A stretch of 64,000 nucleotides of DNA from contig CM075990.1 in NCBI GenBank assembly GCA_038087875.1, positions 15,006,001-15,070,000 of the forward strand. The letters are read 5' to 3'. Positions 1 through 64,000 of the stretch are shown here, piece after piece (the stretch's first letter is position 1; each line of letters begins with the position of its first letter). The position numbers and the translations under genes are program-made. The notes below the pieces were generated by a model. The model saw only the letters and a program-made list of their open reading frames with translations. It was not told where the DNA came from and made no database searches. This stretch comes from Malacoraja senta (taxonomy: Eukaryota).

Positions 1-1678
1 CCTATCCCCCACGCAAAGTTTAGAAGAATGAGTGGAAAAGCAAGGAACTGCAGATGCTGGAATCTTGAGCAGAACATGACGTGCTGCAGGAACTCAGTGG
101 GTCAGGCAGCATCTGTGGCGGGAATGGATTCAATTCAATCATACTTTATTGTTGCATGTACCTAGGTACAGTGAAATTCTTTGCTTATGCATACAATGCA
201 CCAAGTCCACAAAAGAGTCACCACATTTTATGGCACCAATAAAGTTACAAAAGTACTCATTGGAGTCATGTTGGAGTCCCTTTTCGTTTTGGGCATTCCT
301 CCCCCCCCCCCCCTTTTCGTTCTCAGCCACCTTCCTTTCCTCTTTGTTCTCTTCGGTCAACATTTTGGGTCAGAGCCTTTCTTCGGGCTGATTTGGTGAT
401 GTTTCAGGTCAGAACTTTTCTTCAAAAGATTGAGCGGTTTCATTGAAACTTACAAAATTATCGGACTGAACAGTTTCCCCTTGGTGTAATAGCTGGAATC
501 GGGGGGAAATAAGTCTGAAAATAAGGGGACAAGTTTCCTCACTCAAACACTGTTAAATCCCTAGCTGAGGGAACTCCCTGGTCGAGAAGTTAATGGAGGC
601 TCACTGATCCTTATCCTGATGAAGATTGATAGATAGTTTGATAGTAAGAGCATCAAGGGCTATGGGTTTAGTGCTGGATATTGATATTGAAAGTAATGGA
701 AAGACACAAAATGCAGGAGCAACTCAGCGGGACAGGCAGCATCTCTGGAGAGAAGGAATGGGTGACATTTTGGGTCGAGACCCTTCTTCAAATGTAAAGA
801 ATGATTTCTGATCTTACTGAATGGCAGGCGGGGGGTGATGGGCCGAATGGCCTCTTCCTTTTCTCGCGTGCTTGTCTTGCCATTTATTTAATTACATGGA
901 TCCTTGTTGTTTCTGCTATATTACATAAGTTACTACACTTTGAAAGTACTTAATTGGCGGTAAGATGTTTTAAAACACCTTGTTAAATAAGCTAAACTTT
1001 CTCTTATGGAAATAACAAGTATCAGTTGCTGTTTAAGTTAAACTAAAACAGGCGACTTGTATTCTGTAAAAGAATGTAGCATAATAATGAACGAAAGATG
1101 ACAGAAAACTGCAGGATTGATTACGCTTTTGACAATATAATGGATTTACACTTCAAGTGTTAAGTTTAATTTAATGCACTTTTTCTGAATTTCAGAGGTG
1201 GTTGTATGGATTTGAGAGAAAGTTAAGTACAACAGAAATTGTTGTGCATAACTGTGTGCAGAGCCAAGAACTGTTCACATACAGTTTGAAAGAAGAGTAG
1301 AGTTGGCCTTCGGAAAACATATTTTTGATTTCAGATTTTGATTTCCTTTGGAATGACCCAAATAAATGAACAATCAGAAAACCATTCTTGAGAAAGAGAC
1401 TCGAACCAAAATGTTGCCTATTCATTCCCTCCACAGACGCCACCTGACCCACTGAGTTACTACAGCACGGTTATTGTCTTAAGATTACAGCATCCGCAGT
1501 TCCCTTTGTCTCCAGAAAACCATTCAGCTAATTCAGAATTATAACAATATTCCAAATCGTGCTTCAACTTGTTGGAAAGTAAAGCCCAAAGGCGCAAATT
1601 GTTCAGAATTTTGTGAAGATCTTTGAATTGACTTTTGTAGAGTAAAATGGGATAACATAGAACTAGTGTGAAAGGGTG

Positions 1679-1806
1679 TTAAAGAAGGAACTGCAGATGC
1701 TGGAAAATCGAAGGTACACAAAAATGCTGGAGAAACTCAGCGGGTGCAGCAGCATCTATGGAGCGAAGGAAATAGGTAACGTTTCGGGCCGAAACCCTTC
1801 TTCAGA
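1679..1806 (-). mobile_element. Penelope-derived mini-element with a hammerhead-core motif, inserted in a V-SINE tail
   Basis: The minus strand reads CTGAAGAAGGGTTTCGGCCCGAAACGTTACC...CATCTGCAGTTCCTTC, matching the terminal repeat of the PLE at 16.1 kb. It is flanked by a duplicated GTGAAAGGGTG. Confidence 0.8.
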
Positions 1807-1852
1807 GTGAAAGGGTGATCGATGGTCGGTATGGACTCGATGGGTCTGGTTT

Positions 1853-2095
1853 TGTTTAGAGATCCAGCATGGAAACAGGTCCTCTGGCCCACTGCGTCCA
1901 AGCCAACCAGTGATCACCCATACATTAGTCCCATCCTACACAGTAGGGACAATTTACAGAATCCCAGGCGTCTATGGGATGTGGGAGGAAAGTGGATCAC
2001 CAGGAAGAAATCCACATGGTCACAGGGAGAGCGTGCAAACTCCGCACGGACTGCACTTGAGGTCAGGATTGAATCTGGGTCTCTGGCAGTGCGAG
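1853..2095 (-). mobile_element. HE1-like V-SINE, decayed
   Basis: Has the ACAGCATGGAAACAGG-like tail and the GTCACAGGGAGAGCGTGCAAACTCC core shared with the other copies. Confidence 0.75.
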
Positions 2096-3477
2096 GCATT
2101 GTTGGCTGTACCAAGTTGGTGCATTTTCATCAGAGCAATACTGGGACTCGGGGCCACTGCCATAGGTACTGAGCAACTCATTGTACTGGTGGAGTTCAGA
2201 ATTAATAACTCATTTGGAGAGGTGAGCAAAGAACTGGAAAAAAAAGTATGTTTAACACATGACATTATCTCATATGGAAACTGCAAAGCCTCGAGCATTT
2301 AAATATTATATATAGTGAACAAGGGAAAGCTCTAGAAGCAAGAAGAGATCCTTCATGGGACAATGTGGATGTTTGTTACTGTGGAGTCACTTTCGAATCA
2401 AGTGATTAATTTTCATATGTACCGACAATGGAACAATAAAATTCTTACTTGTAGCTGCTTAACAGTATGTATACACAATAACATGGGTAATATATAATAA
2501 TCAAAAATTTAATAAATTAATAACCATAGTTATAAGTAGTCATAATAGTGCAAAAATGTGTGTGTGTGTGTGTGTAGGATAGTGCTAGTGTACAGGAAGC
2601 AGTGGTTGGCAAGGGCTCGGTGAGCTGAAGGGCCGGTTTCCGCACAGTATCTCTAAAACTAAAGCCAAAAACTATAGTGGACTAATTTCAGAAAATTCCA
2701 AGGACGGTGAGCAGTTTGGATCTTTTTTTTGAATGGAGCAATGCTCTGGAACTGCTGCAATGCATCGAGTTTCACTTTGATTACTGAAGGGTTGGGCGAT
2801 AGCAAGCCATTGAAATTGGTCATCAGCATAAATAATGAGCGAATGAACTGATAAAATGCAAACTTGCTAACCATCATAAATCAAATGAAATCCACTTTCT
2901 CTGGAAGTCACTGAAATTAGACATCCATGCTCCTATTAATTATGCTGCCTTCTGAAAACGACAGCGTTATAAATCAGCCTTGAAAGGCACTTCACTTAGC
3001 AGGCTGAAGGAGTGAGGCTGCTCACAAATTGCTTTGTATATGCACTTAATTGTTTCTTAAATAATCCACCTTTGTAAGCAGCTGCATAACCTAAAGCTTG
3101 CTAAAATGTTGCATTGCATCAGTTGTGTATCCACTGCAAGTGAATTAAATGGTTCAAACAATATTATTGTTTTGACTGGGTCACCGAGGGCTGACTGCTT
3201 TGCCCAGTGAAATAATGGCTTTTGAAGGGAGTTGAGTGACAAATTATTTTCTCTGTTTTCGTTGAGCTTCATGGAGAAATGCAGCCACTGCCAATGACCA
3301 TTATTTAAAAACGTACACCATTCTTCACTATTTTCTTGGTTGTTGGCAACTATCTTGCAATAAGCCGAACCAAAGGTTATTTTGATGAATCTAATATGCT
3401 CTATCTCAGCACAGTTGTGATAGAATTTTGATTTGGGTCAGAATTTTTGTGTTGTGCGGGGAGGAACTGCAGATGCC

Positions 3478-3845
3478 AAGTCAAGTCAAGTGAGTTTATT
3501 GTCATGTGTCCCTGATAGGACAATGAAATTCTTGCTTTGCTTCAGCACAACAGAACATAGTAGGCATTGACTACAAGGCATTCTATAAATATATACACAC
3601 ATGAATCAATATACTGATAAAGTGCAAATAACAGTTAATTGGCTAATAAAGTTCAGTGTTTTGTCCGAGCCAGGTTTAATAACCTGATGGCTGTGGGGAA
3701 GTAGCTATTCCTGAACCTGGTCATTGCAGTCTTCAGGCTCCTGTACCTTCTACCTGAAGGTAGTAGTGAGACGAGTGTGTGGCCAGGATGGTGTGGGTCC
3801 TTGATGATACTGCCAGCCTTTTTGAGGCAGCGACTGTGATAGATC
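3478..3845 (-). mobile_element. Rex1/Babar-type LINE 3' fragment
   Basis: (CAAGT)n tail plus TTTATTGTCAT. Highly similar to 57633-57951 and to the reverse of 54895-55230. Confidence 0.75.
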
Positions 3846-3886
3846 CTAGTTTATACCAAAGATGGACACACAAAGTGCTATGGTAA

Positions 3887-4243
3887 AGGGCCTGTCCCAC
3901 TGTACGAGGTAATTCAAGAGTTCTCCCGAGTTTTCCCCTGATTCGAACTCGGAGAATGTCCGTAGCGGGTCCGTAGGAGTTCGTGGATGTCTCGTAGCGG
4001 CTCGTACGAGTAAAAAGTAACAATTATTTTCATCACGAGTATTTTTCTACTCGTGGGCATTTTTCACAGTGTTGAAAAAACGTCACGAGTTTACCGGATT
4101 TCCCGAGTACATGCCGTTACTCGTAGAAGCCGCTACAAGACATTCACAAACTCCTACAGAACCGCTACGGACATTCTCTGAGTTCGAATCAGGGGAAAAC
4201 TCAGGAGAACTCTTGAATTACCTCGTACAGTGGGACAGGCCCT
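3887..4243. mobile_element. PIF/Harbinger-like MITE
   Basis: Long terminal inverted repeats (TIRs) starting AGGGCCTGTCCCACTGTACGAGGTAATTCAAGAG. TAA TSD at 3884-3886 and 4244-4246. Splits a Penelope-derived fragment. Confidence 0.85.
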
Positions 4244-4382
4244 TAACTTAGCGGGTCAGGCAGTATCTCTGGAGAAAAAGGATGGGTAACCTTTCTGGTC
4301 GGAAGCCTTTTTCAGACTGAAAGTAGAACAGGGGGAGCTGGAAGTAGGAAAAGGCCAGGAGAAAGCAGAACCGGCAACAAAT

Positions 4383-4635
4383 GACCCGGGTTCGATCCTG
4401 ACTACAGGTGCTGTCTGTGCGGAAGTTGTATGTTCTCCCCGTGACCTGCGTGGGTTTTCTCTGGGTGCTCTGGTTTTCTCCCACATTCCAAGGATGTAAA
4501 GGTTTGTAGGATAATTGGTTTCGGTAAAATCCCTGGTGTGTAGGGTAGTGCAAACGTACAGGGTGATTGCTGGCCGACGTGGACTTGGTGAGCCGAAGGG
4601 CCCGTTTCCACGCTGTGTCCCGAAAGTGTCTAAAA
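4383..4635 (+). mobile_element. HE1-like V-SINE, 5' truncated
   Basis: B-box GGGTTCGATCC, V-domain-like TGTTCTCCCCGTG, and GAAGGGCCCGTTTCC tail. Confidence 0.8.
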
Positions 4636-4814
4636 ACAAAAGAATTGTGCATGTTTCATTCGGTTCACCTCAGGATTTCTCAACAGAAGAGAGCAATGAC
4701 CTAAGAACGTGCTCCTTCCTCTTCAGATGACCTCTTTGTAATTGGAATCAATTTTATGAACATCTCTGCATCAACTCCATAGCAAGAAAATCATCTTAAG
4801 TATACAGATCACTG

Positions 4815-4955
4815 TAGACAATAGACAATAGACAATAGATGCAGGAGTAGGCCATTTAGCCCTTCGAGCCAGCACCGCCATTCAATCTGATCATGGCTGA
4901 TCATCCCCAATCAGTACCTCGTTCCTGCCTTCTCCCCATATCCCCTGACACTGCT
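4815..4955 (-). mobile_element. CR1-clade LINE 3' UTR fragment
   Basis: (TAGACAA)n tail plus GCAGGAGTAGGCCATT...GCCATTCAAT, as at the 3' end of the 11.8 kb LINE. Confidence 0.75.
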
Positions 4956-7550
4956 ATTTTTTAACTTGGTTGACACAGTAGTGTTTTCAACTTGGTTGAC
5001 ACATAATCCCTGTACAACTTATTGGCTGCTTTGCGTGAATGGATGTGAGTGCATTATAGGAATGCATCTTTTAATTTGTGTAATTGGAGCTATGATGAAA
5101 ATCCCTTATACATTTGCAGTGTTGGGTTGCCATAAGGAATATCAAATATGCACTGATCCTGTTTAATTAAAAAAATATATGATTAGAAAAATATATTTGA
5201 TCCTCAAGCTTAAAATTCAATTGAGGTAATATACTAGAGCACCAGAAATTGTTAATCATTTTATTAAATTATCATCAATAAGTGTTATTATAATGTTAAA
5301 AAAATAAAATCTCTTTTGTTTTTGTTATAGTTGTACAACACCTAAACACACCCTTCGGCCCATCATGTACAAGGCAACCATCAAGTACCAATCAATGCTA
5401 GTCCTTTTTACTGCCACTTGGTCCATAGTCTACTGTGCTTTGTCAATACAAGTGCTTGAGCAAAAAACAAACTGCTGGAGAAACTCAGTGGGTCAGGCAG
5501 CATCTGTGGAAGGAAATGGATAGGTAACATTTTGGGTTGGGATCTTTGTTCAAGCAAGTGGTTTTCCAGAAACTGTTTAAATGTTATGAGATTATCCATC
5601 CTGGCCACAGGTAATGTAGTCCAATTCTAATCCCTATTCGAATCGGGGGGAAAACTCGGGAGTTGATGAAAAGTCTGTCCTTGCATCCCCTCTCAACCTA
5701 CTGACCCTTTACATTAAACCTACGCCCACTTGTTTTAGACCTTTGCTTTGGTTAAGCCATCAAATGTAACTTTTTATTCAGTACACATTAAAAATGCAGG
5801 AATTAATTATCTGTTGTCTGATGCGCTGTTGCAGTAAGAGATTTAGTTTTGTTTAAAACATCTATATACTTGCTTGCAATGGTGTTATTAAATTTCTGTG
5901 ATCTGATTTAAAACTTTGCCCAGTTGAGATGCTAAAATTCTTCATTGAAGTGGGGCTAAATATCCTTTATTTCCAAATGGGTTGTAATTTTTCTTTTAAT
6001 TATTTAGTCGTAATCAGTGCCAAATGAGTAAACTCACAGTGATCCCAGAATGGTGCGGGAAAATGAAAATGGATAAGACATTCTACTGGATCAGTAGGTG
6101 GTGCTCTTCTGAGGCTGACTTCTTAAACTCAGCTGAAACAATGAGGTGGAAGAAACTGCTTTACGAGTACTGTGCTATAGGGAATTTTACCATTTTATTC
6201 CACACTGTGCCCTCACCTCAAGCGTTCAAGTTCATGAAAACGTATGATATTAACCGCTCTGAGCAGCTCGTCCATTAATTCCCTTCATTGTGAAGTGGAA
6301 TTGCAAATAAAAATGTGTGTGAATAGCCCAGAGGGTTTATGAGTATCTAATTATGAAACCAATGACTGGATATATACATATAAAACTTTTCAAGAATACA
6401 TAGAAAACTTAATGTATGTTAACTTTGCTACAAGCATCACTTAGCATGAAATTGTGGTTTTCCAGGCTGTTTAACACTACAGTAGTCATTAAAATTAATT
6501 CAGTGCTTACTTTATGCAAAGATGGCTGTAAACTCACTAATTTCAGAAAAGCTGGATAGTTTGCTGTAGATAATTCAATAGTGTAAAATTACTTGAGATA
6601 GCTGGTGTAAAGAGGTACAATATGAAGGGGGAAAGTTGATAAGTTTTGTTAAGAGGCGGGCGATATGTCCTTGGACTGACACTCCACGCTGACATTTGTT
6701 TCCCTTTAAATAATAAGCTGTACATCTAAGAGAGTGATGGTGGGTTGTTTGTGACATTGCCTCTCAACCAAGGTTACTGGCTCCAGGACACCGAGTCTCT
6801 CTCTCCGACTGTCAATAACCATCTACTTGTCTGAGTAATGGCTACTTTCTGCAAGGAATTACTGACTCTCAATTCACACCAGAGTGTTTTTATTTCTATC
6901 ACCATCTATCCCCACCCATTTAAACATGTTATGATAAATAACATGCTGCCCAGTAGTGCACTTGTTCCCAAAGTAATTCATTATTCGCATTCTTCTTGAA
7001 TTTTATAGGAAATTTAGATTGTATTCAATGCATTATGTGCTGAACAAATGCGATCAATATTTACGTTTTATTCTGAAATTTTTATTCTGAAGTTGCTGAG
7101 ATTATTTTTAAAGTAAAGCTTTACATATATTGTGGTAGTGAGGCTGGATCTTCAACAGATTCCTTAATTGATAAAGTTGATAGAGTCATGCAGTATAGTA
7201 TGAACCCTTCAGTCCACTATGTCTGTGCCAAGCACTTATACTAATTTGCACTAGTCCTACACTAACCCCAGTGTGGCACTTTTGGGGTGAGTGGTAGAAT
7301 ATGGGGGGGGGGGGGGGGGGGAAGGGAGGTGGTTGTTGGGAATGTGAGGAGAATAACCACATCCCAAAGACGTGCAGGTTCATGGGTTAGTTGAACTCTG
7401 TAAATTGGCTTCTGTGTATAACAAATAGATGCAAAAGTATGATAACATTGAACAAGTGTGAGTGGACTCTGATACAGTGATGATGTATCTTTCAATTATA
7501 TGGGATTAGTGTAGTCTTCTTCTTATCAAGTCCACACACAAGATTAGAAG

Positions 7551-7733
7551 GTACACGAAAATGCTGGAGAAACTCAGCGGGTGCAGCAGCATCTATGGAG
7601 CGAAGGAAATAGGTAACGTTTCGGCCCGAAACGTTACCTATTTCCTTCGCTCCATAGATGCTGCTGCACCCGCTGAGTTTCTCCAGCATTTTTGTGTACC
7701 TTCGATTTTCCAGCATCTGCAGTTCCTTCTTTA
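7551..7733. mobile_element. Palindromic Penelope-derived mini-element
   Basis: About 75-bp inverted arms centred on TTTCG-GCC-CGAAA. 15-bp TSD ACACAAGATTAGAAG at 7536-7550 and 7734-7748. Confidence 0.85.
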
Positions 7734-7835
7734 ACACAAGATTAGAAGTTGTTCAGCCAGAGATGAACACACTTCTCGGCATTTGCATACAATGGTGTCT
7801 GTCTTGTGCTTCTTGTGCTTCTTGTGCGTGGTGGT

Positions 7836-7887
7836 GGAAAGATTGGTGAAAACAGGGCCGTGACGTGAACGCTCTTTCCTTGACCCC
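7836..7887 (-). ncRNA. HDV-like ribozyme fold, family B (one P3 mismatch)
   Basis: GGGGTC-AA-GGAAAGA-GCG-TTCACGT-CAC-GGCCCT-G-TTTTCA-CCAA-TCTTTCC maps onto P1/P2/P3/L3/P3/P1/P1.1/J4-2/P2. Confidence 0.7.
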
Positions 7888-10624
7888 ATTAGTGTAGTAA
7901 AACACAATAGTTCATAAGTTATAGGAGCAGAATTAGGCCACTTGGCCCATCAAGTCTATTCCGCCATTCAATCATGGCTGATATATCTTTACCTCTCAAC
8001 CCCATTCTCCTGCCTTCTCCTCATAAACCCTTACACCCACACCAATCAAAAGTGCAGGTGAAGAAACACACATGGCTGTAATAACAAGTCTGGGTTATGG
8101 CATTGAGCAGAGAGACAGCTTTCCAGTGAAAGATCGACACAAAATGCTGGGGTAACTCAGTGGGACAGGCAGCATCTCTGGAGAGAAGGAATGGGTGATT
8201 TTTTTGGATCTAGACCCTTCTTCAGACTGATCCAAGTGCTTGCTTGAGGCCATGCTGGAAGAAATGTCTGCTCGTTGAATCTTCAGAAGAGCTTTTCAAC
8301 CATATGATAGATCAAATGAGATCAAAAAGGTTTCTTTTGAGACTCTGTAGCTTGGGAAAGCTTTCTCGTGCACTGAAAAGTCGTCAAAATGTCTATTTAA
8401 GTTTCATGGTTCCTCTTCAATGGAGTGATTGTATCTGACTCCACCACCATCTCTGGCAGTATGTTCTAAATATCAAATGTGTGTATAAAAAAACTTACTA
8501 TTCATTTCTCCTTTAAAACACCTTCCTCTCATCTGAAACCTTTGCCCTGTCATTTTTGATACCCCTACCATGAGAGACAATGTCTGACTATCTACTTTAC
8601 CCACGCCTCTCATAAATTCATACTCTTCTGAGAGAAGCTATTTAACCCTTTCGAATCAAAAATCGAACCCCTTTTAATCCGTCCTAGCAAAACAAAGATA
8701 TTTGCATTAAATCGCTTTGAGTACAGTGAACAAGTCGTAGTCATATAGGATGGAAACAGGCTCTTTGGCCCAACTTGCCCATACCGGCTAAGCTGCGTTT
8801 GTGTTTTTTATGACTGTTGGCAGATCAATTTCCCTCCTGGGATAAATAGAGTTCTATCGTATCATATTGTTTAATGTCGTATATCACTCTAAACATTTCC
8901 TATCCATGTACCTATTCTAAAGCCTTTTCAATATTGTTATTTGTACCTGCCTCAACTACCTCCTCTGGCAGCTCATTTCATCTCCCCAGCACACTCTGTG
9001 TGAAAATGTTGCCGACAGATTCCTATTAAATCTTTCCTCTCTCACCTTAAATTATTCTTTTTAACCTTCACCACCATTTTGGAAAATTCATTCCACTTAA
9101 TGTTCAAATTGTTTGCAACGTTAACAAAAATCTAAGTCTGCTCTTGACTTTATTCTAATGTGTAAACTGAGCCGCTATATGAATGGTGGGCTGCAAGGTT
9201 TGTTTGTATTTGTAGTTATGATTCCTTGGTTCAGCAGTGATATACACAAGAATAGTTCAGGTTTTGCTTGCTAAAAACAGGTACTGATCTATGACCTTAA
9301 GTACCCGAGAGCCATAATTTAATAGAAGCAGCAGAAATGTTGTTATGATGCCAAAATCATTATATTTTTCTCTTAGTCTTCTATCAACTGTAATTACCAC
9401 AAAGAGGAGTCCAATTTGCTTGTTTTTTGAAATATATTTTTTGCAGCTGTTGAAAATCTGTTGGAGTGAAATGATTTCTGAGCCTGTTCGGCTCAAGGTC
9501 AGATGATACCATTCAGTTATAACAAGGAGTGAATAAGCTGGGATCTGTCAACCATGACGTAGAAAAGAACAGTAATGTACAGTTCATGAATTAAAACCTG
9601 TCACTTTTTTTCAGACGCCACTGGCCAACTTGTCAAACTTAAAACTTTCAGTCGTGATGTCTGTCACATCACTTTTAACAAATTTGAACCTCGTGCGTTC
9701 CTGTATTTGAACCAGCTGGTAGGAAAATGGCATGACTCTTGGTTAAATATTGCGTGAAAATCAAAAATGAAACAAGGTTTTGTGATGGATCTAATTCTAA
9801 TCTATTGGAAGACCCCAATAATCAATGATAAGATGTTGCTTCATTAGCTACTTTTAGCTCTGAATGATTAAAAATGGAGATGATCTCTTGAGATTTCAGT
9901 AAAATTCAGATTTTGGCCGGAACTTTTAAATGAAATGCAATGTAGAGCAGGTGTAATATAACTTGGTTCACTTTTGACGTGTTTGTACGTCCAGGTGCTA
10001 GAACTATTGAAAGCTTGTTTAAGGGTCAGTTTAATTAACAGCTGCCCTTTTTCTGTGGATGTCATAAAGTGTGCTATTATCATGAAGTGCCCGGGTGCCT
10101 TTGTTAAATTCCAGCAGCTGGTGACAGCTTGGCAAATTATGAGTTTCCTGGTTTAAACCAGTCTAAATTGCAGACAAAACAAACCATCAGCTGTGCAAAT
10201 ACTGCACCTCTGTTTGGCTTCACAAGAAGAAAGAGATTAGAATGAGTACTTAGTGATCATAATTACTGGTAAGAGGCAAATACTAGGTTCAGTCAGACTA
10301 GAGATTGTTTCATTATATCCAATTAACACCCACTAGATTATTCCTAATTACTGCTGTTAGAGGAGTAGAGATGTCATACTCCAAACATGTAAAAAGCACA
10401 TGGGTCATTGATAACCATATGGTAATATCGATTGGTTCTGGTCTTAAATTGCAGCATTTGTCTTAAATTTTCACCGTTCACACTTAGCATTGATTCTGAT
10501 AACACAATTTTGGGATGGAGAGTCACTTGTCTGTGCAACGGAATGTTAAAAGTGGTCAGGTTAAAGTGGAATTTATCTTTAACCATCTCTGATTAAATGG
10601 TTCAATAAGTTATTTTAATTTGGT

Positions 10625-10784
10625 AGACAAAAATGCTGGAGAAACTCAGCGGGCGAGGCAGCATCGTCCCCTATCTGTTTCGTTACCTATTCCTTCGCTC
10701 CATAGATGCTGCCTCACCCGCTGAGTTTCTCCAGCATTTTTGTCTACCTTCGATTTTTCCAGCATCTGCAGTTCTTTCTTAAAC
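10625..10784. mobile_element. Palindromic Penelope-derived mini-element
   Basis: Inverted arms AGACAAAAATGCTGGAGAAACTCAGCGG. 13-bp TSD ATTTTAATTTGGT at 10612-10624 and 10785-10797. Confidence 0.8.
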
Positions 10785-11146
10785 ATTTTAATTTGGTGTA
10801 CATGTTGATTCAAGAATTAGGCAGCAGTTTTCTTTAAAAAAGATTTAACATCTGTATATCAGGGCAGAGGAAAAGTTACCACGACAGGCACATGTATTCA
10901 TCTTCGGTTTTGTTATCTCCAAGCTCTTCACGGTGCATTGTTTCTGTCTTTCTACAGCCAAATCCTGAGTTTTTTCCAGAGATGCTGCCTGACCTGTTGA
11001 GTTACTCCAGCACTTAGTGTCCTCAATGTTTGTTGAATGGACATTTGCAGTTACGAGCAAATCTCCATAGGAATGTTTAAAAAAAAACTCTAATATCAAA
11101 CATTGTATTTTGGGAAATTTCTGTGATTAGCAATGGAGGTGAGGGG

Positions 11147-11435
11147 GGGCGGCATGGTGGAGTTGCTGCCTTACAGTGCCAGAGACCCGGGTTCAATCCT
11201 GACTATGGGTGCTGTCTGTATGGAGTTTGTACGTTCTCCCCGTGACCATGTGGATTTTCCCCAGATGCTCCGGTTTCCACCCACGTTCCAAAAACGTAGG
11301 CTAATTTGGCTTCAGTAATAATTGTAAATTGTCCACGGTTTGTAGGATGGTGCTAGTGTATGAGGATTGCAGGTCGGCGTGGACTCGGTGGGCCGAAGGG
11401 CCTGTTTCCACAGTGTATCTCTAAACTAAACTAAA
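11147..11435 (+). mobile_element. HE1-like V-SINE, near full length
   Basis: tRNA-like head with B-box GGGTTCAATCC, core GGAGTTTGTACGTTCTCCCCGTG, LINE-derived tail and (CTAAA)n. Confidence 0.85.
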
Positions 11436-11788
11436 GCAAAAACCTTCTGTTTGAATTGATGAGATTATTGTAGTTTTGAACACAACGTGCTGGAGAAACT
11501 CAGCGGGGCACGCAGCATCTCTGGAGGACAAGGAAAGGCGACACTTCAATTGGAACCCTTCAGAACTCTTTTTCAGTCTGAAGAAGGGTTTCTTTCCATG
11601 TCCTCCAGAGATGACCTGTTGAGTTACTCCAGCAGCACTCCAGTTATTATTCTTTCTGTCTTCACTTAATTGTAGTTTTTGGCTGGGTTAACAAAGCCTA
11701 GGTGTGACCAAAGTGGGTGGCAGAGAGATATAGTTGGGACACTATTCAGAAAATGAAGGAAGATGTCACTATATTTAAGGTGAATGTT

Positions 11789-12940
11789 ATAGATACATAG
11801 ATACATAGAAAATAGGTGCAGGAGTAGGCCATTCGGCCCTTCGAGCCTGCACCGCCATTCAATACGATCTTGGCTGATCATCCAACTCAGTATCCCGTAC
11901 CTGCCTTCTCTCCATACCCCCTGATCCCTTTAGCCACAAGGGCCACATCTAACTCCCTCTTAAATATAGCCAATGAACTGGCCTCAACTACCCTCTGTGG
12001 CAGAGAGTTCCAGAGATTCACCACTCTCTGTGTGAAAAAAGGTTTTTCCTCATCTCGGTCTTAAAGGATTTCCCCCTTATCCTTAAGCTGTGACCCCTTG
12101 TCCTGGACTTCCCCAACATCGGGAACAATCTTCCTGCATCTAGCCTGTCCAACCCCATAAGAATTTTGTACGTTTCTATAAGATCCCCTCTCAATCTCCT
12201 AAATTCTAGCGAGTATAAGCCAAGTCTATCCAGCCTTTCTTCATATGAAACTCCTGACATCCCAGGAATCAGTCTGGTGAACCTTCTCTGCACTCCTTCT
12301 ATGGCTATAATGTCCTTCCTCAGATTTGGAGACCAAAACTGTACGCAATACTCCAGGTGTGGTCTCACCAAGACCCTGTACAACTGCAGTAGAACCTCCC
12401 TGCTCCTATACTCAAATCCTCTTGCTATGAAAGCCAACATACCATTCGCTTTCTTCACTGCCTGCTGCACCTGCATGCCTACTTTCAATGACTGGTGTAC
12501 CATGACACCCAGGTCTCGCTGCATCTCCCCATTTCCTAATCGGCCACCATTTAGATAATAGTCTGCCTTCCCGTTTTTGCCACCAAAGTGGATAACCTCA
12601 CATTTATCCACATTATACTGCATCTGCCAAACATTTGCCCACTCACCCAGCCTATCCGTCACCTTGCAGTCTCCTAGCATCCTCCTCACAGCTAACACTG
12701 CCCCCCAGCTTAGTGTCATCCGCAAACTTGGAGATGTTGCTTTCAATTCCCTCATCCAGTTCATTAATATAAATTGTAAATAGCTGGGGTCCCCGCACTG
12801 AGCCTTGCGGTACCCCACTTGTCACTGCCTGCCATTGTGAAAAGGACCCGTTTACTCCTACTCTTTGCTTCCTGTTTGCCAGCCAGTTCTCTATGCACAT
12901 CAATACTGAACCCCCAATACCGTGTGATTTAAGTTTGTAT
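11789..12940 (-). mobile_element. CR1-clade LINE (HER1-like), 5'-truncated RT C-terminus plus 3' UTR, frameshifted
   Basis: Encodes [33 protein letters not shown] and RGDLIETYK in frameshifted ORFs (12652-12966 and 12018-12818). Has an 8-bp (ATAGATAC)n tail. Confidence 0.95.
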
Positions 12941-13137
12941 CCTAATGGGGAATCATGTTTGTTCATCCCAACATCATGGGCATTTGGAGGGTCATTGGGA
13001 CCTTTGATTATTGCAACAGAAGGGTAAACTCAGTCTTCAAAAAAAAAATCATAAGTCAAGCCAAATGAAAGTAATTTAAAACCAAATAATTGAAACCTTG
13101 AATAATTTGATGCTCAACATGCCCATTCCTCGTTTAT

Positions 13138-13428
13138 TTTTAGAGATACAGTGTGGAAACAGACCCTTTGGTCCACTGAGGCCACGCCGATCAGCAACTA
13201 CCTGTAGACTAGTTCCATCCTAAATCCAGGGGCAATTTACAGAATCCAATTAACCTACAATCCTGCACGTCTTTGGAACGTGGGAGGAAGCCGGAGCACC
13301 TGCAGAAACCCCACATGGTCACAGGGAGAACATACAAACTACATACAGATAGCACCTGTAGTCAGGATCGAACCCAGATCCCTGGCGCTCTAAGGCAGCT
13401 ACTCTTCTGCTGCACCACTATGCCGCCC
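13138..13428 (-). mobile_element. HE1-like V-SINE
   Basis: Reverse-complement match to 11147-11435, including B-box GGATCGAACCC. Confidence 0.85.
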
Positions 13429-14184
13429 TTGATTGATGTCTTGTGAACCTCGACACTGATATCAAGTTGACATCGACACTGATCCTGTTCATCTGATACC
13501 CATAAATAGTTAGATTATGATGTACGAAATGTTTGTTCCATGAGCATAACAATAAGTTTAACTGCATGATGTCTTAATTTCGAGTTGCAATTATTAAATC
13601 AGTTTACACACTAGGTATATGTAAGACTTATGACGTATATGCAGTGTAACGTAATCAATCCAAGTACAACCTCATCCCAACTACCCAATCCACCACCCTC
13701 AGTGAGTTTTACAAATTTCCTTTAGATTTCTTCAGCTCTCATGACAGTTGGTCCGTGTTTTAAATTATCTGTCGACCTCTGTTAAATAGATGTAAAAGCA
13801 GGCTCCGTTTTTAACAAGAGGGATGGAGCATTAAACATATTACTAGAGTCTGCAATTTGTCATTGGGTTGATACTAAATGCATGTGTATATCTATTATTA
13901 ATGACCAGCATGGCATCAATTTGTACTTATGTAGAGCTTTAAACATGGTAAAATAGGCTATCTTGTTTCAATGGAAAGATTATCAAATAAAATTTGACAC
14001 AAAGTCAAAACGAGTTATTGGGATGGACTTGCATTATATTTATAACAACACTGAAGAAGTCCATTTGTTCCTTCACGTCCGTGCTTGCTCCCAGCAAACC
14101 TATCACATCCGCCACATGATCCTCTACTTTCCCCTGCACCATTACAACTTATTCCTCCTCATACATGCCCATCAACTCTCCTTT

Positions 14185-14500
14185 GGTGTCAAGAGTGTTT
14201 TATTGTCATATGTCCCAGATAGAACAATGAAATTCTTACTTGCAACAGCACAACAGGATATGTAAACATAGTTCTATGTAAACAATATATTAAACGAGAA
14301 AGAAACATGTTCAGTGTGTAAAAAGACAAAACCAATGCCTCTAAGTCCATGTAATTGAGAGCTTATTGGAGGTTGTAGTGTTTAATAACCTGATGGTTGT
14401 GGGGAAGAAGCTGTACCTGAACCTGGACATTACTGTTTTCAGGCTCCTGTACCTTCTTTCTGATGGTAGAGTGAAATGAGTGTGCGACCAAGATGGTGTG
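14185..14500 (-). mobile_element. Rex1/Babar-type LINE 3' fragment
   Basis: GTTTTATTGTCAT...TTCAGGCTCCTGTACCTTCT, as in the 3.5 kb copy. Confidence 0.65.
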
Positions 14501-14695
14501 TGACCAGAGACCTGATGATGATTCCATGTTCATAACCCCTTGCTGTGGGTTAATAGCAAATTAATGTCAATAGTTCACCTTCCAATATTGGATTGGGAGG
14601 AAATCGGACCACCCAGGGGAGAATGTGAAAACTCCACGCAGGCAACTTCTGAGGTTGGGATCAAACCTGGCTCAGTGCAGTTTGAACTGTAAGGT

Positions 14696-14923
14696 GAAGA
14701 TAGACACAAAAAGCTGGAGTAACTCAGCGGGACAGGCAGCATCTTTGGAGAGAAGGAATGGGTGACGTTTTGGGTCGAGACCCTTCTTCAGATTTCTTCA
14801 GACTGAAGAAGGGTCTTGGCCTGAAACGTCACCCATTCCTTCTCTCCAGAGATGCTGCCCGTTTTTTGTGTCTATCTTCGGTTTAAACCAGCATCTGCAG
14901 TTCCTTCAAAGTTCATATACATC
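14696..14923. mobile_element. Palindromic Penelope-derived mini-element
   Basis: Inverted arms with opposed CTGAAGAAGGG...GAAACGTC motifs. Bounded by TTGAA(C/A)TGTAAGGT repeats. Confidence 0.8.
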
Positions 14924-14937
14924 TTGAAATGTAAGGT

Positions 14938-16200
14938 TTAAGAAGGAACTACAGATGCTGGAAGAATCGAAGTTAGGCAAAAATGCTGGAGAAACTCAGC
15001 GGGTGAGGCAGCATCTATGGAGCTAAGGAATAGGTGACATTTCGGGTCGAGACCCTTCTTCAGACTGATGTGGGGGGGGGGGGCGGGAAGAAGAAAGGAA
15101 GAGGCGGAGACAGTGGGCTGTGGGAGAGCTGGGAAGGGGAGGGGAAGGAAGGAGAAAGTAAGGACTACCTGAAATTGGAGGTCAATGTTCATACCGCTGG
15201 GGTGTAAACTACCTAAGCAAAATATGAGGTGCTGCTCCTCCAATTTGCAGTGGGACTCACTCTGGCCATGGATTCTTTAGGGAATGGGGGTTCCCCTCTT
15301 CGACTATAGATGAGGCTCTCACCAGGGTCTCTTCTATATCCCGTAGCTCAGCTCTCACTCCCCATCCCCCCCACTCGTGACATGGACAGAGTCTCCCTTG
15401 TCCTCACCTTCCACCCTACCGCCGTCACATACAACACATAATCCTCTGACATTTTCGCCACCTCCAACGGGATCCCACCACTGGCCACATCTTCCCATCT
15501 CCTCCCCTTTCGGCTTTCCGCAGAAACCGCTCCCTCTGTAACTCCATGGTCAATTCGTCCCTTTCCCACCCAAACCACCCCCTCCCCTGGTACTTTCCCT
15601 TGCAACCGCAGGAAATGCTACACTTGTCGCTTTACCTCCCCCCTTGACTCCATCCAAGGACCCAAGCAGTCTTTCCAGGTGCGGCAGAGGTTCACCTGCA
15701 CTTCCTCCAACCTCATCTATTGTATCCACTGCTCTATGTATCAGCTGCTCTACATCGGCGAGACCAAGCGCAGGCTTGGCGATCGCTTCGCCCAACACCT
15801 CCGTTCAGTTCTCATTAACCAACCTGATCTCCCGGTGGCTCAGCATGTCAACTCCCCCTCCCATTCTGAATCTGACCTTTCTGTCCTGGGCCTCCACCAT
15901 GGCCAGAGTGAGTCCCACCGCAAATTGGAGGAGCAGCACCTCATATTTCGCTTGGGCAGTTTACACCCCAGTGGTATGAACATGGACTTCTCCAATTTCA
16001 GGTAGTCCTTTCTTTCTCCTTCCTTCCCCTCCCCTTCCAAGCTCTCCCACAGCCCACTGTCTCCGCCTCTTCCTTTTTCTTCCCGCACCCCCCAGCCCCA
16101 CATCAGTCTGAAGAAGCGTCTCAACCCGAAACGTTGCCTATTCCTTAGCCCCACAGATGCTGCCTCACCCGCTGAGTTTCTCCAGCATTTTTGTCTAACT
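14938..16200 (+). mobile_element. Penelope-like element (Neptune type), 5' truncated, with an inverted 5' terminal repeat
   Basis: From 15273 it encodes, with frameshifts, FPCNRRKCYTC (Cys linker) and NLIYCIHC...LYIGETKRRLGDRFAQH (GIY-YIG), stop at 16005. The span 14938-15272 is the inverted copy of about 15895-16200. Confidence 0.92.
15679..16005 (+). pseudogene. GIY-YIG endonuclease domain of the Penelope element
   Basis: LIY...YIGET..R...RF..H and the C-terminal E...I..LGSL.PSGMN motifs. Confidence 0.9.
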
Positions 16201-16740
16201 TTGAACTGTAAGGTAGCAGCTTTGCCAGGTGCACCACTGTACTGTTTTACTGTTGAAGTGACTGTGGAGTTGGTCGGTTGTTGTGTGGTCAGATAGGATA
16301 GAAATATTCGAGTTGATCTTCCCTCAATAGCTACAAAAAAGGATGCTGTCGGTATTCAGTGGCTTCAATCTTCCCAATTATTTGGAAGTGTTGCTGATTG
16401 AAGACTCGGCAGAGTTGAAGCTGAAATGACGAAGGATGTTGATGAAACTTGCATGTTTTTTTGTCAAAATTGTGTCTCCTATTGTGCGAAAGGTACAAAC
16501 AACTGTCACACCTACACAGTCCCCTCAAAGTGAGATGATGCTGGCCTTCAAAGAACAGCAGGAGATGAGGAAGAGCTTTTTATGTGATATGTCACAAAAA
16601 AATATTGAAACTTGTATTCTTGATTGCACCTTTCCTGTACTACCTAATCAACAACCAATGAGGTATGTGTTTACACCTATAACTTTCCTCAACAATAAGT
16701 GACAAACCCATTCAAATCAGTTATTTACATACATTAAGAG

Positions 16741-17290
16741 TCATAGAGTGATACAGCATGGAAACAGGCCTTTCGGCCCAAATTGCCCACACCGGCCAAC
16801 ATGTCCCAGCTACACTAGACCCATCTGCCTGCGTTTGGGCCATATTCTTCTAAACCTGTCCTCTTCATGTTCCTGTCTAACTGTTTTTTATACGTTGGGA
16901 TAGTCCCTGCCTCAACTACCTCCTCTGACAGCTCGTTCCATACACCCACTACCCTTTTTGTGAAAAAGTTACCCCTCAGATTCCTAAAAAATCTTTTCCC
17001 CTTTACCTTAAACCTGTGCCTCTGGTCCTCGATTCACTGACTCTGGGCAAGAGACTCTGTACATCTACCCAATCTATCCCAATCTATGATTTTATACATG
17101 TCTATAAGTTCACCCCTCATCCTCCTATGCTCCAAGCAAAAGAGTCCCAGCCTACTCAACCTCGTCCTATAGCTCACACCCTTAAGCCCTGCAATATCCT
17201 CGTAAATATTCTCCGTACCCTTTTCAGCTTGACAACATCTTTCCTGTAACATGGTGCCCAGAACTGAACACAATACACTAAATGCGACCT
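16741..17290 (-). mobile_element. CR1-clade LINE 3' fragment whose tail matches the V-SINE tail
   Basis: Decayed CVQFWAP, RLGLF and RMRGELIDMYK motifs. The 3' end ACAGCATGGAAACAGGCC is shared with the SINEs (HE1/HER1-type pairing). Confidence 0.85.
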
Positions 17291-18401
17291 CATCTGTTAT
17301 GTTATCACCAACTGATATTCAAGATTACTAACTGAAATTAAATTCCAAAGCAGGATTTGAACTCTGGTTTCCACATTGGCAATTAAGTCTCTGGCACCAT
17401 TTGGTATTTAGTCAAGAGTGTTGAATTGTCATATACACACTTTGAACAAAACAATTAAATTCTTTCTTGCTGCAGCTTCACAGGCACGTCAACTCAACAA
17501 CACAATAACTAAATGTACAACCATTAATAATACAACAAATTAGCAGTAATACTAGGGAACCAGAAGTTAATAGTGCAAACTGAAGTATGTCGTGCAACTT
17601 AAGCAGGGTCGATAGTAGATCATTGCTGAGGTAGGGTTGTGGTTCGGGTTCACAGAGTGGTTCAAGAGCTTGATGGTTGATGCAAAGAAGCGTGGAAAAA
17701 TGGAAAGCGCATGGTCACGGTTCTCAGGCTCCTTCTTCCCGATGTTAGTAGCGAGAAGCTGATAAACACTGTTCCTTAAAGTACAATGACATTTGCTCTC
17801 AACTGCACCGATTAACACCAAATTAAAAAAAAGAGATTAAAGTTAGTAATTTTAACTTTACCAGCAAGATACTGACCACAAAAACCACAGAGATTTTTTT
17901 TTTCAAATCAAACCACAGAGAAAACCTTAAACAAGCAACTATAGTGGGTGGTAAATCTCCAGAATTCTTTATCCAGGGTGATGTGGAGATTATATATAAA
18001 TAAAAGCATTTCTGTTGGGGGTAGATACATATTTGAGAGATTGGGACATTGAGGGATTTGGGGAACTGCATAGAGTGGATTGGATTCCAAGGGAGATCAG
18101 CTTTTCAATGATATAGAATGGGGCCAGATGGCTTAGTATTCCTATTCCTTATGTTCTCATTTCATCTATTTGCTTCAGCACCCAATACAAAATCACTTTA
18201 TAAATTACTGCTAATCCATTCGAACAATACAAATTGTCTAAACTAATTATGAGAGCTGTTGGATTGATGAGTTTGGTTGTCATTTAAGGCTGCTCACAGT
18301 TCATTCTTGTGACCCATGTGGCTGCATTAGTTTCATTCTGAGACGAGGCGTCACAATTTGATTATTACTGATGAACTGCAAGTAAGAAGATCAGTTTTTT
18401 C

Positions 18402-18850
18402 CTTAGATGTACAGTGTGGAACAGGCCCTTCAGGCGACCAACTCCATGCCGACCAAAGATCATCCATACACTGGTTCTATCTTACACACTGGGGACAATT
18501 TACACCTTCTTCCGTGTGCATCTTCCATTTTCCAAATGTTGACATCGCTGTCATCGCCCGTCCCGAAAAGGACGCAAGCTTCCGGCGACAATCAGTGGGA
18601 GCCATCACTTGTTGCAATAGATGACGGAGGTAGCAGAATTAGCTCAGGATACTTCCAGTTTCCAGCCTCGTGACGTGGACGCTTCTTACAGAAGCCAATT
18701 GACCTACAAACCTTCACGTCTTTGTAATTTGGGTGGAAACCGAAGCACCCGGAGAAAACCCACACAGTCTCAGGGAGAATGTACAAACTCCATCCAGACA
18801 GCACCCTTGGTCAGGGTCGAGCCAGCTTCTCTGACGCTGTCAGGCAGCTG
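18402..18850 (-). mobile_element. HE1-like V-SINE interrupted by a family C insertion
   Basis: GGGGACAATTTACA|GAAGCCAATT is split by the insert at 18506-18686. Confidence 0.8.
18506..18686 (-). mobile_element. Short retroposon family C, 5' truncated inside the ribozyme P2 strand
   Basis: Homologous to 29017-29198. TTACA is duplicated at the ends. Confidence 0.85.
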
Positions 18851-21800
18851 TACTTCCTTGAGATCGCAAAAAGGTTGGGGCATTGTTTTTCAGGCAGCCA
18901 GATGAGCCATATTAAATCATTTGGAATTATTGACCCTCACCACTGGCATTGAGAGGGACCCAACAGCTTTTTGTTTTGGAAGTTAATATTAATGTGGGCC
19001 ATCGAGTGTGTCAACATTTTAATTTGACGTGACTGACACAAAAATTAATTGGCAATATTTGTTCAATAATTTAGTTCGGTAAATATATTAATCAGAACTG
19101 GAATAAATGCCAAGCTTTGTGACTGATGTGGAAGATATGCTTACAAATTTCCTAGAACTATGTTCCTTCACAGTATGTATTGAATTTATAGACACAATTT
19201 CAATAATTGCAAACTTAGTGGGTTCTGAGTGCTTGTCTTTCCCTATTAATTAGCAGATTGCAAAATGGAAAATTAACTATTAGATGCTAAAATGACAAAT
19301 TATTTTTTATTTGTAAGTATAAATTAAAGATTTGGTTTGGGTAACATTTGTCATATTTAATTGCGGGTTCAATTAAAATTCTAGATAATGATGATTTATA
19401 ATCATTTCTATGCAATTTGATATTCATTAACTTACGTAGACACATGCAGATATTAGCTCATTATTTATCCCTTCCATTTGTGAAAATCAGTCCTGTTACA
19501 ATCAGCCCTTGCAAAGTTTCACAAAACTTATCCGTGCAGAGAACAACAAAACAGCTTTGCAGATTATAGCTATGTGTTAGCACTTGGTTTGTTGTCCACT
19601 GATAGAATTTTACTTAGGGCTCCATGTAAAAAATTAGTAAAAGATAGTGCTTTTTTTCTTACATCTCCTTTTTAAAATTATGTTAAAATCTCATCCACCA
19701 TTAATCTGGAATGACAATCATTAATTATTTTCTATTCAGCCGCTGTGCATTTTTCAGAGTTTTTTTTTTAACTTACTCAGCTCCACATTTTTCCTTGTTC
19801 AGCTGCAGGAAGAGTGACTGAGAGTGAACATCCCTCCACAATGTGAAACTACTTTGTTAATTTGGCATGATTTTTGTAGCCGAGAAAAATGTACCAAGCA
19901 ATGTTTGTACTTTCGGCAGCACAGGTCGAACGGTCGATAACCCAAGAGGAATAAAACTTGGTGATCTAAATTTCTTGTTCAATGCTGAGAGCTTCAGCCC
20001 AACTTCGAGTGTTAAATGGGTAGATTAATTACTTTTCTGCTCAGCTATTAAGGTACTCCATTACAATTCTGTACATTAAATCTACCTTTTTTTAAACCAG
20101 TACTAGCATTCTATGACCTGCAATCTTCAAAAAATGTCTTGCCATCAGTGCCATCAAGAGAGTACAATTATGTTAATTATGTTATATGCTTGACTGAAAA
20201 CCTATGTGACATTATAATTTTCCTTTCATCCTCAAATTACAAGACATTTCAGAGGTTTCCGTGACCAGAACTGATTTCTAAATTCATTTTCATCCATTTC
20301 AGCTAATTGTCTTTGCTTTAACCTTTTGCACTAGAGCACATAGCTGCGTTATGCACACTTTGGACATTACTGTCACAGGCTAGCAATAATTATCAGCCAT
20401 ATTTAAGTAAAATAATAAAATCTTCATTAATTTCACATGGTCTCGAGGCCAATTTCAAGGTGTGAATGCATCACAGTTGTGCACAAATTGTTCGATTGCT
20501 GCCTTACAGAGCAAGCATCTGTCATTTGTTTCAATGAGTGGGGTCTTGGAATGAGCTGGTTGTGGTGGGGTGGGATTGAGGGTTAAAAGAGAGGGATGCC
20601 TGAAAACTGCAAAAAAAAATAAAAATGCATGCCCTTAAGTTAACATGTCATAACAAGGAACTGGAGATGCTAGTTTACTAAAGATAGAAGTCTGAAGAAG
20701 GGTCCTGATCTGAATCGTCACCTATCCATGTTCTCCAGTGATGCTGCCTGACCCGTTGTTTTATTCCAGCATTTTGTGTCTTTCTGAGGTTCTTAATTTT
20801 ACAGTTTTATAAAACTGCACGACCATTTAGCAGAAGGATTCAGATATTTTGTGTTAGATAGTTTTTATGCATTTTACATAGAATCATTGCCACAGCACAT
20901 GCAATACATTTGACCCGTCCGGTCCATGGGCCACCAGCAGAACAATTCCACCATTCCCATTCTCCATGGCTCCACAGGTTAATCTGTATCCAATTACCTT
21001 TAGAAGGAGCGATGGATTCTGCTTCCACGGTTGAATTCCAAATCATAACTGTTCTGTGAGTGAGTAATTATTGCTCACACATCCCTCTTTACCTTTTGCC
21101 TCAGTGTATAAGGAACAACTGAACTCTAACCTACCTGCAGAGTCGGGCTGATTAAAATCTCTTTTTTACGTCATGGGATGAGTGGGAATGAAACAAAAAT
21201 TCTTGTAATGATCAAATATTTGGCCATTCTTTGTAATTGTAAATTAGTCAACATGCAGAGAGACACAAAACGCTGGAGTAAAATAGCGGGACAGGCAGCC
21301 TCTCTGGAGTTGTGTCTGTTTTGTAAACTAGAATCTGTAGTTGTCGTTCCTGGATGGACAAAGTATATAAACATACACCCTTTTGTAAACTCCATTTTTC
21401 GGGTTGAGACCCTTCTTCAGACCGCAGATCCAGGTTGAGCAGTTTGTCTTTTATGGTCTGCAGACAAATGTGTGCATATATTATAATTTAAACAATAATA
21501 AAGTTAAAAAAATGAAAGATTAGAGTTTAATCTTCATGCGATTTGCAGGACAAAAAGGAAGTATTTGGGAGTTTATTCAACTGTTGGAGTTTACAAAAGG
21601 GTGTATGTTTATATACTTTGTCCATCCAGGAACGACAACTACAGATTCTGGTTTACAAAACAGACACAAAGTGCTGGAGTAACTCAACGGGTCAGGCAGC
21701 ATCTCTGGAGAATATGGATATGTGACGTTATGAGTTGGAACCTTTCTTCAAGCTGTACTCTGTGCCTTACGTTCTCCATCAATTTGTTTTTTGTGAAGTG

Positions 21801-24800
21801 TAATGTTACTGTGGTAAGCACTGCAATGAGCAGCTAGTATTTTGATTTTGGTCTGTAGGTTAATTAGCCTCTGTAAACTGCAATCAATGGTCGGCATGGA
21901 CTCGGTGGGCCAAAGGGCCTGTTTCCATGCTGCATATCTAAACTAAATTAAACTAATATCTTCGAATGAAACACTTATTTTCTCCCTAAAGTCAATATAA
22001 ACGGAAGCTGAGTATATGTTTCAGTATATATCAATGTTGTCCCTATAGCCCCCCACCCCCCCCCCCCTCCCCCTCGCACCCCCATCTACTTCCCCCTCCT
22101 GACTGAGATTTAAACACTGTGGTTTAGAAGAAAGCCTTGGGACTGATCTAGGCCAAGTGGAAATTCAGCAATGTCATTTAATAGAAAAATCCCTATTCAA
22201 ACTGGATAGTTCCTTATTCATTTCCTCAGATTATCATCAAATTTATGTCACCAGCAAAGTAGCTTTATTGAGCTTCACAGATATATTCCTTTGCTTTTGT
22301 TGTCATTAGTTGGCATGCTGACATTTTCATATATGTCTCTGCTAATGTCTGCAAATTACTCCATCCAGAAATGTAACAATTGAGCAGATAATTTTAATAA
22401 GATTTAGCTTGACTTCAGACTGCGCTCTTGCCTTTCTTTATAGAACGCAAATTGTAACCTGTTTTTAGAGCAGTGCGATACAGTGAACTTTAATGGGATT
22501 TGACAACATCATATTACTGTAAGCACAACAACTACGCATAATGTACCGAAAAATTGGACGTGAAATTGGAAACATAGCTGAGAACAAAGTAAATTTACAT
22601 GGTTTGGTAGTTTGAATGTCTGATATCATATTCTCTCATGCAAGCCTCATGAAAAGCAAGGGTTTAACAATGGATATCAGCAGAAAGTGCTTTTAAAGTT
22701 AAGGCTGATGGATGGCTTGTCAAAAAAAATAATTGTGCTTGTGGGAAAGTGTGGATCCGCGCTGAGGGGGAGAGAGGAGAATGTACAGAGAGGGTGATGG
22801 GAAGTGACAGTGGTCTGTCAGAAAGCAGTGGCTGCCCAGAGAAGTGTGAAGCTGGAGCTGGAAGGTGGCAGTGTAGAACAGGCTGTCAGAGCAGGAAAGT
22901 GGCTTTAATATGGTGAAAAGCAAAGGAATCCGCTTGTCAACCTTGCTCAGTGGTGCTGAAAGAAGAAGGGAACACAGTGGTAAGGTAGAGATTGCAAGTG
23001 AAAAGTGCACAGGGAAGCATAGAGCAGGGAGGTACTAATACAAAAAATTGTTACCGACAGAAAAATGGCAATTAAACCTGGGCTGTCCTTTTGCATCTCG
23101 TTTGAGCATGTTTATTTGAGCTGTCACTGATGATTCCAATATTAGGCATTTTGCATTCCTTCTTCATTATCTTATCTGCTTCAAGGATAACTGGGTATGC
23201 TTTCCTGAATTAAGATTTTACCTTTTTTTTGAAAACTCATTGCATTTTCTTCTTAATGCAATCAACATGCAGTAAATTTGATTTATAATCAGACTCTGCT
23301 TGTGTTGGTCACCAGGTTAATCTGCTTCTATTCTGGTAGGAATACTTTCATCCAATTCTCTCTCCCAAGCTATAAAACGGAAGCATAAAATGCCAGAAAT
23401 ATACTGTGAATCAGTCAGCATCTATAGAAAAAAGAAGCAAGGGTTAATATTTCAGGTTGAGGTTCCTGTCCCAGAAATAGGGGGATAAAAAAAGTTAGTT
23501 TTATTATAACTGAGCAGGTGAGGTATGGGATGGAAAGGGCAAAGGGAATGACTATGATGGGTTGAGATCAGGGTTGCTGAGGGATTGATTAGAAGGTGAC
23601 AAGGAAGTGTGGTGTGTGCAAATAACAGGACAGTGTGCTCATTCAAAGTGCAGAGGGGAGGGTACTTTGTATGGGGACAAAATAATAGCACATGTCATGG
23701 ACAAATGACACGTTATAAAAAATAGGCATTTCTGATGTAGACAGCTACAGCGAGTTATCGGAAGTTGGTGACTTTGATATTAAATTTGGAAGTTAACCCA
23801 GTTGCAATAAAATATGTATAGGAGGGGTCTCGACCCAAAATGTTACCCATTCCTTCAATCCAGAAATGCTGCCTGTCCCGCTGAGTTACTCCAGCATTTT
23901 GTGTCCATCTGCAATGAAAGATCATTGATCTGAATGTCAACTTTTTATCTCCATATGTGCTGCCTGACCTGCTCTTTTCTGCATTTTTTTGATTTTTGTT
24001 TTAATTGCAAATTTCTAGTAGTAGTAAATAGGTAGAGAGTGACAATAAGGTATGTGCTGCTTAAATATGCAATATTAACATGATGAAGTGGTCATTATGC
24101 AGAAATTAGAATGTATTTTTTTGAGCTTGAGCAAAAAAATTGGGGAAATTAGTCTGGAGACATGGCAAAATGAACGAGACAATATATTTATTTTAAATTA
24201 TTTCTTCACTAATGAGATAAAAACTTTGTTTTACGTTTACCTCCCTGTTGTATCGTTTTTGCAAAATAATAAAATTTCCTCTGCATTAATAATGTAGAAT
24301 GCATAAAATATCATTGGCTCCACTTTGGACTCACTTCAAGAAATGTAATGTATAATGTACTTGAGTTAGTGGAAAGAAAAAATAAATGATAATTCTGCTT
24401 TACATTTGAGAAAGTCTCAGAAATAATTTAGCAAAATGCACTCATTTGTGTAAAAGTACTAAATGTACTTTGATCAGATGCAAAAATTAAGAAAGCTATT
24501 GTTTCAATTGTTGGCTGTGGAAGGCTAGTTTCACTGTTTGTATCCCTTCATTATCCCCTCTTCCACAGCCAACAATGGACTATTGTGGCCTCTACCTTTC
24601 CTAGGTTAGCTGACTCTGAATTATTCTGTATCTTTTCACACCACTAGTTCACTCTCCCCTGACTTTCGGTCTGATGCAGGATCTTGACCTGAAACGTTGC
24701 CTATTCCTTTTCTCCAGACAAGTTGCCTGACCCGCTGAGTTACTCCAGCATGTTGTGTCTATTTTCCATTGTCCAATCCTTTGTTGAATTCATCTCAAAA

Positions 24801-25089
24801 TCCCACTACAAAACTATTTCCACTCTTACAGTCAGTTTTCTTGTCAAAACGGTCACCCGTGATGTTCCTCTGGGCTCTATTCTATTCTCCTGCAATTCAT
24901 CATCGGTTTACAACTAAACATACTCATCCATACTGATAGCAATTGGTTTCACCTCTCCATCTTAACTGCTGATTTTATGGTTGTCTTTTGAACATAATTT
25001 CCTCCAACTTTGTCAGGAAGATTAAGACTAATCATTCAACCATCCCCTTCCTTTACTCACCAACCAAATCTCTCCGAAGTTAGCTTGTA

Positions 25090-25380
25090 CTGTGATCCCC
25101 CGGTTCTTGGCATAATTATGATTCCACCCCTCTGATCCCCCTCCCTGCCCTCAATGAGCTTTGTTCCTTGCTCCAGAACCGCTGCTGCTGAAAAACATTT
25201 CCGCACCTCTCTCCTTGCTCACGGCATCTATTTCAAATACTGTCCCTTCAATGTCAACTTTCATTCCATAGAATACAAACTCCTGCCGTAGTGAAACCAC
25301 TCTACCTCCATCGCCGCTTTCCTCTCCTGAATCTTAGAGATGTTGCCTCTCAAGCTTTGGCTGTTGATGGCACAATAAAC
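25090..25380 (+). mobile_element. Ancient L2-like fragment
   Basis: Decayed similarity to RNLGVILDSTL and PAAERLIHAF of the 62.7 kb L2. Confidence 0.4.
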
Positions 25381-25821
25381 TTAAGTCGCATCTTCCACTA
25401 TTGGCCTTGATGTAATGGCCATTGTTAATATCCCAGAGCCTCTGGTCAGCCTACATCCCTCTGAAGGTCTTGCTGCCATTGATCCCAGGTTACCTTTCTC
25501 TAAATCTGTCTTTAGTTTGTTCAGATTATTTTTTCATGGGCAGTTCTTACTCTTCAAATCAAACATATTTTCAGACAGTATGACACGTTTTCCCTATCGC
25601 TTCAGACAGACTATGGGAAGGAAAGCCTAGTGGTACCCTTATAGTTAGAGGTGTGGAAATGCATAAATAGGGATGAAGCAAATGGCAGAGGTTTAAGCTA
25701 TTTCTTATACTGGGTATATTCTGGGATTGTTCATATGGTTTAAAAGGAAGCCAACATAAGCACATGAGGGAGAGAGAGAGAGAAAACATGGAACTGTCTA
25801 CCTGATAGCTGAATACCTGAT

Positions 25822-25954
25822 AGTCTGAAGAAGGGTTTCGGCCCGAAACGTTGCCTTTTTCCTTCGCTCCATAGATGCTGCTGCACCCGCTGAGTTTCTC
25901 CAGCACTTTTGCCTACCTTCGATTTTCCAGCATCTGCAGTTCCTTCTTAAACAC
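25822..25954 (+). mobile_element. Penelope-derived mini-element with a hammerhead core
   Basis: CTGAAGA-A-GGGT-TTCG-GCCC-GAAAC-GTT at 25825-25852, followed by the PLE terminal sequence. Confidence 0.8.
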
Positions 25955-26336
25955 AGCTGAATATCAATGGCATCTAGAACGTTGAATAATGGGCCATATG
26001 AACTAGAATAACAGGATTGTCCAGAGTAGGCATAAACCAGTGAAAGGAAAATCACGACACAAAGTACTGGAGAACATGGAGAGGTGACGTTTCGGGTCAG
26101 GATCCTTATTCAGACTGATTGTGGTGCTGTATCTCTAAAACTAATAAATCTAAAACCATAAAAGCATTCTTGCACGTTTGACAGGGTTATAGCCTCCGAA
26201 TGAGAGAGAGCTGTTTAGAACCAAACTAAGAAGAAACTAAGAAGACAACCTAGGAGGTCTGTGGAGCTTCAGTCATGTTCACTCCAATTGGAGATCAAAA
26301 GGATTTTGGTATTGAGAAATCAGGATGTTGGTATTA

Positions 26337-26517
26337 AGGGCCTGTCCCACTTGGGCGATCTAATCTGCGAGTTTAGAAGAGTGTCTTCGACCTTCAAACT
26401 CGCAGCATGGTCGACACGTGGTCCTAGGAGGTCCTATGGGGTCGCTATTAACTCTCCTTCATGCTCGAAGGAAGTTCCCGAATACTCGCGGCCTCAGCTA
26501 GGTTGCGGAAAATTTTT
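26337..26517. mobile_element. Harbinger-like MITE, left arm, runs into a gap
   Basis: TTA followed by the AGGGCCTGTCCCACT terminus. Confidence 0.7.
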
Positions 26518-26717
26518 NNNNNNNNNNNNNNNNNNNNNNNNNNNNNNNNNNNNNNNNNNNNNNNNNNNNNNNNNNNNNNNNNNNNNNNNNNNNNNNNNNN
26601 NNNNNNNNNNNNNNNNNNNNNNNNNNNNNNNNNNNNNNNNNNNNNNNNNNNNNNNNNNNNNNNNNNNNNNNNNNNNNNNNNNNNNNNNNNNNNNNNNNNN
26701 NNNNNNNNNNNNNNNNN
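26518..26717. other. Assembly gap, 200 N
   Basis: Run of N. Confidence 1.
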
Positions 26718-28487
26718 CAATCCTTCTCCTATTTTTATGTTCGCATACAGTAGATCCGCGTGTTGGCTGACATTCCTGTGTACCCCTTCATCACCCGACT
26801 TGATCCCCATTTCATTATGTTTTTTTACTATTAGGAACCTCTGTTCCCTCCAGATCTGCTGGAAGCTCATCATTAAAGCTTTTTTTGGATTGGGTAAAAA
26901 TCAGTTCATTATCCATTGTCCACAAACTAGTTCACTGTTAAATGTGATATTAAGGAATAGATTTTTATTGTAATGCTGACTCTGTAGTGTATGCGGTATA
27001 ATGCTAAGCAAATGTTCCTAATAAATCTCTTTAACTGGCTTTAATTGCAAGCTAAGATGCATTCATCTTGCCGAACAAGGGAGTAATCGCCATTATCTGA
27101 GCATTTATCAAATCACAATAAACTTATAAATGCATCTTCACTTACACTGAGATTAACCGTAACTGAAGAATTAATCGCTTCTTTTTTCATTTGTTCTATC
27201 TTCATAATTTAGGGTTGAAAGAAACAAATCTCTATAATATTCTATCCATTCTTGGCAGCTGGTTTTCTCTCTTCCCTCTTCGCCACTGTCATTCCATCAA
27301 ATAAAATGTTGTTCTACACTGACCTTCCCACTCCCACCCTCCCTGTTATTGGCAGCTGACCATAGTAGGATAAGCTAATGCAGTAAATACATTGTCCGTA
27401 CTTTTATAATTTTGTTTTGAAATCTTTTATTTTTGTCTTTTTAAATGTTCAAGTTTTAATTTCTAGATGGACCGTTGCTTTATCTTCATTCACTCATTCA
27501 TTGGGGCTTTGATTAGTATCATCAAACAATTTAGTTTCAAACAAGTTAGGAACAATCTCCAGCTGATGTTGAAAGGCACCGATCCTTGGGTTGAAGTCCA
27601 TAGTAGTTATTTGTCCTGTCATCTTATGTGGTACAATATACAGAGCCATAAAACCACCAAAATGATTATTGCGATCTTGAATCATGCAAGAGGATTTCAA
27701 TGAGCTTTCTCAGATGTGTCAACATTGCTACGTCTTCAGACTGATTCAACTTGTCAAAGTGGATCCTATAGTAGCAATGTTGAGTTTTATTTCTTGACAG
27801 CCTCTACCGAAGTGTTCTGCATCATTGTAAAGTGATGAAAACAAAAATCTGTGGCATTCTAACTCCTTTGCAAGGTCTGTATACGTTGTAGGGAGGAGAT
27901 CAGAGCATAGTCCCTCATGCAGTATGAATAGCATGAGCATGATGAGTCGACAGCTTGGACGGACACCCACATCACTTTGGGCATATGGCATCCACCCAGA
28001 TGAAATTGGTGAATAAATCAGTGTTGAGAAGCAGAAATTACCATTGCAGTCCATGGAAAATGCTTCTCTTGATGTTATCAGACTTGTATCTGTCCTTTAC
28101 AACCAGAAAAGTTTTTTTTATTTTATAGTTTAGTTTACTTTAGGAATACTGCGTGGAAACAGGCCCTTCGACCCACCGAGTCCATGCTGACCAGCAATCA
28201 CCTGTACACTTATCCTACACATTAGGAATAATTTACAGAAGCCAATTAACCTACAAATCTGCATGTCTTTGGAATGTGGGAGTTCTCAGTGAAAACCCAC
28301 ACAGTCACAGGAAGGCAGCAAATCTACTGTTGTGCCACTGTGCCATCCTAGTTAGTTATTTTATTAGTTTGCAAGGGGAAATGTTTATTTATGCCTTTTT
28401 TTTACAGTTCTGTTAAAGCTTTTCCCATCAAGTTTTATGTTTCTCATGACATTCTTGTATTCAACTTTCACTTTCCCCATCAGTGAT

Positions 28488-28930
28488 CTCTGGGCAGTGG
28501 GCAGGTGCTATAGACCTGCACGGGAAGGTAGACGCTCCCGCACCCACGAGTATCGGGCAGATGGGGCTCGTCAGCCCTGGGAAAGGCAGTCCATCTAGGA
28601 GAGGGAAAAACTCTGATTTAAAACCTCCACTGCCTTGTGACCATATCCAGTCATGGAAAAGGCTCCAGGAGTAAAACCTCAAGAAAATCCGGAGTCGGAG
28701 CCCCTAAGGCAGTTCGTCGTTGTCTACAACCTCGCTCTGGCAGCTCGTGCGACGGCACTGGTGCCAAACAGTAACGGCCCTGCTGTTCCTTTGGATCGAT
28801 CAGTGACGTGGAGAGGGGGGACGTGCTGCATGGGCAACAGCCTGTCCTCCGTATGGACATCGCCCAGGCTTGCATCTGACCAGGATGCATCACCCATGGT
28901 CAGTCATGACCAAGGGGGGGCCTAGTACTA
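28488..28930 (+). mobile_element. Non-autonomous RTE-derived retroposon
   Basis: 10-bp TSD CATCAGTGAT (28478-28487 and 28931-28940). RTE 5'-UTR-like CAGCCCTGGGAAAGGCAGTCCATCTAGGAGAGGGAAAAACTC and a TAC-repeat tail. Confidence 0.7.
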
Positions 28931-29016
28931 CATCAGTGATTTAGTTCTCCTTTGCAAAGTTCTGAAATCATCAGATTTGCTGTGTTTTTTTTCAAGCATG
29001 GTATACATTTCCCTTT

Positions 29017-29207
29017 CTTCTTCTTCGTGGTCCATCTTGTTACAAATGTTGGCCTCGCTGTCATCGTCCGTCCTGAAATGGACGCAAGCTTCCGGCGACA
29101 ATCATTGGAAGCCATCACTTGTCGAAAATTGATGATGGTGGTAGCAGAATTAGCTCGGGATACTTCCAGTTTCCAGCCCCGCAACGTGGACGCTTCTGCT
29201 TGGGGCC
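29017..29207 (-). mobile_element. Short retroposon family C, full length (CPEB3-like ribozyme head, GAA tail)
   Basis: 12-bp TSD ACATTTC(C/T)CTTT at 29005-29016 and 29208-29219, (GAA)n tail, second copy at 18506. Confidence 0.9.
29143..29207 (-). ncRNA. HDV-like (CPEB3-like) self-cleaving ribozyme
   Basis: GGCCCC-A-AGCAGAA-GCG-TCCACGT-TGC-GGGGCT-GG-[P4]-CTAA-TTCTGCT. P1, P2, P3 and the 2-bp P1.1 all pair. Candidate catalytic C at 29153. Confidence 0.85.
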
Positions 29208-30296
29208 ACATTTCTCTTTAATTTACTGTCTCCTGATAGCCACAACTGATCCCTTCTTCTTGTTGAGCTTTTGTGCCATAAAGGGACCTTTATTATTTGT
29301 AACTATAGATTCATTCTTTAAATGTTGGTTGTTGGTTTTAACGATGTTGGCCGCTTCACCAGTGCGCTCTCAGATTACCCTGGTTTTTAGATTCTACTAA
29401 ATCAAATTAAGGTATGAAATTCTATCATTTTATGATCACTGTTCACTAAAGGTTCCTTAACTGCCAGATCATCAATTAACATTTTCTCCATCAATAAACT
29501 AAAATGGCCTAAAAGGGCACAAAGTGCTGGAATAACTCAGCAGGTCAGGCAGCACTCTGGAGAATATGGAAAGGTGATATTTTCAGGTTGAGAGTCCCTA
29601 CTTCAGATGGATTGTGGGGGGTGGGGGGTGGGGGGGGGGGGGGGAGAAAGCTGGAAAGGGAGGTAGCAGGACAAAGTATGACAGGTAAATGATAGAGAGG
29701 CAAGGTTTTTTTTGATAGGCAGATGGTGGGAACAAAGGTGTAGGAAGGAACTACAGATGCTAGTTTAAACCGTAGACACAAACATCTAAAGAAGGGTTTC
29801 GGCCCGAAACGTTACCTATTTCCTTCGCTCCATAGATGCTGCTGCACCCGCTGAGTTTCTCCAGCATTTTTGTGTACCTTCTAAAGTAACTCAACTGGTC
29901 AGACAGAATGTCAAGTTCCAGGAGTACATAATGCCCAGCTGTGCTCACTATGCAAACCATTATACCCATTTATTTTGATTTGTGCCATTTATTCACTTAT
30001 CTCATTAAAATTGTTGTATGCATTCAGTTTTACCCTGTTAACTATTTTGCTCCGATTTTCAGTTGAGGTCTACACCTACACTGTGCATTCCACAGTGACT
30101 TCTCATGCCCAAAGGTGTTTTTACCTTCAGTATCCAAACACATTGCCAAAAAGTCTGAAGAAGGGTCTTGACCTGAAACGTCACCCATTCCTTCTATCCG
30201 GAGATGCTGCCTGTCCCCCGCTGAGTTACGTCATCAGTTTGTGTCTATCCTCGCCTTGAAATTCCCAATCACTTTTTAATTCCTTCACCTTTTTGG

Positions 30297-30608
30297 TTTA
30301 ATTTAGAGATACAGCACGGAAACAGGACCTTCGGCCCACCGAATCCGCACCGACCAGCGATCTGCACACATTCACACTATCCTACACACACTAGGGATAA
30401 TTTTACGCATACACCAAGCCAATTAACCTACATACCTGTATGTCTTAAAGTGTGGGAGGAAACCGAAGATCTCGGAGAAAACCCACACGGTCACGGGGAG
30501 AACGTACAAACTCCGTACAAACAGCACCCATAGTCGGGATCGACCCCGGGTCTCCGGCACTGCAAGCGCTGTAAGTCATCAACTCTACCGCTGTTCCACA
30601 ATGACCAC
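30297..30608 (-). mobile_element. HE1-like V-SINE
   Basis: Full tail, core and B-box. Confidence 0.85.
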
Positions 30609-31799
30609 CTCTTTTTATCTTCTCTTAGATTCTCCTTAACATTTAGCTCTTTATCCAATTATCAGAGAATATTCGTTTTTACTAAATGTACCCTGGGGGA
30701 ATTTTCCTCCAGTAAGTGCCATATTTAAAAGCAATCTGTGGTTGCACGTGGCACTAATCAGGAATGTATAGCAGTCCAGCTGCAATGACACTTGATCCGT
30801 TCACAACAAAATAAGTTGAACTACAACCAATGTATCTGCCACTTTGAACAACCACTCCCTCAATCACCAGCACTGTGACTTACAAATATTCTATTATTTG
30901 AAGGCAAAAACTGGCAAAATCTTTGTGGCATCTCTTCCATCCACATGTTGTACTTTCGAGGACATTGATGGCAGATGCAAGGGGTTGCTGCCACTGTCAG
31001 TCTCTCTTCCAGCTCTGATGAAGTCCTGATCTGGACATAGATCTATTGTTACAATGTCAAAAATCCTGGACCACCCGACCTTTACCAATTGTACGACAGT
31101 GGTTCACCAAGACTGCAGAGGGCCACAGTTCCAATGTCCTGTGTTCAACTCTGACCTCCATTGCTGTCTACGTGGTGTTTTGCAACTTCTCATGGAGTCA
31201 TACAGCTTGGGAGCAGACCGTTTGGCCCAACTTGTCCATGTTGAACAAGATACCCCCCATCTACGCCACTCTCACCTGCCTGCGTTTGGCCATTATCCCT
31301 CTAAACCTTTCCTATCTATGTACTTATCCATGTAAATGTGGCTATAGTACCCTATGAAGATGTGTGTTTGCTCAGCATTCACTGTTCTCCACCTATATTC
31401 CAAAGACCTGTGGGTTACCAGGTTTATTGGACAATGAATTTACACCTAATGTGAGTATTAGAATTTGGGGGCAGTAATGCAAATGTGAAGACATTGAAAT
31501 AGGATTAATGTAGGATTGATATTGATAGGTGCTTGATGGTCAGCCTGGACATAATGGGTTGAATGGCCTGCCTCTCTACTGTATTACCAGGAATAAAAAT
31601 CTGCCCAGAAAAATGGGTAGCAGATGCAGTCCTTCCTTGTAATGCCTAAATCCTAAAAATGAATATATGTAGACAAGCAAACATTGTATTGGTTGCAGTT
31701 TCTATTGATATTAAATTTTTGATTTTTATTAGTGTCAATGATCTTCATGTAAAACAAATTAATCTTTTTACATTTATTGTTGTTCGTCATTCCCTGTCA

Positions 31800-32020
31800 G
31801 TGTGGTGAATCTATAGGGGTTCTTTGCCACTGAAGGCTGTGGAGGCCAAGTCCAATGGATATTACTAAGGCAGAAATAGATAAATTCTTGTTTCGTACGG
31901 GTGTCAGGGGTTATGGGGAGAAAGCAGGAGAATGGGGTTAGGAGGGAGAGATAGATCAGCCATGATTGAAGGGCAGAGTAGACTTGATGGACTGAATGGC
32001 CTAATTCTGCTCCTATCACA
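31800..32020 (+). mobile_element. CR1-clade LINE 3' fragment
   Basis: GTGGTGAATCT...GATCAGCCATGATTGAA...GGCCTAATTCTGCTCCTAT. Confidence 0.75.
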
Positions 32021-32461
32021 TATCATACATGAGTTATATCATTTACATGAGTTATCTGTCAGAATATTAGTCCTCTTTTTATTCACATTGCATTCATTTG
32101 CATCCACGCTCTTGGTATCTTTTATAAAATTATTTAACTAAAAAATTATTTAACTAAAAAAAACTATATATGAGTTAGATATAGCTCTTGGGGCTAATGG
32201 AATCAAGGGATATAGGGAAAAAGCAGGAACGAGGCACTGATTACGATGATCAGTCATGATCATATTGAATGGCGGTGCTGGCTCGAAGGGCTGAATGGCC
32301 TACTCCTACACCTATTTCTATGTTTCTATGTTTCTTGTTTAAATAAAATGAAAACCTTGGGTGTCCAGTGTCTGACAGTAATATTCGTCGACCTGTGAAA
32401 ATAGCAGTTTTGTCCACTGGTGTGGTTTTCTTTGTCGTTGAAGGAGAAGGATCACTTTGTT

Positions 32462-32686
32462 CACAAAAATGCTGGAGAAACTCAGCGGGTGCAGCAGCAT
32501 CTATGGAGCGAAGGAAATAGGCAACGTTTTGGGCCGAAACCCTTCTTCTTCTGAAGAAGGTCTGAAGAAGGGTTTCGGGCCCGAAACGTTGCCTATTTCC
32601 TTCGCTCCATAGATGCTGCTGCACCTGCTGAGTTTCTCCAGCATTTTTGTGTACCTTCGATTTTCCAGCATCTGCAGTTCCTTCTC
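32462..32686. mobile_element. Palindromic Penelope-derived mini-element with opposed hammerhead cores
   Basis: About 90-bp inverted arms. AGGT-CTGAAGA-AGGGTTTCGGGCCC-GAAAC-GTT-GCCT at 32558-32594. Confidence 0.85.
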
Positions 32687-33475
32687 TAACTCTTTATCAC
32701 TTTGACAACTGACAATTTTGTCAACATTGAGTTATTGCTTGTTTCAGGGTATTTGAGATTTGCTCCGCACAATGGTGAACAAAATAAGTCCTTCTCTGAG
32801 TACAATTTGAAAATATTTATACCGGAGAAGTAAGAGATTCCATCACAGACAGAGCTGAAAGAAAACCACCTTTTCCTCATTTACAAGAAAACTCCTTTCT
32901 ATCAATTACTTCCTTTTGTCAAAGTAGGGCAGCATAGTGCAATCGATGTCAGATATGAGGTACATCGGTCATTAAATGGGGAAACGAGCAAATAACTAAT
33001 AGGATCCAACTGCTTATGGTATTCTCTGCAGGCTACCAGGAAAGTTGGAACTCACTTTACTTGTAGCTTGGCCAACATATGGAGTAAATTGTATGTTTTC
33101 CTAAAGCATTAATGTCTTGATTTGACAGCTCAAAATGACGGGGCTCTTGGGCTTGCGATTCTTCAGGCAATCCTGAAAACTTAGATTTCTTGTCTTCTGC
33201 CAGCAATTTCTGAAGCATATAATCTATTTTGTGCACGGGACCTCAAGGAATGCAAGGTAAGAAAGAAAATATTACCTAATATGGCAATGATCCCACATCT
33301 TTATAAAAAAGCTTTCACCTGATCGAATTGAAGTTCTATTGAAGATTTTTTTAATCAAAATACACACCAGTTGAGCAGATTTTTATTCTGTTGACAACAG
33401 AGGCATTGCCATTTTCAGGTTACGTTACATGGTATGTGAAACGTGTGGAAGGGAGCAAACATCCCAGTTTTAATT

Positions 33476-33763
33476 TTTAGAGATACAGTGTGGAATCACT
33501 TTGGCCCACCAAGTCCACGCTGATCAGCATTCACCTGCGCACTAGTTGTATCCTAAACACTCGGGACAATTTACAGAGGCCAATTAACCTACAAACCTGC
33601 ACATATTTGGAAAGTGGGAGGAACCCAGAGGAATCCCACGCGGTTAAGTAGAATGTACAGAACTCATACAGAACTCCGTACAGACAATACCCATAGTCAG
33701 GATTGAACCCAGGTCTCTGGCGCTGTAAGGCAGCAACTCTACCGCTGCACCACTGTGCTGCCG
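33476..33763 (-). mobile_element. HE1-like V-SINE
   Basis: Reverse match to the SINE, including head GCGGCAGCACAGTGGTGCAGCGG. Confidence 0.85.
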
Positions 33764-34750
33764 CTAAGAGCACTGGGATTGCATGAATCTATACCACTTC
33801 TCTACTACTTGGATTGGATCTTATGCCAGAGAGGTGGGGTGAAGTGTTCGCTGCCAATAAAGCAATAAATATAAAATCAGTTTTACCATTCTCTGTGCAG
33901 TTTCTAGTGGGCACAGGACTACTGCACCAGACTCCTTCATCTGGCTACTTTGTTCAGTTGAGTGGCTTTATGAATAGCACAATGATGTAGCGGGAAATTC
34001 TTTTAATGGCTGAACTTTAAATGATCCAGTGAGATTTTTGGCTGTGATTCATTGTGCTTGGTATCTGAGCTAGATGAAATTCTTCCCTGAGAGAGGTGAT
34101 TCAGACAATTGAATCCATGCTAGCAACAAAACACAAAGTGCTGGAAAAACTCAGTGGGTCAGGCAGCATCTGAGGAGGGAATGCACAGCATTCATATTAT
34201 GTATGCTCAATAATAGGTTCTTCAAAGCAACCATCAGACTCTAGAACACTACAAAACATGAACTGCACTGTGGACTGTCTTTAGTTGCACTTATGGCTTT
34301 CGTCCTTTTTGCACTAGTATTTGCGTTATTAATTGGTTTAGTTTGATATATGTTAACTTCGTATTGTGTTTATGGGCCCGTTATCATCCTGTAAGTACGA
34401 ATTCATTGTTCTGTTGTCAGTACATGTGACAATTATACACTCTTGACCCCATTATGTAGCAATGTTACAACATTTTGAGATTTTAAAATCAAGTCTGCAA
34501 TTTATCCCATCAGATAAAGCATAAAAAGAAGTTTAATTTGACACCTAATTCACTTTCATATCTTCAGTATTAAAAACGTTATGGCCATTTTCATACTCGG
34601 AAATTAGCATCTTGTTCCCTATTGCTTTTCCATTGACTTAACACAAAAGCTGTGATCGAGGACAGTCAAAAGCCCATAACTTTCTTAAACATTAAGAGAA
34701 CTGAAAGAAATTTTCAGTTATTATAGATTGAAGCATTCTGAAACAAATAT

Positions 34751-35811
34751 CAAGTCAAGAATCAAGTTTCCTTTATTGTCATTCAGACCTTTCGGTCTGA
34801 ACGAAATGGTGATGCCTGCAGTCATACACAGAACCAATAATAACAAAACATACAATAAACACAAATTAAACATCCACCACAGTGAGTTCACCAAGCACAT
34901 CCTCACTGTGATGGAGGCAAAGTCTTAGTCTCCGTCTCTTCCCTCCTTGTTCTCCCTCTGCGCTGAAGCGATCGATCCAGGCCGAAGATGCCGCCCTCCA
35001 GTCCAGCGGACCTCCATGGAGATGTCGCCGCCGCCGAAAGCCGGAACGCCGTCTCCGCTCCGAGACGGCCCGCCACAGCATCAGCCCCAGGTCCCGCAGT
35101 CTCCGCTCCGGACCCCACTGCCCCAGCTCCAGACCCCGCAGTCCCCGCTCCGGACCCCGCTGCCCCAGCTCCAGGTCCCGCAGTCCCCGCTCCGGACCCC
35201 GCTGCCCCAGCTCCAGACCCCGTAGTCTCCGCTCCGGACCCCGCTGCCCCAGCTCCAGGTCCCGTAGTCTCCGCTCCGGACCCCGCTGCCCCAGCTCCAG
35301 ACCCCGTAGTCTCCGCTCCGGACCCCGCTGCCCCAGCTCCAGGTCCCGCAGTCCCCGCTCCGGACCCCGCTGCCCCAGCTCCAGGTCCCGCAGTCTCCGC
35401 TCCTGACCCCGCTGCATCAGCTCCAGGTCCCGCAGTCTCCGCTCCGGACCCCGCTGCATCAGCTCCAGGCTGCCGCCGAAAGCCAGAACGCCGCACCAGC
35501 AAGTCGGGCCACCGCTGCCTCAGCCCCGAAGACGGCCAGCCTCCCGTTGGTAAGTCCTGGCTGGCTCTGCCTCCGTAGCCTTGGAGTCGGTCGCAGGATG
35601 GAGTCGGCCAGCCCCGCCATAAGGCCTCACCGCAGACGGAGGCAAGGAAGGGGGGTACGACACGAAAAAGTCGCATTCCCCGAAGGAGGAGACAGAGAAC
35701 ATGTTTCTCCCCCCCTAACACAACCCAACAAACTAAAACTTAACAAAACAAGACAAAAAAAATAACAGAAAAAAGTAAAAACAGACGGACTGCAGGCGAG
35801 CCGCAGCCGAT
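34751..35811 (-). mobile_element. Nested non-autonomous non-LTR element with a GC-rich minisatellite
   Basis: CAAG-repeat tail plus TTTATTGTCAT like the Rex1-type copies. AATAT is duplicated at the flanks, and the host transposon resumes after it. Confidence 0.65.
35082..35469. repeat. 42-bp minisatellite, about 9 units (two diverged 21-bp halves)
   Basis: Unit AGCTCCAGGTCCCGCAGTCTCCGCTCCGGACCCCGCTGCCCC. ORFs across it show a 14-aa period. Confidence 0.95.
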
Positions 35812-36664
35812 TAATATATGAAACAATCTTACTTGGATGAACTGAAATTAAAGCTTATAATTAGTTAGTTCCCTAATTGTAGCTAATTACAAAATTCAAT
35901 TACTAGATCTAAACGTCTATCCATTTCTTAAGAAAAGGTTAACATTTTTAAATAGCCTAAGTGTCCAAATAACATTCACACAAGAATTCACAATATAATA
36001 TGATTTTTAAATCTCATTGTCATAAATTTATAGGCCAAATGGAAGTAATTTAGTGTTTAATTCCCGTAAATTAATGGCCATTTTAATCATCTTGCGAGTG
36101 GGTGTTTGTGGAACGCGATCGATTGGAACATTGCGGTTTGCAGTGAATTTAAACCCATATTGGCAGGAAAAACACTGCTGGTTCGTATGGGGCCCAAATC
36201 ACATTTTCGCAACGTGAAATTTTGATTAAAGTCATCCTAAGAAGCAAGTTTATGTGTAAAATTAACGACTTACCTTGTTTTGTCCCGTACTTGAGATCCG
36301 TTCCGTTGCCTGCGTTGACGGCGTTAGAAGTCGCTTTTTATTTTACTCCAGCACTGAAATTGTCCCGCGGTTTAAAAAAAAATATTCCGAGAACGGCAGT
36401 CGAAACGAATTTTCAGCATCAGGTAGAAGCCTGAGAAAATATATTTTGGACAGGCAGGAGAAAACGGCATTTTAATCCCGCCCCCCTCCTCAAAGGCGCC
36501 AAAGTCGCGCACATGGCCAGTGACAGAAGTGCAGCGCCGCTAAAGGTAAGTTTTGTAACATACCTACATTATGTTAAGACGTATGCATGCTGTTGCGATG
36601 TGATGCATACTTATTTTCCTCTACTCTTATCCCTGTGTTCTTTTTCCTTTCCTGACCATTTTAA

Positions 36665-37049
36665 TATAGAAACGTACAAAATTCTTATGGGGTTGGACAG
36701 GCTAGATGCAGGAAGATTGTTCCCGATGTTGGGGAAGTCCAGGACAAGGGGTCACAGCTTAAGGATAAGGGGGAAATCCTTTAAGACCGAGATGAGGAAA
36801 AACTTTTTCACACAGAGAGTGGTGAATCTCTGGAACTCTCTGCCACAGAGGGTAGTTGAGGCCAGTTCATTGGCTATATTTAAGAGGGAGTTAGATGTGG
36901 CCCTTGTGGCTAAAGGGATCAGGGGGTATGGAGAGAAGGCAGGTACGGGATACTGAGTTGGATGATCAGCCATGATCATATTGAATGGCGGTGCAGGCTC
37001 GAAGGGCCGAATGGCCTACTCCTGCACCTATTTTCTATGTATCTATGTA
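36665..37049 (+). mobile_element. CR1-clade LINE 3' fragment, same young family as 11789-12940
   Basis: Encodes IETYKILMGLDRLDAGRLFP...FFTQRVVNLWNSLP. Nearly identical to the reverse complement of about 11795-12180. Confidence 0.95.
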
Positions 37050-37240
37050 ATATGATTGGAAAACTCCGAAGAAGGATGCCGAGCAAAATGTCGCTAGTAC
37101 ATTCCCTCCACAGATGCTACCCTACCTGCTGAGTTCCTCCAACACCTTATTCAAGCACCTGCTCTAGTTGAACCTTTCCACTCTCTCATGGAAGAGACTG
37201 TAGTATTTTTCTTCTATATGTTTACTACCCCTTGGACAAA

Positions 37241-37561
37241 TTAGATTAGATTTAGATTAGATGAGATTAGAGATACAGCATGGATACCTTCGGCCCACCG
37301 GGTCCCCACCGACCAGCGATCCCCGCTTATTAACACTATCCTATACACACTAGGGACAATTTTTACTTTTACCAGGCCGATTAATCTACAAACATGTACA
37401 TCTTTGGAGTGTGGGAGGAAACTGAAGATATCGGCGAAAACCCACGCGGTCATGAGGAGAACGTACAAACTCCGTACAGACAGCACCTGTAGTCGGGATC
37501 GAACCCGGGTCTCCGGCGCTGCACCTGTTGTAAGACAGCAACTCTACCGCTGTGCCATGCT
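37241..37561 (-). mobile_element. HE1-like V-SINE with a (TTAGA)n tail
   Basis: B-box GGGATCGAACCC, core and tail. Confidence 0.85.
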
Positions 37562-38594
37562 GCTGCTGCTGTGTATGTGCAGTGCTGATAAATTACAGAA
37601 AACCTATAATTAAGAAAGATGACAAGACATTCCCGTGAACCATAAAATTTGAAGCTCAGCATTACTGTAGATCTGCAGAAGAGGAAAAAAACACAAATCT
37701 ATAATCATTCTCTTTCCACTTCTTCCCCAGTTTGTCTTTTCTTTTCACAGGTGCAGAATACTGCTTTCAACATTGTTATTTCAGATTTCCAGCACCTGCA
37801 ATATTTTTTGGCTTTCATGCGGTAATCAATAGTCAGCGTGGATTGCAGAAAGGAAAAATAGTTTTTGGTTGACAGCAATATATTCAGGGGCAGGACAGAA
37901 GGAATACAATGGGTATAAATTTCCAAAAGGGACATGTTTAAGTGTTATAAAACAAAATAATGTATGTGCGAGCCTGAAGATAGTTGCAGGAATGGTGCTG
38001 GCCTTGAGCGAGCAAGCAATGAGTATGGTCATAAGGAATAGGAGTAGAGTTAGGCCATTCGGCCCATCACGTCTACTCCGCCATTCAATCATGGCTGATC
38101 TATCTCTCCCTCCTAACGCCATTCTCCTGCCTTCTCCCCATAACCTCTGACACCTGTACATTTATGGGTGAAATGTACTTATTCAACTAGCATTGCGTTG
38201 GAAGTGTTGCCGCACAGACGTCACTATTTGACCCACTGTTGTTTACAAATGGCATTAATGATTACAATTTAGAAAGCATTAACAGAAATTCTAAACTCAC
38301 AACAGGCTCAAAAGTTTGAGGTGGGCATGGCAAATAATCAATGGAAACGCAGGGAAATGTGAATGCTGAAATCTTGCGTACACAAAATGCTGGAGTAAAT
38401 GGATGGGAGACATTTTGGGTCGGGACCATTCTTCAGACTGATTATAGTAAGGGGAAGAGAGCAAGAAAGGAGGTGGAGGCGGAATAGGTCCTCTAACAAG
38501 AAGACACGAGTACACTTGCAAAATTATTTTACAAGTGCAACATTTTGGGAATTAAAATTCAGACTTTATACAATACGATACGATAAAATACGAT

Positions 38595-39005
38595 TGTCCC
38601 CCACCTCTCATGCTTTGAGAGGTGGGGGACAATCCCCCCCATGTTTTGTAATTCGGGCTTTATCAGACACTTTTTAAAGGCTGAATCGGCCCGTTCGCGG
38701 GGCCTTTCATCGCCCGGCGCGGCTTAAAATCAAACTGCTGCGTCGAGGCGATCGAGGCTCCCGATGTTGAAGCCCCCGCCGGCTGATGAAAGGCCCCACG
38801 AACGGGCTGATTCAAGCCCCACGATTCGGGGTGGACGAAGCTGCTGTTGCTGCAGTTCGGAGTCGGTCACCAACCAGGTCAGCTCCATATGTTACTGTCC
38901 ACAGGGCCCGCGGCTGAAGCCTCGCACGTGTGTGTGCGAATGCGCGCGCGGCCGCCAAAAAATTGTGTTCCCTCCCCATGTTTTGATAGTGATTTCCGTG
39001 CCCTG
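38595..39005. mobile_element. CpG-rich DNA-transposon-like remnant with internal hairpins
   Basis: Inverted repeat at about 38684-38718 and 38777-38812. Ends in TTTCCGTGCCCTG. Confidence 0.4.
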
Positions 39006-39009
39006 AATG

Positions 39010-39591
39010 TCTCTACTTCCTTAGAAGACTTTGGATGTTTGGCATGTCCCCTGCAACTCTCACCAACTTCTACAGATGCATCATACAAAGCATTTTATCA
39101 GCATGCATCACAGCTTGGTTTGGGAACAGCTCCATCCAAGACCGCAAGAAATTGTTGACGCAGCCCAGACACATCACCCTTCTATTGACTCCATTTATAT
39201 CTCACGCTGCCTCGGCAAGGCCAGCAGAATAATCAAGGATGAGTTGCACCCTGTCCACTGCCTCTTCTCCCCCCTCCCATCGGGTAAAAGGTACAGACCT
39301 GTGAAAACACACACCACCAGATTCATGGGCAGTCTCTTCCCAGCTGTTATCAGGCAACTGAATCATCCTGCCACAACTAGAGAGCAGTGCTGAACTACTA
39401 TCTACCTCTTTGGTGAATCTCGGACTATCCTTGATTGGACTTTGCTGGCTTTACCTTGCACTAAACGTTATTCCCTTATCTTGTATCTATACACTGTAAA
39501 TAGCTGGACTGTAATCAAGAATTGTCTTTCTGGATAACAAGCAACATAAGCTTTTCACTGTACCTCGGTACATGTGACAATAAACTAAACT
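39010..39591 (+). mobile_element. Rex1/Babar LINE 3' fragment
   Basis: Encodes LYFLRRL..FGMSPATLTNFYRCII.SILS.CITAWFGN and HPVHCLFSPLPSGKRYR. Tail ACAATAAACTAAAC. Confidence 0.9.
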
Positions 39592-42500
39592 GTAAGTGGG
39601 CATTGAGGTGCCACCTGTTCATTGGCAGTCCAGAGAGATAATTGCAGAGTTTTTAGCCATCCATCCGTGCACATCTGTCCGCTGCTTGGCTTGTGCAGAT
39701 GTGATTAAGAACTGCCCTTGAGGTTTGCAGAAGATTGAAGCCAGGTCTGCTATGTGCAAGAACCTCATGGCGTTTGTCACCTCTCATGAACTCCTTTCAG
39801 ATTTCCTTGTTTTATTGGAGTTCAGGTTGGAGGCCAAAGGTTAAGTACATTGGTTTGTATCAGCATCACTCTGTGAGGTGCTGAAGGATCACCATCACAT
39901 TGAACTAGCAAAGTGCCTTATTAAACCAAGGAACCTACAAGGAAACAGCGAGAGTCCTTCCAACCAAATAGGCAGCTGGTTGTAACCAGTTTAAGCCCAG
40001 AAATGTAACAAGATATACGTAGAGAGCATTTGGTTACAGGGTAGAGTTCTTAAAGAAGTGTACTCTCAATGCAACATAAGCCACATCCATTGTGCTTGTC
40101 AAAAGGACTTTCATGACCAAGTGCTGTTGATTCTGATTTTCAGCCTTGCAATGTTTTGGGTTTTCATACAATAATCAATAGCCAGCATGGATTGTAGAAG
40201 GAAAAATGGTGTGTAGTTGATATCAATGTAATCTCGGGGGAGGACAGAAGCAATTCTGTGGATATAGTCCGTATAAAATTCCAAAAGGGATGTGTTGACG
40301 TGTTACAAAATGAAATAATGATGGTGTGAGTCTGAAGATAATTGGAGGAATAACACTGGCCTCGAGAGCAAGCAAATAGTAAGGGTAAAAGATGGCCATT
40401 GAAACATGCATTGGGTTAGAAGTGAAAAGGACACAAAGTGCTGGAGTAACTCAGAAGATCAGGCAGCATCTTTGGAGAACAAGATAGCAGACGTTCCAGA
40501 TGGAGACGCAAAACATCACCTATCCCTGCCCTTCAGAGATGCTGCCTGTCCTGCTGAGTTACTCCAGCACTTTATGTTCCTTTATGTATTAACCATAAAG
40601 TGGTTCGAGGGGGGTGCAAATCATAGCTGGAGGTGGTTATTTACCAAGAAATCAAATAGCAAATTTACCAAGATCAACTTTTACCCAGAGTATTGAAAAT
40701 GTCAACTAGTCTGGTTGAAACAAAACATATGTGCTTAAATAGTTTAAATAAACATTATAACCAGAAGGATATGTAAAAAGGGAAGGGTGTCTCTCCACTG
40801 AGAGATAAAGGGGGAGAAAGAATAAAAATCATTGGCATGGGCAACCTGTATCAGGTGACCTGATTGTGTTCTGTATGTCCTGTGGAATTCCTGCCAGTCC
40901 TCCAACTCACGCTGTGGTTAATGCAAGAGAATTCATGGAATCAAGGGAAATGGGGAAAAAGCAGGAACGGGTCACTAATTATGGATGGTCAGCCATGATC
41001 ATATTGAATGGCGGTGCTGGCTCGAAGGGCCGAACGGCCTACCTGTTTTCTATGTTTTTATGAGTAGCACCCAACACATACGATTAACTGGTGATTTAAC
41101 CTCCATGAAATGTTATTGAATTGAATGAAACAGCATGGAAACAGGCCCTTCAGCCCTTCTGACTTGATGCTATCCCACTTTTGCACCCACTTCCTTCACA
41201 CTAGACTAAACTTACAGAGGCCAATTAACCTACACGCCTTTGGAATGTGGGAGGAAACCAGATCACCCGGAAGAAACCCACGTGGTCACAGGGAGAACTT
41301 GAAAACTTCACACAGATGGCACCAGAGGTCAGGATCGAACCTGGGTCTCTTGTGCTTTGAGTCAGCAGCTCTATTTGTTGTGCCACTGTTATCTTTCCCA
41401 ATCTTCTCGACGTGAGCCAGTATGCTCTTGTTAAGTGACCTGCTCTCCTCCCATGGTTACAATGCATCTCTTGAAACTGATGTTGAAGGCTTTAGTTTTT
41501 GCAATTATATGTAATGAATATAGCAAAAGTCTGACTTTGAAATGTTTAGTTATGTTGCAGTTGCATGGAGAAGCTTGTCTCTCAGAAGAATTGTTGATGC
41601 TTTGAAGTTTTTCTCAGTGCTCAGTCTACATCTGCCTTCCTATTACACTCAAAGCCAAATTGATTAATCGTATAAAAATGGGATTTCCTGTCCCAATGGT
41701 TGGAAGGATATTCTGACAGGAAAAATAACAACTGATCATCTGAAATAATACTGACCAAAATATAATTCAAGGAATTTTCACCCTTCATGAAAGATTGATA
41801 TCAGACTTTCTTCAACATGCAAGATAGTGCCTCATCCTAAGTAAAATAAAGCTTTCAAGGAACACCAAAGGAAGTGTTAAAATATAGGTCTGTAAGATCC
41901 AGTGCATAAACAGACCCTTCAGCCCATCATGTGTACACAGGCCATCAAATACCCATACCTGCACTTGTTCCCCCTTCCGATCAGTCTGAATAAGGGTCTC
42001 AACCCCTATCATCTCCTATCCAGAGATGCTGCCTCACCTGCGGAGTTACTCCAGCACTTGGTGTACATAAACCCATTATATCCTCCCCATATTCCCATCC
42101 ATTCCCTTCAGAATCAATGCACGAGGGTCAGCTTACAGTGGCCATAAGCCTGCCAACTTTAATATTTTGGGGATGTGGGACAAAATTAGAGCACCTGGAA
42201 GAAACCCACGAGGTAGCAGTGAGAATGTGCAAGCCCCACAAAGACAGCAGTGGAAGTCAACATTGAACCTGGGTCCCTGGAGCTGTGAGCATCATTCTGT
42301 GGCTGCACCACGATCTCTTGGCCGTGCCCTTATTTTCTGTTTGTTCACTTTGTCTCTTGGCCTGATACTGTAGTTCCTCTTTTGGTCACAAGAGTGGGAT
42401 TGCAAACCTTCGAAATTATCTGTGCTTGCTGAAATAAAATGATCATCCCTGTAATCATTCAATAGTTTGCAAACTTTGTCCTTGAAGGTTAAGTTTTGAG

Positions 42501-45393
42501 GATACTCTTAGTCGGAGGTACAAACTTAAAATCGTATTGTTTGAAAATAATGCAGGAGAGAGATGTATTTGCAGGCCATGACTTATCATTTTTATTGAAG
42601 TACATATTGTGTCTTGATTCAGTCAAAAACTGCAGTATTATTAAATATTTGCAGAATACTCGTTTGTTGGTGAGATAAAATGTAGAGCTTAATTAAAATA
42701 CCCCGGTTGCTGTGGAGTTGCTGTACAAGTAACACTGTTTAAAAATCACATTCTTTGCTCTGCGAGATGATGACCAGTTAAGTTGCCCCCATACCTTTTG
42801 CTTTGGAACCTGCAATCCCTTTTAATCAGTTGAAAGTCGTCCACACACAAGGACACATAAAATTTATTGCTGGCCAGAGATGGATGGCAAAAACAGTATG
42901 CATAAATAAAATAAGAGATGAACAATGATTGTGGTGTTGAAGACCTGGCTGAATAAGTATGTCAGGTACTGATTGGAAGAATGATAAATGGACTCGCCTA
43001 ACAAAGGATTGACTGCTTGAAAAGACAGGGCTTTTTAATGGATGGAAGGAGAGGAGGCCTCATTTAAAAAGGAAGGGCTGTTTTCAGCAGAGATATGACA
43101 AAAGGAAGCAGACAAGCATTGATTTATCTTCGAGAATGGCAGTTGAAAAATTCAACAATAATCATGACAAATGAGAAGAGATGCGGCAGGGAAAAAAATG
43201 CCAATACTTGGAGCTTGAAAAGAAATGCCAAGGTCACAAAGAGAGGTCCCGAACTGCTGCTTTAGACACTCTAATGGAACTATTGGAAAAGAAGGGGACA
43301 GGTTAAAATAGATGATTTGGGAAAAAGGGTTGAAGGTGATGCTATTTTCGTTTTTTTCCCCCGGCCCAAGGGATAAATAAAATCTTGGTCAGACGTATTA
43401 CTGAATGCTAAGGACAAATTGACCATTAAAAGAAAATCTATTAAACGGCAACCTCCCCTCCCCCTCCCTCCCACCTCGCGCTGCCACCCCCCTCCCCTCT
43501 CCCCCGCTATCACCCCACATTTGAAATGGGGCAGAAATGATTTTAGGTAATTGCCATGATGATGTTTTATAATTTAGAGGCTTTTCACCAGCACATTGTG
43601 TCTGAAGAAGAATCGGGGAAGAAACGGATTTAAAAAATATATATAGTGGGAAATGATTAAATTACGGATTCTTATGCTTTGGCAAAGAAGATGAAGCATA
43701 AAATCTCCAATTAAGATGCTTTTGCCGATCTTACAGTTTGCATGAAACAACAAACACTGGAATGGCTAGGTACAGTAGATCAATCTCTTCTATTTCAGAT
43801 AAACTGTGATCTGTAATGGCTTTTCACATCTCCACTTACACCTGGGGCTGCATTCAGGCATTAAGGGAGCAGAGCCTCTTCAGATGAAGCATTTTCTAAT
43901 CAGCTTTATCACTCATATCTGAATTTATCTTATTTGAGGAAAATGCCAATATATTAGCAGGCTTGTATGATACACAAGGTGACCCTACCAACTTAATGAC
44001 ATAATACATTATCCTTAATGAAGTCAATATCTTGTCTTTTAGCTGTCTGTCTATTGGGGCGATTAATTGCAGTGTCATTAAAGTTAGCTCTCTTTTCATT
44101 TGAGCTTGACAAGTCGCATAAAACTAATGTTCTTAGTTATCAGCCAGTGGAATAGGATGTGGGCTGGAAGAAATTGTAGGAACTGCAAGGGGGACTGGCA
44201 CAGCTGACTGAAGAGGTTTCTGCGCAGTGACAGATTATAATGAGTCTTGCATTGTTTGTGTTTTGTGTTGCAGGCTCTCTCTCGTATCCCCTTGCATTCC
44301 CCCTACATTTGAAACTGTGAGATGGGAAGGTTGTAATTTACAGTGTGTTATCTTTGTCTATAGCTCCAAGATGATATGAAGTAAATCAAGGTACGAGTAA
44401 TGAAAGACTGAAAATTTATTCCTTGAAGCACAGTTTTAAGTGTAGTATCTGTTATAGTGGCACTGCCTGAAGAGCCTGAAATGAGACTGGATGAAGGGAA
44501 ATAAAGAAGCATGGGAGTTCATGTTAATGCTGTTTGTCTGTGGTTAGTAATTGGGTTCCTCTGATGAGTTACGTGAAGACAAAGTGTGCATCCTAGCAAG
44601 TATTGTAAATCTTACATTGTTGGAACAAGGAGCAATCCTTACAGATATTGATCCGTGTCTGCTCAGAGGCAAGAAAAGCAGTCTGTTTCTCAGTTGGTGT
44701 CGAATCAGTGTCACAAATTACCCGTGTGAAGACAGAACCCTGCACAAAATCCTTCCATTTTAATTCTTAACTTGCACTAATAATTAAAATTTTAATGGTG
44801 AATCATACATTAGACACATTGCGCCAAAAATAAATATATTGATAGGAGCCCTAGGTGTGCTGTTAAAATGCAATCCTAAATTGTCTTTTTATTCCAGACA
44901 TTTTATTTATATGATCTGTGGTGATGAGCACAGGGACTATTATGATAGCATTTGTTCTAGTGTTAACGTTCTGTAAAAATAGCCTGAAATCAATTGATAA
45001 AAAATGGCAAAAAGCAACATTCAATTTTTGTCTTATTTGTGCCATTATTGGGTTGGTAATTTGTATTGTTGTACTTAATGGCAAATCCAACTGGTTCTTT
45101 TAGTAATGTACTTTGTTTTAAAGCATAATTAGGATATTGAAACTTAAACCGATAACTGAATTTATAACTACTGTATATTAATGCAATGGGAAGATAAAGG
45201 GATTAAAATTATAATAAAGAACATTAATATGGACATTACTGATGTGGGATTAGTGCCTCATGTGGAGTATTTGTTGTCACATACTGTTGATTTTATCCTT
45301 GTTTGAAACCTGGAAACAGAAAAATAGGTGCAGGTGTAGGCCATTCGGCCCTTCGGCCATTCAATATAATCATGGCTAATCATCCAAATTGCG

Positions 45394-45447
45394 GGGGTGG
45401 GAGATTGCAACCTTCACGTGGTCCGCCCTGTTTCGACGAATGCAATC
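45394..45447 (+). ncRNA. Minimal HDV-like ribozyme (54 nt)
   Basis: GGGGTGG-GA-GATTGCA-ACC-TTCACGT-GGT-CCGCCCT-G-TTTCGA-CGAA-TGCAATC. 7-bp P1 with G1.U wobble, 7-bp P2, 3-bp P3. Candidate catalytic C at 45437. Confidence 0.85.
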
Positions 45448-45524
45448 AACCTGGCGTGCACAATCAAATAGAACAAGTTGTCTTACAACTTTAGGCTGTG
45501 CACGCCATACGCAAGAAGAAGAAG
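45394..45524 (+). mobile_element. Short retroposon family A (minimal HDV-like head, 3' stem-loop, GAA tail)
   Basis: ATCCAAA duplicated at 45382-45388 and 45525-45531. GGCGTGCACA/TGTGCACGCC stem. Second copy at 61282. Confidence 0.9.
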
Positions 45525-46659
45525 ATCCAAAATCAGTACCCCGTTCCTGCTTTTCCCCCATATCCCTTGATTCCTTTATCCCTAAGAGCTAAATCTAATT
45601 CTCTTGAAAACATCCAGTGAATTGGCCTCCACTGCCTTCTGTGGCAGAGAATTCCGCAGCTTTGATCGCTACTAGAATAGGTTGGATACTAAATATCAGG
45701 TCCTAGCACTTACAGAATCAGTTGCAAATGAGGAAGTGTTCAGTGACCAACATAAGGATGGTTTTGCATGGCTGTGATCCACCCCCCCCCCCCCCCCCAG
45801 TGAAATTATCTGCAAATATTCGTCGTCCCAATTCACACTGGTAAGTTGAGTTAAGTACTTGGACGATGCTTGTGGGGAACAAAAAGTTCATAAGTGATAG
45901 GAGCAGAATTTGGCCATTCAGCCCATCAAATGTCAGAATAGGTTTTGATTTGAAATTTATACATTAACATTTTGATGTATGATTTTTGCAATCATTAAAA
46001 TGTTAAAGAAGTGAACACTTCAAATTTAAAAGCCAAATGTTAGCGTCAAGCACTCCAAATAGGATACAGTAATACGTGGCCAGCTATATAATATCAAACT
46101 GGATCCAATAATGTCTCTTTGACCCAACAGAGTGCACAATTTTTGGTGATTTTTTATTTCCTAACTCCAGATGAATGTCCAGAAAGTTTTTTATTTGTGA
46201 GTACACCGCACCATTTCTTCTTGCGTAATCATGTAGAGATAATGGACGTCAGGGCCCTTTCTTCGTGCCCTTGAGAAACTGGTGGTTTATCACTGCAGTC
46301 CTTTGGTTGAGGTTGTTCATTAGTTCCAGGATTTGAATTGAATACTGTTCAAGGTGTTGAGATATATTTCCAAATCATGATGATGGGTGACTTGGAGTAG
46401 GGTCTGATGCCCTTGGGATGGGCATCTTGCGGTGGCTATCAAAATATCCTTGATAAGCACTTGATGTCCTTTTTGTTGAGAGTACAAAAATGTGGGCACA
46501 ATGCCTTGGTACTGACTGCTGTGAACAGTGTGGTGGATGGGGTGGCAGCTTAGAGGATTGCTTGGGTCTGGATGATGTGACTGCTTGGATGTTACCACGT
46601 GCATCTTCATTTCCTGAGAAGTTGACTTGGCAGTTGAACAATGTGCACTCTGCAGGTGG

Positions 46660-47040
46660 AATGAAGTCCACTGATGATGGTAGGACCAAGAACTCAGCCC
46701 TTGGGACCTCCATCCTGGGGCTGGGATGATTGACCTCCAATAACCAAAGTCGTCTTCATATGTATAAGGCCTGACTCAGCCAATGGTGAGTTATCCACTT
46801 GATTCCACTGGCCTTAGTTATGCCAGGGCTCCTTGATGCAATACGCATTCAAATGTCATTTTGATGTCAAACCTCATCTCTGGATTGAAGCTCTTTTGTC
46901 CATATTTGGACCAAGTCTGTGATGAGATCTGGATAAGGGTCATCCTGTTTGAACCCACCAGGGCATTATTGAGCAGATTATTTGATTATGCTCCTTGATT
47001 TCATTATCAGTGATAACTTCCGTGGCTTTGCAGCTGATTG
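46660..47040 (-). mobile_element. Old LINE reverse-transcriptase fragment (CR1/Jockey group)
   Basis: Decayed PDLITDLVQIWTKELQSRDE, DIKMTFECVLHQGAL, VIGGQSSQPQD and VLGPTI. Confidence 0.7.
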
Positions 47041-47481
47041 TGAGAAGAACGTTGGCCAGCAATTAACCAAATTGGGTCTGGGACCGTGTTCAGACCGATA
47101 CAACACATTTCGGGAAGCGCTTATCACACCAGATTTCAGGGTGAAACGTGAGTTTACTGGATCTACGACATCAACCTTAAATCTCTCTGAACTTGTACGA
47201 TATGCAGAACTGCAGTAAGGTGTAGCTGGCCATAATATTCTGCCTCAGGCACTCAGCCACTGTTAAAAATGTGGGGAAATAAAAAAGATTAAACAATCAA
47301 GGTCAAGAGAATGAATTTGGGAAAGTACAACTGCAATGACGTGGACGGGTGGACCCAGCAGATGAAATGAAGGTGGAAACTGTTGTTTTTAGGCTTGGGT
47401 GAGTGGGAAACTCTACTGTGAAAACAGAGTCTGAAGTAGGGTCCCAACCTGAAGCGTCAACTGTCCATTCCCTCCGCAGAT

Positions 47482-47833
47482 GGAAGCGAGCGGGCAAGAT
47501 CATCTCTGACCCCTCTCATCCTGGCGACAAACTCTTTGAATCTCTTCCCTCTGGAAGGCGACTCCGGACTGTCAAAGCTGCCACAGCCAGACATAAAAAC
47601 AGTTTTTATCCACGAGTAGTTGCTCTACGCAACAGCCAAAAATCTGTAGCCTCCCTTTGATCTGGTATTTTGTTGGTTCACATGCTTGATCAATGGTGTT
47701 TCATCATTAATGTTTTGTTATTATTAATGTTTAGTGTTTTCTGAGTCATTCGTAACTGTCACTGTATGTCATGTTGTTACTTGTGGGCGGAGCACCAAGG
47801 CAAATTCCTTGTATGTGAATACTTGGCCAATAA

Positions 47834-47866
<33 letters not shown>
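47482..47866 (+). mobile_element. Rex1/Babar LINE 3' fragment inserted in a Penelope mini-element
   Basis: Encodes KIISDPSHPGDKLFESLPSGRRLR...KNSFYP. (ACTT)n tail and AGATG duplication. Confidence 0.9.
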
Positions 47867-48559
47867 GATGCTGCCTGACCCACTGAGTTCCTCCCAGCAC
47901 CTTGTGTTCTGCTCACTCTGAAATAGTGATTGTGTCAACAAGAAGTTTGAAATGAATGACTGTAAAAACTAAGAATTTGTAACACATTTGGCACTCTGGA
48001 TTTAACATTCCTGTGTGAATAATAAAAATGTCCTATTTTACAGAGAATTCAAAACATATTAGCTCTCTCGAGGAGGAAAGATCCTTCCCCTTGACCAATG
48101 CCCAGTGTGGAACTGACATCTCAGCTGTGTGTGTGGAAAAGATATCATGGAAATATCAGTCCAGATACAACCTCTTAGCTATTCTCAATATGGGACCTCT
48201 GGGTCAGTTGACTGCCTCGTATGCCATGGTTGTATGATCTGACCCATGCAAGTGAAAGCAAGACCCAAATTGAAAGCAAGCGTGAAAGACCGTACCCTCT
48301 ACAGCTTATCAGGGGTCATTCCAAGTTAATTTCTTGCTCTCTGAGCAGAGAGATTGAGTTGTTGGCATGACAAGACAGCACGTGAGAAACATAGAAAGCA
48401 AAAAAGGCGATATGAGTTTGAATGATTGTTTTCACCGGATTTTTACAGTATTCTGCATACATCTATTGGGAGAATCCTATCTGAGCCATAAAAATGGTGC
48501 ATATTAAAATATGAAACAAAACATCGCATTGTTGGTGGAAAAAAGGCACAGGTTAGATA

Positions 48560-48872
48560 TACGTACTTACTGCCTATTATGCTTCCTGGCATGTAGGGCA
48601 GCAACAAGGGTCCTCCACTCCTATTCCCAGTAGTGTTGATTCCTTCAGTTGCTGTTTCCGTAACATATGTGTTTTACGAGACAGGGTTGTTAGCCCTGTG
48701 CTCAACCCCCAACCTGGAGGACCAGTGGATCGCTCTTCGTCTCGCCTCTACCCTTCGACCTGTCCAGCATGGGAGACCCTAACAGGAGACAAATCTCCTG
48801 CTGGCATAGCTCTAGAGGTCACTGAGACACACAAGCTCCCCGACCACGACAAGGTTGCAATCCAACGGGGAG
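48560..48872 (-). mobile_element. Non-autonomous RTE-derived element (family D) with an HDV-like 5' end
   Basis: 10-bp TSD AGGTTAGATA (48550-48559 and 48873-48882). RTE-type 5' UTR motifs CCTTGTCGTGGT and GGGCTAACAACCC. TAAG-type tail. Confidence 0.8.
48727..48872 (-). ncRNA. HDV-like ribozyme with a long P4
   Basis: CTCCCCG-TT-GGATTGC-A-ACC-TTGTCGT-GGT-CGGGGAG-C-[~95 nt]-CGAAGA-GCGATCC. Confidence 0.6.
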
Positions 48873-49514
48873 AGGTTAGATAGAGGAGGCATATTATTCA
48901 GAACAGGGATGGACATTAAGACAGAAACTAATAGTGGTTGCAGAGGCAAGCAAAGGGAGATCAGTTGTGCAGAGAGATGACATAAGTATTGGATGGATGT
49001 TCTTGCAATGCGTAATGATACCAGGTGATGGAGCAGAGATTGAATGGATTGTGTTTGGAAAGATTCTGGCCTTTTCATGATCAGGAAGTAATGACCTTGG
49101 TGTTCACACCTTGGCCTGGCAATCGAGACTGAGGACTAGATTTGGTCAGTGGACCAAGTAAACATTATTTTAACTTGTCCAAGGTGTGATGTTTGAACAT
49201 TTGTGGTTTTAGGTTCTAGTTTTTGGAATGTTGCTGAATAGCTAAATGTCTGGGAATGAGTTATATGACTGTGGATGACAGGAATGGATTAAACTGTGGA
49301 CACATCAAGGTGACTTTTGGAAGAAGCAGCCATGACAGCAGATGTGAATAATTTATTTGGATATTACTGTAAGGGATGTATTCAGTGAAGCGTGTAGCTG
49401 TATAACACTGGATATCAGTAGACAAAGCAACGGAAGATGATGGAATGATTGACTGTGGCAAATGCCTTTGTAATTTTAGGAAGATGTTGAGTTATGGTGT
49501 ACATTAGTTGCCAC

Positions 49515-49812
49515 GGGTGGCACAGTTACGCAGTGGTAGATTGTTGCCTCACAGTGCCATAGTCCCAGGTTTGATCCGGACTATGGGTGCAGTCGATGCA
49601 GAGTTTGTATATTCTCCCTGTGACCGTGTGTGTTTTTCTCTCAGTTTCCTCCCACGTTCCAAAGACATTCGGTTTGGCGGTTAATTGGCTTCTGTAAATT
49701 TCCCCTAGTGCATAGGATGTGAAAATGGGATAACATAGAACTGGTGTACGGGTGATCGATGGTCAGTGTGGACTCGGTGGGCCGAAGGGCCAGTTTCCAC
49801 TCTATCTCCAAA
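49515..49812 (+). mobile_element. HE1-like V-SINE
   Basis: GGGTGGCACAGT head, core and tail. Confidence 0.8.
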
Positions 49813-50325
49813 ACAGTCACCGTGCTTGTTGTTTTGCTGAGGAGGACTTTGGTGGTCTGGATAAGGTGCAAGCCATACTGAAGGCAACTTAACAGGGCGA
49901 GAATAACAGGATGGTGTCTTCTGCAGAAGCAGGAACTTGGTAATTGGCACTGGTCAGAGATTGTTGTTCGATCTTAGGTGAAGCAGGTTTATGGGGACTA
50001 CACAGTGGTGCAGTAGGTAGTGCTGCTGCTTCACAATTCCCGTGATCCAGTTTTGATCCTGAACTTTGTGTGGAGTTTGCATGTTCTCCCTGTGACTGCG
50101 TTGGCTTCTTCCCATTGGCATGTTGTAGGTGGATTAATTGGCTGCTATAAGCTGTTCCAAGCATAGGTGGATATCAGGAGAATCAGGGTAAATTTGATGG
50201 TTACTAGATAGAGCATAGGTTACAGGGAAATGTGGGAGAATTGGATTGCCATGGGAAATCACGATAGACATGATGGGGCGCATATCCTCCTGTGTCATAA
50301 GAAAATGACAGCTGATATACTCACT

Positions 50326-50640
50326 CAGTGGCACGGTGCTGCAGTGGGTAGAGCTGCTGCCTAACAGTATCTGGGACCTGAGTTCAATCCTGACCTTGGG
50401 TGTTGTCAGTGTGTATTTGGCATGTACTCTGTGTGAACACATGGGTTTTGTTGAGTACTCTGGTTTCCTCCAACATCCCAAATGTGCATAGGTTAAATGG
50501 CTTTTGTAAATAATCCCTAAAATTTAGGGAGTGAATACGAAAGGGGGATTAGGTAGAAACAGTGTGAACAGGTGCGCGATGTTCAACATGGACTGAGTGG
50601 ACCGAAGGGCCTGTTTTCGTGCTGTATCTCTAAGCTAAAC
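50326..50640 (+). mobile_element. HE1-like V-SINE, older
   Basis: GTGGCACGGTGCTGCAGTGG head and GAGTTCAATCC B-box. Confidence 0.75.
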
Positions 50641-53600
50641 AATATGGCTTCTTTAATCTCATACATCATTATCCTACTGATCACAGGGACATGCAGAAGG
50701 ATTACCAGCCCAGAATGCAGGATGACATTTTTTAACCATTATAAAGCAATTTTTTGTGCTCTGTATGAAACTTGGTAATCTTTCCAATGGCCGTTGATTT
50801 GATTTGTTTGACTAGCAATGGTTGATAAGATATGATTATAGTGGAACTTCAGAATATGCAAGTTACAATGGTTCTTCATGATAGAGTGTGTGTAGGGCTG
50901 CCAAAAAACACAGTCGGTAGGTTATTTTATGAACACCCTCAGTGTTTTATGATATTGGGCTTTCAGATCTTTCTGCTATCAGTAATACGACAGCAAGTTT
51001 TGATTAAGTGTTGCACTCACTTCTCAATCAGTTCATACAGCTGAAGACAGAAATTAAATTAAAAATGTTTTATAAGTTAAGTTTTACAGGAGAGAAAGTT
51101 ATTTCAAAGAATATTCCACAAACACACTGGGAAAGCGCCATTTTCATTTCTCCTAACCATAGATAAAACAGTAACATTTCTGTCACAGATTCACACAGCA
51201 GGGGAAAAGGCCCTTTGGTCCTGTTCATCCATGCTGACCAAGGTGCCCAGACGACTAAGCTGGTCCCATTTGCCCATTAAATTTAATATCCTGAATATTT
51301 TGACACATTTTTGGTATTTACACTTTCATTGGTTCAATGGTGCTTTCAGAAACACTTTTAATACATTGACCTTTTGTGCCCTAAACAACAAGATATCTCT
51401 GTCACAAGCAGGCTATATTTTTTCTATTTTAACCAAAAAGAGCAGAAATGAACACTCCTAAAACCCAACTGGGAAAAGAGACTTACTTTTCTCTGTACGA
51501 ACTGCATCAATTAATGATGTAGAATATATATGTCAATTCGCTCTGCTTTAAGAATGCCATGTTTTGCTTGCAAACTGTGGATGTGGGCCATGCCAGCATA
51601 TAGACTCCTGATCAATCCCATTTGTAGAGGGGGCTAAAGGTTAATCAGTTAAAATCACTTTAATCTACATGTGTTATGATAATACATAACACATTTATTT
51701 AGCTACAGTTCATACCCATTGAAAGTAGACGCGTCTGATTTCAAAATGAACAGAAAATAGCTGATACTGCTGCTAACTGAGCAAATATCGCTAAACTAAC
51801 TCAAAAATAAATACCCCAACATTCATGCTATGAATATAAGCCCAAATCTAATTCTACATTGTCCTGGAATGAAAATATAATATTCTGCCAAATGGTTTAA
51901 CAGTGAATTGATATCAAACAAGTACAGAGGCTTGCATCAAAATGCCAATAATGTAATCTTTGGAAACAAAGATCAGTGCTATTACAGTTAAAGTATTGTA
52001 ATTTAGAAGGCAGAGATGCATTGTTTTCATGCTGACTTTGATTTAGACTTGGCAAATGTGTGGTTCCTGTACTGTCTGTCAGGAAAGAAGATAGACTAGG
52101 ACAGAACTAAAGGGACTGTTGGCAGGAGATTAAACAGGCTACTGCAAAGTCGATTAATCCTCCATATTTTGTCCCTGCTCTTTACTTATATGATGTACAG
52201 TATTGGATTTATTTTAAAAGCAGGAACATGCTCTGTTGAGAATGATGGAACCGGAGCTTTGCAGCCAGGGTATGTTTCTCTGACAGGGTATGTTGGCTCT
52301 AGTGCCAATTTTATTTCCATCAGATGATGCTAATGTCCAGTTTATCACAGAGCCTTGCAGACTATCATGAAATTCTTTACCCTGATGTTTGACAAGAAGA
52401 TAATTGCTGATGGCTAACGGAGCTATTTGGAATCTGGCTCTGCGATGCAATCGAGTCTGGATTAAAGTGGGAAGGAAGCAAACATTAATTTTGTAATGGA
52501 AAGCTGGAGGCTTTGACTGAAATCTATAGTTTGTTATCATCACTTGTGTAACTAATGCACTGGTTAAATATGATAGAGACAGAGAGATCCAGGACTTGCC
52601 TCCCAAGTTTTATAAAGAAACCCCACACTTATTGTGGTGGTCGCACAGTCATTTATTAATGTTTACTATCCTCGGTAAAAAAAAAGGAGGACAAGGGGAG
52701 GCAAATGAGTAAAACCAGTAGAAAGGGAAAACATGAAATTCCAAAGTCATTGGAGTAGAATTAGGCCATTCGCCCCATCAAGTCTACTCCGCCATTCAAT
52801 CACGACTGATCCATCTTCCCCTCCCAAACATATTTCAAACCTATACTCCATTATAATACATGATGACGTAATTTAATATCTTTACTGGTATTGGGTGATT
52901 GGATCGTTAATGAATGTATTCTGTGTAGGTTTTGAGTGGGTGGGCTTGTCATTACAAGGGTTAATATGTCTACACCATCTGATCAAGATAATTAGGCTTG
53001 TATCTTAAATGTCATGGAACAATCTTTGACCAAAAGAGTTTGTAAGACGAAAGCAACCAAAATAACCAAAGACCCTGACTCTCGGTCTGAAGAAGCCTCG
53101 ACATGAAGCATCACCCATTCCTTCTCTCCAGAGATGCTGCCTGTCTGGCTGTGTCACTCCAGCATTTTGTGTCTATCTTTGGTGTAAACCATCATCTGCA
53201 GTTCCTTCCTACACTTATCCCACCTTGGTCATTCTTCCTTTATCCAGCTCCCATCAAACACAGAAGATGTAGAAGCTTGAACGTGCGTTCCACCAGACTC
53301 AGAAATTGCTTCTTGTCCTTTATGGATGGAACTGATGCGCTACAGTGCTGTGAACCATATTCTGCACTCTTGTATTTGAGTTTGGCTTGATTGCATTTAT
53401 GGTATTATCTAATCTGATTGGATTGGATGCAAAACAAAGCTTTTCACTGTTCTTTGGACCACACAACAGTAATAAACCTACACTTCAACCAAAAGAGCAA
53501 GTGGTACTTACTCTGCTGTTTATGATTTTCTGAAGAAGTAATTAGTCGTCATTAAGTACCTAACCAATATTGGACCAAAGCACACACTTTGTACCCTTGT

Positions 53601-54894
53601 CCTTCGCCTGCCATGCTAACATGTTGACTCAACATGACACAAAGGACGCTATATTCTAGGGTTATTTTCAATTATCTTTTATCATAGCTATCATATTTAA
53701 AAGTATTTAATAATGAGAACTGAAACACTTAAATTAACCTCAAAATCTCACACATTCATGTTTCTCCACCAGTGTGAAACATTTTGTGAATGTTTGTTCT
53801 CTAATTTTCTTTCCTTTACTCCTATTTGCCACTATTGACCCCAAGTAATATTTTTCCAAATGGCGGAGAAAGTAATTTGAAATATTGATTGGCAGTGCAG
53901 TTAACTTGTCAACACAGCCATTTAATTTGTCAGAAAGACTTGTTAAATTGTCAAAAATCATATAAAAACTCCTTCAGCCATTGAAGATATACATCAAGGT
54001 TGTTGTCGAATCAAATTATTCATTCTAAGATTGGAGGTAAGAGGACTCCAAATTTGTCTATTTGTCAAAATGCACAAAACCTTGGAAGTGGGCCAAGATT
54101 TACCCACCTTTAATGAAGGTGATGCTGATGTGAGCCAGTGCTGTGAACAGAATGTACAGTGCAAACACAACATGGTTCAATGCCTTTAAGATCATTTTTA
54201 ATATAAGAACCTGCTACTTTTTTTTTTTTTGCATCAATATCTACATCTATGTTATTATCCCCTCAGGAAAAGAATTCTTTCTGTCCAGCAAAAATACCAT
54301 TTAAAATTCTTGATCATGAACATGAAACAAGATGACTTGATCCAGCAGTTTTATAGCTGTTCACTTCAGCTGCTTCAACGTCATTAGCTTCTTGATCCAG
54401 ATCTACATCTGCACAAAGGTAGTTGTATGAATATTGGTCTTTTGGGAAACTAATAAACACAGGAAGAAAGAAGACATGCCTTGGAGACATTCCCTGCCTG
54501 TATTTTGTCATGAATGCTGCCGGAAATGAATGCGAGGGAAGGCAGTGTATGGATGAAACAAATAGTTTACATTTTGAGAATAGTGCACAGAGGAAAAATG
54601 GAAAATCCACATTCGCTCATGTTGAAGCTTCAGAGTCTCATCAAATAATTCCTTCCTCAGAAAAAGCACCAACAATTTTACAGTGCAAATTTGCGAATTT
54701 TATAGCAGGGCAGATTTAAACATTTAACTTATTTCCTCCACTAGATGGACATTCTGTATAACATTTTGTAACACAGAAATTGCTATTTGTCTCATAGAAT
54801 GTTACTGGTATTTCTCTTTTTCAATCCGAACACATTGCACATTATCAACATCATTTTTTATTTCTTTCTCTTTATTTTGTTACCCTGATTCTGG

Positions 54895-55230
54895 GCCATC
54901 CTGGCCACACACTCATCTCCCAGCTACCTTCGGGTAGAAGGTACAGGAGCCTGAAGACTGCAACGACCAGGTTCAGGAATAGGTACTTCCCCACAGCCAT
55001 CAGGCTATTAAACTTGGCCCGGACAAAACTATGAACATTAATAGCCCATTATCTGTTATTTGCACTTAATCAGTTTATTTATTCATGTGTGTATATATTT
55101 ATCTAATGATATATGGACACACTGATCTGTTTTGTAATCAATGCCTTCTATGTTCTGTTGTGCTGAAGAAAAGCAAGAATTTCATTGTCCTATGACACAT
55201 GACAATAAACTCACTTGAACTTGAACTTGA
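54895..55230 (+). mobile_element. Rex1/Babar-type LINE 3' fragment
   Basis: Encodes HPGHTLISQLPSGRRYRSLK. (TTGAAC)n tail. Confidence 0.8.
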
Positions 55231-55521
55231 TTCCCCTGAACTGAAATCACATTGTGAGTCTGAAGAAGGGTCCCGACCCAAAATATTGCCTGCCTGTTCC
55301 CTCTACAGACGCTGCCTGAATCGCTGAGTTATTCCACCACTTGGTGTTTTACTTAAGATTCCAGAGTTATTTATGTTGCCACTGTCAGGAAGTTGTGCAC
55401 TTGGACCACAAGATCCCTCTGTACATCAAGGCTATTAAGAATCGCGCCATTAACTATATTTTCCCCTTACATTTGATCTCCCAAAGTACAATTCCTCATT
55501 CTTACTCAGAATAAACTCTTA

Positions 55522-55736
55522 AAGGCCTGTCCCAATTTCACGACCTAATTCACGACCATTTTTACTCGTGGACATTTGTCATCTGGCTAGAAAAACGCCC
55601 CGACCTACTTGATGCCACGAGTACCTACGACCTACCTACGACCTCCTACGACTTCGTGACGACCAAGCTGCGAGTATGAGTCAAGGGCAAACTCGGCAGA
55701 GGTCGTGAATTAGGTCGTGAAAGTGGGACAGGCCCT
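55522..55736. mobile_element. Harbinger-like MITE
   Basis: TIRs A(A/G)GGCCTGTCCCA.TTTCACGACCTAATTCACGACC and a TTA TSD. Confidence 0.85.
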
Positions 55737-57106
55737 TTACTCTCTTACTCGCTTGGAGACTCAACTATTGGCAAATCTTAGAAGCTTGTTTTGTACAGGC
55801 GTCAGAGGTTATGGAAAGTAGGCAGGATAATGGGGTTCGGAGGGAGAGGTAGATCAGCCATGATTGAATGGGGGAGTAGACTTGATGGGCCGAATGGTCT
55901 AATTCGACTCCTATCGCTTATGACCTTATGACCACAGATACGAACATTGAAATATTAGTGCAGACCAGAATTGAGGGAGTGCTGTACAGAATAAATATTG
56001 ATTTTTCTAACTTCAAGTAACCCTTGCATCCCCCCTCTCTCCATGCCTTCCCCACCCTCGTCGTACTAGCTTCAGTCATCTTATTGAGTCTCATTATCTG
56101 TAACTCATTTTCACCTGACAAACAGCTGACAATGGCCTGTTTCCTCTATCATCATTACTGTTTTGCATATCTTTCATTCGTTTATTCTATATCATCGTCT
56201 ATCTCGTTTCTCTTTCCCCGACCCTCCGTTTGAAGAAGGGGCTCAACCCGAAACGTCACCTATTCCTTTTCTCCAGAGATGCTCTCTGACCCGCTGTGTT
56301 CCTCCAGCTTTTTGTGACAGGTCAGGAAGCATCTGTGGAGGGAACAGACAGGCAATGTTTTGGGTTGGTAGTCTTCTTCAGACCATTCTTTACATTGATA
56401 CATATTGTTGATAGTAGAGAGTTTATTAATCATTTTTGGAACATCAAGAGTCGATATCTGCTTGTTTTTTAATTTTGATTCTTGCCTTTTGCATCCATAT
56501 ATTCTGCTACAGTTTTTTTTTCACACTGCAAAATGTCTTTATTGTCACCTTTCATCTTTCAAAGTGTTCTCCGAGATCTCATAGCAACCACCTTTTATCC
56601 ACTTTGAATATCTTTTTTCCAACAAATCATTTTTTTCCAAGGCTTAATAGTACATAATCTTAAGTGTGGTACAATTTATAACATAATGCACAACTTGGGT
56701 ATTTATTATGCAGTGTGCTATTTGCAACTTCAGCTATTCTCAACATAATAATGTAAATTATGTTTCAAAGAAAACTCCCCTAAAGAGGTTCTCTTCTGTT
56801 TTAATTTTGCACTTTGATAGATGCATCTGAAACCAATAGCTGCTGAGTTATTAACACTGTAATTATGATAAAAATATGCTTTATGTTTTTTTTATTATGT
56901 TTCTAAGTGTACGCAGTGGGATACTGAATAGAACAGTTTACCATTTTTGCTCATAACAGCATTTCCGATTTGGATGCTGTCAGTTGCAAACTACAAACTT
57001 GTTGGAATCAGAAATCTCTTGTGGGAGGCTTATATCAACTTCCTCCCCCTCCCCCCACCCCCCCCCCCCTCCCCACTAATGCCCTGCCTAGTTCTCTTTT
57101 GAGTTC

Positions 57107-57286
57107 AGACAAAAGTGCTGGAGAAACTCAGCGGGTGAAGCAGCATCTATGGAGCGAAGGAAATGGCAACGTTTTGGCCCGAAACGTTGGCTATTTCCTT
57201 CGCTCCATAGATGCTGCTGCACCCACTGAGTTTCTCCAGCCCTTTTGTTTACCTTAGATTTTCCAGCATCTGCAGTTCCTCCTTAA
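57107..57286. mobile_element. Palindromic Penelope-derived mini-element
   Basis: Inverted arms around TTTTGGCCCGAAA. TTTTGAGTTCA is duplicated at both flanks. Confidence 0.8.
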
Positions 57287-57632
57287 TCTCTTTTGAGTTC
57301 AATCCACAAGTATCCCTCACTGCTCTCTGTACAGCACAGAAACAGGCCTTTTGGTCCACCATATCCATGCTAACCACTCCACTGATCTGTACGAGACCTA
57401 TTTCTAGGAATTTTGGCTTTTAATTACTTACAGTTTTAACACATCTGCCAAGATTTTAATCATTTAATGAAGGGAGTTTTGCCTTTTGAAGAGCCTTGTG
57501 GTTGTGTTAAATTATTGGGGTTGCGTTTGTACTTTGTTTTAATTTCCATCCTTTTGTTTTCAGGACCCAAAACAAACTTTAGAGATGATAGCTACCTAAA
57601 ATATCAATGTTCAGTTATTGATATTTCTAATA

Positions 57633-57951
57633 GTCAAGTCAAGTCAAGTCAAGTCAAGTGAGTTTATTGTCATGTGTCCCTGGTAGGACAATGAAATTCT
57701 TGCTTTGCTTGAGCACAACAGAACATAGTAGGCATTTACTACAAGGCATTCTATAAATATATACACAATGGTCAATATACTGATAAAGTGCAAATAACAG
57801 TATTGGCTAGTAAAGTTCAGTGTTATGTCCGAGCCAGGTTTAATAGCCTGATGGCTGTGGGGAAGTAGCTGTTCCTGAACCTGGTCGTTGCAGTCTTCAG
57901 GCTCCTGTACCTTCTACCTGAAGGTAGTAGGGAGATGAGTGTGTGGCCAGA
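57633..57951 (-). mobile_element. Rex1/Babar-type LINE 3' fragment
   Basis: (AGTCA)n tail. Near copy of 3478-3790. Confidence 0.8.
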
Positions 57952-59096
57952 TAATAATATCTCGTAACAATCAGATTAAAAGATTAGTTGTATTATTTTT
58001 CTCTTACTTTTGTTTTGGAAATTGGATACAGAAGGGAAATCTGAAGATGTTGCCCAAAGCATCTGCAGTCATACTATACAGTGGAGCCACAGGACCTTCG
58101 GCCCAACTAGTTCATGTACACCAAGATGCCCATCCATCCCAGTCCCATTTATCCATGTTTGACAAATATTCCTGCAAATCTTTCCTCTTCTTGTGAATGT
58201 TTCCTGTCCAGTTCCGTGACTAGGCTAACACAATAGATGCCAGTTAATGCTGAAATATGGCAAGAGATTGCCAGGAGGACTGAGAGCATGCATCAAGAAT
58301 GATCTCAAAGCCATATAGGGAAAAATTAACATCCCGTGAACTCACGGGAATCATGTAACTGGCTAAAGTGGAGAAGAAACTTTCAAGAAAACTCTGAACA
58401 TTAGACAATAAAAGCGTGAGTAACTCAGCGGGTCAGTCTCCTGAGATGCTGTCTGACCCGTTGAGTTACTTCAAGATGCTGTCTGACCCACTGAGTTACT
58501 CCATCTATTCCTTTTCTCCAGAGATGCTGCCTATCTATGTATTTCTATGTATCTGTCCCGCTGAGTTACCCAGGTTTTTGTGTCTATCTTCGGTTTAAAC
58601 CAGCATCTGCAGTTCCTTCCTACAAAACTCCAAATACTCTCAGTCCCATTGGGAGCACCCAGAGGCCATGCAAATATAATAGGAGTCCAAAACATTCCAT
58701 CTCCTAGCCCATCAACCACCAATTGCCACATCTATAGCAGAATCTATGGGTCCCACATTGTATTCTTCAGTCACCTCAGAAGCAACAGTTCTGGAGTGGA
58801 CAAGTCATCCCAAGGCAAAGATAAAGATTCATCCCCTACTTTATTATGCCTGCGTTCAGTTGAAATTACAAGAAAATTGTTGTAGGAAAATATAATTGAA
58901 ATAGACAGTTTGCATGGGTGAAGTGAACATACTGAAATAAGAAAGACTATACTTTTGTTCACGGATGATTATATCCAAGTCATTATTGTGGCTGAATTGG
59001 AAAATCACTTACTTCCATGATCAATTTTGGTTTATGTTCAACCCATTAATTTGATCATCAGAGACCACCTAAGGTTTTGAGAAATGGAATGCCCTT

Positions 59097-59378
59097 TTAG
59101 TTTTAGTGATACAGCGTGGAAACAGACCCTTCTGCCCACCGAGTCCTCTCTGACCAGCGATCACCCGTACACTAGTTCTATCCTACACACTGGGGACAAT
59201 TTTACAGAAGCCAATTAACCTACGAACCTGCACGTCTTTGGAATGTGGGAACTGACCGGAGCACCCAGAGAAAACCCATGTGGTCTTTGGGAGAATGTAC
59301 AAACTCTATACAAATAGCGCCCAGTCAGAATTGAACCCAAGTATCTGGAGTTGCAAGGCAGCTACGCCACTGTAGCTG
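59097..59378 (-). mobile_element. HE1-like V-SINE
   Basis: Tail, core and B-box. Confidence 0.8.
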
Positions 59379-59662
59379 CTTGTATGTGAGAGCCTAACCC
59401 TTTTGGTTCTGATGGTGGTTCCCAATATTTTCATTATGTTTGCTACCTTTTGCTTCTCTTAAAATTAACTTTTGAATTTGCTGGTCTTTGCCTCCAACCC
59501 TTACGAGACTGGAATATTTTATCGTATTAATGGAAACAAAGGGAAATAGTCATTAGCAGAAGGGAACTGAGAAATACTCATAATACTGAATGGAAGTTGT
59601 CTTGTGGCAAGTCATCAGTAGAATGGCCCAAATAAAAGTTGACTTCTCTTTACTATAAAGTT

Positions 59663-59889
59663 GGGGTCAAGGAAAGAGCGTTCACATCGCGACCCTGCTT
59701 CCATGAATCTTTCCACCACCACGCGCAAGACAGACACCATTGTATGCAGATGCCGAGACACATGTTCAGCTCTGGCTGAACAACTTCTAATCTTGTGTGT
59801 GGACTCGACAAGAAGAAGACTACACTAATCCCATATAATTGAAAGATACATCATCACTGTATCCTAGTCCACGCACACTCATTCAATGT
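59663..59889 (+). mobile_element. Short retroposon family B plus 71 bp of transduced 3' flank
   Basis: 9-bp TSD TATAAAGTT (59654-59662 and 59890-59898). Element 59663-59818 ends in GAAGAAG. The span 59819-59889 matches the reverse complement of about 7445-7515. Confidence 0.85.
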
Positions 59890-60187
59890 TATAAAGTTTA
59901 CAGGTTCCTTAAATAATGTTCTAATCTCTCTATATGCAGAAATGTCAGAAAATGATAAACAAATGTTGTACTTCTAGATTATTGTTGCCATTATGTTCTT
60001 ATTATGTGGTTAATGTTTCAGTGAGGACGTAGAGTTACTTTATCCCTTCCGAGCAGAAACAAGGTCACCCTGTTAAAGAAATTTCCCTTTCAATATTTTA
60101 TTTCTCTCCAGGTGCAGACTGCATTTTCAGCAGTCACCTCCTTATATAGGAAGCCCAGAGTGGACACCAATGCAGTGTTCATTATGA

Positions 60188-60500
60188 TTTAGTTTAGTTT
60201 AGAGATACTGTGTGGAATCAGGCCTTTGGCCCACCGAGTCTGCACCGACTAGCGATCCCCACACACTAACACTATCCTACACACACACGAGGGACAATGT
60301 ACAAATTTATTGAAGCTATTTAGCCTACAAAGCTGTTCGTCTTTAGAGTGTGGGAGGAAACCGGAGTTCCTGGAGAAAACCCACGCAGGTCACGGGGAAA
60401 ACGTACAAACTCCATACAGACATTACCCATAGTCAGGATCGAAACCGGGTCTCTGGTGCTGTAAGGCAGCAACTCTACCGCTGCACCACCGTGCCGCCCG
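60188..60500 (-). mobile_element. HE1-like V-SINE, full length
   Basis: (TTTAG)n tail through to the head GGGCGGCACGGTGGTGCAGCGG. Confidence 0.9.
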
Positions 60501-61281
60501 CAAATGAAGAAGTACTAAAATATCTTGGAGCCCAAATGTTCAAAAGGATCGATATTGACTGGATCTTATAAATATTAATTGGAGCAGAGAATCTAAATTC
60601 AGAACAAACTAATTGAAATATGGAACTAATAAAAAGAAACAGGATAGATATCTGAGTGACATTTTATTTGAGGAATGATCAATACATGAAGTAGAATTGT
60701 GAAAACAAAGACCTTGGCAATATTATTTGGCATCTGTTATTCTGATTATTTTTAAAAACACTATGATATATCAAATATTCTTCATATCTGAAACTATCCT
60801 GTGATTCTGTGTGGAAATAGACACAAAATGCTGGAGAAACTCAGCGGAACAGGCAGCATCTCCGGACAAGAGGAATGGGTGATGTTTCGGGTCGAGACCC
60901 TTCTTCAGACTGAGCGTCAGGAGAGAGGGAGATGCATAGATATAAGGTAGTGTAAGTGATCAAAAGAGATGAAGATCAAGGAAAATGTAGAATAGATCAT
61001 TATTAGCCATGAGCGGGTGACCTTATGTGTTACCAATTTTATGAACTGGAAATGTTTCGTACTTGCAGATTTGGTATCTTTGTGACTGCCAGACAGATCA
61101 TTGCACAAAACCAAATCATGAGGAGCTTGTAAATTCTGGGCAAGTCAGGCAGTGTCTGTGGAGAGAGGATAACTAAAGTATTGAGCTAATGTTTACCTTG
61201 GGACAGTCCTTTATTCTGTAGAAGGATTCGGTTTAAAAATGGATCTAAAAAATGTAGCAATGTATTTAACAGCGATATAAT

Positions 61282-61419
61282 CTTCTTCTTGCGTATGGCG
61301 TGCACAGCCTAAAGTTGTAGGACAACTTGTTCTATTTGATCTTATTTGATTGTGCACGCCGGGTTGATTGCATTCGTTGAAACAGGGTGGACCACGTGAA
61401 GGTTGCAATCTCCCATCCC
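61282..61419 (-). mobile_element. Short retroposon family A, second copy
   Basis: 11-bp TSD AGCGATATAAT (61271-61281 and 61420-61430). The minus strand begins GGGATGG-GA-GATTGCA-ACC-TTCACGT-GGT-CCACCCT. Confidence 0.9.
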
Positions 61420-62128
61420 AGCGATATAATTAGTCACTATGGTACTTGATGTTTTGCATCATCTATGCCAAGGTTCACTCTGGGCATCTAGTATCATCAA
61501 TAAGTGTCCACTGGAAATGTTAGCATTTGGACTGGATTCCTTTGTCCTTGAGTTCAGAAGTGAGAGGAGCAGAATTAGGCCATTCGGCCCATCAAGTCTA
61601 CTCTGCCATTCAATCATGGCTGATCTATCTTTCCCTCTCAACCACATTCTATTGCCTACTCCCCTTAGGCCCAGACGCCCTCAATTGTGTGACCACCCAG
61701 TAGATGCTTTAATCATCAATCTTTCCTGGACCTCCAGCAGTGGAACTGCTCATTTCTGTTGCGAAGCTTTGCCTGCTAAAAGTTTGATTTAAAGCACCTA
61801 CTTGGTTGTGAAGGATGATTGCAGCTGACGGATGAAGATTGTCGACTCATTAGGAAAAGAAAATCTAAAAACTGCGGATACTAGGACTCTGAAACAAAAC
61901 CCAGAAAACACTGGAAACACTCAGCAGGTCAGGCAGCATCTGTGGAAAGAGAGAGAGAGAGAGAGATGATGTTTCAAGTCTGAGATAAGTAGTCAGAAGT
62001 TTGGTTTACTTTAGAGATAGTTTAGAGATACAGCATAGAGACTGGGGTTCGATCCTGACTCTGGGTGCTGCCTGTATGGAGTTGGCATGTTCTCCTTCTG
62101 ATCGGGTGATATGGTTTCCTCCCACATT

Positions 62129-62437
62129 TCAGTTTAGTTGAGAGATAGAGCACGGAAACAGGCCCTTCGGCCCACCGAGTCCGCACCGACCAGCGATCCC
62201 TGCACATTAACACTATCCTACACACACTCGGGACAATTTACACACATACACCAAGCCAATTAATCTACATAGCTGTACGTCTTTGGAGTGTGGGAGGAAA
62301 CCAAAGATCTCGGAGAAAACCCACGCGGTCACAGGGCGAATGTACAAACTCCATACAGCCGGCACCTGTAGTCAGGATCGAACCTGGGTCTCTGGCGCTG
62401 CAAGGCAACAACTCTATCACTGCGCCACTGTGACCAT
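62129..62437 (-). mobile_element. HE1-like V-SINE
   Basis: Tail, core and B-box. Confidence 0.85.
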
Positions 62438-62558
62438 CCTTCTTCAGTCTTTACATTCAATGATGGGGTGGTGGAAAATAAATACTTGTGCTGCATAGCT
62501 GGATCCCAAGGTGGGTCCCAGTAGCTTTCCCCTTACTCTGTGTTACCCTGGTGCCATC

Positions 62559-63537
62559 ATAATAATAATAATAATAGATTTTATTTATATAGCGCTTTTC
62601 AGGACTCAAAGTCGCTTTACAATTGAGAGTCAGGAATAAACAAAACAAAATAGAGCAGTAAGACAGAGGGGAGGGGAACATGGGACTAAGGGTATGCAGA
62701 GGTGAAGAGATGGGTCTTGAGGCGGGACTGGAAGATGGTGAGGGACTCAGAATTTCCGACCGGTTGTGGGTGGGAATTCCAGAGCCTGGAAGCTGCCCTG
62801 GAGAAGGCTCTGCCTCCAAAAGTGCAGAGGTTTGATTTCGGAGTGGAGAGGAGACCAGCTGATGTGGATCTGAGGGACCGTGAGGGTTGGTAGGGGGAGA
62901 GGAGGTCAATGAGATAAGGGGGGGGCAGGTTGTTGAGGGCTTTGTAGGTGAGGACCAGGATTTTGTAGGTGATCCGGTGGGAAATGGGAAGCCAGTGAAG
63001 TTCTTTGAGAACTGGGGTGATGTGGTGCCAGGATTTGGTGTGGGTAATGAGTCGAGCGGCTGCATTTTGGACCAGTTGGAGTTGTTTGATGCTGCTGGAA
63101 TTGATTCCGAAAAGAAGAGAGTTACAGTAGTCCAGTCGGGAGGAGATGAAGGCATGGATGAGTCTTTCAGCAGCGGGGGGTGTGAGAGACGATCTGATTT
63201 TTGCAATGTTGCGGAGGTGAAAAAATGATGTTTTGACAACATGGCGGATGTGAGGCTCAACGGAGAGGGTTGAGTCAAGGATCACGCCAAGGTTGCGTGC
63301 CTGAGGAGATGGGGAGACAGTGGTGCCGTCGATAGTGAGAGTGGGGTTGTTAATTTTAGTGAGTGTTGATTTGGAGCCAATGAGGAGAAATTCTGTTTTG
63401 CTACTGTTTAATTTAAGGAAGTTGAGTTGCATCCAAGATTTGATGGCTGACAGGCAGGAGTTGATATGGGAGAGAGGGGGGTGGTGGGGGGACTTGGTGC
63501 TGAGATAGATCTGGGTGTCATCAGCATAGCAGTGGAA
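62559..63537 (-). mobile_element. L2-clade LINE, 5' truncated at YADD, with an open C-terminal ORF
   Basis: Encodes FHCYADDTQIY...NFLKLNSSKTE...RNLGVILDS...SSRLDYCNSLL...LQLVQNAAAR...HWLP...LKTHLF, stop at 62686. (TAA)n tail. Confidence 0.95.
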
Positions 63538-63786
63538 TCATCCTCCCACGTGGCAGATACAAGGTCACCACCCAGGTTCCATGAACATCCTCTGTGTATG
63601 CTTGAACCCAGCTGCAGATACAATGGTTCTGGTCTTACAATGAAGTCTTGAGAAAACTGCTGCTCACAACATCATTACTCTGTGCAGACACAGAAGGTCA
63701 CGCAAAGCAGGATGCACTTAATCCATGCTAAAAAGCGAACACTCAGAGATACATTCAGTTATCTTGGCACTTTTCTCTACAAGTAA

Positions 63787-64000
63787 AAGCCCTGTTTCAC
63801 TGTGCGAGTTGACCCACGAGTGACCCCGAGTGAAAGACTCGTGGTTGCGTACGAGACTACAAGTTTATGATCCAGAGTTTAACCGAGTTCCCACGGGTAT
63901 GTCTAAGTTTGCCGTTTACTTCTCATTTCTGCGATGTTCCAAGTTCGTCTCCCGAGTGTACCAAGTTCCTCTCCCGTTAATCTTGAGGCAACAATGTATA
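63787..64000. mobile_element. Harbinger-like MITE, left part, runs off the window
   Basis: TAA followed by AAGCCCTGTTTCACTGTGCGAG, resembling the other MITE termini. CpG-rich interior. Confidence 0.55.

What the first reader, a model, noticed from the sequence alone, without database searches (positions are those of the whole stretch)
7516..61419. System: several promoterless ribozyme-SINE families coexist, with P1.1 covariation
Seen: four families (A 45394/61282, B 7516/59663, C 18506/29017, D 48560) have different bodies but the same layout: HDV fold at base 1, a short hairpin-containing body, a simple-repeat tail (GAA in A-C) and a TSD. None has recognisable A/B boxes or a meaningful ORF. 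P1 and P2 sequences differ yet pair. L3 and the base after P1 covary: TTC/G in A and B, TCC/GG in C, TTG/C in D. At 7887, 29207, 48872, 59663 and 61419 the fold starts at the TSD edge. Knowledge: R2 SIDEs in Drosophila and the short trypanosome L1Tc/ingi derivatives use a 5' HDV-like ribozyme in this way. Inference: these elements are excised from host read-through transcripts by self-cleavage and copied in trans by RTE-type LINEs. Seven copies in 64 kb imply high genomic abundance and many potential intronic cleavage sites.
Basis: partly seen in the sequence, partly recalled or inferred. Interest (0 to 1): 0.88.

Follow-up and report, generated by a model that had tools for sequence, protein, structure and literature searches.

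The report
Self-cleaving heads on mini-retroposons
Four families of short jumping elements in a vertebrate genome are cut-down copies of longer retrotransposons that start exactly at a predicted self-cleaving RNA; one relative's RNA closely matches the mammalian CPEB3 brain ribozyme, hinting at where that ribozyme came from.

Summary
Families A–D are dispersed repeats (motif counts 8,845, 2,600, 697 and 610) whose 5' ends sit at nucleotide +1 of an HDV-like double pseudoknot, next to target-site duplications. They are internally deleted LINEs (SIDE/NARTc type), not tRNA SINEs. Only D comes from an RTE LINE. A comes from a Vingi-type LINE (both ends found on LINE copies in this genome), B shares its 3' end with a second Vingi-type LINE, and C has no parent found. 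Helix pairing holds across six heads, but the P1.1 switch is one event. A and B lack a P4 helix; B and C have a 6-bp P1; D has a ~96-nt P4. Copy 59663 carries a 69-nt 3' transduction from the 7516 locus and no 5' host sequence, as read-through plus cleavage predicts. The head of a third Vingi-type LINE family scores 52.6 bits on Rfam's CPEB3 model (cut-off 35). Cleavage is not shown, an internal promoter is not excluded, only about half of sampled copies look intact, and no host gene was found. Verdict: new variant of a known kind.

The parts
45394..45524 (+). Family A copy 1: ribozyme head 45394-45447 (7-bp P1, no P4 helix), body, GAA tail; weak 7-nt TSD, 5 nt from +1
61282..61419 (-). Family A copy 2: head 61366-61419 (one P1 mismatch); nt 2-77 match the 5' end and the last 39 nt the 3' end of a Vingi-type LINE; TSD 61270-61281 and 61419-61430
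7516..7887 (-). Family B copy 1, probable source locus of copy 2: head 7836-7887 (6-bp P1, no P4 helix, one P3 pair broken); TSD 7505-7515 and 7888-7898
7551..7748 (.). 198-nt nested insertion of an unrelated hairpin repeat in B copy 1, with its own 14-nt duplication
7445..7515 (-). 3' flank of B copy 1; donor of the transduced segment
59663..59820 (+). Family B copy 2: head 59663-59714 (catalytic C lost); last ~73 nt match the 3' end of a second Vingi-type LINE
59821..59889 (+). 3' transduction from the B copy 1 flank (93% identical; two matches in the genome); element plus transduction bounded by a 9-nt TSD at 59654-59662 and 59890-59898
29017..29207 (-). Family C copy 2: head 29143-29207 (6-bp P1, 2-bp P1.1, short P4; Rfam CPEB3 33.4 bits); TSD 29005-29016 and 29208-29219, one mismatch
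18506..18686 (-). Family C copy 1: lacks the first ~11 nt and the P1 5' strand; no TSD found
48560..48872 (-). Family D: 5' ~245 nt and 3' ~63 nt of a 3.3-3.4 kb RTE LINE; predicted ribozyme 48725-48872 with a ~96-nt P4 domain, proposed catalytic C at 48739; TAAG tail; TSD 48550-48559 and 48873-48882

Best explanation
A-D are bipartite non-autonomous LINEs (SIDEs): the first tens to hundreds of bases of a single-ORF LINE joined to its last 40-75 bases. A and B derive from Vingi-type LINEs, D from an RTE LINE, and C probably from a Vingi-type LINE that was not found. Steps: (1) a copy is transcribed inside a longer host RNA that runs in from upstream and can run past the tail (shown once for the 3' side by a transduction; the upstream origin is inferred). 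(2) The head folds into an HDV-like nested double pseudoknot and cuts just before +1, removing host sequence (fold and boundary shown by sequence; cleavage inferred from homology). (3) The parent LINE's endonuclease-reverse transcriptase binds the shared 3' end and copies the RNA by target-primed reverse transcription, giving 9-15-nt TSDs (shared ends and TSDs shown; trans use inferred). (4) New copies then decay neutrally (shown), so only a subset can act as sources.
For: 5' ends at +1 to +4 in samples picked by the 3' motif only: A 28 of 30, B 30 of 30, C 28 of 30; one of the two A exceptions is a truncated parent LINE and the other begins at the same junction. TSDs in A 20 of 27, B 18 of 28, C 21 of 25, D 24 of 30, against 2 of 420 mismatched flank pairs. 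D head 95-98% identical to the start of 3.3-3.4 kb RTE copies, with a series of other deletion lengths. A nt 2-77 found, at a place predicted from protein matches, upstream of the endonuclease of a Vingi-type copy; A's tail continues a Vingi-type ORF; A's head also appears translated ahead of the endonuclease in protein P0030 (14 of 20 residues; 0 of 2000 shuffles). B's 3' end continues another such ORF. Across six heads own-family strands pair best: P1 1 of 720 permutations, P2 2 of 720. Head F lies 100-180 nt before an endonuclease hit at 10 of 17 loci and passes the Rfam CPEB3 cut-off. 3' transduction without 5' host sequence. Cleavage at +1 is reported for L1Tc/NARTc (PMC3185411) and R2 SIDEs (PMC3414825).
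Against: No cleavage assay. In one polyA RNA run of another species no pile-up of molecule ends was found, with low depth at B's 5' end and A's 5' end absent from the stretch laid. B and C have a 6-bp P1, one pair short of the usual HDV helix (7 bp recalled; Rfam CPEB3 consensus). D/E P2 needs a bulge at its top, was chosen after the nearer partner failed (3-4 of 7 pairs), and a rival pairing would bury the proposed catalytic C (my reading). Nested folding of window copies is not better than shuffles (z -0.3 to -1.8; pseudoknots not modelled). Short elements are seldom truncated anyway, and a start site at +1 gives the same boundary. No LINE was found carrying B's own head or either end of C. 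A nt 78-99 are of unknown origin. The six heads are related, so the permutation counts are not probabilities.
Confidence: 0.72

Rival explanations
1. The head is mainly an internal RNA polymerase II promoter that starts at +1, as Pr77 does in L1Tc; cleavage is secondary or lost, and the precise 5' ends are start sites.
For: Pr77 is both promoter and ribozyme (PMC3185411 and PMC4035085, passages). Kojima 2018 expects polymerase II transcription from LINE 5' ends (PMC5786205, section 23). A (Vingi-type) and D (RTE) share 19 of 21 nt in the head, more than structure needs. The transduction case fits a start at +1 equally well.
Against: Six heads keep all HDV helices through different sequences, and the J4/2 C, at the exact 5' end. 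A promoter alone does not need this. The two roles are not exclusive.
Confidence: 0.17
2. The fold is kept as a structural module (5' protection, translation start or protein binding) and the short-P1 or long-P4 heads (B, C, D) cut poorly or not at all.
For: 6-bp P1 in B and C, distorted P2 in D/E. Cap-like and IRES-like roles are described for R2 and L1Tc heads (PMC13708176, PMC6765202, passages). No end pile-up.
Against: The catalytic C is kept in 24 of 29 A, 26 of 29 B and 24 of 27 C copies and in every family reference. A structural role does not explain the loss of 5' host sequence.
Confidence: 0.09
3. The families are ordinary polymerase III SINEs or random 5'-truncated LINE ends, and the fold is chance.
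For: Short length, simple-repeat tails and TSDs are SINE-like.
Against: No B box in 7 of 7 copies while a neighbouring SINE has one; heads match LINE 5' ends; 86 of 90 3'-anchored copies reach the same start; Rfam and descriptor scores above controls.
Confidence: 0.02

Closest known systems
R2 SIDEs and R2/R1 hybrid SIDEs of Drosophila (PMC3414825, abstract and outline seen)
   Same: 5' HDV-like ribozyme joined to a LINE 3' end, no ORF, moved in trans by the LINE that owns the 3' end.
   Different: SIDEs are rare and rDNA-specific, released from polymerase I co-transcripts; these are dispersed, in thousands of copies, with APE-type parents.
NARTc, RIME and SIDER of the L1Tc/ingi clade (PMC3185411, PMC4035085, passages seen)
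   Same: Short derivative sharing the parent's first ~77 nt, which fold as an HDV-like ribozyme with a single-pair P1.1; dispersed insertion; ingi is the sister clade of Vingi.
   Different: Vertebrate host; parents lack RNase H (Vingi type); A and B lack P4; promoter activity unknown here.
Bipartite non-autonomous RTE and Vingi elements (RTESINE, Bov-A, WALLSI3, Vingi-1_EE derivatives; PMC5786205, section 23 and passages seen)
   Same: D is such an RTE derivative; A and B are such Vingi-type derivatives.
   Different: [quoted passage not shown] Here two Vingi-type LINE families start with an HDV-like fold.
Mammalian CPEB3 ribozyme (Rfam RF00622)
   Same: Head F 52.6 bits, a C copy 35.1, a B copy 27.4 (cut-off 35); about 41 of 54 positions outside P4 identical for F by my count, with an unbroken 17-nt run.
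   Different: CPEB3 is a single conserved intronic locus; these are mobile and multicopy. Heads A, D and E do not match the model. Descent is not shown.
Minimal P4-less HDV-like ribozymes (drz-Mtgn, theta; PMC10879173, passages seen)
   Same: A and B have only 7 unpaired nt between P1 and J4/2.
   Different: Those were assigned to phages, and that paper's eukaryote set (human, mouse, protists) gave none; these are in a vertebrate retroposon, with no tRNA.

Membership tests
HDV-like ribozyme | P1, P2, P3 and P1.1 in nested double-pseudoknot order | tested here: met
   All pairs form in A, B, C references and all but one or two P1 pairs in the F copy; D/E met only with a distant P2 partner chosen afterwards
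HDV-like ribozyme | Catalytic C at the start of J4/2 and conserved L3 | tested here: met
   Present in all six heads; lost in window copy 59663
HDV-like ribozyme | 7-bp P1 | tested here: inconclusive
   Met in A, D, E and probably F; 6 bp in B and C
HDV-like ribozyme | Self-cleavage just 5' of P1 | not testable with these tools
   Genomic 5' ends coincide with the site; one search showed no end pile-up at low depth
Rfam CPEB3_ribozyme RF00622 | Score at or above 35 bits | tested here: inconclusive
   Met by F (52.6) and one C copy (35.1); not met by window copies (33.4, 27.6, 20.9), a B copy (27.4), or A, D, E (no hit)
Bipartite non-autonomous LINE (SIDE) | 5' end equals the parent LINE's 5' end | tested here: inconclusive
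   Met for A and D; B and C heads resemble head F (86%; 17 of 18 nt) but no LINE with their own head was found
Bipartite non-autonomous LINE (SIDE) | 3' end equals the parent LINE's 3' end | tested here: inconclusive
   Met for A, B, D; not found for C
Bipartite non-autonomous LINE (SIDE) | No coding capacity; TSD and simple-repeat tail | tested here: met
Vingi clade (parents of A, B; family F) | Single ~1000-aa ORF with APE and RT and no RNase H (definition from PMC13708176) | tested here: met
   Six full-length relatives of 979-1030 aa show APE and RT, no RNase H (four other proteins in that call were fusions or other elements); Nimb control has RNase H; own-genome open frames to 1014 aa. 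Own-genome proteins were not scanned whole.
Vingi clade (parents of A, B; family F) | RT tree groups with named Vingi elements | not testable with these tools
   No named reference available; the relatives form one clade (support 1.0) apart from RTE, CR1, Rex and Nimb rows, all labelled from recall
RTE clade (parent of D) | ~3.3-kb single-ORF APE-RT element with microsatellite tail and T-initiated TSD | tested here: met
   TSD signature from PMC6007223 (abstract); the clade label rests on recalled motifs, no named reference
   A and B share ends with Vingi-type ORFs; A-C TSDs start mostly with A, D's with T; other RTE families found could not be read, so C is not excluded
Polymerase III SINE | tRNA-type A and B boxes in the head | tested here: not met
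   5S and 7SL heads had no Rfam hit

The most novel reading that the evidence does not exclude
Vingi-type LINEs carry active 5' HDV-like ribozymes, including minimal P4-less and 6-bp-P1 forms spread to more than 11,000 sites in one vertebrate genome, and the mammalian CPEB3 ribozyme is the exapted 5' end of such an element or of its short derivative. This would complete the pattern that every clade making ORF-less bipartite elements has a 5' ribozyme.
Probability: 0.4. Interest if true: 0.82.

Novelty: new variant of a known kind. Interest (0 to 1): 0.64.

Why it matters
If the heads cleave, a vertebrate genome holds thousands of self-cleaving sites, and orientation bias in genes becomes testable. 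It would add Vingi to the LINE clades with 5' ribozymes, which fills the gap in Kojima's 2018 list, and Vingi and RTE elements are being built into gene-insertion tools that keep the native 5' UTR (PMC13708176). Minimal P4-less ribozymes would gain a eukaryotic source and role. The close match to CPEB3 names a candidate donor clade for a ribozyme whose origin was not addressed in the passages searched (PMC8233481: no 'transpos' or 'origin' in the main text; PMC7761336 proposes domestication in general terms).

Tried and rejected
A strict descriptor missed B and D. The near P2 partner for D/E pairs poorly and was replaced by the distant one; family E was mis-parsed and corrected. A PF14529 search for parents returned Nimb-like and CR1-like elements; none of the 14 regions read carried A-C ends on a LINE. 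Other RTE families at about 45% identity were listed but their ends were not read. Searches for C's parent gave nothing: 0 matches for a C-terminal motif before C's 3' end, and none of the first 100 of 191 exact C heads lay beside listed endonuclease hits. A search for A's 5' part with a different continuation gave 79 hits, none at long LINE copies; explains this, as A nt 78-99 are not in the LINE. No host gene: 139 of 283 unmasked open frames scanned, none reached a Pfam cut-off. No RNA holder was listed for the C region. The RNA lay showed no begin/end pile-up. A scan of 170 copies found only the one transduction. No sign of selection on single copies. Four look-ups of earlier scan findings returned nothing. 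Ruminski 2011, Webb 2009, Webb and Luptak 2011 and Kojima 2011 were not held; Repbase, Dfam and R-scape were not available. Supplements were not read; Kojima 2018's supplement could hold matching families.
Full report
Setting. The window lies on contig C14 of a 1.94-Gb genome. That it is a cartilaginous fish is my guess from recalled repeat types and was not tested. No host gene was found in the window, so whether any copy is intronic is open.

Observation. All seven copies are present. A strict HDV descriptor found three folds (45394, 61419, 29207) with scores of 25-26; 40 dinucleotide shuffles gave 10 hits, best 23. Rfam's CPEB3 model hit the C copy at 33.4 bits and the B copies at 27.6 and 20.9, all below the cut-off of 35. 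Copy by copy: 45394, 29207 and 48872 keep all helices; 61419 has one P1 mismatch; 7887 has a broken P3 pair; 59663 has lost the catalytic C; 18686 lacks the P1 5' strand. No copy has a B box, while a SINE near 62046 does.

Abundance and ends. Genome-wide counts of a 27-30-nt 3' motif with up to 2 mismatches were A 8,845, B 2,600, C 697, D 610, with 0 for each reversed control. These are lower bounds and include parent LINE ends. For A-C they give about 0.4 copies per 64 kb, so the window is enriched. To avoid picking full-length copies, I took the first 30 exact 3'-motif hits of each family. The 5' end lay at +1 to +4 of the fold in 28 of 30 A, 30 of 30 B (four with nested inserts, one with an internal deletion) and 28 of 30 C; a few rows are duplicates. 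TSDs of 8-17 nt were found in 20 of 27 A, 18 of 28 B, 21 of 25 C and 24 of 30 D copies (D from best hits), searched within 3 nt of +1, against 2 of 420 mismatched flank pairs. A-C TSDs start mostly with A and have T at -1 in 14 of 27, 14 of 28 and 16 of 25 (background 0.32-0.35). D's start with T in 14 of 24 and show no -1 bias. This points to two different enzymes. Families A and B also occur in contigs of three other organisms, with a sharp boundary at B's +1 in one.

Parents. D: 16 of 20 loci with the RTE ORF end carry D's 5' part joined at varying distances, and two 3.3-3.4 kb degenerate APE-RT elements start with D's head at 95-98% identity. A: locus L149 is a truncated LINE whose ORF runs into A's last 39 nt. 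Its relatives are ~1000-aa APE-RT proteins without RNase H, the published mark of Vingi (PMC13708176, passages); a Nimb-like control does show RNase H. One relative, P0030, carries A's head translated before its endonuclease. From protein coordinates I predicted A's head upstream of a long copy on C8, and found nt 2-77 there at 93% identity. B: locus L287 is a truncated LINE of a second Vingi-type family sharing B's last ~73 nt; about 45 such ends match at 71-93%. B's own head was not found on a LINE. C: no parent. The tree separates these RTs from RTE, CR1, Rex and Nimb rows but has no named Vingi reference.

Two more heads. E is a second RTE-like head, 72% like D. F is the 5' end of a Vingi-type family with open frames to 1014 aa; the copy read has six tandem repeats of part of the head. 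The F motif occurs at 17 loci, 10 of them 100-180 nt before a listed endonuclease hit. F has a perfect 7-bp P2 and an 8-bp P4 and scores 52.6 bits on the CPEB3 model, the only Rfam family hit. A's head in the same call gave no hit, so the fold alone does not produce this match.

Structure. With hand-anchored strands from six heads, own-family pairing was reached by 1 of 720 permutations for P1 and 2 of 720 for P2. The heads are related and the D/E partner was chosen afterwards, so this is support, not a probability. P1.1 is C-G in A, B and F, two pairs in C, and G-C in D and E: one switch. A and B have 7 unpaired nt where P4 would be; B and C have a 6-bp P1; D and E have ~96 nt between P1 and J4/2. 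Among 3'-anchored copies, 20 of 29 A, 16 of 29 B and 10 of 27 C keep the catalytic C, the L3 core and all but at most one pair. CpG decay is similar in head and body (14 vs 16%, 10 vs 16%, 13 vs 12.5%), so single copies appear unselected.

A natural experiment. Copy 59663 is followed by 69 nt that occur only once elsewhere in the genome, as the 3' flank of copy 7516-7887 (93%), beginning with that copy's TSD. Element and extra segment are bounded by a new 9-nt TSD (chance rate 0.005). So the 7516 locus was transcribed past its tail and retrotransposed 52 kb away, and the daughter starts at +1 without any upstream host base. This fits read-through plus cleavage, and also an internal start at +1. 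It was the only such case among 170 copies.

RNA. One raw polyA run from another species was laid on locus L019. First mates were biased about 2:1, in opposite directions for the A (+) and B (-) copies, while a neighbouring SINE was near 1:1. Under the usual stranded protocol this is an antisense excess, as loss of sense transcripts would give. Library polarity is unknown and it is one run, so this is weak. No pile-up of molecule ends was seen.

Literature. Read: PMC5786205 (passages, section 23); PMC13708176, PMC4035085, PMC6765202, PMC10879173, PMC3185411, PMC10919898, PMC8256844, PMC4908430, PMC13635239, PMC8233481, PMC4494074, PMC7761336 (passages found by term); PMC6007223 and PMC3414825 (abstract and outline). 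Ten searches showed no paper, in listings or passages read, that places an HDV-like ribozyme in Vingi, describes these families, or derives CPEB3 from Vingi. Three papers hold both 'Vingi' and 'ribozyme' and their passages do not link them. The library lacks Ruminski 2011, Webb 2009, Webb and Luptak 2011 and Kojima 2011. I recall that CPEB3-like ribozymes from sea urchin, lancelet and lamprey were tied to retroelements there, so part of this may be in print, and Repbase may already name the families.

Verdict. The class is known (R2 SIDEs, NARTc/RIME, bipartite RTE and Vingi elements). New, as far as searched: ribozyme heads on Vingi-type LINEs and their short derivatives, minimal and short-P1 forms at high copy in a vertebrate, a transduction that shows a genomic copy acting as source, and a LINE head that passes the CPEB3 cut-off. 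Identity as bipartite LINE derivatives: about 0.93. Self-cleavage as the source of the 5' end: about 0.72. Interest 0.64.

Noticed in passing
window 45448-45515, 59715-59812, 29030-29140 (family references L002, L028, L045): In A, B and C the 30 nt after the ribozyme pair with the last 30 nt before the tail (-21.7, -18.1, -17.2 kcal/mol; 0, 2 and 8 of 1000 shuffles); not in D (231 of 1000). A 5'-3' panhandle could favour internal deletion or protein binding.
   Followed up: partly
window 45403-45423 and 48842-48862: A (Vingi-type) and D (RTE) heads share 19 of 21 nt across P2-P3-L3: possible exchange of ribozyme heads between LINE clades, or a shared sequence signal.
   Followed up: partly
L149:1081-1371; genome hits: The parent LINE of A is often 70-88% identical in protein to a sequence from the eel Synaphobranchus kaupii (P0004), and P0003 ends with the same tail; possible horizontal transfer between fish lineages.
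   Followed up: partly
L298 (G000:C8:937540-937839, minus) and G000:C4:35489738-35489809: Family F copies have tandem 26-nt duplications of the ribozyme's 5' half at their 5' ends (six and at least three units).
   Followed up: no
L166:137-480: Fifth family E, an RTE-like 5' region with an HDV-like head 72% like D.
   Followed up: partly
window 28541-28930 (minus): 5'-truncated RTE-like UTR fragment (label recalled) just beyond C copy 2; one 95% match among held loci.
   Followed up: partly
G000: At least four Vingi-type LINE families are present, two with open frames of 886-1014 aa; the 5' ends of two were not read.
   Followed up: partly
L272: A young Nimb-like family with intact 1277-aa APE-RT-RNase H frames in many copies.
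   Followed up: partly
window, e.g. 7549-7738, 10622-10785, 57103-57291: A very abundant 90-120-nt repeat often forms head-to-head palindromes that give spurious microRNA hits.
   Followed up: no
window 35082-35469: 42-nt GC-rich tandem array, 9.2 copies, open in several frames.
   Followed up: no
window 11794-12180 and 36665-37049; 15442-16002; 62689-63537: Two 97-99% identical inverted CR1-like 3' fragments, a Penelope-like frame and an L2-like frame (labels recalled).
   Followed up: no
L019:877-1533: A contig of another species covers the flank and 3' end of this B copy at about 96% identity, so this insertion predates the species split.
   Followed up: no
P0058: A hagfish protein labelled aggrecan-like ends in a Vingi-type endonuclease fragment, probably a gene-model error.
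   Followed up: no
window 26518-26717: 200-base run of N.
   Followed up: no

What the first reader, a model, noticed from the sequence alone, without database searches (positions are those of the whole stretch)
29017..29207. CPEB3-like HDV ribozyme at the exact 5' end of a 191-bp retroposon
Seen: a 12-bp TSD brackets a GAA-tailed element. Its first 65 nt (minus strand) read GGCCCC A AGCAGAA GCG TCCACGT TGC GGGGCT GG AAACTGGAAGTATCCCGAG CTAA TTCTGCT. This gives a 6-bp P1 with G1.U, a 7-bp P2, P3, CC/GG P1.1 and a J4/2 cytosine (29153), with G1 directly at the TSD. Knowledge: HDV-family ribozymes cleave 5' of nucleotide 1 and head R2, RTE and L1Tc retrotransposons. As I recall the human CPEB3 ribozyme (AGCAGAAGCGUUCACGUCGC...AAUUCUGCU), this copy matches 18/20 and 9/9 nt, including the P2 helix, whose sequence the fold does not force. 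Inference: this is a mobile ribozyme family that may be related to the ancestor of the mammalian CPEB3 ribozyme.
Basis: partly seen in the sequence, partly recalled or inferred. Interest (0 to 1): 0.92.

Follow-up and report, generated by a model that had tools for sequence, protein, structure and literature searches.

The report
Ribozyme-headed mini retroposon, CPEB3-like
A 191-base jumping element, present in hundreds of copies, begins exactly with a self-cleaving-RNA motif that closely resembles the mammalian CPEB3 ribozyme, which suggests that ribozyme came from a retrotransposon.

Summary
Window 29017-29207 (minus strand) is a 191-nt retroposon with an 11/12 target-site duplication and a GAA tail. 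Its first 65 nt can form every helix of an HDV-type double pseudoknot, with G1·U at the first base and a J4/2 cytosine at 29153.

- **Rfam:** of 4227 families, only the CPEB3 ribozyme model matches it (33.4 bits, cut-off 35). A near-consensus sister copy scores 37.5.
- **Copy number:** at least 810 copies carry the 46-nt head. In 30 of 30 copies examined, similarity starts at G1.
- **Partner:** the last 21 nt equal the 3' end of a 3.1-kb endonuclease/reverse-transcriptase LINE of RTE-like architecture in the same genome.
- **Other families:** that LINE, three further LINE lineages and a second mini element all start with CPEB3-like ribozymes (up to 64 bits).
- **Covariation:** across these families P1, P2, P3 and P4 covary strongly.
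- **CPEB3 link:** some copies are 78-85% identical to the mammalian consensus, including helices whose sequence the fold does not dictate.

Best reading: a non-autonomous, RTE-mobilised element whose 5' end is cut by its own ribozyme, belonging to a mobile lineage homologous to the CPEB3 ribozyme. Cleavage itself was not tested. The kind is known; the CPEB3 link was absent from the papers I could search.

The parts
29208..29219 (-). Upstream copy of the target-site duplication (AAAGAGAAATGT), directly abutting G1
   Evidence: 11/12 identical to 29005-29016
29143..29207 (-). 65-nt HDV-fold, CPEB3-like ribozyme; predicted cleavage 5' of G at 29207
   Evidence: RF00622 33.4 bits; all pairs; covariation across families
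29202..29207 (-). P1 5' strand GGCCCC (pairs with 29175-29180, G1·U)
   Evidence: 3 of 6 P1 pairs show compensatory change across families
29194..29200 (-). P2 5' strand AGCAGAA (pairs with 29143-29149 UUCUGCU); identical to the Rfam CPEB3 consensus
   Evidence: 4 of 7 P2 pairs compensatory across families
29181..29193 (-). P3 (GCG/UGC) enclosing L3 UCCACGU; C19 and C20 of L3 can pair with G34 and G35 (29173-29174) as P1.1
29154..29172 (-). J1/4 and a short, weak P4 hairpin (GGA AGUA UCC)
   Evidence: -1.2 kcal/mol; unrelated in sequence to the P4 of the other families
29153..29153 (-). J4/2 cytosine at the position of the catalytic C
   Evidence: this column is at least 90% conserved in 84 aligned ribozymes ('C58' of the first row)
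29027..29142 (-). Element body; folds as one long imperfect hairpin
   Evidence: -35.9 kcal/mol, z -2.66, 1 of 200 shuffles as good; no tRNA-like head
29017..29033 (-). 3' terminal motif and (GAA)n tail. Family consensus GACACGAAAAGAAGAAGAAGA equals the 3' end of the RTE-like LINE
   Evidence: 21 of 21 identical between copy L002 and the LINE in L058
29005..29016 (-). Downstream copy of the target-site duplication (AAAGGGAAATGT)

Best explanation
The element is a non-autonomous non-LTR retroposon (a 'mini-RTE', not a classical pol III SINE). It consists of a 5' HDV-fold self-cleaving ribozyme, a hairpin body and the 3' recognition end of an RTE-like LINE.

Proposed mechanism:
1. The element has no recognisable promoter, so it is transcribed inside longer transcripts.
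2. The ribozyme folds co-transcriptionally and cuts immediately 5' of G1.
3. The freed RNA is reverse-transcribed from its (GAA)n end by the LINE's endonuclease/reverse transcriptase at a nicked target.
4. The cDNA runs to the RNA's 5' end, so each new copy starts exactly at G1 between 10-13-bp target duplications and carries a complete ribozyme.

The ribozyme belongs to a family of LINE-borne ribozymes in this genome that is homologous in sequence to the mammalian CPEB3 ribozyme.

Shown here: anatomy, copy number, exact 5' ends, target duplications, the shared 3' end, helix covariation, and specific similarity to CPEB3. Inferred: cleavage, mobilisation in trans, and common descent with CPEB3.
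For: **Family and ends**
- 810 genomic matches (392 + 418) to the 46-nt head at 2 or fewer mismatches; the reversed control gave 0.
- 38 of 40 scored full-length matches begin at query position 1.
- 30 of 30 fetched copies start GGCCCC-like after unrelated flanks.
- Target duplications abut G1 in 20 of 25 independent loci.
- In a DNA run of a related organism, 170 contigs break at the head with heterogeneous sequence beyond it.

**Fold**
- All pairs are present in the window copy.
- Across 84 ribozymes of six families, 94.0% of cells in P1/P2/P3 pair, against 40-55% when partners are slid. 200 cells have changes on both sides (0 of 500 shuffles reach this). Covariation score is 0.446 against 0.14 or less when slid.
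- With P4 and P1.1 on 25 LINE-type copies: 87.9% paired against 32-46% slid, and 5 of 7 P4 pairs are compensatory.

**Partner**
- The last 21 nt are identical to the end of a 3.13-kb element with RVT_1 (E 3.1e-32) and Exo_endo_phos domains.
- That element also starts with a ribozyme at G1 right after its target duplication.

**RNA 5' end**
- In 8 of 14 other loci tested, a LINE ORF piece lies on the opposite strand at the G1 side of the ribozyme. One such structure is enclosed by a 10-bp target duplication. This is as expected if cDNA synthesis ran off an RNA ending at G1.

**CPEB3**
- RF00622 is the only ribozyme family among 4227 that matches these ribozymes, even at E up to 10.
Against: - No cleavage or transcript data. 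No raw-read RNA run was available and contigs cannot show RNA ends.
- The window copy scores 1.6 bits under Rfam's cut-off. It carries two changes from the family majority within the ribozyme: a shorter J1/2 and a P3 C-to-U that gives G·U.
- P4 is marginal.
- The nested MFE is not better than shuffles.
- Within the family the ribozyme is not better conserved than the body (2.2% against 2.6% divergence), so selection is visible only between families.
- The partner LINE's own ribozyme differs from this one in P1, P2 and P4. Body similarity to the LINE's 5' region is weak (z 3.7, and one shuffle scored higher). The element is therefore not a simple deletion derivative of that LINE.
- None of 3 full-length LINE copies examined has a fully open frame.
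Confidence: 0.85

Rival explanations
1. The resemblance to the CPEB3 ribozyme is convergence. HDV-fold active sites have few workable sequences, so an unrelated retrotransposon ribozyme drifted to the same core without common descent.
For: Eickbush and Eickbush 2013 (PMC3774820, passages read) argue exactly this for R2 and HDV: active-site similarity can be convergent. For the window element itself the shared part is mostly core (P3, L3, J4/2) plus P2. P1 differs at several pairs and P4 is unrelated. Only 37 of 48 aligned model positions are identical (my hand count).
Against: - P2 is 7 of 7 base pairs identical to the mammalian consensus, although P2 varies freely among the sister families (4 of 7 pairs compensatory).
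- Sister LINE-type copies are 54/67, 52/67 and 51/60 identical to the consensus, including P1, P2 and the P4 stem CAGAUUC/GAAUCUG (hand counts).
- A metagenome contig copy is 52 of 55 identical outside distal P4.
- No other HDV-family model in Rfam matches at E up to 10.
Confidence: 0.2
2. The head is a dead relic. Copies start at G1 because transcription starts there from an internal promoter, not because of self-cleavage.
For: Cleavage was not tested. Within the family the head decays as fast as the body. L1Tc/NARTc show that one 5' segment can be both promoter and ribozyme (abstract of PMC3383444 seen).
Against: - No tRNA-like head, and no 5S, 7SL or tRNA model hit in the region.
- Six families keep the pseudoknot through compensatory changes, which a promoter would not require.
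- The autonomous LINEs start at the same structural position.
Confidence: 0.07
3. The element is mobilised by a different LINE than the 3.13-kb RTE-like family identified here, for example an unsampled lineage that carries the same GGCCCC-type ribozyme.
For: The ribozyme of the identified LINE differs in P1, P2 and P4. The head resembles another lineage more: the shared AUAGCAG(A/G)AGCG and the ACCAC that follows the ribozyme. A parent LINE with this head was not searched for, because every search returns the short copies first.
Against: The last 21 nt including the tail repeat are identical to the identified LINE. The lineage with the more similar head ends in (AAT)n, not (GAA)n.
Confidence: 0.2

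Closest known systems
Mammalian CPEB3 ribozyme (Rfam RF00622)
   Same: Same fold and a specific sequence match. P2, P3 (in the family majority), 6 of 7 L3 bases and the last 9 nt are identical. It is the only Rfam family hit.
   Different: - It is a dispersed retroposon head (810 or more copies), not a single intronic locus.
- P1 is one pair shorter, with three pairs flipped.
- P1.1 can form two C-G pairs.
- P4 is short and unrelated.
- The window copy scores below the curated cut-off.
HDV-like ribozymes at the 5' ends of RTE, R2 and other non-LTR retrotransposons (Ruminski et al. 2011; Eickbush and Eickbush 2010; cited in PMC7936874, passages read; the original papers are not held here)
   Same: The ribozyme sits at the exact 5' end of the element and is thought to free the RNA from a read-through transcript. 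The partner here has RTE-like architecture.
   Different: Here the ribozyme is of the CPEB3 sequence type. It also heads 177- and 191-nt non-coding derivatives.
L1Tc / NARTc of Trypanosoma cruzi (Pr77 / L1TcRz; abstracts of PMC3185411 and PMC3383444 seen)
   Same: An autonomous LINE and its short non-autonomous partner both begin with an HDV-like ribozyme.
   Different: - Different LINE clade and host kingdom.
- There the 77 nt are also an internal promoter, which is not shown here.
- No sequence relation was tested.
Minimal (P4-less) HDV-like ribozymes (recalled from the literature, not checked here)
   Same: The sister mini element, including the copy at window 59663-59819, lacks P4 altogether.
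   Different: The element of this finding keeps a small P4.

Membership tests
HDV-like self-cleaving ribozyme (fold family) | Nested double pseudoknot: P1, P1.1, P2, P3 (P4 optional) in the canonical order | tested here: met
   All pairs are present in the window copy. Covariation across 84 and 25 homologues supports P1, P2, P3 and P4. The one P1.1 pair tested, on the 25 LINE-type copies only, is invariant C-G, so it is uninformative.
HDV-like self-cleaving ribozyme (fold family) | G1 at the cleavage site closing P1 with a G·U wobble | tested here: met
   G at 29207 pairs with U at 29175. The same column pair is GU in 25 and GC in 35 of 75 distinct rows.
HDV-like self-cleaving ribozyme (fold family) | Catalytic cytosine in J4/2 | tested here: met
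   C at 29153. The column is at least 90% conserved in alignment A1.
HDV-like self-cleaving ribozyme (fold family) | Site-specific, divalent-ion-dependent self-cleavage giving a 5'-OH at G1 | not testable with these tools
   No raw-read RNA run was available. Needs a bench assay.
CPEB3 ribozyme, Rfam RF00622 | Covariance-model score at or above the gathering score of 35 bits | tested here: not met
   Window copy 33.4 bits. The near-consensus sister copy L002 scores 37.5 and LINE-borne relatives 43-64 bits.
CPEB3 ribozyme, Rfam RF00622 | Single conserved locus in an intron of the CPEB3 gene | tested here: not met
   810 dispersed copies with target duplications. The CPEB3 gene of this genome was not examined.
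Non-autonomous non-LTR retroposon dependent on a LINE | Many dispersed copies of uniform length with target-site duplications and a simple-repeat tail | tested here: met
Non-autonomous non-LTR retroposon dependent on a LINE | 3' end shared with an autonomous LINE of the same genome | tested here: met
   21 of 21 nt identical with the 3.13-kb LINE.
Classical SINE | Head derived from tRNA, 7SL or 5S RNA with an internal pol III promoter | tested here: not met
   ARAGORN finds no tRNA. No such Rfam family matches at E up to 10.
RTE clade (for the partner LINE) | Single ORF with N-terminal AP endonuclease and reverse transcriptase, about 3 kb, coding frame running almost to a simple-repeat tail | tested here: met
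RTE clade (for the partner LINE) | Placement inside the RTE clade in a reverse-transcriptase phylogeny | not tested
   No tree was built, so the clade name rests on architecture only.

The most novel reading that the evidence does not exclude
The mammalian CPEB3 ribozyme is a domesticated 5' ribozyme of an RTE-type retrotransposon lineage. That lineage, with its miniature non-coding derivatives, was recently mobile in this non-mammalian genome. It also occurs in other organisms, seen as two loci on four metagenome contigs. The 'mammal-only' ribozyme therefore has abundant outgroups, and its ancestral state and origin become reconstructable.
Probability: 0.6. Interest if true: 0.85.

Novelty: new member of a known kind. 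Interest (0 to 1): 0.7.

Why it matters
Ribozyme-headed non-LTR retrotransposons are known, so the mechanism is not new. Two points are new relative to what I could read.

**1. Miniature derivatives.** A short, young non-coding derivative has at least 810 copies, some identical to the family majority. It is little more than ribozyme, hairpin and reverse-transcriptase handle. This is a compact natural system for studying ribozyme-dependent retroposition.

**2. Relatives of the CPEB3 ribozyme outside mammals.** Bendixsen et al. [quoted passage not shown] This genome holds dozens of sequences that pass the curated CPEB3 model (39 of 59 scored candidates). They sit at the 5' ends of retrotransposons and resemble the mammalian sequence in helices the fold does not dictate.

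This turns the origin of a ribozyme implicated in memory into a testable retrotransposon-domestication hypothesis. It also supplies natural variants for structure-function work.

Tried and rejected
- **RNA evidence:** no RNA holder was listed for the stretch. The four runs laid are contigs only, which cannot show RNA starts. The table of molecule ends was empty.
- **Nested MFE of the ribozyme:** not better than shuffles. Set aside because pseudoknots are not modelled.
- **Body as a deletion derivative of the LINE 5' UTR and ORF start:** only weak similarity (score 22, z 3.7, best shuffle 26). Left open.
- **Protein Atlas on the LINE ORF:** gave only generic reverse-transcriptase/endonuclease clusters with few taxa recorded. 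No help on host or clade.
- **Earlier notes of this scan:** none for this genome.
- **Metagenome scans:** the first (22-nt pattern) found nothing. The second found 4 contigs, but the records are not held, so the flanks could not be extended. No LINE ORF and no target duplication within 600 nt for the one checked (script ended in an error after the first locus).
- **Papers not held:** Ruminski 2011 (PMC3308841), Webb and Luptak 2011 (by DOI and by a recalled PMC id). They may already discuss a retrotransposon origin of the CPEB3 ribozyme or chordate RTE ribozymes.
- **Literature searches that found no report of a CPEB3-type ribozyme in RTE elements, SINEs or fishes:**
- **Not attempted:** locating the CPEB3 gene of this genome, and finding a full-length LINE with the GGCCCC-type head.

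Full report
**Observation**

Read on the minus strand, the element runs from G at 29207 to the end of GAAGAAGAAG at 29017, a length of 191 nt. It is bracketed by AAAGAGAAATGT (29219-29208) and AAAGGGAAATGT (29016-29005). This target-site duplication matches at 11 of 12 positions, not at all 12.

- P1: 1-6 with 28-33, beginning with G1·U33
- P2: 8-14 with 59-65
- P3: 15-17 with 25-27
- P1.1: C19/C20 with G35/G34
- A cytosine at position 55, which is 29153

P4 is only a 3-bp hairpin with two possible outer pairs (-1.2 kcal/mol).

Rfam at gathering thresholds reports nothing in the window. A permissive scan finds the mammalian CPEB3 ribozyme model RF00622 over 29143-29219 at 33.4 bits (cut-off 35). 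The E-value is 3.1e-7 for the 431-nt scan and 4.5e-5 for the whole window. A nested fold is no better than shuffles (z -0.14), which says little for a pseudoknot.

**A real, young retroposon family that starts at G1**

The window lies in a 1.94-Gb genome whose organism I did not identify.
- The 191-nt query gave 1995 first-look candidates. All 40 scored matches are 92-100% identical. Of these, 38 begin at query position 1, one at position 2 and one at position 8.
- The 46-nt head of the family majority occurs 810 times (392 + 418) with at most 2 mismatches. The reversed control pattern occurs 0 times.
- In all 30 fetched loci the similarity starts at the GGCCCC, directly after unrelated sequence. 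Five of the 30 are segmental duplicates.
- Of the 25 independent insertions, 20 show a target duplication of about 8-12 bp that abuts G1. The script's anchor sat one base upstream of G1, so its printed lengths are one short.
- These copies differ from their majority sequence by 2.5% on average. One copy (L003) shows no differences. The sample is biased to the best matches, and the window copy's own row in that script is mis-anchored.
- In contigs of a DNA run from a related, coded organism, the element is held at very high summed depth. There, 170 contigs break at the head, with heterogeneous sequence beyond it.

The family majority has J1/2 AU and P3 GCG/CGC, so it is closer to CPEB3 than the window copy. 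Copy L002 scores 37.5 bits, above Rfam's cut-off.

**The fold is supported by covariation between families**

Searching the genome with RF00622 gave 56 matches at E of 0.01 or below among 59 scored candidates. Of these, 39 are over the cut-off and the best scores 64.2 bits. I fetched all of them and sorted them by eye into six families.

An alignment of 84 ribozymes (75 distinct) gives, for P1, P2 and P3:

| Measure | Observed | Control |
|---|---|---|
| Cells paired | 94.0% | 40-55% with partners slid 1-3 columns |
| Pairs with changes on both sides | 8 of 16 | not distinguishing: shuffles average 7.2 and 185 of 500 reach 8 |
| Cells with changes on both sides | 200 | shuffle mean 75; 0 of 500 reach 200 |
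| Covariation score | 0.446 | at most 0.14 when slid |

P2 alone shows AU, CG and UA at one pair, and GC or AU at three others.

On the 25 LINE-type copies, adding P4 and one P1.1 pair gives 87.9% paired against 32-46% when slid. Five of 7 P4 pairs are compensatory. P1 there is only 75% paired, because several copies have damaged 5' ends. The J4/2 cytosine column is at least 90% conserved. Within the 191-nt family the ribozyme decays like the body (2.2% against 2.6%), as expected for dead copies.

**Partner LINE and sister elements**

The top-scoring family heads a 3.13-kb element.
- One copy has a 934-codon frame with Exo_endo_phos and RVT_1 (E 3.1e-32) domains.
- The coding frame runs on into a (GAA)n tail.
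- That copy has an in-frame stop where two other copies read a sense codon. The other two have shorter frames. None of the 3 copies examined is fully open.
- In two of them an 11-12-bp target duplication abuts G1 of the ribozyme.

This architecture is RTE-like. I built no tree.

The last 21 nt of the 191-nt family (GACACGAAAAGAAGAAGAAGA) are identical to this LINE's 3' end, which makes it the likely source of the reverse transcriptase. Its ribozyme differs in P1, P2 and P4. Body similarity to its 5' region is weak. The short element is therefore not a simple deletion derivative.

A second mini element is about 177 nt long. It has a P4-less ribozyme and a similar GAA tail. One copy lies in this window at 59663-59819 on the plus strand (27.6 bits). 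The element has no tRNA-like head. Its body folds into one long hairpin (z -2.66).

**Independent hint that the RNA ends at G1**

I ran tblastn with the LINE protein against 14 loci of the other families. In 8 of them (L053, L054, L055, L057, L064, L069, L070, L035) a C-terminal ORF piece lies on the opposite strand, directly on the G1 side of the ribozyme. The ORF breakpoints vary.

In L054 the whole structure comprises the inverted first ~105 nt, an ORF piece and an (AAT)n tail. It is enclosed by a 10-bp duplication, TCTATTTCAG. This looks like 5' inversion by twin priming, in which the second cDNA runs off the RNA's 5' end. The junction at G1 fits an RNA that begins there. A second case (L055) has the same layout but no clear duplication. 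In L086 the ribozyme is followed in direct orientation by ORF residues 26-124.

**Relation to the CPEB3 ribozyme**

RF00622 is the only ribozyme family among Rfam's 4227 that matches these ribozymes, even at E up to 10. No other HDV-family model matches.

My hand counts of identity to the Rfam consensus, from G1 to the 3' end:

| Sequence | Identical positions | Source |
|---|---|---|
| Window copy | 37 of 48 aligned (P4 not alignable) | |
| L042 | 54 of 67 | |
| L056 | 52 of 67 | |
| L055 | 51 of 60 | |

L042, L056 and L055 belong to a low-copy, older LINE-type family of five copies that are 83-88% alike. Their identity to the consensus includes the P1 strands, P2 with one compensated pair, and the P4 stem CAGAUUC/GAAUCUG. 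The fold does not force these helix sequences, as the covariation above shows.

The window element shares with that family the J1/2-P2 string AUAGCAG(A/G)AGCG and the ACCAC that follows the ribozyme.

A pattern scan of metagenome contigs found four contigs representing two loci (pairs 98.6-98.7% identical).
- One locus scores 66.5 bits and is 52 of 55 identical to the consensus outside distal P4.
- The other resembles a family of this genome.
- No LINE ORF lies within 600 nt, and the records could not be extended.

The main caveat is the convergence argument of Eickbush and Eickbush 2013. It covers active-site bases, not P1, P2 and P4 together.

No RF00622 hit in this genome looks like an orthologous intronic CPEB3 ribozyme. 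The best hits are all retrotransposon heads, and only 59 candidates were scored.

**Mechanism**

See Best explanation. Self-cleavage, mobilisation in trans and descent are inferred. Everything else there is read from sequence.

**What is known**

Passages I read state that HDV-type ribozymes sit at the 5' termini of R2, RTE and other LINEs (PMC7936874, PMC7761336). They also state that cleavage at the 5' junction is shared by R4, L1 and RTE ribozymes (PMC3774820). L1Tc and its non-autonomous partner NARTc share one (abstracts). Bendixsen et al. [quoted passage not shown]

Eight full-text searches found no report of CPEB3-type ribozymes in RTE elements, SINE-like elements or fishes. The two most relevant older papers are not held, so prior speculation on a retrotransposon origin cannot be excluded. 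I recall such speculation but could not check it.

**Verdict**

The element is a new member of a known kind. Its value is as evidence that the CPEB3 ribozyme belongs to a mobile, RTE-associated ribozyme lineage.

Noticed in passing
window 59663-59819 (+): A second ribozyme-headed mini retroposon of a different family (about 177 nt). It has a P4-less CPEB3-like ribozyme (RF00622 27.6 bits) and the tail GGACTCGACAAGAAGAAG. In many copies of this family G1 would pair with C rather than U, unless the P1 3' strand is one C shorter.
   Followed up: partly
L058 197-3331 (G000:C1); also L059, L060: Full-length 3.13-kb RTE-like LINE with a CPEB3-like ribozyme at G1 (up to 64 bits). One copy has a 934-codon frame ended by an in-frame TGA where two other copies read GGA. 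About 76 further codons with a C-x-C...H...C motif then run into the (GAA)n tail.
   Followed up: partly
L053, L054, L055, L057, L064, L069, L070, L035: The ribozyme plus about 100 nt lies head-to-head with a C-terminal LINE ORF piece on the other strand, at varying ORF breakpoints. L054 is enclosed by the 10-bp duplication TCTATTTCAG. This looks like twin-priming 5' inversions whose junction is the RNA 5' end at G1.
   Followed up: partly
L102/L103 and L101/L104 (metagenome contigs): Two loci from unknown eukaryote(s), each seen in two assemblies, carry CPEB3-like ribozymes (66.5 and 51-52 bits). The first matches the mammalian consensus at 52 of 55 positions outside distal P4 and has no LINE ORF within 560 nt downstream.
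   Followed up: partly
L041 about 1397-1540 (minus-strand orientation): Six occurrences of the 15-nt ribozyme core at 25-26-nt spacing, just upstream of and including a LINE head. This is a tandem partial duplication of the ribozyme's 5' half.
   Followed up: no
L096 about 395-415: A copy of the 191-nt family whose head is preceded by a run of at least 16 G that replaces part of the P1 5' strand.
   Followed up: no
window 28700-28942: Another very high-copy repeat about 75 nt from the element's tail. Its summed contig depth is comparable to that of the element in four runs.
   Followed up: no
window 7567-7683, 10640-10731, 57124-57229: Palindromic hairpin repeats that hit several microRNA-precursor models on both strands, well below their cut-offs (for example MIR1507 at 45.9 bits against 73). 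They look like inverted-repeat (MITE-like) elements, not microRNA genes.
   Followed up: no
window 34866-35721 and about 26500-26750: A GC-rich tandem repeat that is open in several frames on both strands (repeated GPERRLRDLELGQR-like units). Separately, an assembly gap (run of N) sits near 26.5-26.75 kb.
   Followed up: no
window 12018-12818 (-), 36513-36956 (+), 62686-63432 (-): Fragments of other LINE reverse-transcriptase C-terminal regions (…LEFRRLRGDLIETYKIL…). I recall such motifs from cartilaginous-fish CR1/L2-type LINEs. This was not tested, and the host was not identified.
   Followed up: no

Follow-up and report, generated by a model that had tools for sequence, protein, structure and literature searches.

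A dispersed short element of Malacoraja senta, apparently an internally deleted Vingi-like LINE, has a predicted P4-less HDV-like ribozyme at its 5' end and complementary termini

The repeat at position 45394 of the 64-kb window, the whole stretch of Malacoraja senta DNA that was analysed, belongs to a short dispersed family, designated family A, which by sequence comparison is an internally deleted, non-autonomous copy of a Vingi-like LINE that retains its first 79 and last 40-45 nucleotides, because the parent, family V9, has both the element's 5' fold and its 3' end. In the complete account, which we regard as probable, this deleted Vingi-like LINE carries a likely self-cleaving 54-nt head, and pairing is predicted between its two ends, which would be recognised together. 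The copy number, the presence of the parent at both ends, the insertion boundary at G1, the covarying fold and the 5'-3' complementarity are established.

The head, at 45394-45447 on the forward strand, was predicted to adopt an HDV-like double-pseudoknot fold of 54 nt that lacks the P4 helix, with cleavage predicted 5' of G45394 and C45437 as the predicted catalytic base. The features expected of an HDV-like ribozyme were all present: the nested double pseudoknot, a 7-bp P1 that begins at G1 (45394-45400/45423-45429, with a G.U at pair 1 and a U.G at pair 5), P2 (45403-45409/45441-45447), a 3-bp P3 (45410-45412/45420-45422), a 7-nt L3 and a P1.1 consisting of a single pair made via G45430. 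The P4 position was occupied instead by a 5-nt loop with at most one closing pair, so that 7 nt separate P1 from the predicted catalytic C, and the absence of the helix places the family A head with the minimal, P4-less HDV-like form. The C is the first residue of J4/2 (45437-45440) and is followed by N-A-A. P1, P2, P3, L3, the single-pair P1.1 and J4/2 were found where the earlier note had put them, with the pairing that it described.

A structure descriptor detected two sites in the window, the 45394 copy and a second family A copy at 61419, and gave 102 matches in 1.89 Mb of fetched loci, most of which had been chosen for such elements, compared with 0 in the reversed sequence. There was no Rfam match at the gathering score (44 bits, against 14.4 for the best match), the Rfam models representing single lineages with P4. 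The best sub-threshold match, to the HDV-F-prausnitzii model, covered exactly 45394-45447 (14.4 bits, E=2). Nested folding of the isolated 54 nt was unremarkable (z +0.9), as expected because the structure is a pseudoknot.

The remainder of the element, on the same strand, consists of the rest of the parent's first 79 nt (45394-45472 in all), a linker remnant that is absent from the parent (45473-45477), the parent's final codons, stop codon and 3' UTR (45478-45512) and an (AAG)4 tail (45513-45524). An ATG that overlaps J4/2 and P2 (45440-45442) opens, in the parent, a frame into the endonuclease domain. Apart from the 10 nt of the common form that it lacks at the linker, the 45394 copy departs from the column majority at a single position. 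It was inserted into an older, abundant host repeat (45318-45659) and is flanked by a 7-bp target-site duplication (45382-45388 and 45525-45531), the family median being 12 bp. The second family A copy, on the reverse strand at 61281-61419, has the common 139-bp form and a P1 mismatch at position 4.

Five nucleotides (45389-45393) do lie between the left 7-bp duplication and G1, as had been pointed out earlier. In reverse complement they match 45510-45514 exactly, a segment at the 3' end of the same element, with which they pair in the predicted fold. They are an oddity of the 45394 copy, since at least five extra bases were seen in only 4 of the 112 copies with a detected duplication. The 12 bases to the left of G1 and the 12 to the right of the tail are identical at 9 positions, so the extra bases may have taken the place of the last bases of an ordinary 12-bp duplication, and we infer that they arose by a template switch during insertion.

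Family A is dispersed in the 1.94-Gb genome as copies of about 130-140 bp. Exact 29-mers from the 3' end and the core matched 2,551 and 2,368 times, respectively, genome-wide. The exact core was present in 10 of 30 copies taken in order of position, and 1.0 Mb of sequence that had not been selected for family A contained 4 copies; the two approaches, exact-core fraction and density, agree, pointing to approximately 7,000-10,000 copies. The head was retained in 28 of the 30 ordered copies, while the other two were 5'-truncated (by eye). A duplication was found in 24 of the 25 that were full length and ended at G1 in 23 (14 exactly and 9 overlapping one G), whereas a control with mismatched flanks gave any duplication in 3 of 140 cases. 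All helices and core bases were intact in 30 of 57 copies, and 55 of the 57 had C at the first position of J4/2. The non-CpG substitution rate was 1.7% in the ribozyme and 3.4% elsewhere, but the sample was sequence-anchored and the comparison region polymorphic, and these values were not used as evidence. At the predicted catalytic CpG there were 212 C-to-T and 412 G-to-A variants, while a control CpG in a loop was more skewed (181 and 664), and the counts gave no sign of protection specific to the predicted catalytic C. Changes from G to A on the sense strand outnumbered those from C to T at both CpGs in element positions 41-45, also where the context is palindromic, an excess that could come from sub-lineages or from deamination of the cDNA strand. 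Family A sequence was present in sequencing runs of five organisms; the four runs compared with the window consist of contigs and speak to presence only, and in one run 11 contigs part from the window sequence just ahead of 45394. A metagenome scan for the family A core gave 0 matches.

With both termini from an autonomous LINE, a deleted ORF, flanking duplications and a simple-repeat tail, family A has the characteristics of a bipartite non-autonomous LINE (SIDE). A SINE headed by tRNA, 7SL or 5S sequence was ruled out, as the head consists of the 79 nt with which the LINE itself begins and gave no Rfam match. A theta ribozyme, a phage element often located after a tRNA, was likewise ruled out for this dispersed repeat with duplications at G1.

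The path to the parent led from a search with the 3' motif to a LINE fragment, from there to the proteins of its relatives, which are single-ORF endonuclease-reverse transcriptase (RT) proteins of about 1,000 residues without RNase H, and from these by genome search to families V1-V8. The V1-V8 families were rejected as the parent because their ends differ from those of family A, and two RTE families, reached via DUF6451, were rejected because they have other ends; the RTE families share the letters of the P2/P3 core with family A and one of them also ends in (AAG)n. An exclusion pattern search for the family A 5' sequence continuing into an endonuclease-RT ORF identified V9. Nt 1-79 of the element are matched by V9 at about 90-93%, its last 40-45 nt are matched as well, and between the two matching parts V9 has a frame for endonuclease and reverse transcriptase. 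The V9 5' end has the same P4-less 54-nt fold, and its first in-frame ATG, which overlaps J4/2 and P2, reads into the endonuclease in 3 of the 7 copies translated. The V9 5' region had 27 candidates, and every copy examined was broken, many being internally deleted or inverted. No convincing source of the approximately 18-nt family A linker was found inside V9. In numerous V9 copies (L475, L479, L481, L486-L489 and L408) the 5' segment is inverted relative to a 3' fragment, an arrangement similar to twin priming accompanied by a large deletion. Others (L377, L383, L404, L053 and L165) are independent V9 deletion derivatives with different junctions; among the V9 deletion junctions, only that of family A grew to thousands of copies.

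V9 aligned along P0074, and a Pfam search of three relatives, V9 not being among them, returned only endonuclease and RT. The parent has the architecture given for Vingi in PMC13708176, a single ORF with APE endonuclease and RT and no RNase H. In an RT tree of 23 rows, from which V7 was dropped as too short and which contained no named Vingi or Ingi protein, V9 grouped with the V families, apart from the RTE and CR1-like rows, with support of 93/92, below the starred level. The V5 head resembles, by eye, the 5' end of Vingi-2_Gav in the PMC5786205 supplement. V9 and V1-V8 are accordingly termed Vingi-like, a name that rests on the architecture (PMC13708176) and on the single by-eye match of V5 to Vingi-2_Gav.

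The 10-bp stem described in the earlier note was present at 45453-45462/45497-45506 and can be extended to 11 bp (45452-45462/45497-45507). The hairpin that it encloses, at 45475-45491, has 7 bp, and the segment 45448-45525 folds at -23.4 kcal/mol (z -3.4). The proposal that this structure is a 3' stem-loop, likely the RT recognition signal, needs revision in the light of the parent, in which the 5' arm is within the first 70 nt and the 3' arm is located after the stop codon, in the 3' UTR, approximately 3 kb away. Since the arms come from opposite ends of the parent, the outer stem is a 5'-3' pairing. It spans the deletion junction, and the inner hairpin across that junction is particular to the short element, using linker bases that the parent lacks. 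In two copies (L069 and L074) an inverted copy of the element's own 3' end lies beside the 5' arm, and one of them repeats a private substitution (by eye).

The pairing was tested in seven families by comparing the 30 nt after P2 with the 30 nt before the tail. The windows were set after four families had been inspected by eye, those for V1 were taken from its short derivative, and V3 and family D were out-of-sample; a first run with two decayed V9 copies had given 4-5 bp, after which L443 was used and the 5' window, at first 25 nt, was lengthened to 30 nt. Five of the seven families gave perfect stems of 7-9 bp (V9, V1 and V3, 8 bp; V5, 9 bp; V6, 7 bp), beginning 5-10 nt after P2 and differing in their letters, and the assignment test gave p=0.001 by length and p=0.0004 by energy. 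V2 showed a weak pairing (6 bp, p~0.09), and in V4 there was none (5 bp, p~0.5). In family D, a separate short element, the 5'-3' duplex had an energy of -20.9 kcal/mol, reached in 0 of 1000 shuffles, with a longest perfect stem of 5 bp (p=0.36).

These data bear on the possibility of an active ribozyme combined with an incidental outer stem, the RT needing the last 40 nt alone and the complementarity being the product of a palindrome and chance. Six of the eight V9 pairs do form a palindrome, 5 of 42 non-cognate pairs of ends reached 7-8 bp, V2 and V4 were not significant, and the choice of windows followed the inspection by eye. We nevertheless consider an incidental stem unlikely, though it is the most serious of the alternatives, in view of 1) the corresponding offsets at which the cognate stems occur in five families that differ in their letters, 2) the V3 5' end, previously unseen, which had the two features predicted for it beforehand, namely the fold and a 5'-3' pairing of 13 bp with a bulge, 3) the agreement of family D and 4) the stem of the short element, which at 10-11 bp exceeds the 8 bp of its parent. 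A functional pairing of the two ends remains our preferred interpretation.

The predicted folds indicate that an HDV-like head is a feature of the Vingi-like clade in the Malacoraja senta genome. Six Vingi-like families besides V9 have the same fold in different letters, V1 to V6 all starting with it, although the single V6 copy is imperfect; the 5' ends of V7 and V8 were looked for in the genome and not found. Across A, the V1-derived family C, V2, V4 and V5, with the strands located by manually set anchors, 81 of 85 helix pairs hold, compared with a mean of 9.95 of 17 when strands are swapped, and 13 of the 17 pairs have changed on both sides. C occupies the first J4/2 position in all of the tabulated families, P4 ranges from none to long, and the duplications in the V families also abut or nearly abut G1 (by eye).

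Other short elements with such heads were observed. Family C (L180, L184) is a bipartite V1 derivative of about 200 bp with a 67-nt HDV-like head. Family D, represented in the window at 59663-59818 on the forward strand, is headed by an HDV-like fold that lacks P4, differs in its helix letters and apparently has a 6-bp P1; the catalytic position is T in its window copy and C in 11 of 13 genome matches, and its parent LINE was not found. Family B, at approximately 48560-48870 on the reverse strand, is a bipartite RTE element whose HDV-like head has a long P4, and its near full-length parent is L151 (5' at 1738, 3' at 4548).

A 5' end at G1 is equally expected from an internal promoter that starts at +1, as described for Pr77 (PMC3383444), and the boundary data cannot tell a start site from a cut. 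The pseudoknot could then be a protein-binding, end-protecting or translation element that cleaves poorly or not at all, a notion to which the position of the parent's first in-frame ATG inside the fold lends some weight, as does Pr77 itself, which is both promoter and ribozyme (PMC3383444). This explanation is improbable in our judgement, since the C at the first J4/2 position, the pairing of G1 and the L3 pattern have been kept across families whose helices were rewritten, and the same C recurs in 11 of 13 family D matches; a purely structural role would have no need for it.

The earlier note had described P4 as reduced, but the P4 of V9 is already minimal, and because V9 has the identical 54-nt fold, the predicted structures imply that the loss is ancestral to the short element and came with the autonomous parent, rather than through shrinkage of the derivative. 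There was no support for a U(UUCG)A mini-P4, as the family D loop differs and the G in question is the most frequently changed base. That only the P4-bearing Vingi ribozymes are active, the V9/family A form being crippled and spread via rare transcripts starting near G1, is very unlikely, for while P4 is replaced by only a 5-nt loop and the few candidate parent copies that were examined are all broken, the autonomous parent has the same form, the family D loop is equally short among other helix letters, thousands of copies begin at G1 and P4-less phage ribozymes are active (PMC10879173). The suggestion that the 45394 copy is the best candidate for an active ribozyme in the window stands in the limited sense that its compact head is the best preserved there, given the P1 mismatch in the second family A copy and the T at the catalytic position of the family D head at 59663; the ranking applies to compact heads, the RTE-type head at approximately 48870 being unscored. 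Genome-wide the copy is unremarkable, with 30 of 57 copies intact.

In the proposed mechanism, family A RNA would be made by host read-through or from an internal promoter, and the P4-less fold would cut it just before G45394 by means of C45437. The two ends would pair and be recognised together by the parent reverse transcriptase, the parent protein presumably binding where ribozyme, stem and tail meet. Target-primed reverse transcription would then proceed as far as the RNA's 5' end, leaving a duplication of about 12 bp that abuts G1. The 45394 copy is probably no longer mobilised because the parent appears to have decayed in the assembly, although its RNA could still be able to cleave. A clade-wide extension, which we offer tentatively as having somewhat less than an even chance, is that Vingi elements start with an active HDV-like ribozyme, reduced in some lineages to the P4-less 54-nt form, and that their RNA is looped over about 3 kb by pairing of a segment immediately downstream of the ribozyme with the 3' UTR, with two-ended recognition by the RT.

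The class of element to which family A belongs, a ribozyme joined to LINE ends, is already known from trypanosomes and flies. HDV-like ribozymes are used, in general terms, by some metazoan LINEs and SINEs (PMC6765202). The NARTc/L1Tc and RIME/ingi pairs of the trypanosome Ingi clade (PMC3383444, PMC4035085) also include short elements made of the ~77-nt start and ~30-nt end of a LINE, and the L1Tc/NARTc ribozymes cleave at +1, just before the first nucleotide, as is predicted for family A (PMC3383444). Family A differs from NARTc/L1Tc in its animal host, its length (130-140 against 263 nt), its (AAG)n tail, the absence of P4 and a parent without RNase H, and the sections seen of PMC3383444 and PMC4035085 contain no mention of 5'-3' pairing. 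In the R2 SIDEs (Eickbush and Eickbush 2012, PMC3414825) a ribozyme and a 3' end were likewise fused by internal deletion and SIDE cleavage was demonstrated; R2 is rDNA-specific with a large ribozyme, whereas family A is dispersed and APE-type with duplications of about 12 bp. The minimal HDV-like or theta ribozymes (Kienbeck 2024, PMC10879173; Riccitelli 2014 cited there) also lack P4, are about 55 nt long and have the catalytic C at the first J4/2 position, and P4-less theta ribozymes of about 56 nt are active (PMC10879173). Tailed phages account for nearly 99% of that set, many members of which adjoin tRNAs, and the eukaryotic genomes searched there (human, mouse and protists; PMC10879173) yielded no reported example, in contrast to the thousands of copies that head an animal retroposon in family A. 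A single Watson-Crick P1.1 pair with a U.U allows fast cleavage (PMC13635239).

Bipartite non-autonomous derivatives are known from only four clades, RTE, Ingi, Vingi and R2, the reason being left open (Kojima 2018, PMC5786205); the bipartite Vingi elements are those of Kojima 2011 as cited in PMC5786205. The excerpts available from the papers searched, a set without Repbase, Dfam, patents and some key primary work, described no Vingi ribozyme, no eukaryotic P4-less HDV-like ribozyme and no 5'-3' pairing in Vingi, and in the co-mentions of HDV ribozyme and "vingi" that were checked, either Tvingi was meant or the terms were unlinked. The combination of ribozyme and 5'-3' pairing offers a direct, testable answer to the question of why Vingi gives rise to bipartite elements. 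Vingi-1 of the green anole has been used as an RNA-templated gene-insertion tool with donor RNAs that carry both UTRs (PMC13708176). Two-ended recognition, if true, would explain both the bipartite parasites of Vingi and the presence of both UTRs on the engineered templates, and the self-cleaving head and end-to-end stem would become design rules for Vingi-1 donor RNAs. Thousands of copies of an HDV-like ribozyme without P4 would, moreover, be present in an animal genome, and sense-oriented intronic copies could cut host pre-mRNAs.

Several minor observations concern the related families and the window. In two V5 loci with open frames of about 1,010 codons (L338 and L339) the first half of the ribozyme is repeated in tandem at the 5' end, with a 24-nt unit, and a V3 locus (L529) has a similar short duplication. 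A single V1 insertion, with identical flanks each time, was seen on dozens of unplaced contigs (L205-L235, many small contigs), a pattern that suggests large-scale amplification of a segmental or satellite-like kind. In the window, the segment 46215-46800 on the reverse strand, for which neither the fetched loci nor the proteins gave a match, closes with a Vingi-like terminal motif plus AAG repeats, and a GC-rich tandem array with a 42-bp unit (9.2 copies) is located at 35082-35469 within overlapping open frames.

What the first reader, a model, noticed from the sequence alone, without database searches (positions are those of the whole stretch)
59654..59898. Source-daughter pair: 3' transduction from the 7.5 kb copy, 52 kb away
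Seen: the 59.7 kb insertion (TSD TATAAAGTT) carries 71 bp past the GAA tail that match the flank of the 7.5 kb copy (reverse complement of about 7445-7515). That flank starts with the 7.5 kb copy's own TSD (ACTACACTAAT) and runs on into a local decayed V-SINE, so it looks native to that locus. The daughter lacks the Penelope hairpin at 7551-7733 and begins exactly at ribozyme G1. Inference: the 7.5 kb copy was transcribed by read-through, cut at G1 and reinserted nearby, inverted, before the PLE insertion. This is direct support for the proposed mechanism and suggests local hopping.
Basis: partly seen in the sequence, partly recalled or inferred. Interest (0 to 1): 0.75.

Follow-up and report, generated by a model that had tools for sequence, protein, structure and literature searches.

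The report
Copied flank mimics retroposon 3' transduction
Two copies of a short jumping element 52 kb apart do share a 71-base piece of flanking DNA, but the supposed daughter copy already sits at the same place in related species, so the piece was more likely pasted into an existing copy later (probably during DNA repair from its neighbour) than carried along when a new copy jumped nearby.

Summary
The sequence claims hold. 59819-59889 matches the 3' flank of the 7.5 kb copy (66 of 71), starts with that copy's TSD, is the decayed end of a SINE native to 7.4 kb, and resolves to two loci in own-species contigs. The inference is weakened. In 3 of 3 related species laid, the left flank runs into the element at the same junction. 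In the one relative whose right flank was recovered, the match starts exactly at the 3' TSD and the 34 letters before it are neither the extension nor the left flank. The two bodies share no derived change (10 and 6 private substitutions). Starting at G1 is the family norm, and there is no second tail. Best reading (0.55): an older insertion gained 69-71 bp from its neighbour by one-sided ectopic invasion and end-joining at 1-3 bp of microhomology. Rivals: RNA-templated rewriting (0.17); true local transduction with later loss at a TATAA repeat in that relative (0.18). The 34 letters were not shown, so this is not settled. Known kind of event; interest 0.3.

The parts
59654..59662 (+). 5' target-site duplication of the 59.7 kb copy (D), 9 bp; possibly 11 bp from 59652
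   Evidence: shared 7-mer with the S target site at the same offset
59663..59818 (+). body of D, 156 bp short non-coding retroposon; lacks two 9-bp units that S, the family majority and the ortholog in run X17 have
   Evidence: (tables 3, 7, 8)
59663..59714 (+). CPEB3/HDV-like ribozyme fold: 6-bp P1 with G1.U, 7-bp P2, 3-bp P3, almost no P4. In D the inferred catalytic C (59704) is T and one L3 G (59686) is A, so probably inactive today
   Evidence: catalytic position inferred from HDV/CPEB3 geometry (own knowledge)
59810..59818 (+). short (GAA)n tail; family contigs end at about 59819
   Evidence: table 7
59819..59889 (+). 71-bp extension copied from the 3' flank of S; its first 11 bp are S's TSD; all 5 differences lie in 59864-59881; no second tail
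   Evidence: two loci in run X1
59834..59838 (+). TATAA inside the extension, equal to the first 5 bases of the 3' TSD; a deletion between the two would also make an ortholog start matching at 59890 (basis of a rival)
59890..59898 (+). 3' target-site duplication of D; its first 3 bases also match the S flank (junction microhomology)
7888..7898 (-). 5' TSD of the 7.5 kb copy (S), 11 bp
7516..7887 (-). S element (donor), 372 bp with the nested hairpin; carries the family-majority letter at 10 of 10 places where D departs; its P3 has a mismatch
7551..7733 (.). young Penelope-type hairpin nested in S, bounded by a 15-bp repeat
   Evidence: GIY-YIG fragment (E 0.003) near another copy at 15.4-16.2 kb; Penelope label partly recalled
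7505..7515 (-). 3' TSD of S
7442..7515 (-). donor flank copied into D (71 bp plus 3 bp of microhomology)
7350..7497 (+). old decayed SINE (V-SINE by recall) whose end forms most of the extension; marks the extension as native to the S locus

Best explanation
D is an old, ordinary insertion of the family, made by target-primed reverse transcription before the four sampled species separated. Later, probably only in the lineage of this genome, a break at D's tail/3' TSD was repaired from the closest similar sequence, S, 52 kb away. The left end (element tail, perhaps plus ACTA shared by both TSDs) invaded S, copied about 70 bases of S's flank, let go and was joined to the right end at 1-3 bases of microhomology. 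S was unchanged, so the event was non-reciprocal. The product looks like a 3' transduction but needs no RNA, no ribozyme cut and no new insertion. Shown: donor, direction, two loci, occupied orthologous site in three relatives, extension not adjacent to the TSD in one. Inferred: timing, break position and a DNA rather than RNA template.
For: table 8: left-flank contigs run into the element in 3 of 3 relatives (X3 record 25 to 59735, X11 record 9 to 59689, X17 record 17 to 59755 with 18 extra letters). X11 record 16 matches from exactly 59890 and has 34 more letters on its left that fit neither the extension (depth 0 at 59840-59879) nor the left flank (depth stays 7.79 at 59620-59639). The same tool aligned the S contig of X1 through all 5 D/S mismatches to 59892, so a true extension should have aligned. 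D departs from the family majority at 10 places and S has the majority letter at 10 of 10; S has 6 private changes, none in D. A random insertion lands within 52 kb of its source with a probability of about 4e-5 for an assumed 2-3 Gb genome; most human L1/SVA transductions are interchromosomal (PMC9311842, passage). Templated insertions at breaks have a median size of 120 bp, need donor-acceptor contact and show junction microhomology (bioRxiv 10.1101/2022.09.30.509517; abstract, passages and section 13). Flank SNPs place X17's species as most distant and group X3's with X11's, so one gain is the simplest history.
Against: Only 1 of 3 relatives gave a right-flank contig, and its 34 letters were not printed; that they are the family tail is inferred. 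A deletion between TATAA at 59834 and TATAA at 59890 would give the same start point. The D/S divergence of the extension (5 of 71, 3-4 events) fits an old copy as well as a recent one, and the 5'-versus-3' difference in D/S divergence (14 of 107 vs 7 of 120) is not significant (p 0.069). Absence of shared derived changes is also expected if D was copied soon after S inserted. A 3-bp microhomology without a second tail is also what microsatellite-tailed LINE machinery can leave (own knowledge). The species tree rests on 183 bp and is rooted by branch length only.
Confidence: 0.55

Rival explanations
1. First reader's model with a later loss. A read-through RNA from S, cut at G1, was reverse-transcribed into an empty site 52 kb away in the common ancestor, primed at TAT. 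The relative of run X11 later lost most of the extension, for example by a 56-bp deletion between the two TATAA.
For: Anatomy of a partnered 3' transduction: element, source TSD, source flank, new TSD. Extension at two loci only. The TATAA pair exists. Deletions of 12-19 bp are common here. Extension divergence of 7% is compatible with an age beyond the species splits (7-18 differences in 183 bp between species).
Against: Needs a landing within 52 kb (about 4e-5 without a local bias) and then a deletion ending exactly at the TSD. D shares none of S's 6 private changes and is further from the majority than its supposed source (10 vs 6). No second tail. The shared TTTACTA offset (0.001) is left as coincidence.
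Confidence: 0.18
2. RNA-templated rewriting of an existing copy. The partner LINE's endonuclease re-nicked D at its 3' TSD, a read-through RNA from S primed at TAT, and the cDNA (flank, tail, part of the body) resolved by annealing to D's homologous body.
For: Explains everything the best explanation does. The junction lies at or within 2 bases of the original nick. Transcription and RNA/DNA hybrids favour templated insertions (bioRxiv 10.1101/2022.09.30.509517, abstract and passages). cDNA-mediated conversion of Alu/L1 copies is recalled, not read here.
Against: Out of hundreds to thousands of family RNAs it must be the neighbour's, which needs capture of nascent RNA. No S-private change appears in D's body. 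No host gene or promoter that would transcribe S was found.
Confidence: 0.17
3. The extension belongs to a subfamily or third master, or the two loci are parts of a segmental duplication or inversion.
For: None found beyond the inverted orientation of the pair.
Against: Depth in run X1 (about 88% read) resolves to a D-specific (32.5), an S-specific (18.6) and a shared contig (41.4), i.e. two loci, against 3314 family contigs. Homology ends at the TSDs and both loci keep intact direct TSDs. The extension is colinear with a SINE that continues only at S.
Confidence: 0.04

Closest known systems
Partnered 3' transduction by L1 and SVA (PMC3024322, PMC12350158, PMC9311842, PMC12593883; passages read)
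   Same: Element followed by the source's TSD and unique source flank, all inside a new TSD.
   Different: No second poly(A) or microsatellite tail; the orthologous target is occupied, not empty, in 3 of 3 relatives; the donor is 52 kb away whereas most reported transductions are interchromosomal; the body does not descend visibly from the donor.
Templated insertion at a double-strand break / one-sided invasion with end-joining (bioRxiv 10.1101/2022.09.30.509517 read in part; one-sided invasion seen only as a reference title in PMC4888836, otherwise recalled)
   Same: About 70 bp copied non-reciprocally from a nearby locus, homology on one side, 1-3 bp microhomology on the other.
   Different: Germline, fixed or common event in a cartilaginous fish, with an interspersed retroposon as the homology; the break and the pathway were not observed.
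Bipartite non-autonomous LINEs with a 5' HDV-like ribozyme (RTE, Ingi, Vingi, R2 derivatives such as NARTc, RIME, SIDE; PMC5786205, PMC4035085, passages read)
   Same: Short, non-coding, begins at G1 of an HDV-like fold, microsatellite tail, 9-11 bp TSD, high copy number.
   Different: Autonomous partner not identified; the ribozyme has a 6-bp P1 and almost no P4 and is closest in Rfam to mammalian CPEB3; cleavage untested.

Membership tests
3' transduction | Unique flank of an identifiable source locus, including the source TSD, follows the element | tested here: met
3' transduction | Element plus flank enclosed by a new TSD | tested here: met
   9-bp TSD; but the TSD may predate the flank
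3' transduction | Flank occurs only at source and offspring | tested here: met
   two loci in run X1, about 88% of the run read
3' transduction | Element and flank arrived together: orthologous site empty, or filled with both | tested here: not met
   site filled in 3 of 3 relatives; in 1 of 1 with a right-flank contig the extension is not next to the TSD; later deletion not excluded
3' transduction | Second tail after the flank (defined for L1/SVA) | tested here: not met
   may not apply to microsatellite-tailed partners
3' transduction | Offspring body descends from the source (shared derived changes) | tested here: inconclusive
   0 shared among 10 D-private and 6 S-private substitutions; 2 rows of the difference table were not shown; also expected if copied early
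Templated insertion / one-sided ectopic conversion | Recipient existed before, without the added sequence | tested here: inconclusive
   favoured by X11 records 9 and 16; the 34 letters were not shown
Templated insertion / one-sided ectopic conversion | Non-reciprocal: donor intact, recipient flanks not exchanged | tested here: met
   both TSD pairs intact, S keeps its flank
Templated insertion / one-sided ectopic conversion | Homology at one junction, microhomology at the other | tested here: met
   156-bp shared body on the left, 1-3 bp on the right
Templated insertion / one-sided ectopic conversion | DNA rather than RNA template | not testable with these tools
   no intron or processing mark inside the copied tract
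HDV/CPEB3-like ribozyme | Nested double-pseudoknot helices P1, P2, P3, P1.1 with G1.U | tested here: met
   helices pair in D (P1 6, P2 7, P3 3); S has one P3 mismatch; Rfam scores below gathering; covariation across copies not tested
HDV/CPEB3-like ribozyme | Catalytic C in J4/2 | tested here: inconclusive
   C in S and in 92-96% of family depth, T in D
HDV/CPEB3-like ribozyme | Self-cleavage before G1 | not testable with these tools
   needs an assay; no RNA holder listed
Bipartite non-autonomous LINE (RTE/Ingi/Vingi type) | 5' and 3' ends match an autonomous LINE | tested here: inconclusive
   protein search with the short 3' frame found nothing; no eukaryotic genome was available

The most novel reading that the evidence does not exclude
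The event was RNA-mediated and local: a ribozyme-headed read-through RNA from S was caught by LINE reverse transcriptase near its site of transcription and written into DNA 52 kb away, either as a new insertion or onto an existing copy. That would mean promoterless, ribozyme-released retroposon RNAs can retrotranspose in the neighbourhood of their source, unlike L1/SVA transductions.
Probability: 0.3. Interest if true: 0.65.

Novelty: new member of a known kind. Interest (0 to 1): 0.3.

Why it matters
If the best reading holds, this is a clean natural case in which repair from a neighbouring repeat forges the full signature used to assign retrotransposon sources (source TSD, unique flank, enclosing TSD). 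It warns that source-daughter calls, and claims of local hopping, need the orthologous site. It removes this pair as direct support for the read-through/ribozyme model of the family, though hundreds of 5' ends at G1 still fit that model. If an RNA-mediated rival holds, it would be evidence for local retrotransposition and would be much more interesting. One look at related assemblies decides between them.

Tried and rejected
No whole genome was held, so the genome-wide BLAST was replaced by contigs of 4 of the 24 runs listed. With exact seeds of 31 letters a 45-bp stretch at 4-6% divergence would be found only 27-44% of the time, and a filter drops records. Whether S exists in relatives is therefore unknown. 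No RNA holder listed. Host gene: 332 translations (329 of the 353 unmasked ORFs, plus 3) gave only two RVT_1 hits, one GIY-YIG hit and four weak hits below cut-off; a crude exon scan gave nothing convincing. A 23-nt family motif had 0 hits in metagenome contigs. Protein searches for the partner LINE and for junction-spanning frames found nothing (weak evidence). Minimum-energy folding is uninformative for a pseudoknot (z from -0.77 to 1.05). A likelihood comparison suggested that the X17 ortholog shares D's non-majority letters (ratio about 600), but it rests on flank rates from 2 and 10 changes and on letters not shown, and it does not separate the two main models, so it is not counted. The ratio of depth at 59820-59839 to the tail did not discriminate. 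Paper searches for this family or this kind of event returned nothing direct: transduction+RTE+SINE+HDV-like ribozyme 0 papers; CPEB3 ribozyme+retrotransposon+shark 0; other searches. Kojima 2011 and Ruminski 2011 were not held. No supplements were read; Repbase-type supplements could name the family. Earlier scan findings: none near or similar; three from other genomes did not bear on this.

Full report
Observation. I call the 59.7 kb copy D and the 7.5 kb copy S. D runs from 59663 to 59889 between two copies of TATAAAGTT (59654-59662, 59890-59898). S lies on the minus strand, 7887 to 7516, between two copies of ACTACACTAAT. After D's short GAA tail, 59819-59889 match S's 3' flank at 66 of 71 positions, beginning with S's TSD, and the match continues for 3 bases into D's 3' TSD. 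No other place in the window matches the extension (next E-value 0.13) and these are the only two copies of the family in the window. Homology stops at the TSDs on both sides. S carries a 183-bp hairpin bounded by a 15-bp repeat; D does not. Aligned with eight copies of the window's common SINE, the extension is that SINE's decayed end with two internal deletions, and only at S does it continue into the rest of the SINE.

The element. Both copies hit Rfam's CPEB3 ribozyme below its gathering score (27.6 and 20.9 bits against 35). The helices can be written out: P1 6 bp with G1.U, P2 7 bp, P3 3 bp, a CPEB3-type L3 and only 5 bases in place of P4. S has a P3 mismatch. D has T at the position I infer to be the catalytic C and A at a conserved L3 G, so D is probably inactive now (inference from HDV geometry, own knowledge). 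The build (ribozyme at the 5' end, short non-coding body, microsatellite tail, TSD) is that of bipartite non-autonomous LINEs, reported for RTE, Ingi, Vingi and R2 (PMC5786205, passages). I could not identify the partner.

Genome-wide evidence. No genome was held. I laid 59480-60079 on contigs of 4 of 24 listed runs: X1 (own species) and X3, X11, X17 (three other organisms; word shares 0.36, 0.28, 0.23). Between 3314 and 4570 contigs per run fit the body, so this is a family of at least many hundreds and probably thousands of copies; depth is not a copy number. The commonest loose ends sit at 59662/59663 (109 and 59 contigs in X1; 138/90, 139/107, 129/114 in the others) and at 59819. Starting at G1 is thus the family norm and carries no information about this pair. 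Over the extension, X1's depths solve to three contigs: D-specific 32.5 (from 59834), S-specific 18.6 (ending at 59892, as BLAST predicts) and shared 41.4 (ending at 59863, the base before the first D/S difference). With single-copy depth near 22 this is two loci, in a run read to about 88%.

The orthologous site. In 3 of 3 relatives the left-flank contig crosses the TSD into the element: X3 to 59735, X11 to 59689, X17 to 59755, the last with 18 extra letters, the length of the two 9-bp units that D lacks (table 8). D is therefore older than these species splits. A right-flank contig was recovered in 1 of 3 (X11 record 16, minus strand, 431 letters). It matches from exactly 59890, the first base of the 3' TSD, and has 34 further letters to the left. 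They are not the extension, since depth is 0 at 59840-59879 and the tool did align X1's S contig through all five D/S mismatches. They are not the left flank, since depth there stays 7.79. The simplest reading is that the family tail abuts the TSD in that species. The letters were not printed, so this is inferred. Flank differences over 183 bp group X3's species with X11's (4 shared letters) and leave X17's most distant, which makes one gain in this lineage the simplest history; the tree is weak.

Body comparison. D and S differ at 16 of 156 body positions plus the 18-bp indel. Against the majority letters, D departs at 10 places and S has the majority letter at all 10; S has 6 changes of its own and D has none of them (2 rows of that table were not shown). 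The supposed daughter is further from the family than its supposed source and shares nothing derived with it. D/S differences are denser in the 5' part (14 of 107) than in the 3' part with the extension (7 of 120), but not significantly (p 0.069). Both target sites share TTTACTA at the same offset before G1 (0.001 in random pairs). If D's TSD is the 11-mer starting at 59652, both TSDs begin with ACTA and the change in this lineage is a clean 69-bp insertion inside D's 3' TSD, with homology to S running through the tail and ACTA. This is a prediction, not a result.

Mechanism. Most likely (0.55) a break at D's tail/TSD was repaired by one-sided invasion of the nearest similar copy, synthesis of about 70 bases into its flank, release, and joining at 1-3 bases of microhomology. 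Proximity is expected for this route. For a random insertion it has a probability near 4e-5 (assumed 2-3 Gb genome), and most human L1/SVA transductions are interchromosomal (PMC9311842, passage). Templated insertions at breaks in human cells have a median size of 120 bp, need donor-acceptor contact and carry junction microhomology (bioRxiv 10.1101/2022.09.30.509517; abstract, passages, section 13). A comparative pipeline for transductions takes an empty orthologous target and a second tail as signatures (PMC3024322, passages); neither is present here.

Rivals. It has a real handle, because TATAA occurs both at 59834 and at the start of the TSD, and a deletion between them would also start the match at 59890. 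The extension's divergence (5 of 71) fits either age. But it needs a very close landing, a precisely ending deletion and no inherited change. RNA-templated rewriting of the existing D by S's read-through RNA (0.17) fits the ortholog data as well as DNA repair does, but needs capture of the neighbour's RNA, and no transcription unit over S was found. A third master or a segmental duplication is nearly excluded (0.04).

Verdict. A real and precisely described feature whose interpretation is only partly supported. It looks like a 3' transduction but fails the test that element and flank arrived together, on the evidence of one relative. It is most likely a new instance of a known repair outcome. 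It should not be used as direct support for ribozyme release or local hopping until the 3' junction is read in related assemblies. Searches of the held library found no paper on this family or on such a case; subscription papers, Repbase and supplements were not seen. Interest 0.3; 0.65 if an RNA-mediated local event (probability about 0.3) proves true.

Noticed in passing
window 59677-59695 (+) and 7873-7855 (-): With the family-majority letters, the P3/L3/P1 core equals the Rfam CPEB3 consensus line over 19 consecutive bases (compared by eye). A high-copy fish retroposon this close to the mammalian CPEB3 ribozyme may bear on that ribozyme's origin; PMC8256844 (passages) notes HDV-like ribozymes spread by retrotransposition but names no such relative.
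   Followed up: partly
window 29143-29219 (-), element to about 29015: A second ribozyme-headed, GAA-tailed family: 33.4 bits to CPEB3 (gathering 35), sharing both P2 strands with it, 6-bp P1, and a roughly 10-bp TSD with one mismatch.
   Followed up: partly
window 59662, 7888, 29208: All three ribozyme-headed copies have T just before G1, as the last base of the TSD; in the four runs more 5' junction contigs extend to 59662 than stop at 59663 (109 vs 59, 138 vs 90, 139 vs 107, 129 vs 114). Suggests a top-strand cut after T.
   Followed up: no
window 48557-48880: Short element that resembles a bipartite RTE-type non-autonomous retroposon with a (TAAG)n-like tail on the minus strand (resemblance recalled, not tested).
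   Followed up: no
window 7551-7733, 57100-57290, 32450-32700, 10620-10790: Several Penelope-type terminal repeats occur as near-perfect hairpins; those at 7.6 and 57.2 kb are bounded by 12-15 bp direct repeats.
   Followed up: partly
run X3 record 25 (59480-59735): The ortholog of D in this species has a net 19-letter deletion, probably inside the ribozyme region (position not shown).
   Followed up: no
window 59759-59762, 59704-59705, 59864-59865, 59880-59881: D/S differences come as adjacent clusters (4, 2, 2, 2 bases); CpG decay on both strands explains some, template switching or error-prone synthesis might explain others.
   Followed up: partly
window 34989-35553: GC-rich tandem array with a 21/42-bp unit, open in several frames.
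   Followed up: no
window 11794-12180 and 36665-37049: Two very young LINE fragments in inverted orientation, 97-99% alike over 400 bp, 24.5 kb apart.
   Followed up: no
window about 26.5-26.7 kb and one other place: The window holds 200 N (assembly gaps), at least one between S and D, so the 52-kb distance and relative orientation rest on scaffolding across a gap.
   Followed up: no
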